From NCBI GenBank assembly GCA_051294375.1, contig JBJCIZ010001037.1, forward strand, positions 1 to 36,164: a stretch of 36,164 bases of DNA, given 5' to 3'. Below are positions 1-36,164 of this stretch, one piece after another. Positions within the stretch are counted from its first letter, which is position 1, and every line of letters begins with the position of its first letter. A program made the translations under genes and the position numbers. The notes beneath the pieces are model-generated. The model saw nothing but the letters and a program-made list of their open reading frames with translations. It did not search any database and was not told the origin of the DNA. Source of the stretch: Paraspadella gotoi. Taxonomy: Eukaryota > Animalia > Chaetognatha.

Positions 1-3000
1 CTCCCATCTGTTTCTATCCTTTACCACATTTCTAATGCTAGCTTCCTCTCACTCTCAAAAGTATAAAACAACGCTTAATACACCACGAAACGACTTTTTC
101 TCTGTAAAAGATCTAATAAAACTCTAAAAATAACAGAGAAAACGATTTTTTCACAATGTAAAAAAGAAATAAAACTTTAAAAAAAAACGGCCAAACGTTT
201 TTCCAATGTAAAAAGAGGTGTAAAAAACACCGAATAACACGACTTTTAACGTAAAGAAAGTTGATAAAAAACGTTAAATTACAGCGGCAGACGATATTTC
301 CAAAGAGATAACAACTTTAAAAACAAAGAAAACAGTTTTTCCAATGTAAAAAAGATAAAAAAATTTCTAAAACACCGCGAAAACGATATCTTTTCAAAGA
401 AAAAAAAATAAAAAACGTACTACTTCTAAAATACTCATCGGTCTGCTTAAAATACTGTGACGTGTTAATGCAGAGGCACAGATTATTTAAATATCTTTTT
501 ATCAAAAAGCAAACAATTTCCTCTCTTTATTATTTTATGTCTCCTTTCTCTCTCTCTTTTCTCTTTAATTCTTATTGTAGTTTCTCCACTCTCAATAGAT
601 TAAAAACGTTAAATACACCAGAAAAACAGACTTTTTCTCTGTAAAAAGATATGAAAACTTTAAACAACATCAGAAAACGCATTTTTCCAAGTTAAAAAGA
701 GAAATAAAAACTTTAAAAAAAACACGGCAAACGTTTTTGACCAATGTAAACAAGATTTAAAAAACACCTGATAAAACGACTTTTCTAAATAAAAAGTATA
801 AAAAACTTTACAATACACCGGCGAGACGATTATTTTTCCAAGAACAGCATAACCAACTTTAAAAACAAAAGAAATAAACGCTTTTTCCAATGCTAAAAAA
901 GAGATAAAAAATTTCTAAGAACACCGGAAAACGAATATTTCAAAGAAAAAAGAAATAAAAACGTTAAAATACATTGCTGCAAATACAGCAATCATCAGGG
1001 TGGTTACTAGAAAATAGATCCTAAAGCCGTTCAGTACAGTTTTAAATATCTTTTTATCAAAACAAACAAAATTTTCCCTCTCTTTTTATATTTTATGTCG
1101 TCCTTCCTTCTCTCTTTTCTCTTTAATTTTACTGTAGCTTCTCTCCACTCTCAAAAGATAAAAACGTTAAATACCCAGAAACAACACTTTTTCTTCTTAA
1201 AAAGATATGAAAAAACTTTAAAAAATAACAGAAAACGATCTTATTTTTCCAATGTAAAAAGACAATAAAAACTTTAAAAAAAAAAACCGCATAACGTTTT
1301 TTCTCCAATGTAAAAAGGAGTATAAAAAACACCGATAAACGACTTTTCTAATAAGATAAAAAGTGATAAAACAGTTCTAAATACAGCGGCCAGACGATAT
1401 TCAGAAGAGCAGATAACAACCTTTACAAAACAAAGAAAAACGCTTTTTCCAATGTAAAAAGAGATAAAAATTTCTAAAAACACCGCGAAAACATATTTCA
1501 AAGAAAAAAAGAGAATAAAAACGGGTTTAAATACTTCTGAAAATAACATCATCAGGTTGTTAAAATTGGCTGGCAGGACGTTATAAATATCTTTTTATTC
1601 AAAACAAACAAAATTTCCTCTCTTTTATTTTTATGTCATCCTTCCTCTTCTCTTTTCATCTTTAATTTTCATGTAGCTTTCTCTCGCACTCTCAAAAGAT
1701 AAAAAACGTTAAAATACACCATGAGAAACGACTTTTTCCTTGTAAAGAGATATGAAAACTTTAAAAATAACCAGTAAAACGAATTTTTTCCAATGTATAA
1801 AAACAATAAAAACTTTTTAAAAAAAACGGCAAACGTTTTTTCCAAATGTAAAAAGAGTTTAAAAACACCGAAATACGACCTTTTCTTAAAAGTAAAAAAG
1901 TATTTAAAAAATGTCTAAATTACACCGGCACCGACGATTATTTCCAAAGACGATAACAACTTAAAAACAAAGAAAACGCTTTTGTCCAATGTAAAAAAGA
2001 GATACAAAGACAATTTTCTAAAACACCGGAAAACGATATTTCAAGAAAAAAGACAATAAAAACGTTAATACTTCTGCAAGTAACATCATCGAGGTGTTAA
2101 AATTGGGTGGGACAGTTATGTGAAATATCTTTTTATATCAAACAAATACAAATTTCCTCTCTTTTATTTTTATGTTCCTTCTCTTCTCTCTTTTCTCTTT
2201 AATTTTATGTGTGCTTTCTCTCATCTCAATAAGTAAAACGTTAAATACACCAGAAAACGAACTTTTTCTTCTGTAAAAAGCAATTGAAAACTTTAAAAAT
2301 AACAGAAAACGATTTTTCAACTGTAAAAAGAAAAAAACTTAATTAAAAAAACGCGGCAACGTCTTTCGCAAGTAAAAAGAGATTAAAAAACACGACTAAA
2401 CGACCTTTTAGAAGTAAAAAGTAAATTAAAAAGTTAAAACACCGGCAGACAATTTCTCCAAAGCGATAACAACTTTAAAAACAAAGAAAAAACGCTTCTC
2501 ATGTAAAAAAGAATAAAAAAATCAAAAAACACCGGAAAACGATATTTTCAAAGGAAAAAAGAAATAAAAACGCTTCAAATACTTCTGCAAATAACATCAT
2601 CGAAGGTTGTTAAAATGGACCGTATGAGGACAGTTATTAAATAATCTTTTATGCAAAACAAAACAAATTCCCTCTTTATTTTATGTCCCTTCTCTCTCTC
2701 TTCTCTTTAATTTTTATGTAGCTATTCTCTCACTCTCAAAAGATAAAACTGCTTAAGATACACCAGAAAACGACTACTTTTCTCTGTAAAAAGATATGAA
2801 AACTTTAAAAAATAACAGAAAACGATTTTTTTTTCAATGTAGAAAAGAAATAAAAATACTTTAAAAAAAAACGGCAAACGCTTTTTCCAATTTAAAAAAT
2901 GATTAAAAAACATGCAATTAAAACGAGCTTTTCTAAACGTAAAAAGTGAATAAAAACTGTAACAATACAGCCTCGGGCAAACGATATTCCAAAGATGATA

Positions 3001-6000
3001 AAACTTTTAAAAACAAAGAAAAAACGCTTTATTTCCAAGTAAACAAGAGATAAAAAATTCTTAAAACACCGGAAAAACGATGTATTTTCAAGAAAAAAGA
3101 AAATAAAAACGTTAATACTTCTGCAAATAACATCAGTCGCAGGTTAGTTAAAATCTGGGTGAGGACGTTATTAAATATCTTCCTTTATTATAATAAATTC
3201 TCTCTCTTTTATTTAATGTCTCCTTTCTCTCTCTGCTTTCTCTTTAATTTTATGGTAGCTTTCTCTCACTCTCAAAAGATAAACACGTTAAATTACATCC
3301 AGAAAACGACTTTTTCTCTGTAAAAGACTAATGAAAACTTTAAAAAATAACAGAAAACGATTTTTTCCAATGTTAAAAAGAATTAAAAACTTTAAAAAAA
3401 AACGCCAAGACCGTATTCTCCAATGTAAAAAGAGAGTTAAAAAAACCCGTATAAACGACTTTTCTACAAGTAAAAATGAATAAAAACGTTAAATACCCCG
3501 GCAGACGATGCATTTCCAAAGCAGATAACAAACTTTAAAAACAAAGAAAAACGCTTTTTTCCAAGTTAAAAAAGAGAAAAAAATTTCTAAAACACCAGAA
3601 ACGATATTTTCAAAGCGAAAAAGAAATAAAAAACGTTACAATACTTCTGCAAATAAAATCATCGCAGGTTGTTAAAATTGCATACCTGGTGCAAGGACAG
3701 TTATTAAATATACTCTTTATCAAAACAAACAATTTCCTCTCTTTTATTTTTATGTCTCCCTTCTCTCTCTCTCTCTTTTCTTTAATTTTATGTAGCTTTC
3801 TCTCTCACTCTCAAAAATAATTATACCAGTCTAAACACCAGTAGAAATGTACTTTTCTCTGTTAAATAAATATGAATAACTTAAAAATAATCATGAAACA
3901 CGATTTCTTAATGAAAAAGAAATAAAAAACTTTAAAAAAAACGGCAAAACGGTTTTTTCCAATTGTTAAAAAAATTATAAAAAAACACCTGATAAACGAC
4001 TTTCTAAAAGTAAAAAAGTATAAAAACGTTAAATACAGCGGCAGACGATATTTCCAAAGATCCGAAAACCACTTTAAAAACAAAGAAAAACGGCTTTTTC
4101 CAATGTAAAAAGAAGATAAAAAATTTCTATAAAACACCGGGATAACGATCATTTTCAAAGAAAAAAAAATAAAGAACGCTAAATACTTCTGCAAATAAAC
4201 ATCATCAGAGCGTTGTTAAAATTGGGTGAGACATGTTACTTAAATATCTTTTTATCAAAACAAAACAATTTCCTCTCTTTTAATTTGATGCTCTCCTTCT
4301 CTCTCTCTTTTCTCTTTATATTTTACTGTAGCTTTCTCTTCACATCTAAAGATAAAAAACTTAAATACACCAGGAAAACGACTTTTTCTTCGCTAAAAAA
4401 TATGAAAAAACTTTAAAGAATAACAGGAAAAACGATTTTTTCCAATGTAAAAGAATAAAAACTTTATAAATAAAAAACGGGCAAAGTTTTTCCAATGTAA
4501 AAAGAGATTAACAAAACCACCGATAAACGACTTTCTAAAGTTAAAAAGTAATAAACAACGTTAAAATACACCGGCAGACGATATTTCCAAAGAAGATAAC
4601 AACACTTGTTAAAAACAAAAGAAAAACGCTTTTTCCAAATGTAGAAAAAGAAATACAACAAAAAATTTCTAAAACACCGGGAAAACGATATTTCAAACAA
4701 AAAGAAATAAAACGTTAAATACTTCTGCGCAATAACTATCATCGAAGGTTGTCTAAAACTTGGAGGGCAGGAACAGTTATTAAATATTCTTCTTATCAAA
4801 AACAAACAAATTTCCTCTTCTTTTTTATGTATTCTCAGTCTCCTTTCTCTCTTATTCTCTTTAATTTATGTAGCTTCTCTCACTCTCAAAGATAACAAAC
4901 GTGTTAAATACACACGACAAACGACTTTTTCTCTGTAAAAAGATATGAAACTTAAAAACATAAAGAAAACGATTTTTTCCAATGTAAAAAGGATAAAAAC
5001 TTTATAAAAAAAAACGGCAAAACGTTTTTCCAATGTAAAAAGAGTTAAAAAACACCGATAAACGACTTTTCTAAAGTAAAAAGTGAAGAAAAACGTTAAA
5101 TACAGCGGCAGACGATATTTCCAAAGCGGTAACAACTTTAAAACCAAAGAAAACGCTTGTTGCCAAGTTGTAAAAAGAAGATAAAAAATTTCTAAAAACA
5201 CCGGAAAACATTATTTCAAAGAAAAAAAAGAAATAAAAACGTTAAATCTTCTGCAATAACCATCATCGAGGTTGTTTAAATTGGTGCGGAGCGACAGTAT
5301 AAATATCTTTTAATCAAAAAAACAAATTTCCTCTCTTTTATTTTTATGTCTCCTTCTCTCTCTCTTTTCTCTTACTTTTATGTAGCTTTCTCTCACTCTC
5401 AAAAGATAAAAACGTTAAATAACAGGCCAGGAAACGACTTTTTCTCTGTAAAATATATTTGAAAACTTGAAACAATAACAGAGAAAACATTTTTTCAATG
5501 TAAAAAGAAATAAAAAACTTTTTAAAAAACGGCAAACTTTTTTTCCAATGTAAAAAAATAAAAAAACACCGGATAAACGACTTTTGCTAGAAGTAAAAAT
5601 AGTAATTATAAAACGTTAAATACCCGGGCAGACATTTTTCCAAGAGATAACAACGTGTAAAAACAAGCAAGAAAAACGCTTTTTTCCAATGTAAAAAGAG
5701 ATTAAAAAATTTCTAAAACAGCGCGCGAAAACGATATTTTCAAAAGAAACAAAGAAATAAAAACGGTTTAAAATACTGTCTGCAAATAACGATCGATCAA
5801 GGTGTTTAAAATTGGTGTGAGAGACAGTTATTAAATATCTTTTATCAAAACACAAACAAATCCTTTTCTTATTTTCTATGTCTCGCTTCTACCTCTCTCT
5901 TTTGCTCTTTAATTTTATGTAGCTTTCTCTCGCACTCTCAAAAGATAAAGAAGCGGCTTAAATACACCAGAAAAACGACCTTTTCTCTGGTTAAAAAGAT

Positions 6001-6752
6001 ATTGAAAAACTTTAACAAAAGATAACAAAAACGATTTTTTTCCAATGTAAAGAAATAAAAACTTTTAAAAAAACGGCAAACGTTTTTTCCAATGTAAAGA
6101 AGTTAAAAAAACACCGATAAATAAACGACTTTCTACAGTAAAAAGTAATAAAAATGTTAAATACACCGTCAGACGATATTCCAACGAGCATATACAACTT
6201 TAAATAAACAAGGAAAAAGCCTTTTTCCAAATGCTAAAAAGAGAGTAAAAAATCTCTTTAAAAACACGGGAAACATGATTTCAAAGAAAAAAGAAATAAA
6301 AAACGTTAAAATGACACTTTAGCCAATAACATCATCGAGGTTGTTTAAAATTGTGTGAGACGAGTTTATTAAATATCTTTTTATCAAAACACAAACAAAT
6401 TTCCTCTCTTTTATTTTTATGTCTCCTTCTCTCTCTCTTTTTCTCTTTAATTTTATGTTACTTTCTCTGCACTCTCAAAAGATAAAAAACGTTAAAATTA
6501 CACCAGAAAACGGACTTTTCTCTGTAAAAAAAGATATTGAAAACTTTAAAAAAATAACAGGAAAGAACGATTTTTTCCAATGTAAAAAGAAATAAAAAAC
6601 TTTAAAAAAAAACGGCAAACGTTTTTTACCAATGTAAAAGAGTTAAAAAACACGAATAAAGACTTTTCTAAAGTAAAAAGTGAATAAAAAACGTTAAAAT
6701 TACAGGCGGCAGACGACTCATTTCCAAAGAGATAAAACTTTAAAAACCAAAG
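1..6752. repeat. Tandem satellite array, ~510-555-bp unit, ~12.5 copies, AT-rich
   Basis: Marker GTAGCTTTCTCTCACTCTCAAAAGATAAAAACGTTAAATACACCAG recurs at about 39, 577, 1134, 1673, 2209, 2717, 3255, 3792, 4328, 4870, 5381, 5918 and 6457. Copies differ mostly by single-base indels. The array stops mid-unit at 6752. Confidence 0.97.
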
Positions 6753-7083
6753 CCAAGATTAGAGGCAATCACCCTATCACCAGGCTTTCTTTCCGCCGGC
6801 TCCCTCTTCCCCCTCTCAACTCCCCCCTCCTCCTCCTCCTCTCGTCCCTTCCTCCTCCCATCCCCTAGCGAGTGGACCGGGCTCTCCTCTCTCTCTGGAC
6901 GGCACTCACGGCGCCAAGGGCTACCAAGACCCGCGCGAATCCCTCTTTCGCTCTCTTCCTTTTTCCTTTGTAGTGTATTTGCTGTGGCCTATACCCCTTT
7001 TTATTATTACAATCTTACTTACCTCTTTTTACTTGGTTGAGAGGGTAGTCAGATCCTCTTTCTAGCCAGTTATTCTATCTTCA
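6753..7083 (+). repeat. 5' LTR of element 1
   Basis: CCAAGATTAGAGGC...GGACGGCACTCACGGCGCCAAGGGCTACCAAGACC...GCCAGTTATTCTATCTTCA is colinear with 27239-27564 and ends in CA. It could be 5'-truncated. Confidence 0.9.
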
Positions 7084-7086
7084 GAG

Positions 7087-7104
7087 TGCTCGCCAATCAG
7101 GCTC
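7087..7104 (+). promoter_or_regulatory. Possible degenerate primer-binding site
   Basis: TGCTCGCCAATCAGGCTC starts 3 nt after the LTR-terminal CA, the same spacing as the PBS of element 2. It lacks one G of the canonical TGG, in a noisy region. The tRNA was not identified. Confidence 0.35.
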
Positions 7105-7389
7105 TCCCCTAGGTTTAAACCTACCCCAGGATTAAGAGTCCCGTGCTTCCGACTTAAGTTAACCGGGCACGTTAAACCCACCCCAACCCACCCGAAACAT
7201 CAAATTTCTTCGTTTCTTTTCTAAGCTAACCTCATCTTAATGTTTTGTCTCTACCCTAAACTTTTTCTTACCTCGTCGCGCAAAAAAAAGATTTTTTTTT
7301 TTTCAACTCTAACCTAAATTTTCTAATTTTTTTTCTATCTCTCCTCGCGCAAACACACACACAACAAAAAAAACGATTTGTCAAAAACG

Positions 7390-7830
7390 AAAATTGCTAA
7401 AGTGTTAGAGTAAAATCTCATAATTTTTTCTTTTCAGGCACTTAATCCGCGGAAATTTAATAAACAGTCCGTAGAAAAATTGTAAAAGTGTAAAACTGCT
7501 AAAAGAGTATCTCATCATCTTTTCTTAGCACTAACGCGGAATTGTAAAAGTGGTAATAAATTTAAAGTGTAAAATTATAAAGTTTTAATCTCATCCTTTT
7601 TGTCAGCACTAATCCGGAAGTGTAAAAATTGCTAAAAAAATTGTAAAAGTGTTAAAATTATAAAGTATTAATCTCATCCTTTTTTCGCTACTAATCGGAA
7701 GTTGTTAAAAGTTGTATAAAAAACTTTTGGTTAAAGTGTAAAATTATAAGTATTTAATCTTAATCCCTTTTTTTCAGCAGCTAATCCGGGAAATTGTTAA
7801 AGAGTAAAGTGTTTCTCATGCGCATTTCCG
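7390..7830. repeat. Degenerate ~80-90-bp tandem repeat, ~5 copies, in the 5' leader
   Basis: ATCTCATCCTTTT...AGCACTAATCCGGAA..TGTAAAA recurs at about 7415, 7510, 7588, 7671 and 7757. Confidence 0.8.
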
Positions 7831-9319
7831 CGAAACGTGTAAAGAGTCAAGAGCGTAGTCTTAAGAGGACATGAAAATAAAAATAAAAATACGAAGTGAT
7901 AAGTAACAAAAAGTAACAAAGTAAACAAGTCAAATTTCAAAACTCGACTTTCCGAAAACTTTGTTCGGACGTCTATTATCTTATCACTCTCTCGCGTTTA
8001 TTCAACTTTTCACTTTGTTTCACTATCCCCTCGATTTGCGTCCTGCACTCTATCTCCTAATCTCATTAAGCCCAAATCTATTTTCACTCTAGTTTAAAGC
8101 TCATGTTTACATATTTACTATTCTATTTTAATAACTAACTAATACTTACCTTTCTCCTCAAATATTGATCCTAATCATCTATATTCTTTTTTTTTTTTAT
8201 TCTTTATTTGATTATTTAGTATTAATCTCGATTATTAAATTTTATTTAGTTTATTAAATTTATTTCGATTTTATTCTCTGTCCTTGACTTCCCTTTCTTT
8301 CAAAGATTCCATTTGGAATTACTCTCCACCTAATTTTCGACTTTATCTCTGATCTCTATTTCTCTATTTTATTCCTCCCTTCTTTTTCTACTCTCGTTTT
8401 TTCTAATCTCTCGGGTTTCGGTCTCCTTTTTATTATCTATCTTCTATCTTTTTTTCCTTCTTCGGGTATCGGGTTTCCTCTGTATTCTATCTTCCCTTTT
8501 TTTATTTCATCTCTATACTATCCTTTGATACTTCACTATTTTCGACTTAATCAGCTATTTCACCATTTTCGACATTTGAGAATCCACTATTTCGACTTAA
8601 TCCCGCTCTAACTCAGTTTTGGTTGATCCATTGTACTACTTCGCTGTGCCCTCTCCAATTTAACTCAATCTCAGCACAACCTAAACTCTCTTCTACTCTA
8701 TTTCTATTTCGATCTCCAAACTTTACTTCTATCTCTGTTTCTATTTAAATCTTCATCTCAATCTTAACTCTTCCATTCTATTCCTATTTCTCTCCGAGTT
8801 TATTTTTTAAAAAATATAATATATATATAATTTCAAGAACACGACTTAAATCTTAATTCTCCCCTTGGTTCACTCTCTACATCTTTGCTCTCTTTCTCGC
8901 TTTCATCTTTCTACATCTCTCTCTCCTTGACTTACCCTCTCCTCACCCCCTTTGTCAAGCTGAAATCCCCCTCACTCCCTCTCCCTTACTGACGGACTCT
9001 GCATTCCTCTCATCCCGCCTTTCACTTCTTCACTCCTTCATTTCTCTCCCCCCATAACCTTTACCGATATGACCCAGAGGGTACATTTCCATTTTCTCAC
9101 GTTCCCCCTCTTCATTCTTTGCCCGCATTGACCTGAGAGTCAGTCTTCGATCACACTATCTTACTACTCTTTCTCTTCCCCCTCTCATCTGTTCATGCTC
9201 TTCCCTCTCCTCATCCTCTCTACTCCTAAGAGCACAAGCTGCAAAGAGAGGAACCGTCGACCTCTGACCGAAAAACGCTCTACGCTGCCTCCTCGTGGTC
9301 CAAGCTTACTTTCCCTCTC

Positions 9320-9415
9320 CTCATTCTCTCTCTCTCTCTTCTGTCTTACCTCTCTCTCTTACTCTCCCTCTCTCTCTCTCTCTTAACTCTCTCTCCTCTC
9401 TTACTTCCCCTCTCC

Positions 9416-9465
<50 letters not shown>

Positions 9466-9570
9466 CTCTCTCTCCTCTCTCTCTCTCCTCTCTCTCTCCT
9501 CTCGCCCTCCCTCCACTCCTCGCTCCCTTTTCCTCTTCTTTCCCTCTTCTCCTCCCCCCCCTCTCGCGGC
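9320..9570. repeat. (CT)n microsatellite / polypyrimidine tract
   Basis: Directly visible CT runs. Confidence 0.95.
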
Positions 9571-9788
9571 CGATATAACCCCTAACGACTCTCGGTCCTC
9601 TCCCCCTCCCGCTCTTTTGTTACCCCCCTTCCAGTTTTATTACCCCTCCGCACAGCCAAAACCGATTCCTTGATTTATCCGAGCAGCTGACAAAGTTAGC
9701 CTAAAGAGTGACAGAAAAGTAATGACAATAACGGAGCAAAAGTAACTGGGTGAAGAAAAGGATTGAGAAAAAAATTTCAGCGACCGTG

Positions 9789-10017
9789 TAAAAAATAATT
9801 AAATTGTGGCTTCTTCCTTCCAAAAAAATATATATAACAAACAAACAAAACAAAACTTAAATTGAGATCTATTCCTTTTCCGTCTTGATCTTCTCTTATT
9901 CTAAAAAAATAATTAAATTGTGGCTTCTTCCTTCCAAAAAAAAATATATATAACAAACAAACAAAACGAAACTTAAATTGAGGTCTATTCCTTTTCCTTC
10001 TTGATCTTCTCTTATTC
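9789..10017. repeat. Near-perfect tandem duplication of ~113-116 bp
   Basis: TAAAAAATAATTAAATTGTGGCTTCTTCC...TTGATCTTCTCTTATTC occurs at 9789-9901 and 9902-10017. Confidence 0.92.
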
Positions 10018-10103
10018 TACGAATTTTTCTTTCGATCTCGCGAAACTTTCTTGCTCGTCTTCTCTCTCTCTTTCTCTTTTTTTTCTCATTTTCCTTGCCC
10101 GTT

Positions 10104-10373
10104 ATGTTTCTAGTAGACGATGAAATAAACGAAGATTGTTTGCGCCGCGCATTTTTCCCGCGTTTTACCGATCCGTCTTGCACGTTACAACATTGGTTGT
10201 TGCACTATAGCCGCTGTTCGTATTGCCGTGCCTGTACTTTCTGCACAATCTGCTCACTGGACGAAACCCACCCCACCCGTTTCTGCCCGACCCTTACCGA
10301 AACATTAGAGAAATTTAAAAATCTCAGAGTTGAATCCCCTACACCGTCGGAAGAATCTGAAACCTCGAGGTGA
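10104..10373 (+). CDS. 89-aa Cys/His-rich upstream ORF with a zinc knuckle (possible first exon of gag)
   Basis: ATG at 10104, TGA at 10371-10373. Contains HYSRCSYCRACTFCTICSLDETHPTRFCP; the last part has the C-X2-C-X5-H-X4-C spacing of the Gag knuckles. Confidence 0.6.
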   Translation: MFLVDDEINEDCLRRAFFPRFTDPSCTLQHWLLHYSRCSYCRACTFCTICSLDETHPTRFCPTLTETLEKFKNLRVESPTPSEESETSR

Positions 10374-10614
10374 ATCCATTTACAACAGAAACTTTAAATT
10401 TTCAAAAAAAAGAAAATTTGAATTTTCGAAACGACGACGCGTTTTCTTCCTTTTTATTTTTCGTCCTTTTTTTCGCCGCCGAACGATTCGTCGACGACGA
10501 ATCATCATCCTCCTCCTCTGAATCCTCCTCTCGTGAATTCCTCCTCCTCCTGAAACTCGTTCTCGTTCTCGCTTCTCTCACTTCAATTGGACTACCCCCC
10601 CCCATCTTCGACTC

Positions 10615-10654
10615 TTCTGTCTCTCTCTCTCCCCCTTATATTTTTTTTCATCTA

Positions 10655-10691
<37 letters not shown>

Positions 10692-10702
10692 TATCTTTCT
10701 CT

Positions 10703-10757
<55 letters not shown>

Positions 10758-10945
10758 CCTTATCTTTCTTCCCCTTTTCTCTCCTCTATTCTTTTCTCTC
10801 CTCGCTTTTACTCTCTCTATCGAATTTTTTTTTCTTTTTCTCTCCTCTATCCCTTTCTCTCTCTTCTCTCTCTCTCTTTCCTCTCCCTCTCTCCCTTATC
10901 TTTCTTCCCCTTTCTCTCCTTTATTCTTTTCTCTCCTCGCTTTTA
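10615..10945. repeat. (CT)n-rich tract
   Basis: Directly visible CT runs, followed by (CTTAY)n-like repeats to ~11210. Confidence 0.93.
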
Positions 10946-11314
10946 AACTACTTTAAACTTTAAGTACCCTTTCCCTTTTATTTCCCCTTCACCCACTTTA
11001 GCTTTAGCTCACTCTATCTTACTTATCTTATCTTATCTTATTTTACCTCCTTCCATTTTACTCCACTCTAATTTTTTCCGCTTTATTCTATCTTACCCTG
11101 CCTCACCTTACCTTACTTTACTTATCTTACCTTATCCTACCTTATTTCCACTCTACGTCACTTTAGTTTATTTCACCTTCACCTTAATTAAACTTACCTT
11201 ATCCACTTCCCCTTAAAATTACTTCTCTTTATTTCTCCCTGCCTTACTCACCCTTCTTTCTGAAGAACTAAATCCGACCTAATTTCCAACGTAAATACAT
11301 CAAAGGAAATCACG

Positions 11315-13534
11315 ATGGCAGGCAAGAGCGCTTCCTTGGAGGATCTAATGCAACATGAGGATGGTGCTGGTAGACTCTCTGCTAGGTCACGATCAAGAGA
11401 CTCTCTACAAAGCAGAACTGTGTCACTAAGGTCAAGATCCAGGGAAAGGAGTAGTGATAGAAAGAGATTTGAAGGACCCCAATTCATGGAACACAGAGAA
11501 GTGGTAAAGAGGTTTGAAACTGATGAATCAGATGACGAGGGGAACAAAAGCGATACCCCAGATGTTGAAGAACAATTTAGGGGAACACAAGACCAATTCA
11601 CAGTGTTCACACAGAGAATAGGTGATCTTGAAGATGAAAACAACACCCTTAAATCAGAAAACGACACCCTTCTGTCAGAAAAAGCCCAAACTCGCATAAA
11701 TATGGACACCCTTACATCGGAAAGAGACCAGACTGAACGCAAACTCCAGCATGCTGAAAGCGAGATTATAGGATACAGAGAGAAAAACACCGACCTCATA
11801 AGGGAAATCGCCCAGCTAAGAAATGCCCTGGAGGGACTAAAAACAAAAGAAACAACAAGGATAGCCTCTGAGGCTATGAAAGAGCTCAATCTAATTGACG
11901 ATGACCTTGATGAAAATTCTCAAAGGAGAACTTCACTACCCACTTCACAACACCCAGCAGCCCTCATCCCTCCTAAACTCCAAGAAGCTGCAAAACCCAA
12001 ACAAACAAAAAGGACAATCTCCAGCAGAGACGAACATCCAGCCAGTGCCCCAACATCCCCAAAAAGGCCAGAAAGTGCGACAGCATCACCACAAAGAAAG
12101 CGTACTGTTGAGGACCTTGACGAGGATCTACTGCTCCTCCGCCAGGAACTTTACAAACAAAGTGAAGCAAGAGAAAAGGAGAGAGAGGCCCGAGAAAGAG
12201 CAATGGAGCTACTGGAAATTGAAAGGAAGAAAAAGAGGGAGTATAAAGAAAGACTTCACAACCTCTCAGACATGATGAGTGGAATGACAGTAAGAAATAG
12301 AAGCAGTAGCCGCAGTGAAAGTGTAGCATCATCCAAGAATCGGTCAACAACAGGAAGCCACAAAGCGCTAATCTGCGATGAGGAGAACATTGAATCTGGG
12401 ATCTCAACACCGAGAGAAAATGGAGAAAATTCGAAAGTGAAAGGTAAACATTTCCCCAAACGCGATAAGTACACAGCCTTCAGCGAGTATTTTGCGGCTC
12501 TCAAAGAGAGTATAAGAAATTGCATTGGACAGGGTCACACCATGTCGCAGATTGCATGGGAGCTATACCTCCATGCACAGGACAGTAGCTATGGTGGTGA
12601 GTTCCTGCACCAGCTAAACCGATTAGGCCTAAGTGATAAAAAGAAAACAGTAGACGGAATACTTAAAGCCATAAAGATGTCAGATTTTGATCATCGATTT
12701 CTGAGCGCATGGGAGCGTTTTGCTCAGCTTAGTAAAACTGGATCTGAAGATGTAGCCGCCTGGATGAGACGCCTGGAGACAGCCTACGATGCGTGTGCCC
12801 ATGTCTTTGATGATGCCGAAGAGTTCAGATCCAGACGATCCCACGAAATTAAGAAACAATTCTTCAAAGGCGGGGATTTCCCAGAATGGATGGCAGCACA
12901 ACTTCGTCCTTTCCATGACCTTACTGAGCTAGTACTGAACTGCAGAACGCTTGTGACCAAAGAAAGGAACAATAAGCAAAGACAAACAACAAACAACACT
13001 GCTGCGCAGCAACCACAACAACAGCGACCTTTTCGATCCCGCAATCAGCAACAACGACCGCAACATTTCCAACCGCAGCAACATTTGCAACCGCAGCAAC
13101 AATTCCAACCGCAGCAACCGCAGCAGCCACTCCTGCCCCACACCCCACAACAATTCCAACCACAGCCCACCCAGCATCTGCAACCCCAAAGGCCAATCCA
13201 ACCACAACCACTCTTGCGGCAGCAACAACAACCACAGCATCAAGCACTTGCTGCAACAGTGGATCCATTTGTCCGGCCTGATGGATCAGTTTCATTTAGA
13301 CCAAAGAGAGCAGATCGAATCCCTGCACCACTCAATGCAGGAAGGATGCCACTTGATGGGGAACATGACCCAAACTTCAAAGGAAGAATGTGCCTACACT
13401 GCCGACAAATAAACAAACACCTATCAGGACACTGTGGATACCAAAATTTCTGCCTGCACTGCAATTTAGAAAATGAACACACCACTCCTCATTGTCCACT
13501 GAATCCACAACAACAACAACAAAACCAGATATGA
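11315..13534 (+). CDS. gag: Gag polyprotein, 739 aa
   Basis: N-terminal coiled coils; capsid-like motif FAQLSKTGSEDVAAWMRRLETAY; Q/P-rich tract; two knuckles CLHCRQINKHLSGHC and CLHCNLENEHTTPHC; lies directly upstream of pol. Confidence 0.92.
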   Translation: MAGKSASLEDLMQHEDGAGRLSARSRSRDSLQSRTVSLRSRSRERSSDRKRFEGPQFMEHREVVKRFETDESDDEGNKSDTPDVEEQFRGTQDQFTVFTQRIGDLEDENNTLKSENDTLLSEKAQTRINMDTLTSERDQTERKLQHAESEIIGYREKNTDLIREIAQLRNALEGLKTKETTRIASEAMKELNLIDDDLDENSQRRTSLPTSQHPAALIPPKLQEAAKPKQTKRTISSRDEHPASAPTSPKRPESATASPQRKRTVEDLDEDLLLLRQELYKQSEAREKEREARERAMELLEIERKKKREYKERLHNLSDMMSGMTVRNRSSSRSESVASSKNRSTTGSHKALICDEENIESGISTPRENGENSKVKGKHFPKRDKYTAFSEYFAALKESIRNCIGQGHTMSQIAWELYLHAQDSSYGGEFLHQLNRLGLSDKKKTVDGILKAIKMSDFDHRFLSAWERFAQLSKTGSEDVAAWMRRLETAYDACAHVFDDAEEFRSRRSHEIKKQFFKGGDFPEWMAAQLRPFHDLTELVLNCRTLVTKERNNKQRQTTNNTAAQQPQQQRPFRSRNQQQRPQHFQPQQHLQPQQQFQPQQPQQPLLPHTPQQFQPQPTQHLQPQRPIQPQPLLRQQQQPQHQALAATVDPFVRPDGSVSFRPKRADRIPAPLNAGRMPLDGEHDPNFKGRMCLHCRQINKHLSGHCGYQNFCLHCNLENEHTTPHCPLNPQQQQQNQI

Positions 13535-16500
13535 CAGGATACGACGCTCCCGGGCGAGGAACTACTGGAAACTCTCTGCATCTCCCTCACCTATGACCTG
13601 CCCCAATTGTTTCAAAATGGACCCACAGTGAAAAGCCTAATACTCTCCCATTTCAACAACCACCCCCACACTAACCCTGAACAGCAATACAAAAATGCAC
13701 TACTTGACCTCCCCGGTGGCGTCCTAATGGAATGTCTGGCCTCTGCCTTGGATGCCAGAATTGAGATTCTCCAAGAGAATCGCCTTGTATATAAATCTAA
13801 ATATGATGGAACTGATGAACTAACACTGGTATATAATAATGACCCACAATCACTCCTTTTCTCCCACATCAACTTTTCAACCCCACAAACCTTCCTTGAC
13901 AAACTAGCCACACCCCAGCCTATTGTACCTTTGATGCCTTTGCAATCTGCCCCTGTTCAGCCAATGATGACTCACACCTCTTTAGGTGCTACTGTAATAC
14001 CTTCCTCAACCTCTCCACACTCTCTGTCACCACATAGTGAATCTGACATCTCTAAACACACCAAAAAATCTGATATTGAAAATCTTCACCGCCTTGAAAA
14101 CCATGAAAACCATGTAAATTCAACGCTTCTCTCCCAAATCTCCCCATCAAATCTTACAACTGAAAATTTGCCAAAATGCTTTCGCCAATTGAATAATCTG
14201 AGACAAGAGACAAGAGACCTCCTTTTTCAAGCCATGGGACAGGGACCCACAACTGCTAAGGTGAAATCTATCCTTGATGATATCAAGGCAAAACAACAAA
14301 ATAAGAAAAGTACAACTCTTGAATGCATTCCTGAAAATGCAGCTGAGAGCCACCAGAGTGCACATGAACAATCCCTGGAGAATGAGACGGTGCCTAAATC
14401 AAACCCAACCACGACCAGGATCACAGATCAAGCTGCGCTTGTAGCATCAATAAACCATGACAAAGATGGCCGTTTTGGAGACAGGCTTCAAGACTACAAA
14501 ATCAAGGATCTTGTGGCCTTTTGGTTGCCTTCGTCCTACAATGAAGGAAACACAGTAAAACTGCAACAAATTCTTGATACAAAACAACAGAAATTTGGCC
14601 AACCCATGTATCTAGTTGGAATCTTTCCTAACAAAAGGGTGAGACCCATGACCATAGATACCGGGGCAACAACATCCATGATTAGCGAAACCATGGCCAA
14701 AGAACTGAACCTAACCTTCTTGAAACGTGACCCATGCAACATCCATACAGCAAATGGCCCAATAATCTCTGACAGAGTGGCAACATCGCTAGTAGACCTC
14801 ATCGTGGTTAAGGTCCGGATGGAATTCTTGGTCATTGACAATCCTAGCTATCCACATTCCTTCCTACTTGTGGGATCTTCCTTCCTCCGCTCCAACAACT
14901 TTATGCTAGACCAGGATTTCCTGACCCTCTCGGAATCAATCAAAATACCCTTAATGGCCGGCCTAAACAATGCCCAAAAACACATTGATATGATCCAGAG
15001 AGATTACATCTCGGTAGCTGGAGAGGGCCTTCGAATGTCAGGAAATAGATCAATCCCACCAAAGAAAAATATCACTATCAGCGTCCGTCTGGATGAAGCA
15101 AGTAGCAAAAAACATGCTGGGCTCTGCATCCACTTTGAGAATGGCATAAGGAACATGATTGGAGTCCACGCACTGGACATGCTAATCTCCAAAGATCACG
15201 ATTATCTACGAAACCCAGTTAATTTGGTTGTCCAAAATCGCACAGACAAAGAAGTGGTGATAAAGGATGGCACTTACCTAGGAACCTTAAGAACTGTTGT
15301 GGATGAACAGCTGAAAACAGAACTCCAACACTGCGCATCAGCACAAGTGTCAGCCCTGGTCACCAAATCAAAACATGGCAGAATTGCCGAAGCATGGAAC
15401 AATCTCGCCCATGAATCACAAAAGCACACTTGCTTCATTGGGCGATCAACGGATGACAAGGACCTGGAAGAAGGCGAAATACTTGATGATCTGGAGGATG
15501 GTGAAATTGAGGACTCCCAAGAAGAACATATTCCTGATGACGACATGGATTTAGGCGTAGAGGTCCCAATATGGCTGTCTGACAGACTGGATGAGATTGA
15601 CAGGGAAGATAGAGCAAACAAACCAATCGCTTCCAAAGAGACATCAATAATTGAGCGAAATGACAAGCCAAAACATGAAATTGATGCTGCAATCACAAAG
15701 GTTCAGCGTGACATGGAAAAATACTGGGACCAAAAAGGAAAAGAAAGCCTGCTAGAGAAAGTGGTCATTGGAAAAAGGCTGACGGATGAGCAAAGGCGCC
15801 GCTGTGAGGACCTAACTTGGGAGTATAGATGCATATTTGCTACTAACTTCCAACACGCTGAAGCAGGCATACGTGACTATGCAGTGGACATGGCTTATGA
15901 TCCTGATAAGGTTGTTGCAGCAAATCCACGACCCACTGGTGTCTTTCAAAAACAACTGCTCTCCCGCTATATTGATATACTACTGAGAGCAAATATCCTT
16001 GAGCCATCAAAATACTCTTCTGTCGCCAATGCCTTCGTGATTGAGAAAAAGAGCTGCAAGATTAGATCAATTGAGCAGTTATCTAATGCTTCAGATGAAG
16101 AAATCTCAGCAAACTTCCGCCTTGTAGCAGATCAATCACACCTGGGAAAAGCCATGAAACCTTTCTCAAGCTTCCTCATCACCATGCGAGAGATGATGAC
16201 CTTTATGGAGGCAAATGCCTTCTATGTTACAGCTGATTTCTCAAACTTCTTCTACCAGATCCCATTGTCAACCACATGCAGAGCCATAACCTCCATCTAT
16301 GGTGGGGATAACAAGTCTTATAACTTTCAGAGAGTGACTATGGGGTCCCGGCCTGCCTTTTCAACGGCATCTCGAGTTGTGGAACTAACCTTCAGAGACT
16401 GTTTCTCCGTAAATGAATACTTAAGTTATGCAGATAATTTTTCCTTGAAAGCATCAAGCGTGGATGAGAGCTTGGATCAATATCAAACCTTTTTGGCTCG

Positions 16501-19500
16501 ATGCAAACACCAGAACCTCTTACTCAAACCTGGTGAGCTCTTTGTAGCCATGAAGGTTGATGACAACAATGGCGCATTTCAATTCTTGGGATTTGAATTC
16601 AGAGAAGGCAAAATCTTTCCTGGAAAGAAGAAACTTGCAGACTTTTCCTCACGCCCACTACCAACAAGCCGGAAAAAGGTGCTGCAACTTGCCCAATCCC
16701 TGAATTTCTTCCGCACCTTTAGCCCAAGATTTGCTAATGAACAAAAACAACTTTATGATGAACTGGAGCGCCAAAGGCTTTCTACAAGCAAATTTAAACT
16801 TACGCCCAAGATGATCCAACATCTCCGTGAACTACTCCATTTAGTGATGGACAGCAACGGGCTACACCTTCTAGTAAAGGATGATATCCACAAAAGTGTG
16901 TTTCTCCTCTTCACAGATGCATCAGAACTCAGCTATGGGGCAGCACTGTTTACACTTCGAGAGGGGAAACTACTATGCCTCTACTCCGTCTCTAAATCTT
17001 TCCCTCGCCCACAAATGAAATACCACATTAATAGGAAAGAACTGTTAGGATTGTACAACGCCATGCAGCAGATGTCACTGTTTTTGAGGTTTCGTAAATT
17101 CTTTGTGGTCACGGACTCTGCTTCTGTCCACAGTTGGGCACGCACGCAGATTTCATCTTTGCCCACATCTGTTCGCACACCCCTGCTCTACATGAGAGAG
17201 ACCTTCTGTTTCAGAACAATCCTTTGCAAGTCAGGGGATCAGCTGGCAGACCTCCTCACCAGATATGTCAAACCTGAAACATCATATGAGCAGGTTGAAG
17301 ATACTCTATTCAAGCTACACCAAGGCCCAAAACCTGACCATCACCTGGACGTTACAACCTTGAATGAAACCTGTGCTGCAGAAATCCAGGGACACAATCA
17401 AGCTTTTATGGAAAATACTACCAGTGACCATATTGAAGATGTTATCACCGACTCAGCCAGGTCAAGTGACCAGACCTGCTACGCAGCCCCTCATGGTCTT
17501 GAAGAATTTGATCTTCAGGAGTCTAGTGAAGAACTGACAACATTAGAGCAATCTGACAGTGATACAGACTCTGACAAAGAGATCACAGCTTTTGTTGCAC
17601 CAGCTACTAAACCTAAAAAGCATGGACAGGGTCAGAAGCGACCACCAAGTGACTCTGAAGATGAAACAAAAGCCAGAAGATATCCACGCCGCTGCATTAA
17701 GCCCCCAGAGCAACATACCAAACTTGAAGACTCAGATGCTGATGATGAGTCCCAAACAAAACAGCATCCACGCCGCTGCACTTTACCAAAGAAACAAGTA
17801 GTAAAAGTTGCTGAAAAACCAAAAGATGCAACAATCGTGGCTGAGGTATGCAATCGGGAGGGCCAAAGCTCTAAGACAAAAGTTGATAACCCACTAGAGA
17901 TCCAAGTCTCCAGAGTAGATGGAAAATCCTTTCAGATAAATCTTGATTCAAATGGGAAAGCCTACCTCTTGGCCCCAATAGAAATCAGCAAATCACACCA
18001 AGCTGAGCCAGAGATTGAAACACCCGGAAGACTGCTGGGGACACAAAACCAGGAAGGAGTCGCAACTGGTCCAGAGGATACAACTCCGAAATGGTCTGAT
18101 GCCACTCTCATATCTGTGGACACGAACCACACTCACAAAGAACCACAGGATATTGGTTGCACATGCAGAGTTAAACCAAACCCCAGCAGAAGAATCGCTC
18201 CAGATTCCTTAGAGATAATACAAGAAGGTAACCCCACTGACTTTGAACCAACAGAAAGCATCCTTGAAGATGCCATTGCAGCCGCGGGAGCAGAAACCAA
18301 CCCTTGTCCCAAAGCTGAAGACATCACATCAGAAATTGAAAGAGCTCAGCAACTATGCTCTGATACCCAAGCAATGGTTGAAGTGATAAGAATGAATGAA
18401 TTGCCGGAACAGCATGTGGCACGAACAAGATCCCCTTATCTCAATCATCTCATGGAAATAAGACCAAATCTCAAAATCACTGGTACATCGCTCTTCTTCT
18501 GCAAACTCAATGATGATGGCTCAATTACAAACACAGTCGTAGTCCCTCCCACTAAAGCCCAAGAACTGGTGATGAAAATACATTTGGACCTGGCTCATGT
18601 CAATCCCTCCCGTCTAAGATGCTCCATCTCTCAAAAATACTACATTCACAAGCTTCATGAGGCCTGCACAAGATGCTTCAAGACATGCGAGAACTGCCGT
18701 TTGGCACAAAAAGCCAAATTGTCTAAAGGCAGAAAAGTCCAAATTTTTGACTCAGCTGTAGCCAACACCTTTCATGCAGACCTGCTACAGCTGGAGGAGA
18801 TCCATTCCTACAAATACCTCCTCGTCCTTGTAGATCTGTGTTCAAGGTATGTGATAGCTGACGCTCTCAAAGCAAAAACGGCTGAATCAGTGGCTGAGTC
18901 CATTAAAAACATATGCTTTACCTACCAGCTATGCATTAACAGAATAGAGACAGACTTAGGCAAAGAATTCAGGAACAGCCTCATAGACTCTCTCAAGACA
19001 CAGCTTGGCTTTAGTTGTGTCAGCCTAAGACCCTCTCAGAAAAACTCAAACTTAGCAGAGAAGGTCAATGCTACGATTGTGGACCTTTTCCGACGTCTTC
19101 AACCAACAGGGGAACCCTGGACAAGGACCTGGAAAATGGTGATCAGAGCAATCAACATTGCGCCCATCAAATACTCTGATGACCTAACTGTCTCTCCTTT
19201 CAAATTGTTCTATGGTCGAGAGCCTACTCTCCCAAACCTACCTGATGTGACCACAACCCCACCTCATGGAACCGATAATGACTATCAATTTGAAAAACTA
19301 ATCCGCCAAGACGGGCTTCTCCAACGCGTCTGTCAACTCCGCTGCCTTGAGACTCCACCAAGTCTAATTCTACTTGGCACCGATGACTATGAGGTGGGCG
19401 AGAAAATCTTAGTCTGGCGAAATTTCGTTGAAAAGGAAAAGACAACGAAAGTGAAATCTTTAGAATTCAAACTCATGCCAAAATACGAAACTGCCTTAGT

Positions 19501-19597
19501 AACAAAGAAAAATGGTGACCAGTACCTAGTTCAACCAACGGATGGATCAAAACAAAGAGTTGTCCACAGAAGAACAATGAAGAAAATTAAACAGTAA
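13535..19597 (+). CDS. pol: Pol polyprotein (aspartic protease, RT, RNase H, integrase), in frame with gag
   Basis: Frame open from 13535. Protease TIDTGATTS (~14657). RT FRLVAD, ADFSNFFYQIPL, YADN (16427), FLGF. RNase H LFTDAS, RKELLG, VTDS, LADLLTR. Integrase H-X4-H...CENC, HADLL, ETDLG, LAEKVN, with a GPY/F-like C-terminal module (YEVGEKILV...VVHRRTMK). Confidence 0.97.
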   Translation, partial: QDTTLPGEELLETLCISLTYDLPQLFQNGPTVKSLILSHFNNHPHTNPEQQYKNALLDLPGGVLMECLASALDARIEILQENRLVYKSKYDGTDELTLVYNNDPQSLLFSHINFSTPQTFLDKLATPQPIVPLMPLQSAPVQPMMTHTSLGATVIPSSTSPHSLSPHSESDISKHTKKSDIENLHRLENHENHVNSTLLSQISPSNLTTENLPKCFRQLNNLRQETRDLLFQAMGQGPTTAKVKSILDDIKAKQQNKKSTTLECIPENAAESHQSAHEQSLENETVPKSNPTTTRITDQAALVASINHDKDGRFGDRLQDYKIKDLVAFWLPSSYNEGNTVKLQQILDTKQQKFGQPMYLVGIFPNKRVRPMTIDTGATTSMISETMAKELNLTFLKRDPCNIHTANGPIISDRVATSLVDLIVVKVRMEFLVIDNPSYPHSFLLVGSSFLRSNNFMLDQDFLTLSESIKIPLMAGLNNAQKHIDMIQRDYISVAGEGLRMSGNRSIPPKKNITISVRLDEASSKKHAGLCIHFENGIRNMIGVHALDMLISKDHDYLRNPVNLVVQNRTDKEVVIKDGTYLGTLRTVVDEQLKTELQHCASAQVSALVTKSKHGRIAEAWNNLAHESQKHTCFIGRSTDDKDLEEGEILDDLEDGEIEDSQEEHIPDDDMDLGVEVPIWLSDRLDEIDREDRANKPIASKETSIIERNDKPKHEIDAAITKVQRDMEKYWDQKGKESLLEKVVIGKRLTDEQRRRCEDLTWEYRCIFATNFQHAEAGIRDYAVDMAYDPDKVVAANPRPTGVFQKQLLSRYIDILLRANILEPSKYSSVANAFVIEKKSCKIRSIEQLSNASDEEISANFRLVADQSHLGKAMKPFSSFLITMREMMTFMEANAFYVTADFSNFFYQIPLSTTCRAITSIYGGDNKSYNFQRVTMGSRPAFSTASRVVELTFRDCFSVNEYLSYADNFSLKASSVDESLDQYQTFLARCKHQNLLLKPGELFVAMKVDDNNGAFQFLGFEFREGKIFPGKKKLADFSSRPLPTSRKKVLQLAQSLNFFRTFSPRFANEQKQLYDELERQRLSTSKFKLTPKMIQHLRELLHLVMDSNGLHLLVKDDIHKSVFLLFTDASELSYGAALFTLREGKLLCLYSVSKSFPRPQMKYHINRKELLGLYNAMQQMSLFLRFRKFFVVTDSASVHSWARTQISSLPTSVRTPLLYMRETFCFRTILCKSGDQLADLLTRYVKPETSYEQVEDTLFKLHQGPKPDHHLDVTTLNETCAAEIQGHNQAFMENTTSDHIEDVITDSARSSDQTCYAAPHGLEEFDLQESSEELTTLEQSDSDTDSDKEITAFVAPATKPKKHGQGQKRPPSDSEDETKARRYPRRCIKPPEQHTKLEDSDADDESQTKQHPRRCTLPKKQVVKVAEKPKDATIVAEVCNREGQSSKTKVDNPLEIQVSRVDGKSFQINLDSNGKAYLLAPIEISKSHQAEPEIETPGRLLGTQNQEGVATGPEDTTPKWSDATLISVDTNHTHKEPQDIGCTCRVKPNPSRRIAPDSLEIIQEGNPTDFEPTESILEDAIAAAGAETNPCPKAEDITSEIERAQQLCSDTQAMVEVIRMNELPEQHVARTRSPYLNHLMEIRPNLKITGTSLFFCKLNDDGSITNTVVVPPTKAQELVMKIHLDLAHVNPSRLRCSISQKYYIHKLHEACTRCFKTCENCRLAQKAKLSKGRKVQIFDSAVANTFHADLLQLEEIHSYKYLLVLVDLCSRYVIADALKAKTAESVAESIKNICFTYQLCINRIETDLGKEFRNSLIDSLKTQLGFSCVSLRPSQKNSNLAEKVNATIVDLFRRLQPTGEPWTRTWKMVIRAINIAPIKYSDDLTVSPFKLFYGREPTLPNLPDVTTTPPHGTDNDYQFEKLIRQDGLLQRVCQLRCLETPPSLILLGTDDYEVGEKILVWRNFVEKEKTTKVKSLEFKLMPKYETALVTKKNGDQYLVQPTDGSKQRVVHRRTMKKIKQ

Positions 19598-21009
19598 AAC
19601 ACCTCTTAAACCGCGACCACGCCCTGTCTCTACCCCCCCCCTCACAATTCCCGTGGTGCAGTGGATCCCCGTGATCTCCAAATCGCTGAAAACACGTCCC
19701 GCCATCTGGAAACGCTGGACTGAAGCTAAGCGGCGTGGATCTGCCCTACGGATGGACCCCACTCTCTTCCTACCCATTATCCCAACTGTGCGGTGGCTTT
19801 CCAGGCCCTGGACCCTGGTGTGGCCAAACCAGAACCAGTGGCGCCGCCGCGCCTCGGCTAGCCAAACCCTACCCTTTTCTCCTTTTTCTCCAGTGAAAAT
19901 GAAATGTAATAAAAATACATCAACTAAAGGTGCTTTGTCCGCCTCTTCAACTAAAGGTGCTTTATCCACACTATTACGTCATACACGCTCCAGGACCCTA
20001 AAAATTGGGCCAACATTTTATGCTCTTATTTTTTTTCTCGTTCTTTTAATCCTTATCTCTTTCCACTCCCCAAATTAGTATTGACTCAATGCGCGGGCCG
20101 CGGTATATCAAAGTATATTCTCTCTAGACATTTGATTATCCTTCTATCAATTGCTGTCGTGTTCTTTGGACAACTGTTAACCATCCTGTAAAAACTAGTT
20201 CTGGTCAAAACATTCCGATTTTAAGTAATAAATTCTTTATCCAGAAAACAGAAAAAAAATACAACAAAATCGACCACTGCTTTAATTTTTATTATCCTTT
20301 CTCTCCTTTCATCCTTTTCCCTCTCCACCTACATATTTTACCTTTGCCTTAACTTTTCTCCGTTTCTTTTATTCTATTTTTGTTCACCTTCCCTTTTTTT
20401 TTCTCTATCCTACTCTCCTTCCCTTTTTTTCCCTTCTTTACCTTTTTTTCCTTTTCTTTATTTTATTTTCTTCTTTACCTTTTCTTTTCCTTTATTTTCC
20501 TTTCTTTACCTTTTCCTCCTCCTTTCTTTTTTCCATCCTACTTTCCAGTTTTTAAACCTAATTTATTTTCACCACCCAACTCTGTACTGCTTATCGAAAT
20601 ATTCTTTACTAAAATATTATTCACAGGAAGCAGACTCGACTCATCGCCGAACTCATGTTTACCTCGCCGTCTTTACTCTCAGTCCAATTATAAGTGAAAA
20701 CCGAAATCTTTTTTTTCTCTTTTCTTTCATCTATCGAACTCACCTATTCTGTTTCAACTCTCAACTTTGTCACTCGTACTCCTTAATAAGTAATTTGATA
20801 GCCCTCGATTCTCCATCTGCTCAAAACAAATCACATCTATTACTATGACTCAAAATTCAAAACTTTCTTTTATTCACTTTGCAATACAAAAATTAATAAC
20901 ACAATATGATACTCTTTACAAACTACATAATAATTTTTTTTTCTCGTTGATATGATGCTCCTTATGCACTACTTATTCATTTTCGTTGTCACTGTCCAAA
21001 CTGTCCAAT

Positions 21010-21367
21010 TCAAATTCCCCTCGAAACCAATCTGGGACGCGGTGTGAACAGAGGAGAAGATATTGATGTTGAAGTAGCCTTGGGCAGAGCGATGTCTTGT
21101 ACAGACGATGACGTAGCCTTGGGCAAGGGGATTTCCTGTACAGATCGTCCAGTGTATGTCACGAAAGACTTTCCCAATTCTAACTCAGATGGGCTGGTCT
21201 GAGAATTATCTTCGATTTCAGTGGACGAGGTGTCCAGCTCTCCATAAACACCCAGCAGAGGCATGCCCCATCCCTGATCTTCATGACTGTGATGGAACTC
21301 TTGCGGAACCACAAGCTGCTGCATCCTTGGGAAGACCTCCGTGTTATTGTGAGGCCAGCGCATCCGC
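21010..21367 (-). CDS. Antisense spliced gene, exon 3 (terminal), unknown protein
   Basis: Acceptor TTTATTCAG immediately 5' on the minus strand; phase 2 joins exon 2 in frame; ends with TGA at 21012-21010; minus-strand AATAAA at 20874-20869. Confidence 0.65.
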
Positions 21368-21780
21368 CTGAATAAATATAAAATTAAAAATTAAAGCACT
21401 AAAATAAATAAAACTAAATTAAAACGACTAAAAATTAAAAATCATTAAAGTTAAAATAAATAACTTACTAGAACGTATATCCTTCTTTCACTAAAATCTA
21501 CACCTCACCCAACTGATTATTCACCTTTTCTCTCTCCCTCCTTTCCTCTATCTTTCTTTCTCCCTCTCTCCTCCTTTCTCCCTCTCTTTCGCTATCTCTA
21601 TCTCTTTCTCTCGATTCCTCTTTACCTCTCCCATCCCCCCTTTTTTTCTCCCCCTCTCTCCCTTCCTATTCTCCCTTCCTATTTCTCTCCCCTATCTCTT
21701 CCTCTCCATCTCTCTATCTTCCTCTCTCCCTCCCTCTATGACCCCCCCTCCATCCTCCCTCCCCCTACCCTCTTACTTAC

Positions 21781-22026
21781 ACTGGAAAAGCGGTAGCTAC
21801 GTAGGGCCTGTCCCTCCTCCCTAATGTGTTCCGGCGCACATGAGCGCCAAGATAAATCCGTGAAACACCATCGTCAGGCACCCGAACGAGGCCCTGGCCT
21901 TCAAGGACAACTGGGCTGCCAGGAACCCCATGCTGATGATGGTAGACAATGCCTGCAGAGCCTTGGCCATTTTCAACGGCAGTTTCGGGCCCAGTGAATC
22001 GAGCCCCAGGAACAGCCTCGTTCAAT
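21781..22026 (-). CDS. Antisense spliced gene, exon 2
   Basis: Acceptor CTTTTACAG and donor GTAAGT at 21780. The only open frame is the one required by the phase-2 end of exon 1. GC-richer island between CT tracts. Confidence 0.72.
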
Positions 22027-22109
22027 CTGTAAAAGTTTCAATTGACTCAAATTAAATTAATGAGATCTTATTCTCTACCCCCCCCCACCCCGTCAATTTC
22101 TGTTCTCGT

Positions 22110-22800
22110 TCTCTCTCCATTTCACCTTTCCCCTACTCCTCCCTCTCCCTTCCTCTCTCTCTCTATCTATCTTTTTCTCTATCTCTCCCTCTCTTTTTCT
22201 CTCCTCTCTTTCTCTCTATCTCTCCCTCTCTTTTTCTCTCTCTCCTTTCCTCTCTCCTTCACGCTCTCTCTCGGTATTGACTCTTTCCTTCTTTCACTCC
22301 TCTTCTTTCTCTCTCTCTCTCTCTCCTCTCTCTCTCCCTCCCTCTTACTCTCTCTCCTTTTCTCTCTCCTTCACACTTTCTCTCGGTCCTTAACTCTTTC
22401 ACTCCTCTCCCCTCTCTCTTTCTTTCTTTCTCTCCCTCTCTTTCTCTCTCTCTCCTTTCCTCTCTCCTTCACGCTTTCTCTCGGTATTGACTCTTTGTCT
22501 CCTTCACTCTCTCTCTCTTCCCCTTAACTTTTTCTTTCTTCCGCTCCTCCTCCCTCTCTCTCTCTCTCTTCTTCTCTCTCTTTCCCTTTAACTCTTTCTT
22601 TCTTCCGCTCCTCTTCTACTCTCTCTCCTTCTCTCTCTCTATCTCTCCCTCCCTCTTACTCTCTCTCCTTTTTCTCTCTCCTTCACGCATTCTCTCGGTC
22701 CTTAACTCTTTCTCTCTTTCATTCCTCTTCCCTCTACCTCTCTCTCCTTCTCTCTCTCTCTCTGTATCTCTACCTCTCTCTCTCCCTCTCCTTCTTTCGA
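22110..22800. repeat. (CT)n-rich tract with internal duplications (antisense intron 1)
   Basis: CT runs; CTCTCGGTATTGACTCTTT and CTCTCGGTCCTTAACTCTTT each occur twice. Confidence 0.9.
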
Positions 22801-22892
22801 CCCTTAACCTTTAACCCTTAATGCTCGAGTAAAACAACAACAAAAATTTAACTAAAAGCAAACAAAAACGAAAATTACGAAACAAAACTTAC

Positions 22893-23326
22893 ATTTCAAT
22901 CTGGGTCTCCAGCCATGACATCACTGGGAACCAAGCGGCGCCCTTCCTTGATGCCTCACGCATCAGGGTCCCTCGTTGGAGACACCAGGTATAGAGTGGG
23001 ATGCGTGGAAGGCCCATGTCCACGTAACCCTCATCGATTTCCATCATGACGAGGGCCCCGTTAAGTTCCATGTTGTTGGTTGTCCCACCGGCACCGAAGC
23101 GCCGCAAGAGGTACTGCTGAACTCCAGGCAGTGAGACCCCAACATTGGGAAACTCCTTCTTGTCGAATATCTGGCCGGTGTTTCCCCGGGTAGCAGAGAG
23201 TAACGAGTTGGATAGCCTTCGTTTGTTATCCCTGGTCAGTGACATCCTTTTTCCTTTTTTCTCTGCACAAGGGCGCCACGAGGATCCGTTTCCAGAGCAC
23301 CTTTTCCTTTTGTTCGGATTTTCCAT
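22893..23326 (-). CDS. Antisense spliced gene, exon 1
   Basis: CAAAATGG start context at 23326; NLS-like PNKRKR; frame open to the donor AT|GTAAGT at 22892. Confidence 0.72.
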
Positions 23327-23929
23327 TTTGAAGATTATCTCCCTTCACTTTTCAATTGGCATTAAAACATTTCTCCTTCTTCTTCCCCTTTATTTCTCTT
23401 GCAAAAAAAAAAAAGGTTTTTTTTTGTTGCTTTTTGTTGCCTTTTTTTTGTTTTCTTCTTTTTAAAGTTGAAAAATTTGAAGGATGAGAATTGAAGGTTG
23501 TCTCTTTCAGGTTGACGTGGGTAATCCGTTCAGTTCTTAAATAGAAATTGTTGTTCTCCTTTGAAATTTTTTTTCTTTTCGCCGTTTACCTTTTTATTCA
23601 TCTTTTTATTTTTTTTTTTTCTCTCATTTTGTTCTTCCTTGTTCTTTTATCTTTCGGTTGATTTCCAAATGGGCACGATGAAAAGACGAAAACATCCACA
23701 AAAAAAAAAACAAATGAAAATAAAATAGGTGAAACCATACCGAGATGAGCGGCAAAACTAAGAGGATAAAAGCCCTCCCCCTCCTCATCATCACCTTACC
23801 CGTGAGACGATCACATGACCTGCGCAAAAACAAAAGGGGACATCGCGATCGCATAAAATCTCGACCATGATAGCGATGGCTATCAACACATAAAGTTAGA
23901 CAGTCTCAGTTAGCCAAATTTTTTTTTCA

Positions 23930-24262
23930 CCCTCCCCTACTCTTTTCCTCTCTCTCCCTCTCTCTCCCTCTCTCTCTTTCTCCATCTCCCTCTCTCTTTC
24001 TCCGTCTCTTTCTTTCCATCTCTTCCTTCTCCCTTTCACTCTCTCCTCTCTTTCTCTCTCTTTCCCCACTTAAATATATTTTTTTTCCTCTTTCTCTTTC
24101 TTTCTTGAATCTCAACCTCCCCTCTTTCTCCCTCTCTCTTCCCCACTTCACCTTTTCTCTCTCTCTCACTCTCTCTCCATCTCCCGTTCTATCCCTCGCT
24201 CTCCCCCACTTAATATCCCCTTTTTTATTCTTTCATTCTCTCTCTTCCTCTTTCTCTCCCCC
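23930..24262. repeat. (CT)n-rich tract
   Basis: Directly visible CT runs. Confidence 0.9.
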
Positions 24263-24782
24263 CGGTTGAAAAGACAAAAGAAAATGCGTAAAGAAATAAT
24301 AATAATAAAATCTATAATTAAACAAAACGGGAAATATTATAAAATCAATGGAATGCATAAAAACTGCCCCTTACTCTTACTGTACAAAGTAGAAGTGTTT
24401 TCTTTCTTTTACAACGATTTTTATTGGTTATTACAAACAGTTTCGACTCGAAAATTTGAGTCCTTTTCAGCGCAAAAGAGCTCCTTACTCTTAATTTGAC
24501 CTTTTTATTGATTTATATGATTTTTTTTCTCTCTCTTTTTCATCTAAATTTTTTTTTTTTCCTTCTTTTTTTCTTTGAAATTTGACTTCTATTTTTAGAC
24601 ATTGCATATTTCTTGTTGCCTTGCCACGTATGCCTTTTTCTCCCAAATACCCCATCCAAGAGACAGACTCATTGACTTGACTGACACCCCCCCTCCCCCC
24701 CCTCAGCCCCCGACTCCAGGTTCAGTCAATCCAAAGGAACCAAAAGAGATTCGAGATTTGAGCCAAAGTGAATAAACCCAAG

Positions 24783-25841
24783 ATGAACCTGCTCCTGATC
24801 CTCACCGCTGCAGTCGTCGCCGCCGCTCTTCCCCCGTCTGTGGGACAAAAACTTTATGGATTTGACTGCTATGATCCGAGGACGAAAATCCTCCTCTCTG
24901 TCCCTTTCAAACAACTGAAACTGAATTACGGAACAAAATTCACGGCGACTGCGTTTAATGAACAATTCAGAGCCGCATGGAATGCAGATTGGATATATTT
25001 CCATCTGCACCATGAAGGATTTGTGGTACTATCGGAAGTGGACCCCGGCGCGCCACGCGGCCTTGTCGCCGCCATGATGGATGGAAAAGCACACCTGCTT
25101 CAATGCCACTACACCGAAGTCCACCCTGTGGAAAATGATGATGAATGCTTCGCTGACAAACTCGTGGAACTCCCGTCCGGCGCCAGGCGTTTCTTCGACA
25201 ATACTTCTGCCATCCTCGTCACCCACGGCAGAAAAGTGGAGTGCGGCCAGAAGACTCCCAAGGATCATGATGACTCCACCATTTCCAAAATTGCTGATGC
25301 CCTTGACGACGCCATGCTCTCACGAATGGCGATGTCCATCCTAGCAAGAGGTATCTTCAAGGGAGAGTTCGACGAGGACGTCACCAAGTTATTCAACCCC
25401 GATTCCATCCTGAAGCTCATTGAACTTGAGGAATTCGAATCAGACCACATCCTCAGCTCAATAGCCACCAAGATCAGGATGCTTTGGCCTAAGATAACTG
25501 TGGCTTACGTCACAGTCTACACCATCATCGCCATTGTCATTGTGTCGCTCGCCTTCTCCCGGGGAATCTCCCCTCTGAAGTGCTTTGCCTTAGTATTCTC
25601 GGTCTGCAAAATCTTAGTAGACTACGACAAATATCTTAAAGAGACGCAACTGCAAGAAAAGGCAGCACTTTATGAGGAGATTCCCAAGGAACCGCGCCAA
25701 GTACCTGAAGAGATAGTGGGCAACATCCTTGACTGCCTAAACAATATCCTCAATCGCATCGAAGACATTGAGGAAAGGCTTGAGCTCATGGATAATCGAC
25801 CGCCACCAGGGCGACGTGGGGTGAGGTCAACGCAACTCTAA
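24783..25841 (+). CDS. env: Env-like type I membrane protein, 352 aa, with chuvirus/gB (class III) glycoprotein-like motifs
   Basis: Signal peptide MNLLLILTAAVVAAA; YGFDC; GKAHLLQCHYTEV...ECFADKLVELPSGARRFFDNTSAILVTHGRKVEC; transmembrane segment ITVAYVTVYTIIAIVIVSLAF; C-terminal heptads; located between pol and the 3' LTR. Confidence 0.85.
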   Translation: MNLLLILTAAVVAAALPPSVGQKLYGFDCYDPRTKILLSVPFKQLKLNYGTKFTATAFNEQFRAAWNADWIYFHLHHEGFVVLSEVDPGAPRGLVAAMMDGKAHLLQCHYTEVHPVENDDECFADKLVELPSGARRFFDNTSAILVTHGRKVECGQKTPKDHDDSTISKIADALDDAMLSRMAMSILARGIFKGEFDEDVTKLFNPDSILKLIELEEFESDHILSSIATKIRMLWPKITVAYVTVYTIIAIVIVSLAFSRGISPLKCFALVFSVCKILVDYDKYLKETQLQEKAALYEEIPKEPRQVPEEIVGNILDCLNNILNRIEDIEERLELMDNRPPPGRRGVRSTQL

Positions 25842-27227
25842 TCTACACAACGTACGACCTCGTCCTCTACTATCTCGCTCTCGCCCCCCCCCCCCGGCTC
25901 AGAGACTAGTCTCCAAAAACCAGGAGCTCGACCGCCAAGCCCAGAGCGACGACTTACACCCCACGCCCCCCCTCATCCTTTTCCTGCGCTCTCTTATCTC
26001 TTATCCTTCTCTCCTCTCTTCTCTCTCTCTCTCTTCTCTCTCTCTTTATCTCTCTCTCCGGTTCTCTCTCCTCCCACAAAATGCTCGAAATCTTCGCGGA
26101 CTCTCCAGCACGAATGTCCAGCTTCAGTGGCGACATTCCCACGTCAACCGTCGTCAACGTCAACGTCGCGCACCTTCTATAGGAGACCAACGACAATCGT
26201 CTCCTCCTTCTCTCTTGCTCTCTGTTTTGTCCCTTACCACCCCCTTTTCTCCCCTTGTGTTAACGTGCATGACACCTTTTTTTTTGGCCAAGAATATGTT
26301 ATATTTTTTTTTAGTTACAATTACAGATCAAACGGAGGTGTGTTATTGCTTTGGTTTTTTTTTCCGTTTCTATTTTACATGGTACTACTTCTCGAAAAGT
26401 AAAAATTTTTAATTTTTATTTTAGATTTTTCTTTAAATTTTTTTTGTTGAAACATAGCATTGCTGAGTAATCTATATTGCATTGTGCGTTTCATCATTCG
26501 TATGTGTTTTATTTTAGTCAGTATGAATTCTCAGGTCCTTTTTCCGTTAAATTCGAATTTTAAAATGTAATTTTAAATGTGAAAATTGAAAATTAGTTTT
26601 ACAGTATGATTTATTGCTAGTTTTCTTGCCATCTCTTCACGTCAAATTTCTAATTCTGAAACCTTCTAAAATATTTTTTTAATTTTCATTGAAACGTTTC
26701 TAGTTTCATATTTAGTTTCATATTTAGTTTCATATTTAGTGTGTTTTAATTGTTAGTTTTGCTTTATTTCATCTTTTCCCTTTAAGTATCCTTTTTTTTA
26801 TAAAACAACTCCCTTTTTATTTTTTTTAAATTGATATTGATTTTGAATTCCTTTTGCAAAAAAATAACGAAAAACAAAACAAAAAAAAATATAAATTTTG
26901 ACTACTAAAAGTAGCGTGTCTTTCCCACCCCCTTGAGCAATTGTACCCTCCATCCCCTCCCAAAAGCCAACCTTGCTGACAAGACAAGGCGACTTCCGTT
27001 CCGCCCTCTCCAACCAGCGCCTCGTCCAAACAACCAATGAGGGTATCGACTCATGAGGAGCCTAAGACGACATTCCCCCCCACCCCCAAACATCGCGTCC
27101 ACCCCACAATCCACCTGACCCGGCTGGCGTCCGCCTCTGCCCCTGACTCTTCACAGCTCCACGCCCACACCAAGATGATGGCGACGCCCACTTGTGACAT
27201 TCAAGACCCAAGTGGGCGTCTCCGACC

Positions 27228-27237
27228 AAGAGAGGGG
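27228..27237 (+). promoter_or_regulatory. Polypurine tract candidate
   Basis: AAGAGAGGGG ends 1-2 nt before the start of LTR-LTR similarity. Confidence 0.55.
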
Positions 27238-27238
27238 C

Positions 27239-27564
27239 ACAAGATAGAGGCTCATCCTATCACCAGGGCCTTCTCTCTCCCGCCGGGCTTCCTCTTCCCC
27301 TCTCAACGTCCCCCTCCTCCTCCTCCTCTCGTCGCCTCCTCCTCCTCATCCCTGGGAGTGCATCGGGCTCCCTCTCTCTTGGACGGCACTCACGGCGCAA
27401 GGGCTACCAAGACCGCGCGATCTCCTTCTCCTCTCTCTCCTTTTCCTTTGTAGTATTTTGCTGTGGCCTTAACCCCTTTTTATTATTACATAATTTACCT
27501 TATTTACCTCTTTTACTTGTGAGAGGGTAGTCAGATCCTATTCTAGCCAGTTATTCTATCTTCA
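27239..27564 (+). repeat. 3' LTR of element 1
   Basis: Colinear with 6753-7083; subterminal inverted repeat AAGATAGA/TCTATCTT; ends in CA. Confidence 0.9.
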
Positions 27565-27566
27565 GA

Positions 27567-27884
27567 GGAAAACTTCCATTTTTGGACGAGTTAGTCCAAA
27601 AAATATGAAAAAAAAAAATAAAACTTCTGTCTACCGAAAACCAACAGCGACAAAGGTGACTGAAACCGCAATCCTGTCACCATCTAAAATGTCCACATAT
27701 CGACACTCAAGGGTGAGCTTTGTCGTGCCAAAAGATTATGCTCTTCAACGGAATTGTTGGAAAAAGACAAAAATCTTATCCTAGACAAAGACGAAGACAA
27801 TGGCCATAATAGAAAGACTTTACAAAAAGTTACTGAGGAATACCATCCATCAGAAAAAGTAATTTTCAAGGCAGAAAGTCGGTA
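27567..27884 (+). pseudogene. Penelope-like element reverse transcriptase C-terminal fragment
   Basis: GKLPFLD at 27567, TSVYRKPT at ~27623-27646, then STLKGELCRAKRLCSSTELLEK...NGH. These are typical PLE RT/thumb motifs in the right order, with frameshifts. Confidence 0.85.
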
Positions 27885-27969
27885 ATCGAAAATTAAAATT
27901 ATGGAGAGCGGGCGGGGGGCGGCCAGGAGGCCAGTGGGGGCCCCTGGAACTAGCTAAATGGTTTGAATG

Positions 27970-28110
27970 CATGGTGTTAATAAAAAAAAATAGCGCTGTA
28001 TCCCAAATCGATGTTTTTCTTTTAATTTAAAAAAAAACACCAAAAAACCCCACTAAAAAGCATATTTTTTGGTTGTTTTTTTTGGGTGGGTTTTTTTTAT
28101 AACAACCCTG
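27970..28110. mobile_element. Possible short MITE
   Basis: Imperfect terminal inverted repeats CATGGTGTTAATAAAAAAAA and TTTTTTTTATAACAACCCTG, plus internal inverted A/C-rich and T/G-rich arms. Confidence 0.45.
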
Positions 28111-28415
28111 GCTACAGATTGATGTAGTCGTTTTTATATACTTTTTAATACTTTGTTCTCAATTTTTGAAAAATTATTGAATGACACTAGATACCAAATT
28201 TATATATATTTTTTGATTATAGTATTTTTGACAAAGTTTTTATTTCTTTTCTTTCCTGAATTTTCCCCAATTTTTTATTTTCAATGTTATTTTTTTTAAT
28301 TCTTTTTATTTATCATTTGAATTTATCTTTTTAAATTGTATTTTATTTCCTTTTAAAAATGTTTATATTATATTAATTTTATATTAATTTCATCTTAATT
28401 TTGACTCAAACTAAT

Positions 28416-29791
28416 TTTTAGTCGGATCTACTTATCAGCAGATCCCGACTCTATAATTCACTTTGTCGGTTTGTCGGTCCGCCCCTCAATATTGTCGGGC
28501 ACCAAATTATATCATGTCAGAACATCGAATTATGATAAATTATGCCAAAAAATGATGTTCGTCCGTCCGTCTGTCCGTCCACCTTAGCAAAAAAACACCA
28601 ATTACTCGTGATTGGATGGATGGATTTGAATGAAATTTTGTGTGTGGGAAGGGAAGTGTGTGATTGAGCTGGATATAAAGTTTCGATGGAATCGTCTGAG
28701 TGGAAATGAGTTTAAATGGAAAAAAACAAAAAACCTGTTTCACTAATTGATTATGATTTTGTTCCCTTTTATATTGAATGTATATGCAGGATGTATTAAT
28801 AAATCAAATAATTAATCAGTTAATTAATCAATTAGTCAATTAATTAATCATTAATTAATTAATCAGTCAATCAATCGTCCATCCATCCCACCTTAGCAAA
28901 AAGCCCCAATAACTCGAGATTGGCTGGTTGATCGGAATGAAATTTTGTGTATGGGTAGGAACATGTGTGATTTAAGCTGGATTTAAAGTTTCGACGGAAT
29001 CGTGTGAGTGGATATGAGTTTAAATGGAAAAAACATAAGTCGCATTTACTAAAATCTTTTTACTTATTTTAACCAATAAATATACTCTAATTAATCATAA
29101 TTGGATGGATAGATTGAGTTCAAATTTTGTGTGTGGGTAAGAAAATGTGTGACGAAGCTTGATATAAAGTTTTGGTACGAGTGGAAATGAGTTTAAATGA
29201 AAAAAATATGAGTCACATTTACTTGACTCTTTTTACTTATTTTAACCCATAATAGATTGAGATGAAATTTTGTGAGCGGGAAGGAAAGTTGGTGAAGAAG
29301 CTAGATATAAGTTTTGACGGAATTGTGCCAGTGGAAATGAGTTTAAATGAAAAAATATAAGTCACATTTACTTTAAGGACATCGATGATGATAAGCTGTA
29401 TTCCCCGATCTAATACTTTAAGGGAGTTGTCTTTTCATACAATTGAAACATTCTTTGAATATTATACCACTTCATTGATAGGGAAGCCAGGTACTTTGGG
29501 AGTGAATAAACGAGACTGTGAGAGAGTCTTGATTGGAAGCTTGCAGGGACCTGCTATGTCATTATCTTGTAAGAGTGATGGAGGCCTTAAACCACCAAAG
29601 CCTGTCCAAAGTCAGGGGCAAGATAGCTTATTTATTAAATGAATGGATAATTTTTATATTGGTTTGTACAATTTCATAAATTTATAATTAATTATTAAAT
29701 ATTAAAATTAATTAATTAATTAATTGATTTATTAATTGATTAATTAATTAATTTCGTAGGCAGATCCGACATTGTTTGCTCAAACTTGTTT
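28416..29791 (+). mobile_element. DINE-1/HINE-like non-autonomous Helentron derivative
   Basis: T-run then subterminal IR GTCGGATCTACTTA (28421); adjacent partial IR CAGATCCCGAC; (GTCY)n at ~28465 and 28560; four copies of a TGAAATTTTGTG...GAGTGGAAATGAGTTTAAATG core; 3' subTIR TAGGCAGATCCGAC (29757-29770); short palindrome GTTTGCTCAAAC; then T's. Confidence 0.8.
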
Positions 29792-29861
29792 AACCATATT
29801 TAGGCGTTAAATTCCATTCCAAACTTTTGTATATTCTTTATTGCTAAAAATTGATTTTTAC

Positions 29862-30235
29862 TGTAACATTAATAGTATCGTCAGCGGATAGGAGATCCGC
29901 CTCCACTTCGTTCGCCATTCGTGAACTCTCTCCCTCTCCCTCTCCCACTCTCCCCTCTCTCTTTATTCGATCGTAGTTTAGCCTCATAGCGAATCAGAGG
30001 GCGGAGAGTGGGACTAGGGCAAAGGGTACGGTTTCATGGGCCGAGGGAGGAGGACGAAAGACTTTGGGTTTTCATTAGTGAAGCTGCCCTCGGCCCGAAT
30101 GGTTGTATTATATTTTCTTAGAATAATACTTTCTCTGCGCTGTCTTAAAACTGTGAATAACTAAATAAATATTGCTTGTTTTCTAAACTTTATTTGCGAT
30201 CAATTTAAACCATCGAGAAATAGTGCAATATCGCA
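29862..30235 (+). repeat. Putative 5' LTR of element 2 (~374 bp)
   Basis: Begins TGTAACATT at a composition shift and ends ATATCGCA 3 nt before the PBS. TATA-like sequence at ~30106 and AATAAA at 30164. The partner LTR is not in the window. Confidence 0.7.
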
Positions 30236-30238
30236 AAG

Positions 30239-30260
30239 TGGTGTCACCGACGGAATTCGA
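30239..30260 (+). promoter_or_regulatory. Primer-binding site of element 2
   Basis: TGGTGTCACCGACGGAATTCGA; its reverse complement has tRNA 3'-end geometry: TCGAAT + TCCGT + CGGTGAC + A + CCA. Confidence 0.85.
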
Positions 30261-30404
30261 GAAAAATAAAACAAACCACGCGAAAAGAAAAAAAACCGAA
30301 GAGACACTAAACCTACGCGAAAAACAAAGAAATAAGCGCAAACCATTCGGGCCCTCTCACCAAACAAAATTGAGCCAAAAACTAAATCTCGGTCCATCCT
30401 AGAT

Positions 30405-32223
30405 ATGGCAAAACTGCTCGGAATTGGTGAGAAGGGGGCCAGCAAAGATGCGATACCGCCGCTGCAACCCACCGCACCGGCCGGAAGAAAAACGCAAGAC
30501 ACTACGCAAGGCTTGGTGGGGGCCTACTTGGATAGGCGAACGGGAATGGTCGTCTATCACGACGGCAGGACCGAACCCTACCAATCAATGGACGACTTGA
30601 CGGCCGGGCTTGACAAGATCAAGCTTGTCGATGACGAAGAGGGCGCCGCCACCAACGGACCAACGGACAGCAGCGGCAAACCACACCTTCTAAACCTAGA
30701 CGAGAATCTGAGAAGGATCGCGGAAGGAAAGAAAGGCAACATGGGCGCCGCAATTACCGAGATGTTGGCCTTGATAAACGATAACAAGGTAGAGTTCCGC
30801 CGCGCCGCAGCGGAATCACGCCAAGCGGCCGCAGAGACCAGGGCTCTCGCCCGAAAGATGACCGACTTAGCACAAGCGGTAGAAGAACTGGCAACGACAC
30901 CAAGGGAAGAAGGCCCTGACGCCTACGCGCCGGAGGACCGCGGAAGGAGCACATCCGCAGGCAGAAACGCCGGAGGAGCAGGCCCGCGCTCGATTTCAGC
31001 GAACCCGCTCTCACGCGCGCCGATTAAGATGGACAGGCGGCGCGAAGGTGAAAAACCAATGGAGTTCTTGAGAGGCATCTACAGGAACATCAAGAATTGC
31101 GATTTCGAAGAGAGGCGGGTGAACGAGCAACTACAAGCCGTCCTCGCGCGCGACGAGGAAGCAAATTGGTACATCGACCCCATAGGCGGCAGCCTATGGA
31201 AAGGCCTCGAAGCGATGTGCAAAGAATCGTCGGTCACGGCGGCAGAAATAGCCGAAAAGATAGTGGTGAAAGTGGACCCAAAGGAACACTCCGAATACGG
31301 ACTCCCACTAGTAAATTCCATCTACAAAAAATTCGACTGCGTCGCACCGGAAGAACGTGACGCAGTCTCGCGCCATGTCGCCCGCTTACTAACGAAAGCG
31401 CTAGACCCGTACGCTCCTGGCATCTCGAGAGAAGTCCTCAAATTCAGAAACCTCATCGACACGGGAAACACGCCGGGAACTAGGAAAGGAAATAGAGTGG
31501 ATCCTGCGGGGTTGGCTCGAAACTTACGGATAACAAATCGGAAGGCACCGCCCGCCGCTTCATAAATTCTGTAAAGGAGAACGACCGTCAAATCCTCACG
31601 GACTCGCTCCTGAAGAAGGACTGAGCGACAAAAACCCCGCCGAAAGCGCGAACGCCCTATATCAAGGAGCAATGATGCAGGAAGCAAACAACACCCGTGA
31701 GCTCATGGAGAAGCTCACCAAAAGCATGTCGGCGATCCAAAAGGCCGTCGAAACCAAGAAGGACGACGGAAAATGGAGAGGACGCCAACCCAGAGACACT
31801 AGACGCCCCGAATGGCGCGACAGACGCGACGGGGGAGGCGACAGACGCTGGCAGGGCAGGCAAACCCGCACGGACAAAAATTTCCGAAGAGATAGATTTG
31901 AATTTAGACGCAGAGACGCAGTTGTAACTGATGAATTAGATGATGTGCAAACCACTAATAAAGCTTTCGAAAATTACAATTGCTCATTATTACCATATCC
32001 AAAGTCAGAAAAAGGTAAACCCCCAGAGAGGGTGAAAGCGGCGAAGCTAGCGAACGACGCCGCTGACAGAATCAAAAACGCTGCAAGGAAATGGCAACCG
32101 TCTGACGCCCTAGCGAGATTCGCCGACTGCGCGAAAACAGCAATCAAATTCAAGGGAAAAGACGCAGCAGCTAGGCTGTACAAGCTTTTTGCCCCGCTAG
32201 GGTTAGAGACAGACACCTGTTAG
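30405..32223 (+). pseudogene. gag: gag-like region of element 2, broken into ORFs 30405-31565 and 31672-32223
   Basis: Position after the PBS; coiled coil; capsid-like RRREGEKPMEFLRGIY; Arg-rich basic segment; interrupted by frameshifts or stops. Confidence 0.65.
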
Positions 32224-32564
32224 CAACAGCGATAGTCAAAGAATCGGAGGTCCCTTGGAAAAACATTCTCAGTGAAAGACAAATTTGCACATGTCAAACG
32301 CTTAAAAGCATGCGAAAAACTCTGTAAGAAGGCGGCGAACCGTGGAAACGGTAGGCGAAGAGAAGCAACGCCTCCGCCGCAAACGACGGCGCAAGATAAA
32401 ACAGGCAAACAGGAGCAAGGCAAAGCCAAGACAAGACTTAGAACGTTCGTAGAATTCAGCGGGGCAAAATCAAGGAAAATGGTTTACAACCCTACCTACA
32501 CAATCATTGGAACGAACCAAGGCGAATCCTTGCACCAGGAGACGATCAGAAAGATCGAGCAAAG

Positions 32565-35500
32565 GTGCCACGAGCCCGATACGCTGACGATGCCCGTCAT
32601 GAAAGAAGAATCCAGAAAAGACGAACAAATGCCTCCGCAGTTACCCAATTCGCCGCTAGAGGCGCCTCGTCAACAGGAAAACAAATGGTCCGAAACCAAG
32701 AGACGACACGGGAAAAGGCTTCAGACACGCGGGAAACAGCTACATACCAGCGGTTAATAAATGGAGCGCCAGCCAGCTGCTTACACGACACGGGCGCCTC
32801 CATAAACACAATACCGAGAAAATTCGTAGACGAATGGTCGTTAGCGAGCAAAATATATAGCGGAAACCCGCTAAGGGTAACGACAGGAAATGGACCAATC
32901 ACCATAAGAGAAAGACTGAACCTGAGAGTGATGTTCCAGAACTGGATCCTCGACACGGTATTCTTCGTCTCGCCCGATGCAGAAGACAGAGACGTAATAC
33001 TGGGCACCAGCGACGACCGACCCCGGGCCCAGCAACGAGATGTGGGTAATAACCCAAACGACAAAGACGGAACCCAGGTCGCCCATATGAACGGCAAACC
33101 AGTCACCCACCTTTTCAAAGGCAAGCAAAACGCCCTGAGGGCCGCCAGGTGGATGGCCAGGCAGTACGTGGACGACAAACAGAATTCCATTGTACGCAGA
33201 AGCAAATGGCACCGGAAACGCCAAGGTCAGAGCAGCCCGCACATATTGGAAATCTCTAGCCGATTCGAAATGGCTGATGGAATCGACAGATGGGAAGACA
33301 GCAGTAACGATAACGGGAACGACCTGAGAGAAGGAGTAGATCTCCCCGGAAAGCCTGGCACATGGGATCAGCCAGGATAATAATCGCAGAAAATGCAGCC
33401 AAAGAGCTGGGATTAAAACCACACTGCGCAGGTAGACCCGTGGACGCCGACTTTACAGGAGAGGAACCCAGACTGCGAAAAACGTGCGAGACAGACATCC
33501 CGCGACAACGATTATAAGGCACACCCCGTCAAAAGAAGAAATCGAACAAGCAGACAAGGCCAGAAGTAGAAAGAAGACAAAAACATGACGACAGAGGCCG
33601 AGAAGCATTTCTGAAACCGTTCAAAGAGATAGACCCATCCCTCAGCGAGAAAGCAGACGAGGTACTAGACGTAGTCTGGGAATACAGAGACGTATTCGGC
33701 GAGTCGATAAACGACTGCAAAGAGGGGTTCCTGAACTATAAAGTCGACCTAGGATTCACAACGAACACTTACCCAAGCCGAGATTCATGAACCAAGGCCC
33801 AGTAAGAAAGCCGCCCTGAAAAGATACCTGGAGGTGTACGAACAAGCAGGGGTCGTCTCCAGAACAACGGCGAAGCCTACTCAAACGCCTTTCTGATAAA
33901 GAAAGCCGAACCACATCAAAGAAGGCCAAGACGAAATGGATGACGAGACGTTCGCCAAACAATGGCGACTTATATGCGACCTCTCGGCGGTGAACAAAAC
34001 ATATCCACCTTCGCCACGAGCCACAAACAATTACGTCCATCCTAGAGCAGTACAACCACACGAGCTTCAATGCTCAGTGGATATCCTTGCTGCTTCCATC
34101 AGGTAAACCTAACAGAAAGATGCAAACCTGTAACCACCTTCGCCGGCGCTGGGCACACTGGAAGATGAACAAACTCCCAATGGGAGGAGTAAACAGCATA
34201 AATGTGCTGCAAGCATACTCGACAAGATCTTCGCAGATCTAGGAAGAGACGTCAAAAGCTTCCTCATCTACGTGGACGACTTAATCCTCACAGCGAAGTC
34301 ACCGGAAGAAATGGCGGACAGGCTAAGAGAATTCCTAGAGATCTGCAGAAAAGAGAACGTGGTCCTCAAGTGGACAAAAGCGTCCTCTTAAGGAAAGACG
34401 ACATCAAGATCCTAGGCTTCAGCATCTCAAAAGACAAACTAAAACCCCAGAGAGAAAAACTAGAACAAGCAGAACTGAGACTGAAGGAGATCAAAACACA
34501 GAAGGAGCTACGCGCGCTACTAGCGTCGCTAAATTACTACAGGTGCTTTACACACCGATTCTCGTACCTAGCACAACCCCTCCACGCACTAACCTTGGTC
34601 GACAGGAAAGACTTCGAATTCAAAAATGAACATAGGAAAGCCTAGAAACGCTAGTAGAAGAATTAAATCGACACCGGGGCTAAATTTCCTAAACGATGCA
34701 AAAAATCAAAAACGGCGAATACAAGATTTACGCCGACGCAAGCACAAGCGCATGGGGGGGCTAATCACCGCAACAGCGAATGGAACTGAATACCCCCTCA
34801 GCTTCCACTCGAAATCCTTCCCGAGGAGTACAGAATAAAACATATCATATCTTAGAAACGCTAGCTTTCAACATGATGGTGAGAAAGTTCAAAGGTTATA
34901 TCTGTGGGAGAAAGGTCAGCCTAGTAACAGATTCACAATACTTCAAAAGAGTAATGGACCAGCAACACGATAAGCAACAGCTACTCCCGACGAATGTACT
35001 ACGCTGGATAACAGAAATACGCCAAGAATGCCACCCATCGGAAATAATCCTAGTAAAAAGTGGCGACAACCCAGCCGACTTCCTGACAAGATTTACAGAT
35101 CAAAATCAAATCACCCCACTCGACACGCCTTTCCTAGCCGCAGGATTGACATCAACGCAGTTACGAACCAGGCTTCACCGAGGAACCCTTATCAGGCGAA
35201 TCATGGCCAGGCCACCTGGAACTCAGAGTAGGCGGAGCCCCAATACTCGGAATTATAGCCAACGCGCTGACCATCGATGAGAAAGTTTTCGAACAAAATT
35301 TTTCGAGTTCATGAAAAATTACTTCACTCGCCAGAGGGCGAACATAAGAAAACTGTACGGCACAACCAAAAACAAAAGACGCTTGCACCTTCATCAGAAC
35401 AATCGCATCGAAGGATTGGTCTCTGGGCCACCCAGAACTAGAAGCACTAGCGGATATGACAGGGATATGCATAAAATATTAGACGAGGACAGCACCGCAC

Positions 35501-36164
35501 AAGCGGGCTGTAAATACGAAAAGGTATACGGCGGAGGAAAGGAAAGAGAAATAAGAATCTTCAGGACAACTACAGGCCAAGCATCGCTGATCAGCGACAC
35601 CGAAAGAAAAATCAGAACGGTCAGACACCTAGTAGACGGACCCCGCACAAACAACGAAATATTAAATATCGGCCTAGAACACAGAATCGAAGAAGAAAGA
35701 GCTTACCGCAGACGAGTGCCTAGAGCCAGATTGGCACCGGCACCAATAATGAGACCATCAGCAATGCTGCCCGCCGACACCATAAGGATTAGCCAAGATC
35801 TCCACACGAGGCCTGCAATCAAAACAGGAGAAGGATACCCGGACCGCCTTGGAAGCACAACCGAGGTAGATAGAGACGAGGCGGCTCCACCAAATTCAGA
35901 GATAACAGAAACAGGCCCCGACGGTGGAAGCAAGAGAGGTCAAGGAGAAACACTCCGGAACCAACCGAGCAAAGGAGGGCGGGACCCCCATCCCAGGACG
36001 AACGGCCGCCAGAGAGGGTAGCGGCCCCACCAAACTCACCAGATGAAAACGAACAGAGCAACTAGCAGATCCCAGGATCAGGCAGAAACAAACGAAGCAG
36101 ATGGAAACCGGAACTCACCGGAGCCCATATTCCAGGAGCCGATACCACGCCCTCAGGACGCGGG
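32565..36164 (+). pseudogene. pol: pol of element 2 with many frameshifts (decay or sequencing error)
   Basis: LHDTGASIN (~32787); WRLICDLSAVNK (~33963); KLPMG (~34171); LIYVDDLI (~34269); ILGF; YADAS (~34729); VTDS; KSGDNPADFLTRF (~35056-35094). Integrase is not reached within the window. Confidence 0.9.

What the first reader, a model, noticed from the sequence alone, without database searches (positions are those of the whole stretch)
6753..27564. A ~21-kb retrovirus-like gypsy element with complex-retrovirus-style organisation
Seen: one LTR pair encloses a 4.2-kb leader with a zinc-finger ORF, an uninterrupted gag/pol of ~2760 codons split by one stop, and a 7.6-kb 3' region holding a spliced antisense gene head-to-head with an env-like gene. 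Known: most animal Ty3/gypsy elements are much shorter, and giant ones (plant Ogre, planarian Burro) are exceptions. Inference: this combination may define an undescribed lineage of large enveloped or post-enveloped retroelements.
Basis: partly seen in the sequence, partly recalled or inferred. Interest (0 to 1): 0.9.

Follow-up and report, generated by a model that had tools for sequence, protein, structure and literature searches.

The report
Giant retrotransposon with stripped-down envelope
A 21-kb retrovirus-like jumping gene, unlike any in the databases searched, carries intact capsid and enzyme genes, a predicted spliced gene on its opposite strand, and a conserved shortened envelope-like gene predicted to lack the parts that fuse membranes, so it likely uses that protein for something other than classical virus entry.

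Summary
Direct repeats of about 330 bp (6754-7086, 27240-27567) enclose 20.15 kb: a leader with a Gag-type zinc-knuckle ORF, gag (739 codons), one TGA, pol (2020 codons), a predicted three-exon antisense gene and a 352-aa envelope-like gene. Contigs of three DNA runs (two studies) cover gag to antisense exon 3, and single contigs join integrase to the 3' region. Sample differences in gag-pol are mostly silent (16 silent, 10 replacing, 1 stop; pN/pS about 0.18). Pol is Ty3/gypsy-type but at most 23% identical to any hit. The RT has YADN in place of YxDD, matched in an independent contig. The envelope-like protein belongs to a family of 13 clusters (median 20% identity) that keeps only the glycoprotein-B 'crown' (domain IV), a membrane anchor and a helical tail, with no room for the fusion-loop domains. 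[quoted passage not shown]

The parts
6754..7086 (+). 5' LTR-like repeat (333 bp), abutting a satellite array
   Evidence: self-BLAST; ends: 7-bp inverted terminal motif, no TG...CA, no TSD
7087..11314 (+). 4.2-kb leader, 67% pyrimidine, with short internal tandem repeats and CT tracts; no clear PBS
10104..10373 (+). Leader ORF, 89 aa, with a CX2CX5HX4C knuckle like Gag's; a donor at 10370 and an acceptor at 11265 would join it in frame to gag (inferred)
   Evidence: E 0.002 against Gag; 1 of 2000 shuffles scored as high; phases 2/2
11315..13534 (+). gag, 739 codons: coiled-coil N-part, Q/P-rich stretch, two CX2CX5HX4C knuckles, ends in TGA
   Evidence: no capsid Pfam hit
13532..13537 (+). Single in-frame TGA followed by CAG between gag and pol; likely readthrough site
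   Evidence: X1 contig 12350-15207 matches with 0 differences; no stimulatory hairpin
13535..19597 (+). pol, 2020 aa: 370-aa unknown N-part, protease (aa 370-452), RT, RNase H (1122-1203), ~420-aa spacer, integrase (H2C2, D-D35-E)
16427..16438 (+). RT motif C reading YADN instead of YxDD
   Evidence: X1 contig 16174-17346 has 4 differences, all listed elsewhere
19581..20078 (+). 165-codon ORF overlapping the end of pol in another frame, hydrophobic C-terminus; 19697-19853 is partly matched by contigs of a sister family; coding status unproven
21010..21367 (-). Predicted antisense gene, exon 3
   Evidence: both listed sample differences are silent third-position changes
21781..22026 (-). Predicted antisense gene, exon 2
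   Evidence: covered by X3 and X5 contigs
22893..23326 (-). Predicted antisense gene, exon 1 (basic NLS-like N-terminus)
   Evidence: no family or fold found
23327..24782 (.). 1456-bp spacer between the two divergent genes; likely bidirectional internal promoter (inferred)
   Evidence: sequence; precedent for an internal env promoter in Tor3b/4b (PMC4402516)
24783..25841 (+). Env-like gene, 352 aa: signal peptide, 4-Cys gB domain-IV-like unit (aa ~22-160), helices, transmembrane segment (~236-263), helical tail
27228..27237 (+). 10-nt polypurine tract, 2 nt before the 3' repeat
27240..27567 (+). 3' LTR-like repeat (328 bp)

Best explanation
This is one 20.8-kb Ty3/gypsy-type LTR retroelement of a very divergent family that likely copies itself through a full-length RNA, likely makes Pol by reading through the single TGA after gag, and is predicted to express a spliced antisense gene and a shortened, membrane-anchored glycoprotein-B derivative that would be unable to fuse membranes in the classical way. 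Shown: the layout, open frames, catalytic residues of protease, RNase H and integrase, the TGA and YADN in independent contigs, excess of silent changes, and the conserved short env family. Inferred: (1) transcription from the 5' repeat; (2) readthrough; (3) a bidirectional promoter in the 1.46-kb spacer driving both 3' genes; (4) the introns of the antisense gene persist because the sense genomic RNA that is reverse-transcribed does not read them as introns; (5) the YADN RT still works in this family. For the crown-only protein I favour attachment or membrane targeting of particles through its crown and long helical tail (about 45%) over interference with full-length gB-type envelopes (about 25%) or another role (about 30%).
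For: Pfam order PR-RT-RH-IN and Ty3 RT as best PDB hit, E 8e-15. X5 contigs 11691-18736 and 18711-21725 and X1 contig 17317-20195 (0 differences) join pol to the 3' region. 8 of 9 listed runs, 2 studies, hold 71-85% of the words of 16000-25900. Of 27 shown gag-pol differences, 16 are silent, 10 replacing, 1 a stop; pN/pS 0.18, binomial p 1.6e-5. 0 of the 10 shown indels in 19598-22100 fall in predicted coding parts (p 0.003 with the post-pol ORF, 0.06 with the two exons alone). The leader knuckle is a Gag paralogue. Leader, introns and spacers share one pyrimidine bias (62-84%) absent from the flanks (46-49%). Env family: 13 clusters at E<=1e-3; the 14 rows of A1 that span all four cysteine columns, the query included, keep all four cysteines with Cys1-Cys2 spacing 65-95 aa; 8 of 13 hit PF24664 only at profile positions ~364-441 of 653; 16 BFVD hits at E<=1e-3, all glycoproteins where named, mostly of chu-like and related negative-strand RNA viruses; model residues ~22-160 align to gB domain IV, Z 4.0-4.9, rmsd ~4-6 A, ~106-115 residues.
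Against: No TSD, no TG...CA, no clear PBS, and LTRs only 86% alike. In Ty1 the equivalent D-to-N change keeps polymerase activity in vitro but abolishes transposition (PMC2148107, abstract). The main X1 contig has a stop in pol at 17276-17278 and the main X3 contig a 4-nt insertion in gag at 12124. Contig depth falls by a third to a half past ~17300 in X1 and X3, so some copies may lack integrase and the 3' part (depth is a weak measure). No readthrough hairpin (z +1.9). The env model is moderate (pLDDT 65, pTM 0.39) and PDB matches are weak (best Foldseek E 0.03; Z under 5). No env homologue was found next to a pol gene; the one locus fetched is 1.8 kb.
Confidence: 0.6

Rival explanations
1. 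A real element, but RT-crippled: the YADN family is copied in trans by a related family with a normal RT, and its Gag, protease, RNase H and integrase stay under selection only as helpers.
For: Ty1 D211N loses transposition. Contigs of a sister family match parts of RT/RNase H and 19697-19853, some at higher depth than the element itself. Broken copies exist in X1 and X3.
Against: Differences inside RT-RNase H (15800-17270) are 5 silent to 2 replacing; the other RT aspartates are kept; the same abstract reports RNase H suppressors that partly restore Ty1 D211N.
Confidence: 0.2
2. The distal 3' part (antisense exon 1, spacer, env-like gene, 3' repeat) is joined to this pol by mis-assembly, by recombination between two loci or by a nested insertion.
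Against: The antisense gene runs in phase from exon 1 into exons 2-3, which are covered by contigs continuous with or beside those that reach pol; no inner LTR pair or long inverted ends; env sits in the usual place and strand before the PPT; same base bias throughout. A join of two loci through the repeat would explain the missing TSD without changing the internal layout.
Confidence: 0.12
3. An immobile, domesticated or fixed locus whose frames are kept by selection on the host.
For: Found in all 8 DNA runs listed; low silent divergence (~0.3% between samples); introns and an altered RT motif are common in co-opted genes (own knowledge).
Against: Whole gag-pol with all enzyme modules is kept; frame-breaking variants dominate contigs in two samples; a length variant at 11228 occurs at 41-49% of depth in all three DNA runs, as expected for several copies.
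Confidence: 0.08

Closest known systems
HSV/gB-type env-carrying Ty3/gypsy elements ('errantiviruses'), Chary and Hayashi 2026, PMC13524379 (read: abstract, sections 5, 6 and 9 part 1, section 14, word searches in text and supplements)
   Same: LTR-gag-pol-env order, gB/chuvirus-glycoprotein-related env with signal peptide and C-terminal anchor
   Different: Their env has domains I-V with fusion loops; this one has domain IV only. Their screen capped regions at 10 kb, allowed 1 kb (manually 3-5 kb) between pol and env and removed env with large truncations, so a 5.2-kb gap and a 352-aa env would likely be missed. 'Antisense' and 'readthrough' do not occur in the main text; the 2 of 3 YADN supplement places that were shown lie in env sequences.
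Tor3b/Tor4b elements of Oikopleura dioica, Henriet et al. 2015, PMC4402516 (read: parts 1-3 of 6)
   Same: [quoted passage not shown]
   Different: Tor3b/4b Env has seven cysteines, a fusion tripeptide and furin products of 60-65 kDa; the appendicularian rows shown in PMC13524379 are F-type. This protein is ~39 kDa, has four ectodomain cysteines and no R-X-K/R-R site. No sequence comparison with Tor pol was possible.
Burro/GYPSM1 giant gypsy elements of planarians, Arkhipova and Yushenova 2019, PMC6431247 (read: passages)
   Same: Internal region over 20 kb, animal-type gypsy, env homology, accessory ORF upstream of gag in one relative
   Different: Burro is one ~4900-5100-aa polyprotein with env in frame between gag and pol and 25 kb internal; here the size comes from leader, spacers and introns, the LTRs are short and env is a separate 3' gene.
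Plant Retand/Grande/RIRE2 and Ogre elements (PMC11963269 abstract; PMC7264820 abstract and first third; PMC6431247 passages)
   Same: Long pol-to-3'LTR region (2.9-6.6 kb in Retand) with antisense ORFs of unknown, perhaps regulatory, function
   Different: Plant lineages with TRP28-type antisense ORFs; no Pfam family was hit here; no gB-type gene; Ogre's size comes from 1.9-6.5-kb LTRs.
MDG1-group elements with sORF2 (PMC11952523, abstract) and rotifer LTR elements with small transmembrane ORF3s (PMC5408684, abstract)
   Same: Retrotransposons carrying small membrane proteins in place of a full fusogen
   Different: No gB-derived crown domain is described in those abstracts; no homology was tested.

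Membership tests
Ty3/gypsy LTR retrotransposons (Metaviridae) | pol order protease-RT-RNase H-integrase | tested here: met
   Pfam positions 370-452, 877-1020, 1122-1203, 1670-1828
Ty3/gypsy LTR retrotransposons (Metaviridae) | RT/RNase H closest to Ty3/gypsy rather than BEL/Pao or retroviruses in a phylogeny | tested here: inconclusive
   Similarity only: Ty3 RT E 8e-15, caulimovirus-type polyprotein E 8e-12; PF17917 E 5e-10 versus Pao PF05380 E 3e-4. No reference set for a tree was available.
Ty3/gypsy LTR retrotransposons (Metaviridae) | Two direct LTRs with PPT before the 3' LTR | tested here: met
Ty3/gypsy LTR retrotransposons (Metaviridae) | TG...CA termini, tRNA primer-binding site, target-site duplication | tested here: inconclusive
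   None seen, but the ends lie in noisy sequence, no host tRNA set was available and no second insertion was seen
Ty3/gypsy LTR retrotransposons (Metaviridae) | RT catalytic YxDD motif | tested here: not met
   Reads YADN in the window and in the X1 contig; this bears on activity, not on ancestry
Ty3/gypsy LTR retrotransposons (Metaviridae) | Gag with capsid fold and zinc knuckle | tested here: inconclusive
   Two knuckles with unusual CX2CX5HX4C spacing; no capsid Pfam hit; Gag was not folded
HSV/gB-type errantiviruses (Chary and Hayashi) | env homologous to class III gB/chuvirus glycoprotein, with signal peptide and anchor | tested here: met
HSV/gB-type errantiviruses (Chary and Hayashi) | Complete ectodomain with domains I-V and fusion loops | tested here: not met
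   Ectodomain ~215 aa; residues ~22-160 cover gB domain IV, whose chain range (107-635 in HSV gB) skips domains I-II; same short spacing in relatives
HSV/gB-type errantiviruses (Chary and Hayashi) | Trimer formation and membrane fusion | not tested
   No complex prediction was obtained; fusion needs the bench
Tor elements (Oikopleura) | pol clusters with Tor1-4; Env with seven conserved cysteines | tested here: inconclusive
   Env pattern differs; no Tor pol sequence was available for comparison
Burro giant elements | Single giant ORF with env in frame between gag and pol | tested here: not met
   env-like gene lies 5.2 kb after pol as a separate ORF; Burro layout

The most novel reading that the evidence does not exclude
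The element is the type member of an old lineage of giant, complex-retrovirus-like retrotransposons that replicate with a natural YADN reverse transcriptase and have turned a class III fusogen into a conserved crown-only membrane protein with a new job (attachment, particle targeting or blocking of enveloped rivals), regulated together with a spliced antisense gene from one internal promoter.
Probability: 0.35. Interest if true: 0.87.

Novelty: new variant of a known kind. Interest (0 to 1): 0.72.

Why it matters
How retroelements gain and lose envelopes is a live question, and the largest survey kept only complete env genes in elements under about 10 kb. A gB derivative that has lost its fusion domains yet is conserved down to 20% identity across 13 sequence clusters points to a selected, non-fusogenic function and gives a natural minimal domain-IV protein for study. 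A YADN RT in a gene under purifying selection would be a natural test of the Ty1 finding that the last aspartate is dispensable for chemistry but needed for transposition. A 20-kb internal region with short LTRs also bears on the size limit of LTR-element RNA.

Tried and rejected
No whole genome is held for this window, so copies could not be counted or compared. Word-based protein searches: env none at E<=1e-3 among 4021 candidates; RT-RNase H none at E<=1e-8 among 5767. DNA scans for RT-RNase H relatives in viral and JGI contigs and for env in viral contigs: none confirmed; the env alignment was too diverse to scan with. Antisense protein: no Pfam, PHROG or PDB sequence match; single-sequence fold of exon 1 unusable (pLDDT 39); Atlas best score 0.81, within chance; a cupin-like look of exon 2 (my recall of the motif) got no support. 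No RNA holder was listed, and X9 covers only small pieces: no evidence on expression either way. Rfam: no match. No stable hairpin after the TGA or in the post-pol block. No trimer prediction and no wide structural search were obtained (queues full). LTR divergence was rejected as an age estimate because the neighbouring satellite shows the same indel-rich noise. Nested insertion inside the element: no inner repeat pair found. Literature searches that found no description: YADN + reverse transcriptase + gypsy, 0 papers; YADN + reverse transcriptase, 3 unrelated; retrotransposon/env-like/domain IV/class III fusion/truncated, 0; envelope/lacks fusion loops/chuvirus glycoprotein/short env, 9 papers, 8 listed, none on this by title and abstract start. 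The library lacks most subscription papers, Repbase and bioRxiv supplements, and supplement cells over 400 characters are cut, so a prior entry cannot be excluded. Earlier scan notes: nothing by place or sequence.
Full report
Observation. Self-BLAST finds one long repeat pair outside the satellite, 6754-7086 and 27240-27567, 85.9% over 347 columns. It encloses 20,153 bp: a 4228-bp leader, gag from ATG 11315 to TGA 13532-13534, pol in the same frame to 19597 (2760 codons together), and a 7642-bp 3' region. A 10-purine tract lies 2 nt before the 3' repeat and the repeats have a 7-bp inverted terminal motif, but no TG...CA ends, no target-site duplication and no clear primer site; the left flank is satellite and the right flank is unrelated DNA. 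Most LTR differences are 1-nt gaps (21 of 26 gap runs), and the adjacent satellite units show similar noise, so I do not date the insertion from them.

Core genes. Pfam gives protease, RT (below the curated cut-off), RNase H and integrase in Ty3/gypsy order; the best solved relative is Ty3 RT, E 8e-15. Protease, RNase H and integrase (D-D35-E) acidic residues are present, but RT motif C reads YADN. The family is isolated: 2 of 4117 candidates of 1111-3535 aa passed E<=1e-10, at 19% and 23% identity, and none of 5767 shorter candidates passed E<=1e-8. Gag has no capsid Pfam hit but ends in two CX2CX5HX4C knuckles just before the TGA, the place where a programmed stop is expected. In-frame readthrough between gag and pol is known from Moloney murine leukaemia virus (PMC5009743, passages); no stimulatory hairpin was found here, so a spliced or re-initiated pol is not excluded.

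Independent data. Eight DNA runs of one organism, from two studies, hold 71-85% of the sampled words of 16000-25900; no RNA holder was listed. Four runs were laid on 11200-22100. X5 covers 11691-21725 in two overlapping contigs, joining gag, pol, the post-pol region and antisense exon 3. X1 matches the TGA region with 0 differences, the YADN region with 4 differences that all lie elsewhere, and the integrase-to-3' join with 0 differences. One of these runs may be the source sample. Of 40 differences shown (13 more were hidden), 27 lie in gag-pol: 16 silent, 10 replacing, 1 stop; pN/pS is about 0.18 (p 1.6e-5). The main X1 contig has a stop at 17276-17278 and the main X3 contig a 4-nt insertion at 12124, so broken copies coexist. 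Depth falls past ~17300 in X1 and X3, within pol, which may mean truncated copies; it is not evidence of autonomous copies without the accessory genes.

Accessory genes. The leader ORF (89 aa) has the same unusual knuckle as Gag, and the motif occurs only three times in the window; the alignment beats 1999 of 2000 shuffles. It is therefore likely a duplicate of the element's own nucleocapsid module. A donor at 10370 and an acceptor at 11265 would fuse it in frame to Gag (untested, one in three by chance). The antisense gene has three exons with strong GT-AG sites and matching phases, 345 codons, open in 0 of 20,000 shuffles. Both listed differences in exon 3 are silent, and none of the 10 shown indels falls in exons 2-3 (p 0.06 alone). 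Its product has a basic N-terminus and no detectable family or fold. Retained introns fit an antisense gene inside a retroelement, since the sense genomic RNA would not splice them (inference).

The env-like gene. The 352-aa protein has a signal-like N-terminus, four ectodomain cysteines, one transmembrane segment near 236-263, a helical tail and no furin site. An exhaustive HMMER search found 13 clusters; those looked up come from ENA, JGI and Logan assemblies and carry no informative name. The 14 alignment rows that span all four cysteine columns, the query included, keep the four cysteines with 65-95 residues between the first two; median pairwise identity among 11 distinct sequences is 20%. 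Eight of 13 hit the Monjiviricetes fusion-glycoprotein profile, always at positions ~364-441 of 653. The model (pLDDT 65) gives 16 BFVD hits at E<=1e-3, mostly chu-like and related viral glycoproteins of 540-750 aa. Its top PDB hits are the isolated domain IV of pseudorabies gB (weak, E 0.03), and residues ~22-160 align to domain IV of several herpesvirus gBs (Z 4.0-4.9, rmsd ~4-6 A, ~106-115 residues). These Z values are modest, but sequence profile and two structure libraries agree. About 300 residues that hold domains I and II and the fusion loops in full-length proteins have no place in this family. The shortening is old and selected, not a lesion of this copy. Whether the relatives sit in LTR elements is not shown; the one locus fetched has a DnaJ-domain ORF downstream.

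Mechanism. Most likely (0.6) an autonomous or recently autonomous LTR retroelement: full-length RNA from the 5' repeat, Gag plus readthrough Gag-Pol, and a bidirectional internal promoter for the two 3' genes, as env has its own internal promoter in Tor3b/4b (PMC4402516). The crown-only protein would be unable to fuse by the class III route; I favour attachment or particle targeting over interference with complete envelopes. The main rival (0.2) is dependence on a sister family's RT, since Ty1 D211N polymerises in vitro 223-fold slower and loses transposition unless suppressed in RNase H (PMC2148107, abstract). A composite distal end (0.12) and domestication (0.08) are less likely.

Comparison. 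[quoted passage not shown] Burro is larger but has env inside one polyprotein (PMC6431247). Plant Retand elements have long 3' regions with antisense ORFs (PMC11963269, PMC7264820). The element works like an errantivirus-type retrotransposon but fails two defining features (complete gB ectodomain, YxDD). My searches found no description of a domain-IV-only env family or of a YADN gypsy RT, within a library that lacks Repbase and most subscription papers. Earlier scan notes on Burro and on a lectin-like gene in env position gave context only. The host is not identified; an invertebrate animal is my guess from the gene types.

Verdict. Real, apparently undescribed variant of a known kind; interest 0.72.

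Noticed in passing
L001 1426-1704: A DnaJ-domain ORF (PF00226, E 2.4e-8) follows a short env-like homologue on a JGI contig, so relatives may carry other accessory genes.
   Followed up: partly
window ~29870-36164: A second, A-rich gypsy-like element with many frameshifts; protease and RNase H hits, a YVDD-type RT motif and a TGG-starting PBS-like site read by eye; only weak similarity to the main pol (E 0.013).
   Followed up: partly
window 1-6750: Satellite of ~535-bp units, about 12.5 copies, built of ~50-bp subrepeats; units 78-82% alike with many indels, typical of unpolished long-read sequence.
   Followed up: partly
window 19697-19853 and 16883-16938: Contigs of a sister family match here; the block after pol is matched in all four runs laid, including X9, which suggests a conserved coding or cis element downstream of integrase.
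   Followed up: partly
window 10402-10605 (-): 67-codon acidic/basic ORF on the minus strand of the leader; may be a second antisense exon or only low-complexity sequence.
   Followed up: no
window 28579-29373: Short dispersed ~120-150-bp repeats and TAAT runs in the 3' flank, resembling a MITE or Helitron-like remnant (recalled likeness).
   Followed up: no
window ~15020-15320: Beta-strand-like segment between protease and RT resembling the dUTPase-like remnant of other gypsy elements (recalled); no Pfam hit.
   Followed up: partly
window 27037-27453: 138-codon ATG ORF running from before the PPT into the 3' repeat; no family match.
   Followed up: no

Follow-up and report, generated by a model that had tools for sequence, protein, structure and literature searches.

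Additional ORFs (aORFs) of LTR retrotransposons occur both upstream and downstream of gag-pol, according to passages of a review of these genes (PMC7264820); the word "zinc" is absent from that review. An accessory protein that shares peptide sequence with Gag, CERV, is encoded by Cer1, a Ty3/gypsy-type element of C. elegans, and passages of the report on it state that CERV is needed for the export of genomic RNA and has a Cys-rich loop proposed to bind RNA (PMC10309623). Accessory genes of LTR retroelements are few, and their origin is mostly unknown.

Upstream ORFs (uORFs) are found in the leader of Rous sarcoma virus, and the uORFs of retroviruses and pararetroviruses are short, with peptide sequences that are mostly irrelevant. 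The pararetroviruses have long leaders with uORFs (PMC5902531).

The locus analyzed here is an intact 89-codon ORF that lies upstream of gag on the sense strand of an LTR retroelement, at positions 10104-10373 (+ strand) of the window, that is, of the whole stretch of 36,164 nucleotides under analysis. Like the aORFs described in passages of PMC7264820, it is an additional sense-strand ORF located internally in an LTR element; it differs from them in being tiny (89 aa), in being placed upstream of gag, and in resembling the element's own Gag finger. The ORF thus fits the loose class of additional ORFs of LTR retrotransposons. CERV could serve as a working model for a small Gag-derived Cys-rich protein, the likeness being one of kind, with no sequence relation claimed. 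Unlike the ORF product, CERV has 517 aa and a C4-type Cys loop, comes from a five-exon spliced mRNA, and has most of its coding sequence downstream of pol (passages of PMC10309623). The leaders of retroviruses and plant pararetroviruses, known for ribosome shunting and reinitiation, are similar in that they are long and have several AUGs before the main ORF (PMC5902531), whereas their uORFs differ from the present ORF, which has 89 codons and a structured-looking predicted metal-binding motif.

Like the nucleocapsid zf-CCHC fingers (PF00098), the knuckle motif of the ORF product has its ligands in the order Cys-Cys-His-Cys and a short loop, with an aromatic residue preceding the first Cys and a Pro following the last, and it is found in one element with two equally spaced Gag fingers. 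It differs from them in having five residues, not four, between the second Cys and the His, in giving no Pfam score, and in being free-standing in the leader, not at the Gag C-terminus. No Gag-finger-like leader ORF was described in the literature searched, which also contained no mention of CX2CX5HX4C, C-X2-C-X5-H-X4-C, or Cys-X2-Cys-X5-His-X4-Cys.

The Host Retroelement

The ORF belongs to a Ty3/gypsy-type LTR retroelement of ~20.8 kb that occupies about 6753-27567 of the window. All of its features discussed below are on the + strand. A direct repeat at 6753-7086 (start approximate) is 84% identical, over 345 columns, to its partner at 27240-27567. The first copy is followed by a PBS position at 7087-7102, and a polypurine tract (PPT), AAGAGAGGGG, lies at 27228-27237, just upstream of the second; flanked in this way by a PBS and a purine run, the direct repeats are therefore the 5′ and 3′ LTRs. 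The same polypurine run precedes LTR-matching contigs in two of the sequencing runs, X5 and X6. The family PBS, TGGCGCCCAATCAGGC, is of the tRNA-3′-end type and directly follows the LTR end in contigs of four of four runs. The 16 nt of the window differ from it at 4 positions, and a search for TGGCGCCCAATCAGGC gave no match at up to 3 mismatches. Taken together, the LTRs, PBS, and PPT put the ORF inside the element and outside gag-pol, which is the position of an aORF. No target-site duplication of the element was recognized.

The gag gene (11315-13534), which encodes two CX2CX5HX4C fingers (13391-13435 and 13451-13495) in a protein of 739 aa, is followed by pol (13535-19597), which lies in the frame of gag behind a single TGA and is open from 13535. 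We were able to assign five Pfam families along the pol product, namely PF13975, PF00078, PF17917, PF17921, and PF00665, with PR at residues 346-428, RT at 853-996, RNase H at 1098-1179, and the IN zinc-binding domain and core at 1646-1804. This PR-RT-RNase H-IN order is that of Ty3/gypsy-type elements. At the gag/pol junction (13532-13537), one TGA separates two ORFs of the same frame ((13535-11315) being a multiple of 3), and this single in-frame stop predicts that Gag-Pol is made by stop-codon readthrough, not by frameshifting. The pol product is long, with an unusual 1996 aa. Between RNase H and integrase lies a low-complexity, acidic insert with an 84-nt spaced direct repeat (17655-17780) that encodes a repeated ...PRRC... 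peptide.

Eleven relatives of Pol were found, the best two of which are 40% identical and lie on ENA contigs of at most 9.5 kb. A scan with the Pol alignment gave 154 pattern matches in metagenome contigs and 82 in viral contigs, none of which was confirmed. The lineage of the host element is poorly sampled, the nearest Pol being just 40% identical.

Downstream of pol, an env-like ORF of 352 aa (24783-25841) encodes, as judged by eye, a hydrophobic N-terminus and a C-proximal hydrophobic stretch. Its codon-frame score, 0.188, is like that of gag-pol. The product has a weak, sub-threshold Pfam match to PF24664, Monjiviricetes_fusion, of the rhabdovirus type (E 0.0076; the score is 14.7 bits and the cut-off 27), and this ORF may be a captured env-like gene.

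Although gag, pol, and the env-like ORF are all intact, the identity between the two LTRs is only 84%. This degree of LTR likeness may mean that the copy is recombinant or under LTR gene conversion. Similarly, with its 84% LTRs and deviant PBS, the copy in the window may be old or recombinant.

The Leader and Its Upstream ORFs

Between the 5′ LTR and gag lies a leader of 4.2 kb (7087-11314) that is pyrimidine-rich and ATG-poor. Nine ATGs are present, against 19.0 +/- 3.5 in dinucleotide shuffles, and 9 or fewer were reached in 2 of 500 shuffles. The 3′ non-coding stretch (19598-24761), with 47 ATGs against 32.9 expected, is not depleted. The ATG-started frames of the leader have, in order, 25, 18, 11, 11, 20, 63, 7, 89, and 2 codons. 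The 89-codon ORF, which runs from an ATG to a TGA, is the longest of these and also the last, save for the nested 2-codon frame; seven further leader ATGs are found upstream of it. The 941 bases from its stop to the gag ATG contain 0 ATGs against 1.1 expected, a gap that is not significant alone. At the composition of the ORF, an open frame of 89 codons has a probability of 0.017.

The sequence-only reading of this DNA had described the ORF as a coding-like island in the leader, and the island proved real by G content, which is 19.6% in the ORF, 8.7% in the upstream leader, and 4.9% in the downstream leader, the flanks being pyrimidine-rich. When codon use was scored against gag-pol tables, the ORF's own frame gave 0.073 and the other two frames -0.122 and -0.204. 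This score is higher than that of every off-frame gag-pol window but is matched by 12 of 115 other leader windows, so it is not decisive. We rejected a structured-RNA reading of the island: the fold of the ORF is no better than that of shuffles (z-score +0.54; 140 of 200 shuffles matched or bettered it), and nothing in Rfam matched the island above threshold.

Two tandem repeats of 114-116 bp, 96% identical to each other and each with a TATATATA run, are located at 9790-10019, about 90-300 bases upstream of the ORF. They could be an internal promoter or enhancer, a role that is putative. One contig of run X3 jumps 114 bases (9789 to 9904) and keeps a single repeat unit, which is a copy-number variation. 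In addition, an imperfect tandem array of roughly 100-bp units occupies 7390-7801 in the early leader. Contigs of X1 and X8 omit 282 bases of this array (7498 to 7781), a length variation between copies.

A Gag-Like Knuckle in the ORF Product

The ORF product contains 8 Cys and 3 His, all within residues 12-61, and Cys occurs at every third residue from C38 through C50. Eight or more Cys, the number in the ORF itself, were obtained in 57 of 5000 shuffles of the ORF. The knuckle consists of C47, C50, H56, and C61 (10242-10286), as established by motif scan, alignments, and shuffles. It has the zf-CCHC ligand order Cys, Cys, His, Cys inside ~15 residues. The knuckle and both Gag fingers have the form C-X2-C-X5-H-X4-C, so that they depart from the PF00098 spacing C-X2-C-X4-H-X4-C. 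The extra Cys/His ligands that had been noticed before the knuckle are present as residues 26-44, CTLQHWLLHYSRCSYCRAC; read from the translation, this cluster (C26, H30, H34, C38, C41, and C44; 10179-10235) is possibly a second metal site, the assignment being putative.

A six-frame scan of all 36,164 bases for C..C.{3,6}H.{3,5}C gave 3 matches, which are the two Gag fingers and the ORF knuckle; the X5 spacing is common to all three. Block-wise dinucleotide shuffling of the leader produced the X5 motif in 2 of 3000 trials, and shuffling of the ORF alone produced it in 5 of 20000. A gap-free alignment pairs residues 46-62 of the ORF product (FCTICSLDETHPTRFCP) with Gag residues 712-728 (FCLHCNLENEHTTPHCP), 8 of 17 positions being identical; the 17-residue match claimed from the letters alone, X5 spacing included, was therefore correct. 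When the ORF product was aligned with Gag, the Smith-Waterman score was 55, compared with 31.2 +/- 4.4 for composition-preserving shuffles (n = 2000), 1 of which reached it.

The resemblance extends beyond the ligands. With these left out, 4 of 13 positions are identical between the ORF knuckle and finger 2, a number reached in 239 of 20000 random draws, and the BLOSUM62 score at the non-ligand positions is 16, reached in 37 of 20000. The same score is 18 for finger 1 against finger 2 and -18 for the ORF knuckle against finger 1. The knuckle of the ORF thus resembles Gag finger 2 specifically, and not finger 1. In a single BLASTP comparison of the ORF product with Gag (E = 0.002; 9 of 25 identical), the match reaches upstream of the knuckle: there is an equal-length linker of five residues ending in Phe and, before it, a Cys that corresponds to the last Cys of finger 1. 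This upstream reach suggests that more than one finger was copied. With tblastn of the ORF product against the window in six frames, the best non-self match is Gag finger 2 (E = 0.049).

At the DNA level, the ORF knuckle and finger 2 share 27 of 51 nt. Identity is concentrated in the ligand codons, where 11 of 12 nt agree, whereas the remaining codons agree at 16 of 39 (Fisher p = 0.0025). The latter value is barely above the 27% chance identity (p = 0.04), that is, near saturation. The neutral retention of all four ligands at the observed divergence has a probability of ~1e-4, a figure that presupposes homology and is biased, since it was through the ligands that the alignment was found. The tblastn searches of Gag and Pol against the leader revealed no remnant other than the knuckle. 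A decayed gag copy around the ORF was thereby ruled out, the knuckle being the sole match of Gag or Pol in the leader.

The ORF had previously been proposed to contain a duplicated nucleocapsid finger reused as a small RNA-binding accessory protein, a role that is putative. In favor of the duplication, the match to finger 2 is specific, better than chance, and accompanied by the linker and the preceding Cys; against it are the near-saturated DNA and the absence of flanking remnants in the leader. We consider the descent of the ORF from the nucleocapsid module to be moderately supported by these comparisons. The small ORF with its Gag-like knuckle is a real and unusual feature, with a putative function.

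An AlphaFold2 single-sequence model of the ORF product (mean pLDDT 45.5) was unusable, with no knuckle visible.

Searches of Sequence and Profile Collections

A word-index search of proteins of 48-156 aa gave no homologue of the ORF product. With phmmer against 1.84 billion representative proteins, only one match was obtained (P0020), and we rejected it as spurious: the protein is Cys-free and has 13 tandem repeats matching residues 14-43, so that the score is summed over repeats. Scans with the peptide gave 258 pattern matches in metagenome contigs and 8 in viral contigs, and none was confirmed. Similarly, a search with the C-terminal half of Gag, in which 7983 candidates were scored, gave none at E <= 0.001. 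Only an irrelevant match (E = 1.1) was found when the ORF product was compared with PDB sequences.

The profile search that had been suggested as a check on the zinc-knuckle proposal did not bear it out, because no Pfam family matched the ORF product at E up to 1, or its Cys-rich part at E up to 10. The element's own Gag fingers also gave no match to the Pfam zf-CCHC family. The lack of a Pfam zinc-knuckle match for the ORF and the Gag fingers fits their deviant X5 spacing, and this knuckle type, with five residues before the His, is missed by current profile libraries. In the protein atlas, the ORF product and the Gag finger region lie near the same zf-CCHC_5/zf-CCHC cluster, at 0.86 each; scores of 0.86-0.87 fall below the lead line of 0.9 and make this a weak lead only.

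Variation between Contigs

Eight DNA runs from two studies of one organism cover the window stretch. A contig of X1 (10096-10530) carries 6 substitutions and a 2-nt deletion, all at 10403-10497, with 0 changes in the ORF. A contig of X5 (9954-10530) carries the changes of X1 plus 10357 C>T, which gives S85F. This non-synonymous substitution is the only change seen inside the ORF among the near-identical strain contigs. X1 and X5 have one haplotype in common and therefore count as one comparison. Seven events over 435 bases that all fall in the last 128 have a probability of (128/435)^7, or ~2e-4, by hand arithmetic and assuming an even spread. Other parts of the leader are equally invariant, with 0 changes at 9954-10103 in X5 and 0 at 10894-11205 in X1, so the low variation is not specific to the ORF. 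Among the matches listed, there was no diverged copy of the ORF at a likeness of 80% or above.

The difference between the window and run contigs is about 0.07-0.3% in gag-pol, where the contigs of four other samples were compared, and about 3.6-3.7% in a leader piece (8734-9193) and the LTR. Two of the 13 gag-pol variant sites listed (42 more exist) share pol codon 1224; the remaining 11 comprise 7 synonymous and 4 non-synonymous sites. The intact gag, pol, and env-like ORF, together with the mostly synonymous variants listed, indicate a lineage under selection. Codon 1224 of pol (17276-17278) is located between RNase H and integrase; its two changes read as a stop in X1 and X5, and the codon is open in the window, X6, and X8.

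One X1 contig contains a joint from 7387 to 10389 that would delete the ORF. We discounted it, as its shorter side has 21 letters and 26 unrelated letters stand between the two sides, at an A-rich repeat. Four short pieces from run X9, which is RNA by guess, matched repeats at low likeness and none lay on the ORF, making this run uninformative on expression.

Origin and Possible Function of the ORF

We tentatively favor the reading that this small ORF with a zinc knuckle derives from Gag and has, or once had, a function. It likely originated as a partial duplicate of the element's own nucleocapsid module, comprising the end of finger 1, the linker, and finger 2. If the two are homologous, the retention of four ligands, their exact spacing, and an 89-codon frame amid near-saturated codons argues for selection, now or in the past. 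Translation of the ORF from the genomic RNA would precede that of Gag and would start, by scanning, at the last upstream AUG (G at -3); ribosomes would then get to gag by leaky scanning, by shunting, or by reinitiation after crossing the 941 bases that lack an ATG. At 89 codons, the ORF is longer than suits efficient reinitiation, as reinitiation-competent uORFs are typically under about 30 codons. The product, a small Cys/His-rich protein, is predicted to bind zinc and nucleic acid and might act in the packaging, chaperoning, or export of the element's RNA.

The main competing explanation, which we regard as somewhat unlikely, is that a fragment from the 3′ end of gag entered the leader through template switching or recombination and now persists as a decaying, non-functional relic, with its frame open by luck and its peptide inert. 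Such a relic would be expected to show what is seen in several respects: no homologue was found in the collections searched, the DNA similarity approaches saturation, codon use gives an ambiguous score, the sole substitution seen in the ORF is non-synonymous, and the copy in the window has a deviant PBS and LTRs that have diverged from each other. However, neutral decay to the observed divergence would rarely preserve all four ligands (about 1e-4), their exact spacing, and a frame that is open for 89 codons (0.017), no other Gag or Pol remnant flanks the ORF, and the gag, pol, and env-like ORF of the same copy are intact in a lineage under selection. It is very improbable that the motif and the similarity are mere coincidences in a Cys-codon-rich patch of the leader. 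The motif appeared in only 2 of 3000 shuffled leaders, the alignment score was reached by 1 of 2000 shuffles and the non-ligand score by 37 of 20000 draws, and the unusual spacing is identical in both Gag fingers; being so rare and so finger-2-like, the motif is hard to attribute to chance, even though the match is short (17-25 aa), its tblastn E-value against the whole window is only 0.049, and the identity of the non-ligand codons has p = 0.04.

We consider both of the two other explanations improbable. The ORF could be the 5′ exon of a spliced product, in which the GT over its stop codon is the donor. The exon would then be fused in frame either with Gag, through an acceptor AG at 11264-11265, or with an ORF farther downstream, for example the env-like gene. 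A candidate 5′ splice site, AG/GTGAAT (cut after AG), read by eye, does overlap the stop codon at 10368-10375, the next 0.9 kb is a pyrimidine-rich tract ending in AG, and by hand arithmetic a junction from 10369 to 11266 leaves the frame open into the gag ATG. Against this, the right phase occurs by chance in 1 of 3 cases, only one AG is eligible, and the acceptor is AAG, which is a weak type of splice acceptor. The ATG-free stretch that follows the ORF suits a scanned leader at least equally well (0 ATGs against 1.1 expected, which is not significant). A precedent is the CERV protein of Cer1, a spliced accessory product made partly of gag exons, according to passages of PMC10309623. Alternatively, the ORF could be a purely regulatory uORF that is translated only to throttle or time Gag synthesis, its peptide sequence being irrelevant. 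A Gag-like knuckle and 8 Cys would be unexpected in such a peptide, and typical regulatory uORFs are far shorter than its 89 codons; this length also exceeds the ~30-codon size for reinitiation. The position would be suitable, since this is the last upstream ATG of an ATG-depleted leader, with none before gag, and long viral leaders with uORFs are a known theme (PMC5902531).

Within the reading of a functional Gag-derived ORF, a more specific version may be considered, although we judge it unlikely as it stands. Here, the ORF would encode a free-standing "mini-nucleocapsid" that split off from Gag, with the Gag-derived CCHC knuckle and the second Cys/His cluster in a leader cistron of its own, translated before Gag and acting in trans on the element's RNA. 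Such a protein may chaperone, package, or export this RNA, or it may be a switch that senses zinc or RNA and thereby controls the number of ribosomes arriving at gag. If the leader does encode a peptide made from the element's own nucleocapsid finger, the internal duplication of an RNA-binding module would be one route to new trans-acting retroelement factors, and a leader-encoded peptide would couple the synthesis of the factor to the translation of Gag. If the ORF is unconserved, it would be a curiosity of one copy.

Sequences Flanking the Element

Positions 1-6750 of the window are occupied by an AT-rich satellite with ~535 bp per unit, which ends exactly at the start of the 5′ LTR. Contigs of X5 and X8 go on with satellite at 6750-6752 and diverge from the window there. 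On the other side of the element, a cluster of ~150-300-bp direct repeats with 72-86% identity (28579-29373) lies between it and a second retroelement (30336-36164). The latter belongs to another family and is broken into several frames, which include a gag-like ORF that lacks knuckles. Pfam matches to an aspartyl protease (PF13975, E 5.8e-07) and to part of an RNase H (PF17917, E 9e-05) were also identified in it.

Follow-up and report, generated by a model that had tools for sequence, protein, structure and literature searches.

How is the pol frame of a retroelement translated when a stop codon in the same frame closes gag ahead of it? This question is raised by a ~21-kb Ty3/gypsy-like LTR element with an env-like ORF, located in the window (i.e., the whole stretch of 36,164 nucleotides of Paraspadella gotoi DNA analyzed here; features are on the + strand unless otherwise indicated). 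The 5' LTR is cut by a ~537-bp satellite that it abuts, and only positions 6754..7086 were matched to the 3' copy (27240..27567), at 84% over 345 columns and with many indels separating the two in the alignment. A CT-rich leader of 4.2 kb (7087..11314), containing nine ATGs and T-rich acceptor-like sites, is followed by gag (11315..13534, 739 aa, within an ORF spanning 11264-13534) and by a pol frame of 2020 codons (13535..19597). Pfam domains of protease (14642-14890), RT (16163-16594), RNase H (16892-17143), and integrase (18542-19018) follow the PR-RT-RH-IN order that Ty3/gypsy (Metaviridae) requires. The RT-RH profile of the clade had Ty3 Gag-Pol as its best match (E 5e-43), followed by caulimovirus-type (1e-32) and foamy virus (8e-16) sequences. 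In a quick tree without named reference clades, from which P0177 and P0014 were excluded, the RT was placed in a clade of 16 rows (SH-aLRT 100). The canonical YxDD motif is absent from this RT, which carries YADN, and xxDN was found in 13 of the 14 clade proteins tallied. Because of YADN in place of YxDD, the element is named Ty3/gypsy-like and filed under no named clade. Beyond pol there are a predicted antisense ORF of three exons (21010..23326, - strand, 345 aa), with GTAAGT donors, T-rich acceptors, and a frame open over both joints, and the env-like ORF (24783..25841, 352 aa), with signal-peptide-like and transmembrane-like stretches in its hydropathy. When F-type or gB-type env was sought with Pfam, the latter ORF gave only a weak match to Monjiviricetes_fusion, below the cut-off (E 0.007). 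The window also holds a second element, frameshift-riddled and both too distant and too broken for comparison.

Gag comprises a coiled coil (weak Pfam matches of coiled-coil type), a capsid-like region, a Q-rich linker, and two nucleocapsid-type CX2CX5HX4C knuckles (13391-13435 and 13451-13495). The capsid-like region (12437..12979) is a lead from ESM Atlas features (0.92-0.93 to Retrotrans_gag/Ty3_capsid clusters, with low shared-feature counts); a fold search with a model of pLDDT 58 gave nothing, and no Pfam gag domain was matched in Gag. Word-based protein searches with gag 370-739 and pol 1-700 retrieved no matches, and therefore no Gag relative is in hand. An earlier note on this DNA had gag and pol split by a single in-frame TGA just after the nucleocapsid fingers, with the frame open into pol, the first pol ATG well downstream, and no need of a frameshift, and each of these points was borne out. 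Specifically, CAG ATA TGA CAG GAT ACG occupies 13526-13543, and the ORFs 11264-13534 and 13535-19597 share one frame, in which the TGA at 13532..13534 (context A-TGA-CAG) is the sole stop both within 13100-14000 and across 2760 codons. The knuckles end 12 codons upstream of it, and the chance of a lone random stop falling within 15 codons after them is about 0.5%. The first in-frame ATG of pol lies at 13727..13729 (codon 65). Frameshifting was rejected: since gag and pol share a frame, a bypass by this route would take two shifts, and no slippery heptamer occurs in 13451-14062.

The earlier note had also proposed that the TGA be looked for in other copies. It was covered by contigs of all four runs examined (of nine listed; four samples, two studies) and no other letter was seen, although the window itself may derive from run X1, and rare variants are lost from contigs. 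Runs X1, X7, X2, and X5 also contain a diverged sister family, about 80% alike in the capsid region. The contigs of the family differ by only seven substitutions and one indel over 2.1 kb and may be alleles of one locus, so that the invariance of the TGA is weak evidence, and the copies sought may not be separate ones. Taken together, these observations suggest that the TGA at 13532 is probably the programmed end of Gag and that a minority of ribosomes probably reads through it, aided by a predicted 15-bp long-range stem. Readthrough, already considered probable in the earlier note, thus appears from the sequence to be the best reading. The majority of ribosomes would release Gag at the TGA, and the remainder, with the stem positioned at the mRNA entry channel, would decode UGA-C as an amino acid. 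The resulting Gag-Pol of ~2760 aa would co-assemble with Gag and then be cleaved by the protease, and the rate of readthrough may thereby set the Gag:Pol ratio.

The stem is predicted to form between a 5' arm at 13543..13559 and a 3' arm at 13708..13723, with 15 bp, one 1x1 mismatch, one 1-nt bulge, a 148-nt loop, and an energy of -29.0 kcal/mol. Its first base is at +9, exactly 8 nt past the stop (spacer 13535..13542), and it has the geometry required of Type II readthrough signals (at least 10 bp, beginning 7-12 nt beyond the stop, with a long loop). The C following the UGA likewise fits Type II, the full UGA-CAG departing from its consensus UGA-CUA or UGA-CGG; for the Type I (tobamovirus) stop-CAR-YYA, the first codon of CAG-GAT fits and the second fails. 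The energy of the stem was equalled at 1 of 200 other pol positions and in none of 300 shuffles, and synonymous controls were as strong in 20 of 3000 cases. It ranked among the four best of 2627 gag-pol windows, three of those four being this same stem, and its pair probability exceeded 0.5 in 25 of 32 fold windows. One further pol duplex, at 15077, is equally strong. The 5' arm is built from rare CpG codons (ACG, ACG, and CCG, with usages of 9, 9, and 6%, in a background of CpG o/e 0.44), and its four CpG in 27 nt were matched by 6 of 2751 windows. The stimulatory fold that the earlier note had proposed to look for in 13535-13620 did not emerge: this interval folds worse than shuffles (z +1.34) and shows no stem, and the far arm falls outside it. 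Neither the local folds, which took in 66-146 nt following or surrounding the stop, nor the whole 204-nt stem region (z 0.14) did better than shuffles. A simple pseudoknot search covering +5 to +14 gave no compact H-type pseudoknot, and Rfam had no match.

A gag segment (13338..13362) is a predicted competitor for the 3' arm, with which it pairs as well as the 5' arm does (duplex of -28.8 kcal/mol with 13709-13730). When the competitor was included in the folding window, the +9 stem prevailed in 17 of 24 free folds and, once a ribosome footprint was imposed, in 13 of 24. We can speculate, although we think it unlikely, that these arms form a two-position switch: readthrough would be off while the far arm pairs with the gag segment, which lies 170-195 nt upstream of the stop, and on while it pairs with the 5' arm that follows the stop by 8 nt. 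Ribosome traffic through gag or Gag binding would then set the Gag:Pol ratio, and a lineage of giant env-carrying elements would have converged on the alphavirus stem. In the scans for junction DNA, viral contigs held none from relatives (0 of 6 pattern matches related), 0 of 15 loci from prokaryote genomes were related, and metagenomes yielded nothing at first and then one related locus of 23 (L027), on a contig starting at the protease. Since no relative's junction DNA was found in these scans, covariation lends support to neither the stop nor the stem.

At the protein level, seven distinct protease-bearing relatives (P0003/P0153, P0005, P0009, P0010, P0011, P0169/P0170/P0178, and P0182) were compared, with ORF starts as set by the gene caller and some on short contigs, and none had a knuckle or a match to Gag. 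A profile search of proteins of 2810-5000 aa, a weak test, returned no clade member; the sole long match, P0177, was rejected as an ordinary gypsy-type protein (20% identity, YLDD). P0003, at 32% the nearest relative, aligns colinearly starting at pol codon 1, where its own ORF begins, but in the first 130 codons the two resemble each other weakly (48 of 2000 shuffles as good). Four relatives share an N-terminal motif, yet not the first Met. A link between the first 125 pol codons and this motif in P0005, P0009, P0010, and P0011 was rejected: for P0005 alone, 1 of 500 shuffles did as well, and in the profile test, which was negative, 211 of 1000 did. The protease DTG is at codon 375 of the pol frame. 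Codons 1-64 look coding, with 40 of 3000 stop-free shuffles scoring as well and about one shuffle in ten being stop-free. A degenerate OTU-like domain is a possible lead for 13535..13909 (0.90 in the Atlas, to a cluster 20% of whose members carry PF02338), which no Pfam, PDB sequence, or fold-search match (pLDDT 49 model) confirmed.

Other routes to Pol were weighed against readthrough. Pol might come from a separate RNA, either spliced past the stop or started from an internal promoter near the junction, which we regard as quite unlikely. From a phase-0 GTAAG donor at 12290, an in-frame joint would be possible to the CAG at 13537 or to another CAG, pyrimidine-rich, at 13960, and internal promoters are described for Tca2 and, in the accessible text of PMC4402516, for the Tor env. 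However, only three GTRAG sites occur in 6700-14700, and no acceptor between stop and protease is as T-rich as those of the antisense ORF (T at most 0.35, and 0.10 at the junction CAG, versus 0.45 and 0.70). The Pol so produced would be without the capsid region, and a stem placed 8 nt past the stop would be left unexplained.

Very unlikely in our judgment is a route in which ribosomes finish Gag, bypass the stem, and initiate anew at the ATG at 13727, yielding free Pol from codon 65. This ATG sits 3 nt past the 3' arm, the loop holds three out-of-frame ATGs, the called P0003 protein has Met at the junction, and caulimoviruses, which shunt over a stem after a short ORF, offer a parallel. Restart is normally poor after an ORF as long as 739 codons, though, and codons 1-64 would not be expected to carry their coding signal, nor the OTU-like lead to cover both sides of Met65, which is opposite Glu in the P0003 alignment. 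Restart at the ATG at 13531, which overlaps the stop (AUGA), was rejected, for it opens merely a 21-codon -1 frame.

It is equally improbable that ribosomes read through on the strength of UGA-C alone or of distant signals, the stem being due to chance or serving packaging or stability. UGA-C by itself gives about 1-2% readthrough in cells, the fission-yeast elements keep only GAA-TGA-CT in the parts of their descriptions at hand, the duplex at 15077 is no weaker, and the competitor may hold the 3' arm; against this stand the start at exactly +9, the rare arm codons, and the scarcity of equally strong synonymous controls. Finally, it is highly improbable that the TGA arose by nonsense mutation or sequencing error in an element with a single ORF, error being near refuted: the window is error-prone elsewhere (LTR indels, the frameshift-riddled second element) and all runs may show one inherited locus, but the TGA recurs in every run examined, follows the knuckles, precedes a predicted stem, and separates off a pol of which none of the seven relatives compared is fused to Gag.

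Readthrough thus remains the preferred reading. As for passage past the stop in other gag-stop-pol retrotransposons, local signals failed in Tca2 and the fission-yeast elements offer short context only. The present element provides a concrete candidate signal that escapes short-window folding and is of a type so far described in RNA viruses and in a few cellular genes. If the prediction is true, other gag-stop-pol elements deserve rescreening for far arms 100-200 nt downstream. The element is also a marker of a divergent retroelement clade, as yet unnamed, with xxDN reverse transcriptase. A literature search, with most subscription papers outside it, returned neither a report of such a long-range stem for readthrough in any LTR retrotransposon nor a paper on YADN elements. 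Gag-pol recoding was reportedly surveyed by Gao et al. in 2003, and comparable stems may be described there. What is new is the predicted long-range stem in this clade; the gag-TGA-pol layout is already known, from the sources at hand, in gypsy (Tj1, Tosmo) and copia (Tca2) elements.

Among these, Tj1, Tcry1, and Tosmo1-3 of fission yeast are Ty3/gypsy elements with gag-TGA-C-pol in one frame, as here, and transposition of Tj1 needs the stop (PMC4600332; bioRxiv 10.1101/2022.12.06.519325). They give precedent for an in-frame TGA where the earlier note had gypsy elements mostly using frameshifts or a single ORF. In contrast to the ~21-kb element with env-like and antisense ORFs, they are 5-kb members of the chromovirus branch with a conserved GAA-TGA-CT, and the accessible passages mention no stem. 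Tca2 of Candida albicans shares gag-UGA-pol with a predicted 3' structure but belongs to Ty1/copia, and its junction, with a cryptic promoter inside, gave no readthrough in a yeast reporter (PMC2194720). Invertebrate env-carrying Ty3/gypsy elements, including Oikopleura Tor, likewise have gag, pol, and an env-like third ORF (PMC13524379; PMC4402516), although the likeness is one of layout, the ORF here having just 352 aa and weakly matching a different fusion family; no passage on readthrough was found in the available portions of either source. Murine leukaemia virus also has an in-frame stop after the nucleocapsid and an 8-nt spacer to a 3' structure (PMC3159437, PMC2194720). The gammaretroviral model of the earlier note nevertheless does not apply, for that virus uses UAG-G with a compact pseudoknot and lacks the 140-510 extra residues found before the protease in this clade, whereas the present junction, with its predicted stem, is of the type combining UGA-C with long-range pairing. 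The closest geometry is that of the Type II elements of alphaviruses (VEEV, SINV), furoviruses, and pomoviruses, whose stems, in the text available, have a 7-12-nt spacer, 10-12+ bp, and a 101-154-nt loop, and stimulate readthrough 3- to 14-fold in SINV and VEEV (PMC3159437, Firth et al. 2011). On the one hand, the spacer, stem, and loop predicted here resemble theirs; on the other hand, the host is an LTR retrotransposon, CAG rather than CUA or CGG follows the stop, an upstream arm competes, and the stem is a prediction only.

A single in-frame TGA (13532-13534) divides gag from pol in this LTR element, exactly as the earlier note had described it; the two genes share one frame and this stop is their sole divider. 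It lies 12 codons downstream of the second of two CX2CX5HX4C knuckles, so that its placement soon after nucleocapsid-type fingers was also borne out, and the chance of a lone random stop landing at such a post-knuckle position is about 0.5%. The junction is a real feature. We consider it probable that it serves readthrough with the help of a predicted long-range stem: most ribosomes would halt at the TGA, releasing Gag, and in a few percent UGA-C would be decoded as the stem meets the entry channel, giving Gag-Pol.

The element is about 21 kb long. Its partial left LTR (6754-7086; 84% identity, with many indels, to 27240-27567) adjoins a satellite of about 537 bp. This AT-rich satellite (1-6750), made of ~537-bp units of ~53-bp subunits, runs straight into the truncated LTR. 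A 4.2-kb leader, which may be spliced, precedes gag (11315-13534, 739 aa). Within the leader, a tandem repeat (7430-7790) carries a T-rich acceptor-like CAG in each unit (7437, 7606, and 7777). The knuckles, together with an Atlas lead to Retrotrans_gag/Ty3_capsid, suggest that the upstream ORF is gag, and neither Pfam nor the fold search confirmed the label. The pol frame (13535-19597, 2020 codons) encodes protease, RT, RNase H, and integrase in the Ty3/gypsy order according to Pfam; an acidic low-complexity spacer of about 400 codons (17250-18400), similar to one in relatives, lies between RNase H and integrase. Further downstream, a predicted antisense ORF of three exons (21010-23326, minus strand, 345 aa) has GTAAGT donors, T-rich acceptors, and a frame open over both joints; its exons 1 and 3 had no Pfam match. 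An env-like ORF (24783-25841, plus strand, 352 aa) contains stretches resembling a signal peptide and a transmembrane segment; its match to Monjiviricetes_fusion is weak and spans a small part of the profile. The plus strand of 29900-36164 carries a second LTR element, distantly related and rich in indels, with in-frame TAGs at 32221 and 32233, four codons apart, upstream of its protease region; CAA follows the first. Expression of pol from a spliced or internally promoted RNA is an unlikely alternative to readthrough: an in-phase donor is present at 12290, but a T-rich acceptor is absent between stop and protease.

The 64 codons between the stop and the first pol ATG look translated, because they are stop-free (as are about 1 in 10 shuffles) and their codon usage is equalled or beaten by only 40 of 3000 stop-free shuffles; compared with 41 other coding windows of the element, their rank is fourth from the bottom. 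An Atlas lead to a possible degenerate OTU-like domain (13535-13909) spans this ATG and was not confirmed in follow-up searches; OTU domains occur in Ginger1 and Helitron transposons (PMC2836005). A ribosome that stops, shunts, and restarts at ATG 13727 is slightly less plausible still than a separate pol RNA.

Relatives bear on the age of the break. Of the 6241 hits of a full HMMER scan with the RT-RNase H, 13 proteins reached E values of 1e-30 or lower; apart from one ordinary gypsy protein, these are all unnamed ENA entries. A quick 38-row tree, from which the proteins P0014 and P0177 were excluded, placed the window beside the protein P0003 in a long-stemmed clade of 16 rows (SH-aLRT 100), whose profile had Ty3 as its nearest solved structure. 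The RT motif is xxDN rather than YxDD in 13 of the 14 members tallied; that of the window is YADN (16427-16438), with Asn replacing the second Asp, and a literature search found no paper on YADN in a retrotransposon. None of seven distinct protease-bearing relatives had a knuckle or a match to the window's Gag. P0003 (32% identity) is colinear with pol from the first post-stop codon, where its ORF is called, with a weak match across the first 130 residues (48 of 2000 shuffles). P0005, P0009, P0010, and P0011 have an N-terminal motif in common and no shared first Met, that of P0009 falling inside the motif. The gag/pol break thus looks old within the clade. The contig of the sole related locus found begins at protease, downstream of the junction. 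P0177 is an unrelated gypsy-type polyprotein (3096 aa) in which a UPF1-like AAA helicase region lies between knuckle and protease.

Short fold windows, including the 13535-13620 proposed earlier for a stimulatory structure, were no better than shuffles, and the junction yielded no hit in Rfam and none in a simple pseudoknot search. Since Firth et al. describe UGA readthrough stems with arms 100-155 nt apart (PMC3159437), +5..+30 was tested against +35..+400 relative to the stop. This predicted a 15-bp stem (13543-13559 with 13708-13723; one mismatch, 1-nt bulge, -29.0 kcal/mol), 8 nt after the stop and with a 148-nt loop. Its energy was matched at one of 200 other pol positions, in none of 300 shuffles, in 20 of 3000 synonymous recodings, and in four of 2627 gag-pol windows, three of these being the same stem and the fourth, at 15077, a gappy duplex. 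In the 5' arm the codons are ACG, ACG, and CCG, whose usage is 9, 9, and 6%, and the element is CpG-poor. Against the stem, the 204-nt region as a whole folds no better than shuffles (z 0.14). The stem's probability exceeded 0.5 in 25 of 32 fold windows (21 with the ribosome footprint held open). A gag segment (13338-13362), identified after the fact, is predicted to compete for the stem's 3' arm in a duplex of -28.8 kcal/mol, an energy that 32 of 1000 synonymous controls reach; in the 24 windows including this segment, the stem exceeded 0.5 in 17 (13 with footprint), and the two probabilities total about 1 in every window. This competitor would either weaken the stem prediction or point to a switch; that the far arm alternates between the two pairings is a tentative idea at best. 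Readthrough in which the stem plays no role is about as improbable as restart.

The earlier expectation that the TGA is kept in other copies held in part. In contigs of all four runs examined (nine listed) it is covered without any other letter, which excludes an assembly error; but these family contigs are near-identical, varying at only seven bases plus one in-frame 18-nt deletion over 2.1 kb, and one run (X1) may be the window's own source, so an inherited mutation is still compatible. A dead mutation is nevertheless very improbable. Contigs of a diverged sister family from the same organism occur in X1, X7, X2, and X5 at 12700-12965, nine of the 10 listed differences falling at third codon positions.

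Readthrough with the predicted stem can be set beside known systems. In its proposed working the junction resembles a Type II readthrough element but without the CUA/CGG consensus, its codon after TGA being CAG, and it does not show the features of gammaretroviruses, the group for which the earlier note had called gag-pol readthrough typical; because both comparisons fail, we assign it to neither class. Our literature search found no long-range readthrough stem in an LTR retrotransposon. Tca2 is a caution, its junction giving no readthrough in a reporter (PMC2194720). The readthrough reading stands as the most likely one, but the gag-TGA-pol layout is itself already known in Ty3/gypsy: GAA-TGA-CT is common to Tosmo1-3 and Tcry1 (bioRxiv 2022.12.06.519325), and Tj1 has gag-TGA-pol with a stop required for its transposition (PMC4600332).

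What the first reader, a model, noticed from the sequence alone, without database searches (positions are those of the whole stretch)
21010..23326. Three-exon antisense gene inside the retrotransposon
Seen: on the minus strand, exons 23326-22893, 22026-21781 and 21367-21010 have GTAAGT donors and pyrimidine-CAG acceptors. Both introns are phase 2, and splicing gives one 345-aa ORF (MENPNKRKR...TQIEI-LNEAVPG...AFPV-RMRWPHN...SRGI). It has a CAAAATG start and a downstream AATAAA. Known: antisense introns are not removed from the sense genomic RNA, so they survive retrotransposition; HTLV-1 HBZ is a precedent for a spliced antisense regulator. Inference: an element-encoded nuclear regulator or a captured gene; I recognise no domain.
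Basis: partly seen in the sequence, partly recalled or inferred. Interest (0 to 1): 0.88.

Follow-up and report, generated by a model that had tools for sequence, protein, structure and literature searches.

The report
Backwards three-exon orphan gene in retrotransposon
A large virus-like jumping gene carries, backwards between its polymerase and envelope-like genes, a well-formed three-exon gene for a 345-residue protein with no detectable relatives, likely a nuclear accessory protein that the element uses to regulate itself.

Summary
The three minus-strand exons join into one 345-codon frame. Their edges match motif-blind composition boundaries, and only 4 of 972 local GT/AG combinations give such a frame. 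The gene lies between pol and an env-like ORF of a divergent, 20.8-kb Ty3/gypsy-type element, head-to-head with the env-like ORF. The introns share the element's strand-polarised low-complexity sequence, and the sense strand is depleted of splice donors, which fits long residence in a retro-transposing unit. The protein has a bipartite NLS-like N-terminus, two HHxH motifs and a disordered tail. No homolog or fold was found (exon 1: none among 1.84 billion representatives; single-sequence models unusable). Expression, presence in most copies and function are untested. Two holders differ by two synonymous changes; one also has a frameshift four codons from the end. Antisense accessory ORFs are known in plant and fungal Gypsy elements and in HTLV-1. 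A spliced orphan one in an env-like-bearing, probably animal element is a new variant of that kind.

The parts
6754..7086 (+). left LTR-like repeat, abutting a satellite array
   Evidence: 86% blastn identity to 27240-27567; 298 matches, 16 mismatches, 33 gap columns of 347
10104..10373 (+). small sense ORF (89 aa) upstream of gag, Cys-rich, with a C-x2-C-x6-H-x4-C knuckle spaced like the two in gag
   Evidence: no Pfam hit
11315..13534 (+). gag-like ORF, 739 aa, coiled coil and two Cys/His knuckles; TGA stop in frame with pol
13535..19597 (+). pol, 2020 codons open, domain order protease-RT-RNase H-integrase; RT motif reads YADN
20869..20874 (-). candidate poly(A) signal of the antisense gene
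   Evidence: weak, one of 36 on this strand
21010..21367 (-). exon 3: second HHxH motif, then Ser/Thr/Pro-rich tail and TGA
21368..21780 (-). intron 2, 413 nt, GTAAGT...TTCAG, GA-rich core and T-rich 3' end
21781..22026 (-). exon 2, 246 nt, symmetric phase 2-2, first HHxH motif
22027..22892 (-). intron 1, 866 nt, GTAAGT...TACAG, T-rich start and GA-rich core
22893..23326 (-). coding exon 1: ATG, basic bipartite NLS-like segment (residues 6-27), then a hydrophobic, probably folded region
23800..23819 (-). possible 20-nt non-coding upstream exon (strong acceptor, then GTAAGG donor); inferred only
23327..24782 (.). 1.46-kb gap between the divergent starts of the antisense gene and the env-like ORF; candidate internal, possibly two-way promoter (inferred)
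   Evidence: positions; no promoter was shown
24783..25841 (+). env-like ORF, 352 aa, N-terminal hydrophobic signal-like stretch and a transmembrane stretch near residue 240
   Evidence: PF24664 E=0.007, below cut-off
27228..27237 (+). polypurine-tract-like run just before the right LTR
   Evidence: sequence
27240..27567 (+). right LTR-like repeat

Best explanation
This is a three-exon protein-coding gene on the reverse strand of a Ty3/gypsy-type retrotransposon, between pol and an env-like ORF, and it is likely the element's own accessory gene for a protein predicted to enter the nucleus and regulate the element's transcription or silencing. Shown: the exon-intron structure, the open frame, the position, the NLS-like motif. 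Inferred: it is transcribed from an internal promoter in the gap it shares head-to-head with the env-like ORF and spliced by the host spliceosome. Its introns would pass through each round of reverse transcription because the sense genomic RNA carries only their complement, which has no splice signals. The regulatory role is by analogy with Grande gene23, Retand TRP28 ORFs and HTLV-1 HBZ; no domain supports it directly.
For: Gene structure far beyond chance. Lies between two LTR-like repeats, 1.4 kb after pol and 1.46 kb before the env-like ORF. All 16 of 16 CT/GA low-complexity blocks in the element have one polarity, three of them in the two introns; none occur in the right flank or the second element. 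GTRAG donors are depleted on the sense strand (9 seen, 18.8 expected, P=0.01; GTAAG 1 vs 7.3, P=0.006) but not on the antisense strand (56 vs 60). No terminal inverted repeat with target duplication was found around the gene. Bipartite basic motif at residues 6-27, no transmembrane stretch. The stretch is held by 8 DNA runs of 2 studies at 58-80% of words. Run X5 covers exon 2 with no difference listed in the exon or at the three splice sites covered; the 2 isolated exon-3 substitutions, seen in both X1 and X5, are both synonymous. Precedent for the slot and for nuclear localisation: PMC7264820, PMC11963269.
Against: No homolog, family or fold supports any function. 2 of 2 synonymous changes is not significant (about 0.12 for transitions). 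X5 has an 8-nt insertion with an adjacent substitution four codons before the stop, so the end of the protein is not shared between holders. Presence in many copies of the element is not shown; contig depth is no copy number. The sense strand has 16 AATAAA (10.3 expected), four near the 3' end of intron 2, which could cut short a full-length genomic RNA. The LTRs differ by 16 substitutions and 33 gap columns, no target duplication was seen and the RT motif is YADN, so present mobility is uncertain. The neighbouring satellite has the same CT polarity (9 of 9 blocks), which weakens the polarity argument.
Confidence: 0.45

Rival explanations
1. A host gene was captured as unspliced or genomic sequence in antisense orientation and rides as a passenger with no role for the element.
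For: Ordinary spliceosomal structure with its own start context and poly(A) signal. GC at third positions (0.55) is higher than in gag and pol (0.40, 0.43), though like the env-like ORF (0.59).
Against: No relative of exon 1 among 1.84 billion representatives. The introns look like the rest of the element's non-coding DNA. The frame has stayed open while the introns filled with simple repeats. Transduced genes are usually in sense orientation (PMC7264820 section 6).
Confidence: 0.2
2. It is an element-encoded metal-binding enzyme or modifier (the two HHxH motifs forming a metal site) that acts on chromatin, RNA or a host defence protein, not a plain transcription regulator.
For: Two aromatic-H-H-x-H motifs at 174 and 252; 0 of 200,000 shuffles had two HHxH, 3 had two loose His clusters (post hoc test). 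Enzymatic extra ORFs exist in rotifer LTR elements (PMC5408684).
Against: No enzyme family hit. A cupin reading failed. The motifs sit on CAT/CAC-rich DNA that could arise by slippage. Exons 2 and 3 do not align with each other.
Confidence: 0.17
3. The gene is the remnant of another mobile element or a one-off insertion into this single copy, not a regular part of the family.
For: Intron-bearing accessory genes are common in DNA transposons (own knowledge). A 13-bp inverted match flanks the gene (20869-20881 and 24764-24776). Family-wide presence is untested.
Against: The 13-mer has no flanking target duplication and is near chance expectation for A/T-rich DNA (my estimate). No transposase-like hit. 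Run X1 holds at least two different contigs over part of intron 2, and its exon-3 contig is 5-7 times deeper than those two (149.6 vs 20.6 and 29.2), a weak hint of several copies.
Confidence: 0.1
4. The antisense RNA, not the protein, is the working product, or the frame is a chance arrangement.
For: Non-coding antisense RNAs are known from micropia and TART, and HBZ RNA is bifunctional. No homolog was found.
Against: Chance of the joined frame is about 3e-5 before counting splice motifs. The antisense exons overlap no sense ORF; the sense frames over them are closed.
Confidence: 0.08

Closest known systems
Antisense additional ORFs between pol and 3' LTR of plant Gypsy elements (maize Grande gene23, rice RIRE2, Retand TRP28 ORFs; PMC7264820, PMC11963269)
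   Same: Antisense, downstream of pol, in a long low-complexity 3' internal region; function unknown; Grande gene23 is nuclear and has its own upstream promoter.
   Different: No TRP28 (PF04195) or other Pfam hit here; two spliceosomal introns (the word 'intron' does not occur in either paper's text); an env-like ORF follows, which Retand elements lack; host probably an animal.
brtn of Boty-like Gypsy elements of Botrytis and Sclerotinia (cited in PMC7264820, PMC8365987; original paper not held)
   Same: Extra antisense gene inside a Ty3/gypsy element.
   Different: Fungal elements; no Cys-cluster here (3 Cys, no CxxC). That brtn-like fungal genes are spliced comes from unchecked scan notes, not from a paper I read.
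HTLV-1 HBZ and HTLV-2/3/4 APH proteins (PMC10186651)
   Same: Spliced antisense gene in an LTR-bounded element with an envelope gene; nuclear protein proposed.
   Different: HBZ is driven from the 3' LTR and has a bZIP; here there is no leucine heptad and the gene lies upstream of env, about 4 kb from the LTR; the element is Ty3/gypsy-like, not a retrovirus.
Env-carrying Ty3/gypsy elements of animals: errantiviruses in the broad sense (PMC13524379) and Oikopleura Tor (PMC4402516)
   Same: gag, pol, env-like order; Tor3b/4b drive env from an internal promoter after pol, the arrangement inferred here.
   Different: No antisense gene is mentioned ('antisense' occurs 0 times in PMC13524379; in the Tor passages seen it refers to probes). 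Pol here has no close relative in the protein collection and the env-like ORF is short and unclassified.

Membership tests
Ty3/gypsy LTR retrotransposon | pol domain order PR-RT-RH-IN with Ty3-like RT | tested here: met
   Pfam hits at 370-452, 877-1020, 1120-1203, 1670-1828; best solved relative Ty3 RT/RNase H, E=2e-15
Ty3/gypsy LTR retrotransposon | two direct LTRs with a polypurine tract before the 3' LTR | tested here: met
   repeats are about 330 bp and 86% alike with gaps
Ty3/gypsy LTR retrotransposon | TG...CA ends and target-site duplication | tested here: inconclusive
   Both repeats end near TCTTCA and start with a matching AAGAT, but without TG; no duplication seen; left end abuts a noisy satellite
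Ty3/gypsy LTR retrotransposon | YxDD in RT | tested here: not met
   YADN at pol 965; YVDN is reported for C. elegans Cer7-12, activity undetermined (PMC554778)
Ty3/gypsy LTR retrotransposon | primer-binding site complementary to a host tRNA | not testable with these tools
   no host genome held
Errantivirus-like (env-carrying) element | env of F type or gB type with signal peptide and transmembrane anchor | tested here: inconclusive
   hydrophobic stretches at residues 3 and 240; PF24664 E=0.007 below cut-off; no solved relative
Antisense additional ORF (aORF-3R) of LTR retrotransposons | antisense ORF between pol and 3' LTR | tested here: met
Antisense additional ORF (aORF-3R) of LTR retrotransposons | present and conserved in most copies of the family | tested here: inconclusive
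   only short contigs of two holders over exons 2-3; no genome
Retand/Grande TRP28 ORFs | PF04195 domain | tested here: not met
   0 Pfam families for each exon at E up to 10
HBZ/APH antisense proteins | bZIP or bZIP-like leucine heptads | tested here: not met
   no L-x6-L-x6-L; no Pfam hit
HBZ/APH antisense proteins | spliced transcript starting in the 3' LTR; nuclear localisation | not testable with these tools
   no RNA holder listed; NLS-like motif only
Cupin (PF07883) | two spaced His motifs matching the cupin profile | tested here: not met
   hhalign probability 0.7%; 288 of 500 shuffles scored as well against a 6-sequence profile; no Pfam hit
Winged-helix or BEN-type DNA-binding domain (resemblance recalled, by eye) | three-helix core matching a profile or structure | tested here: inconclusive
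   no Pfam hit; single-sequence model pLDDT 36, best Z 2.0

The most novel reading that the evidence does not exclude
A so far undescribed lineage of env-bearing animal Ty3/gypsy elements is organised like a complex retrovirus. A two-way internal promoter drives env one way and, the other way, a multi-exon gene for a new family of nuclear, histidine metal-binding protein that switches the element on or counters host silencing. Its spliceosomal introns are inherited indefinitely through reverse transcription.
Probability: 0.25. Interest if true: 0.8.

Novelty: new variant of a known kind. Interest (0 to 1): 0.55.

Why it matters
Retrotransposons are expected to lose introns, and accessory genes of animal LTR elements are mostly sense-strand single ORFs. 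A three-exon antisense gene would be missed by ORF-based annotation. If it is a regular part of the family, it shows that invertebrate env-bearing elements can carry spliced regulatory genes like complex retroviruses, and it supplies an orphan protein family to test as a self-regulator or anti-silencing factor. The function of antisense additional ORFs is an open question stated in PMC7264820.

Tried and rejected
Homolog searches: exon 1 against 1.84 billion representatives, 0 hits at E<=0.001; against longer proteins, 0 of 174 candidates; PDB sequences 0; phages 0; ESM Atlas top score 0.81, a lead only. Exons 2 and 3 were searched only against Pfam, NCBIfam, PHROGs, PDB sequences (best E 0.55 and 0.22) and viral contigs (0 of 34 and 0 of 38 candidates), and exon 2 against plasmids (best E 3). 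The large protein collections were not searched with exons 2 or 3, and the whole spliced protein was not searched or folded as one piece. The one metagenome locus (L001, 25 residues) is a bacterial response-regulator gene and was rejected as chance. Pol relatives: none at E<=1e-20 among 4679 candidates; one at 22% identity among 6147; none in viral contigs for RT or env. Folds: exon 1 pLDDT 36, exon 2 pLDDT 39; the fold search of the exon 1 model gave only Z 2.0, no evidence either way; the exon 2 model was not searched. Cupin reading rejected. Exon 2/3 duplication not supported. RNA: no RNA holder listed; run X12 (RNA by guess) and run X9 (organism B) lay only on the simple repeats, with no exon cover and no splice joint; this says nothing about expression. 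X1 left exon 2 uncovered. Exon 1 and most of intron 1 were not compared with other holders. A 13-bp inverted match was rejected as a terminal repeat. No stable structure follows the gag stop (z=+1.6). Literature: searches (listings seen: 25 of 53, 25 of 84, 20 of 135, 19 of 19, 10 of 30, 10 of 14, 15 of 18, 3 of 4, 2 of 2) showed no paper on a spliced antisense gene in an animal Ty3/gypsy element; subscription journals, Repbase and unread supplements (e.g. the element lists of PMC13524379) may hold one.

Full report
Observation. Joined, they give 345 codons and a TGA, with GTAAGT at both donors, T-rich CAG acceptors, two phase-2 introns and TCAAAATGG at the start. The exons are balanced in composition (GC 0.51-0.57) and the introns nearly lack C (2-4%). 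A segmentation that ignores motifs finds edges 7, 2 and 3 nt from three of the four splice sites and 39 nt from the fourth. Simulated exons of the same dinucleotide make-up have an open frame in 1.7%, 30% and 4.7% of trials, 2.6e-5 jointly with both phases matched. I put the chance that this is a real protein-coding gene at about 0.9. The AATAAA adds little, being one of 36 on that strand.

Setting. The gene sits in a 20.8-kb element bounded by two 330-bp repeats. Inside are a small Cys-rich ORF, gag (739 aa), an in-frame TGA, pol (2020 codons; protease, RT, RNase H, integrase), the antisense gene, and a 352-aa ORF with signal-like and transmembrane stretches and a sub-threshold viral fusion hit. 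The nearest solved RT is Ty3's. Close relatives of pol were not found. No genome is held. The host is not identified; an animal, probably invertebrate, is my inference from the env-like ORF, the start context and the splice signals.

Does the gene belong to the element? For: position between pol and the env-like ORF; no terminal repeats with a target duplication around it; all 16 CT/GA blocks in the element, three of them in the introns, share one polarity; the sense strand is depleted of donors (9 vs 18.8 expected) while the antisense strand is not (56 vs 60), as expected if the sense RNA must stay unspliced. Against or open: the satellite next door shows the same polarity; the sense strand is not depleted of AATAAA (16 vs 10.3); LTR divergence, missing TG starts and YADN leave mobility uncertain. 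YVDN occurs in Cer7-12, with activity undetermined (PMC554778, passages). I put membership at about 0.75.

Other holders. Eight DNA runs of one organism, two studies, hold 58-80% of the words; one may be the window's own source. Four runs were laid on 20700-22150. X5 covers exon 2 without a listed difference and keeps the three splice sites covered; X1 covers exon 3 and acceptor 2 but not exon 2. Two isolated exon-3 substitutions, in both runs, are synonymous (codons 295 and 297; chance about 0.12). X5 also has an 8-nt insertion with an adjacent substitution at codons 342-343, so that copy ends in another frame; which form is older is not determined. Outside exons X5 shows 6 substitutions and 4 small deletions among the rows listed (3 indel rows were not shown). 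This is too little for a selection test. X9 and X12 match only simple repeats.

The protein. Residues 1-40 are basic (13 K/R) with a bipartite NLS-like motif; 41-145 are hydrophobic enough to fold; 146-270 hold two aromatic-HHxH motifs; 271-345 are Ser/Thr/Pro-rich. No homolog was found for exon 1 in 1.84 billion representatives or the other collections; exons 2 and 3 were searched less deeply. Single-sequence models were unusable. By eye exon 1 recalls a winged-helix or BEN domain and exon 2 a cupin; both are recalled resemblances. The cupin idea failed its tests; the first stays untested in effect. The paired HHxH is unusual (0 of 200,000 shuffles, post hoc) and is the best handle on a possible metal site.

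Mechanism. Shown: structure, position, strand bias. Inferred: transcription from the 1.46-kb gap shared head-to-head with the env-like ORF, as Tor3b/4b env uses an internal promoter (PMC4402516, passages) and Grande gene23 has its own upstream promoter (PMC7264820, passages and sections 5-6); a possible 20-nt upstream exon would put the start further up; splicing by the host; nuclear import; control of the element's RNA or of its silencing. The introns persist because reverse transcription copies the sense RNA, in which they read as non-spliceable complements (established knowledge). Overall confidence 0.45; capture of a passenger 0.2; metal-dependent enzyme 0.17; nested or one-off insertion 0.1; RNA-only or chance 0.08.

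Comparison. Antisense ORFs after pol are known in plant Retand/Grande/RIRE2 and fungal Boty elements (PMC11963269, passages; PMC7264820; PMC8365987, passages), and HBZ is a spliced antisense regulator driven from the 3' LTR (PMC10186651, passages). This gene works like that class by layout but fails the TRP28 and bZIP tests. Animal elements with extra ORFs (rotifer Juno/Vesta, PMC5408684; planarian Burro, PMC6431247; broad errantiviruses, PMC13524379; all passages) are described there without an antisense gene. PMC13547354 and PMC5718144 (passages) added only background. My searches showed no paper on a spliced antisense gene in an animal Ty3/gypsy element, within the limits listed under Tried and rejected. 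Unchecked notes of this scan describe spliced antisense genes in fungal Gypsy elements and one family with enzymes in the same pol-env slot; they are leads, and they suggest the layout recurs. No look-alike of this sequence was noted.

Verdict. A real, well-formed gene; a new variant of a known kind; function uncharacterised beyond a likely nuclear accessory role. Interest 0.55.

Noticed in passing
window 10104-10373 +: An 89-aa sense ORF ahead of gag with a run of CxxC units ending in a knuckle spaced like the two in gag; no family hit. A second possible accessory gene.
   Followed up: partly
window 13532-13537 +: gag ends in TGA followed by CAG and pol continues in the same frame without its own start: stop-codon readthrough is likely; no stable downstream hairpin.
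   Followed up: partly
window pol residue 965 (about 16427-16438 +): RT motif reads YADN, like the YVDN of nematode Cer7-12 elements, in an otherwise Ty3-like RT with no close relative in the protein collection.
   Followed up: partly
window 6754-7086 and 27240-27567: LTRs differ by 16 substitutions and 33 gap columns while 8.3 kb of gag-pol is unbroken; either read noise near the satellite, a recombinant element or selection. Unexplained.
   Followed up: partly
window 10402-10635 -: Short antisense frame with an acidic stretch followed by a basic one, next to a GA-rich block; may be part of a second antisense gene in the 5' region, where several strong donors lie (11197, 8935, 8149, 7271, 7022).
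   Followed up: no
window 19581-20078 +: A 165-codon sense frame overlapping the end of pol, ending in a hydrophobic stretch; no family hit.
   Followed up: partly
window 20816-20744 -: An acceptor and a donor bracket 73 nt downstream of the gene; possible extra or decayed exon.
   Followed up: no
window 25842-26260: High-complexity sequence after the env-like stop with a minus-strand GTAAGT at 25957 and open frames on both strands; not assigned.
   Followed up: no
window 1-6753: Satellite array with a repeat of about 535 bp built from about 50-bp subunits, rich in small indels.
   Followed up: no
window 29900-36164 +: A second, unrelated LTR element with gag, protease and RNase H pieces in several frames; no tblastn similarity to the first pol at E<=0.01.
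   Followed up: partly

Follow-up and report, generated by a model that had tools for sequence, protein, structure and literature searches.

Organization of the mini-env locus

The window, i.e. the whole stretch of 36,164 nucleotides of Paraspadella gotoi DNA that was analyzed, carries on the same strand ORF1, a pol gene and, downstream of both, a short glycoprotein gene that is designated mini-env in the following (Table 1). The mini-env frame runs from ATG to TAA over 352 codons, is intact as read from the sequence and is preceded by an in-frame stop seven codons 5' of the ATG. It resides in a GC-richer island (0.525) inside CT-rich low-complexity DNA, and the T-rich tract upstream of it may provide the splice acceptor from which a subgenomic env mRNA would be made. 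The polyprotein encoded by pol yielded Pfam matches to RT_RNaseH, rve and Integrase_H2C2, and its best PDB match was the Ty3 RT (4ol8, E 7.7e-15); a weak, sub-threshold match to Peptidase_A17 (Pao) was also seen over the RNase H region. By these matches, pol is classified as Ty3/gypsy-like, not BEL/Pao. ORF1 had no match in the PDB. Its codon usage resembles that of pol (RSCU r 0.74), and it is a possible gag. A 330-bp direct repeat, which occurs only twice in the window, brackets ORF1, pol and mini-env.

Table 1. Features of the mini-env locus (positions within the window)
Feature	Position	Strand	Basis or remark
Upstream 330-bp direct repeat, candidate 5' LTR	6754..7086	+	85% identical to 27240-27567
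ORF1, 739 aa, coiled-coil-rich	11315..13534	+	weak coiled-coil Pfam families only
Protease-RT-RNase H-integrase polyprotein (pol), 1956 aa, Ty3/gypsy-like	13727..19597	+	Pfam; PDB match
Spacer between pol and env, CT-rich low-complexity	19598..24782		no recognisable coding remnant
T-rich tract with terminal AG, 185 nt 5' of ATG	24521..24598	+	read from sequence
mini-env ORF (P0001)	24783..25841	+	352 aa plus stop; phmmer relatives; unchanged in run X1 contig
Predicted signal peptide, residues 1-22	24783..24848	+	hydropathy; N-terminal hydrophobic stretch also in complete relatives
YGFDC motif with the first conserved cysteine, residues 25-29	24855..24869	+	conserved in alignment
Variable membrane-distal subdomain, residues 30-92	24870..25058	+	occupies place of class III fusion/PH domains
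Conserved three-cysteine module, beta-rich, residues 93-159	25059..25259	+	homologous to PF24664 profile ~364-441
Helical stem / membrane-proximal region, residues 165-235	25275..25487	+	LF..S...L...EE motif in alignments A2, A3
Transmembrane helix, residues 238-260	25494..25562	+	hydropathy; position conserved in relatives
Cytoplasmic tail, residues 261-352	25563..25838	+	juxtamembrane K...D.K.Y motif; heptad helix
Tail heptad helix, residues 309-337	25707..25793	+	heptad test; AlphaFold helix
Downstream 330-bp direct repeat, candidate 3' LTR	27240..27567	+	purine run AAGAGAGGGG just before

Features of the mini-env protein

The sequence-only reading had described an intact frame with a YGFDC motif, a long cysteine motif, a TM helix and a coiled-coil tail, and all of these are indeed present. 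Residues 1–22 are hydrophobic, with Kyte-Doolittle means over 19 residues of up to 2.1. The single membrane span at residues ~238–260 reaches 2.43 on the same scale. The signal peptide and TM calls, which were made from hydropathy and from conservation in relatives, predict a type I topology with signal peptide, single TM and cytoplasmic tail. Four cysteines are found in the ectodomain (residues 29, 108, 122 and 154), and the protein has one N-x-S/T site (N140). The long cysteine motif, which covers residues 93–154 and reads GLVAAMMDGKAHLLQCHYTEV-x7-ECF...LVELPSG..RFF..T.AIL..HG.KVEC, starts 63 residues after YGFDC. In the tail helix, all a and d heptad positions are occupied by I, L, V or M, and in a shuffle test of this segment (residues 309–337) merely 2 of 5000 shuffles were equally good.

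Public sequencing runs of the same organism were also inspected. One contig of run X1 contains the mini-env ORF unchanged, while the sole contig of run X5 across the site carries GATC inserted behind position 25262, which shifts the frame after approximately residue 160 and reflects either a polymorphism or a second copy. Within runs X1, X2 and X5, whose contigs are short, neither a joint nor a diverged mini-env copy of at least 85% likeness was found.

Mini-env belongs to a family of uniformly short proteins

When 1.84 billion representative proteins were searched with mini-env by phmmer, 13 relatives were obtained at E ≤ 1e-3 (E 7e-21 to 9e-4), four of them at E ≤ 1e-10. None of the 13 has a length of 600–700 aa, i.e. 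there is no relative of the size of chuvirus G among them. The relatives with a signal peptide measure 349, 388, 396, 412 and 420 aa, and the complete relatives range from 345 aa (P0058, a complete member of the P0009 cluster) to 420 aa. Exceptions are P0002 (467 aa), which has 148 additional residues in front of the conserved motif, and P0012 (558 aa), in which the extra length is a long charged tail. Lengths within clusters are likewise uniform: among the members listed, 13 of 15 in cluster 5 have 411–413 aa and 11 of 15 in cluster 6 have 420 aa. The relatives exist as many near-identical copies on separate contigs.

Further searches added little. Word-based homolog searches with mini-env alone, at near and at longer lengths, gave no match, and a word-based search with alignment A2 retrieved two close relatives only (P0014 and P0015). 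Scans of IMG/VR with P0001, P0011, P0013 and P0002 detected no relative. A metagenome scan with P0021 detected one contig, L001 (JGI, 1811 nt), which carries a short glycoprotein ORF at 65–1306, directly followed, within 1300–1811, by a DnaJ-domain ORF (PF00226, E 8e-8, above cut-off) and by the beginning of a second J-domain ORF, of which the start only is on the contig. The ORFs overlap the preceding stops (ATG..TAG, ATGA) and the strand is A-rich; judged by this layout, the contig is a compact virus-like array and not a cellular gene context.

In alignment A3, which comprises 20 rows, the first conserved cysteine, [YF/I/V]-[DN]-C, is present in all 14 rows covering the site, and 16 of 16 rows have the other three ectodomain cysteines. 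Between the first and the second of the conserved cysteines lie 65–95 aa in each of the 14 rows, and these rows stand for ten distinct lineages. The stem motif LF..S...L...EE and the juxtamembrane motif K...D.K.Y are conserved in the family, with E217 and K276 nearly invariant (A2, A3), and so are the tail heptads. Stem, juxtamembrane motif and tail heptads are the best conserved parts of the protein, and the tip (residues 30–92) is the least conserved one. The members are only 18–30% identical to mini-env, yet they have a uniform architecture. From these alignments, the short form is a conserved architecture of the family, and a private deletion is excluded because every complete relative found is short. 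Full-length env genes in sister copies had been named beforehand as the outcome that would reveal a private deletion; the length comparison across the 13 phmmer relatives gave the opposite, all complete ones being short.

Mini-env could also be a decaying remnant, in which a full-length env suffered a private internal deletion and stayed open by chance without having a function. The old-looking context of the element, with repeats of 85% identity and a long low-complexity spacer, would fit such a history, and so would the existence of the frameshift allele in X5. However, ten distinct lineages share the short architecture, the four cysteines, the stem motifs and the tail, and mini-env has retained each family-conserved residue that was checked (C29, C108, C122, C154, E217 and K276). 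We therefore regard decay as very improbable.

Mini-env is related to class III glycoproteins and lacks space for the fusion and PH domains

On its own, mini-env matches the Pfam profile PF24664 (Monjiviricetes_fusion) weakly (E 0.0076; 14.7 bits at a cut-off of 27), with residues 94–159 aligned to positions 369–432 of 653; 3 of 46 neighboring frames scanned gave unrelated Pfam matches of comparable strength. The profile is also matched by 8 of the 13 relatives, all of them at positions ~364–441 of 653, which corresponds to a slice of ~65 residues, and three relatives exceed the gathering score of 27 (28.6, 29.9 and 30.3 bits). The match extends over no more than ~12% of the profile. The five relatives without a match are three C-terminal fragments missing the module, plus P0003 and P0009. 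Protein-language features of mini-env point to the same family: the top cluster consists of PF24664 viral glycoproteins (0.93; 192 of 256 features shared), the second one is a eukaryotic PF24664 cluster (374 aa), and the ectodomain alone gave 0.85, which is taken as a lead. No relevant match emerged from phmmer and profile searches of PDB sequences.

In chuviral glycoproteins, a YDC motif lies near the start and the long cysteine motif follows several hundred residues later; the corresponding disulfide bridge of HSV-1 gB spans ~450 residues. In the mini-env family, only 65–95 residues separate the first two cysteines, and profile positions 1–363 of PF24664 are unmatched in mini-env and in the relatives. 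A fusion domain with hydrophobic fusion loops is absent, and by the same spacing and the same unmatched profile positions a PH-like domain is absent as well. Nor do separate pieces of such a protein lie nearby: no other piece of PF24664 or of the family was found in the 46 of 97 flanking frames scanned (at least 45 aa; low-complexity frames left out), and a family-profile search of all 699 six-frame segments of the window (at least 30 aa) detected no further fragment of either.

A predicted structure of mini-env was obtained with AlphaFold2 from the 20-row alignment A3. This model has a mean pLDDT of 66, with 75–86 over most of residues 21–150, as compared to 35 when the single sequence was used. 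It begins with two strands at the N-terminus, continues with short helices and a beta-rich module (residues 94–146), and is completed by stem helices (166–193 and 206–217), the TM helix and tail helices, of which helix 309–337 has a pLDDT of about 80. The conserved module (residues 93–159) was modeled with pLDDT 79–86, while residues 30–92 contain only short strands and helices (pLDDT 42–83). As a possible counterpart of the long central helix of class III proteins, which makes up the trimeric core (domain III of gB), this model of moderate confidence offers in front of the beta module a helix of 11 residues only (68–78).

In a Foldseek search of BFVD, the model retrieved 14 viral proteins at E ≤ 1e-3 (best E 1.9e-5, probability 0.99), all of them 499–749 aa long. 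Negative-strand RNA viruses, i.e. chu-, qin-, rhabdo-like, xinmo- and bornaviruses, account for twelve of them, all named as glycoproteins; two are unnamed, and no unrelated named family occurs among the 14. Against the PDB, nothing was obtained at E ≤ 1e-3; the top row was domain IV of pseudorabies gB, the 'crown' (5ys2; E 0.019, probability 0.66), and the rows after it were chains of HSV-1 gB. VIA-align placed model residues 22–160 onto the N-terminal strand of HSV-1 gB plus residues up to ~640. An equivalence of the conserved module to the gB crown is only suggested by these comparisons.

Homology of mini-env to Monjiviricetes-type class III glycoproteins is well supported because the PF24664 matches of the relatives and the BFVD matches of the predicted model concur. 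Mini-env shares with the Monjiviricetes/Jingchuvirales glycoproteins (PF24664; class III fusogens of about 500–750 aa) the type I topology and the three-cysteine beta module at profile positions ~364–441, and its predicted structure matches such proteins with E values down to 2e-5. In contrast to them, it has no counterpart to ~270–290 profile positions in front of the module and, with 352 aa, no fusion and PH domains, whereas the matched BFVD proteins have 499–749 aa. That the resemblance is spurious and the family an unrelated membrane protein is in our view highly unlikely: a significant PDB match is missing, the Pfam match of mini-env itself is sub-threshold and the model is of moderate confidence, but three relatives pass the curated Pfam cut-off, eight match the same slice of the profile, the 14 BFVD matches at E ≤ 1e-3 include no unrelated named family and the protein-language features point to PF24664, too.

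The sequence-only reading, which had seen in mini-env a relative of chuvirus-type class III glycoproteins devoid of the fusion-loop domains, is borne out in both respects, namely by PF24664 in 8 of 13 relatives together with the 14 BFVD matches, and by the lack of room in the 65–95 aa cysteine spacing with profile positions 1–363 unmatched. The Foldseek comparison that it had proposed gave matches to viral glycoproteins in BFVD (best E 1.9e-5) and none to gB in the PDB at E ≤ 1e-3. For the designation as 'crown/stalk of gB', the evidence at the PDB level is weak, with gB domain IV as top row at E 0.019.

Relationship of mini-env to the upstream element

Mini-env had also been placed in a gypsy rather than in a Pao element. 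The pol is indeed Ty3-like (4ol8), but mini-env lies 5.2 kb away from it, and its linkage to the upstream gag-pol is plausible, no firmer. A class III (gB-type, chuvirus-like) env beside a Ty3/gypsy pol has already been published for 'errantiviruses' (Chary & Hayashi, eLife 2026; PMC13524379). In that article, a chuvirus-like G adjoins gypsy pol in 114 arthropod elements, and the gB-type ENVs described there comprise five domains (I–V) and possess fusion loops (PMC13524379). Like the HSV/gB-type ENV genes of errantiviruses, mini-env is a class III-related glycoprotein gene on the strand of a Ty3/gypsy-like pol, and the proteins have signal peptide, TM and cysteine bridges in common. Mini-env differs from the ENVs described there by the lack of domains I and II, and its surroundings differ by the 5.2 kb gap and by repeats of 85% identity as compared to the LTR criterion of >99% given there (PMC13524379).

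A chuvirus glycoprotein is further known from Anakin, a BEL/Pao element, and solo glycoprotein EVEs are known from mosquitoes (Dezordi et al. 2020; PMC7642597). The present case resembles these in that a chuvirus-type glycoprotein resides in a host genome, together with a retroelement or alone. It differs from Anakin in the neighboring pol, which is Ty3-like here and not Pao, and from the mosquito EVE glycoproteins in that the latter are fragments of variable size (39–659 aa) and not a conserved short architecture (PMC7642597).

Measured against near-identical LTRs (>99%) and a pol-env distance of ~1–3 kb, the repeats at the present locus are 85% identical and the gap amounts to 5186 nt. A simple LTR pair is further disfavored because the repeats have no TG..CA ends, no TSD was detected, and the satellite on the left does not continue on the right-hand side. 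GC3 is 0.58 in env and 0.43 in pol, and the codon usage of env is also unlike that of pol and ORF1. In favor of a common element are the shared strand, the position of mini-env downstream of ORF1 and pol, the bracketing of all three ORFs by the repeats, the purine run before the 3' copy and the compact multi-ORF surroundings of the relative on L001. We lean towards assigning mini-env to the upstream Ty3/gypsy-like element, albeit not by much.

The competing explanation, which we consider unlikely, is that of an endogenous viral glycoprotein gene, solo or domesticated, that has no connection to gag-pol and is kept by the host, for instance because its product interferes with a receptor or acts in restriction. 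Vertebrate hosts are known to keep truncated ERV env genes for such purposes. Several features of the locus are compatible with this, i.e. the 5.2 kb between mini-env and pol, the differences in GC3 and codon usage to pol and ORF1, the location in a GC-rich island with an own ATG and signal peptide, and the divergence of the flanking repeats, which at 85% identity is too high for a young LTR pair. Such a role has moreover been proposed for solo chuvirus glycoproteins (PMC7642597). On the other hand, run X5 assembles the frameshifted form only, which would be surprising if the gene were fixed in the host. The relative on L001 is part of a compact array of overlapping ORFs with J-domain ORFs, which is a non-cellular context, and the relatives occur in many near-identical copies on separate contigs, as mobile elements do.

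Proposed role and origin of the short form

We consider it probable that mini-env encodes a membrane glycoprotein of a conserved family, which shares one three-cysteine module of ~65 residues with the class III fusion glycoproteins of chu-, borna- and rhabdo-like viruses and has no space for their fusion and PH domains, and which likely is the env-type gene of the upstream element. The protein is predicted to form an oligomeric spike stump made up of a variable tip, the conserved module, a helical stem, the membrane anchor and a coiled-coil tail. The module would correspond to the membrane-distal 'crown/lateral' domain, and the protein would not be expected to enter a target membrane in the way class III fusogens do. 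We infer that mini-env may couple an internal particle to the membrane and present a fast-evolving binding surface, because stem, juxtamembrane motif and tail are the most conserved parts and the tip is the most variable one, and because two relatives add N-terminal domains. Mini-env would accordingly act in envelopment or egress and as an attachment factor, not as an autonomous fusogen. The sequence-only reading had suggested an adhesin, a superinfection-exclusion factor or a dominant-negative env as putative roles.

A functional analogy may be drawn to the VSV 'G-stem', consisting of stem, TM and tail, which reportedly supports budding and potentiates fusion (work attributed to Robison & Whitt 2000 and Jeetendra et al. 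2002). In both cases a class III glycoprotein is cut down to membrane-proximal parts with a role in particle assembly, proposed in the case of mini-env, and the likeness is to be read as one of function only. The G-stem is a laboratory construct, whereas the mini-env family is natural and has in addition the beta module and the variable tip.

As to its origin, the short form may have arisen when the inner domains were lost. In class III proteins the domains are nested within one another, as is evident from the structures of gB and VSV G. Alternatively, the short form could be ancestral or independent, i.e. an outer scaffold of N-terminal strand, presumably disulfide-tied beta module, stem, anchor and tail that later received the PH and fusion domains, or a protein that acquired the module only; the family would then, at a similarly low probability, be a surviving relative of a pre-fusogen scaffold that gave rise to class III fusogens by nesting of these two domains. 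The family keeps only the outermost layers of the nested order, and its architecture is uniform across members that are 18–30% identical to mini-env. There is no full-length protein among the phmmer relatives, and the family has therefore not split off recently from any of the full-length lineages sampled. However, the carriers look like derived mobile elements, a nested insert can be lost in one event without structural difficulty, and the BFVD matches are ordinary full-length viral G proteins. An ancestral or independent short form thus appears quite unlikely to us, and loss of the inner domains is the preferred reading.

To our knowledge, class III fusion proteins, comprising herpes gB, rhabdovirus G, baculovirus gp64, chuvirus G and the gB-type retrotransposon envelopes, have always been described as five-domain machines. 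What appears to be new is the conserved fusion-less form, which was not found in the literature searched, with few subscription journals among it; class III env genes in BEL/Pao and Ty3/gypsy elements were already known. The family would show either that the outer part can be selected without fusion, for envelopment, attachment or interference, or that the class was built by domain insertion, and if the scaffold reading were true, one of the three viral fusion protein classes would be represented here by a pre-fusogen state that is functional. Elements like that of mini-env may be missed because surveys discard 'truncated' env genes or require env within 1–3 kb of pol. Such a blind spot is apparent in PMC13524379: heavily truncated ENVs were removed in that survey, and pol-env gaps above ~1–3 kb were outside of its search.

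Additional observations

Sequence in front of the [YF]DC motif is present in two relatives, i.e. P0002 (residues 1–148) and P0011 (residues 1–105). The extension of P0002 looks Ig-like, with a faint match to Ig_4 (E 0.24), and it may be an added binding domain.

Positions 30405–36164 of the window contain a second retroelement on the + strand, which is A-rich, runs off the end of the window and is split into several ORFs, with a protease at 32685–33380 and an RNase H at 34780–35280. It shows no tblastn similarity to ORF1 and pol of the first element at E ≤ 1e-3 and holds no member of the short glycoprotein family.

An AT-rich satellite with a period of ~535 bp and a GC content of ~0.28 fills positions 1–6750 and ends exactly where the upstream 330-bp repeat starts; it was not seen to resume after the right-hand repeat. 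Just downstream of the candidate 3' LTR, positions 28579–29373 form an imperfect tandem array with units of ~150–300 bp and 72–86% identity between matching stretches. A tandem duplication of 114–116 bp (9790–10019; 96–98% identity) lies in the CT-rich DNA that separates ORF1 from the upstream repeat.

At 1956 aa, the pol ORF is of unusual length. It has two acidic/serine-rich linkers, of ~420 residues between protease and RT (pol residues 389–812) and of ~470 residues between RNase H and integrase (1140–1605). The linker DNA contains a 42-nt imperfect repeat (17655 and 17739), which encodes the motifs ...HPRRC... and ...YPRRC....
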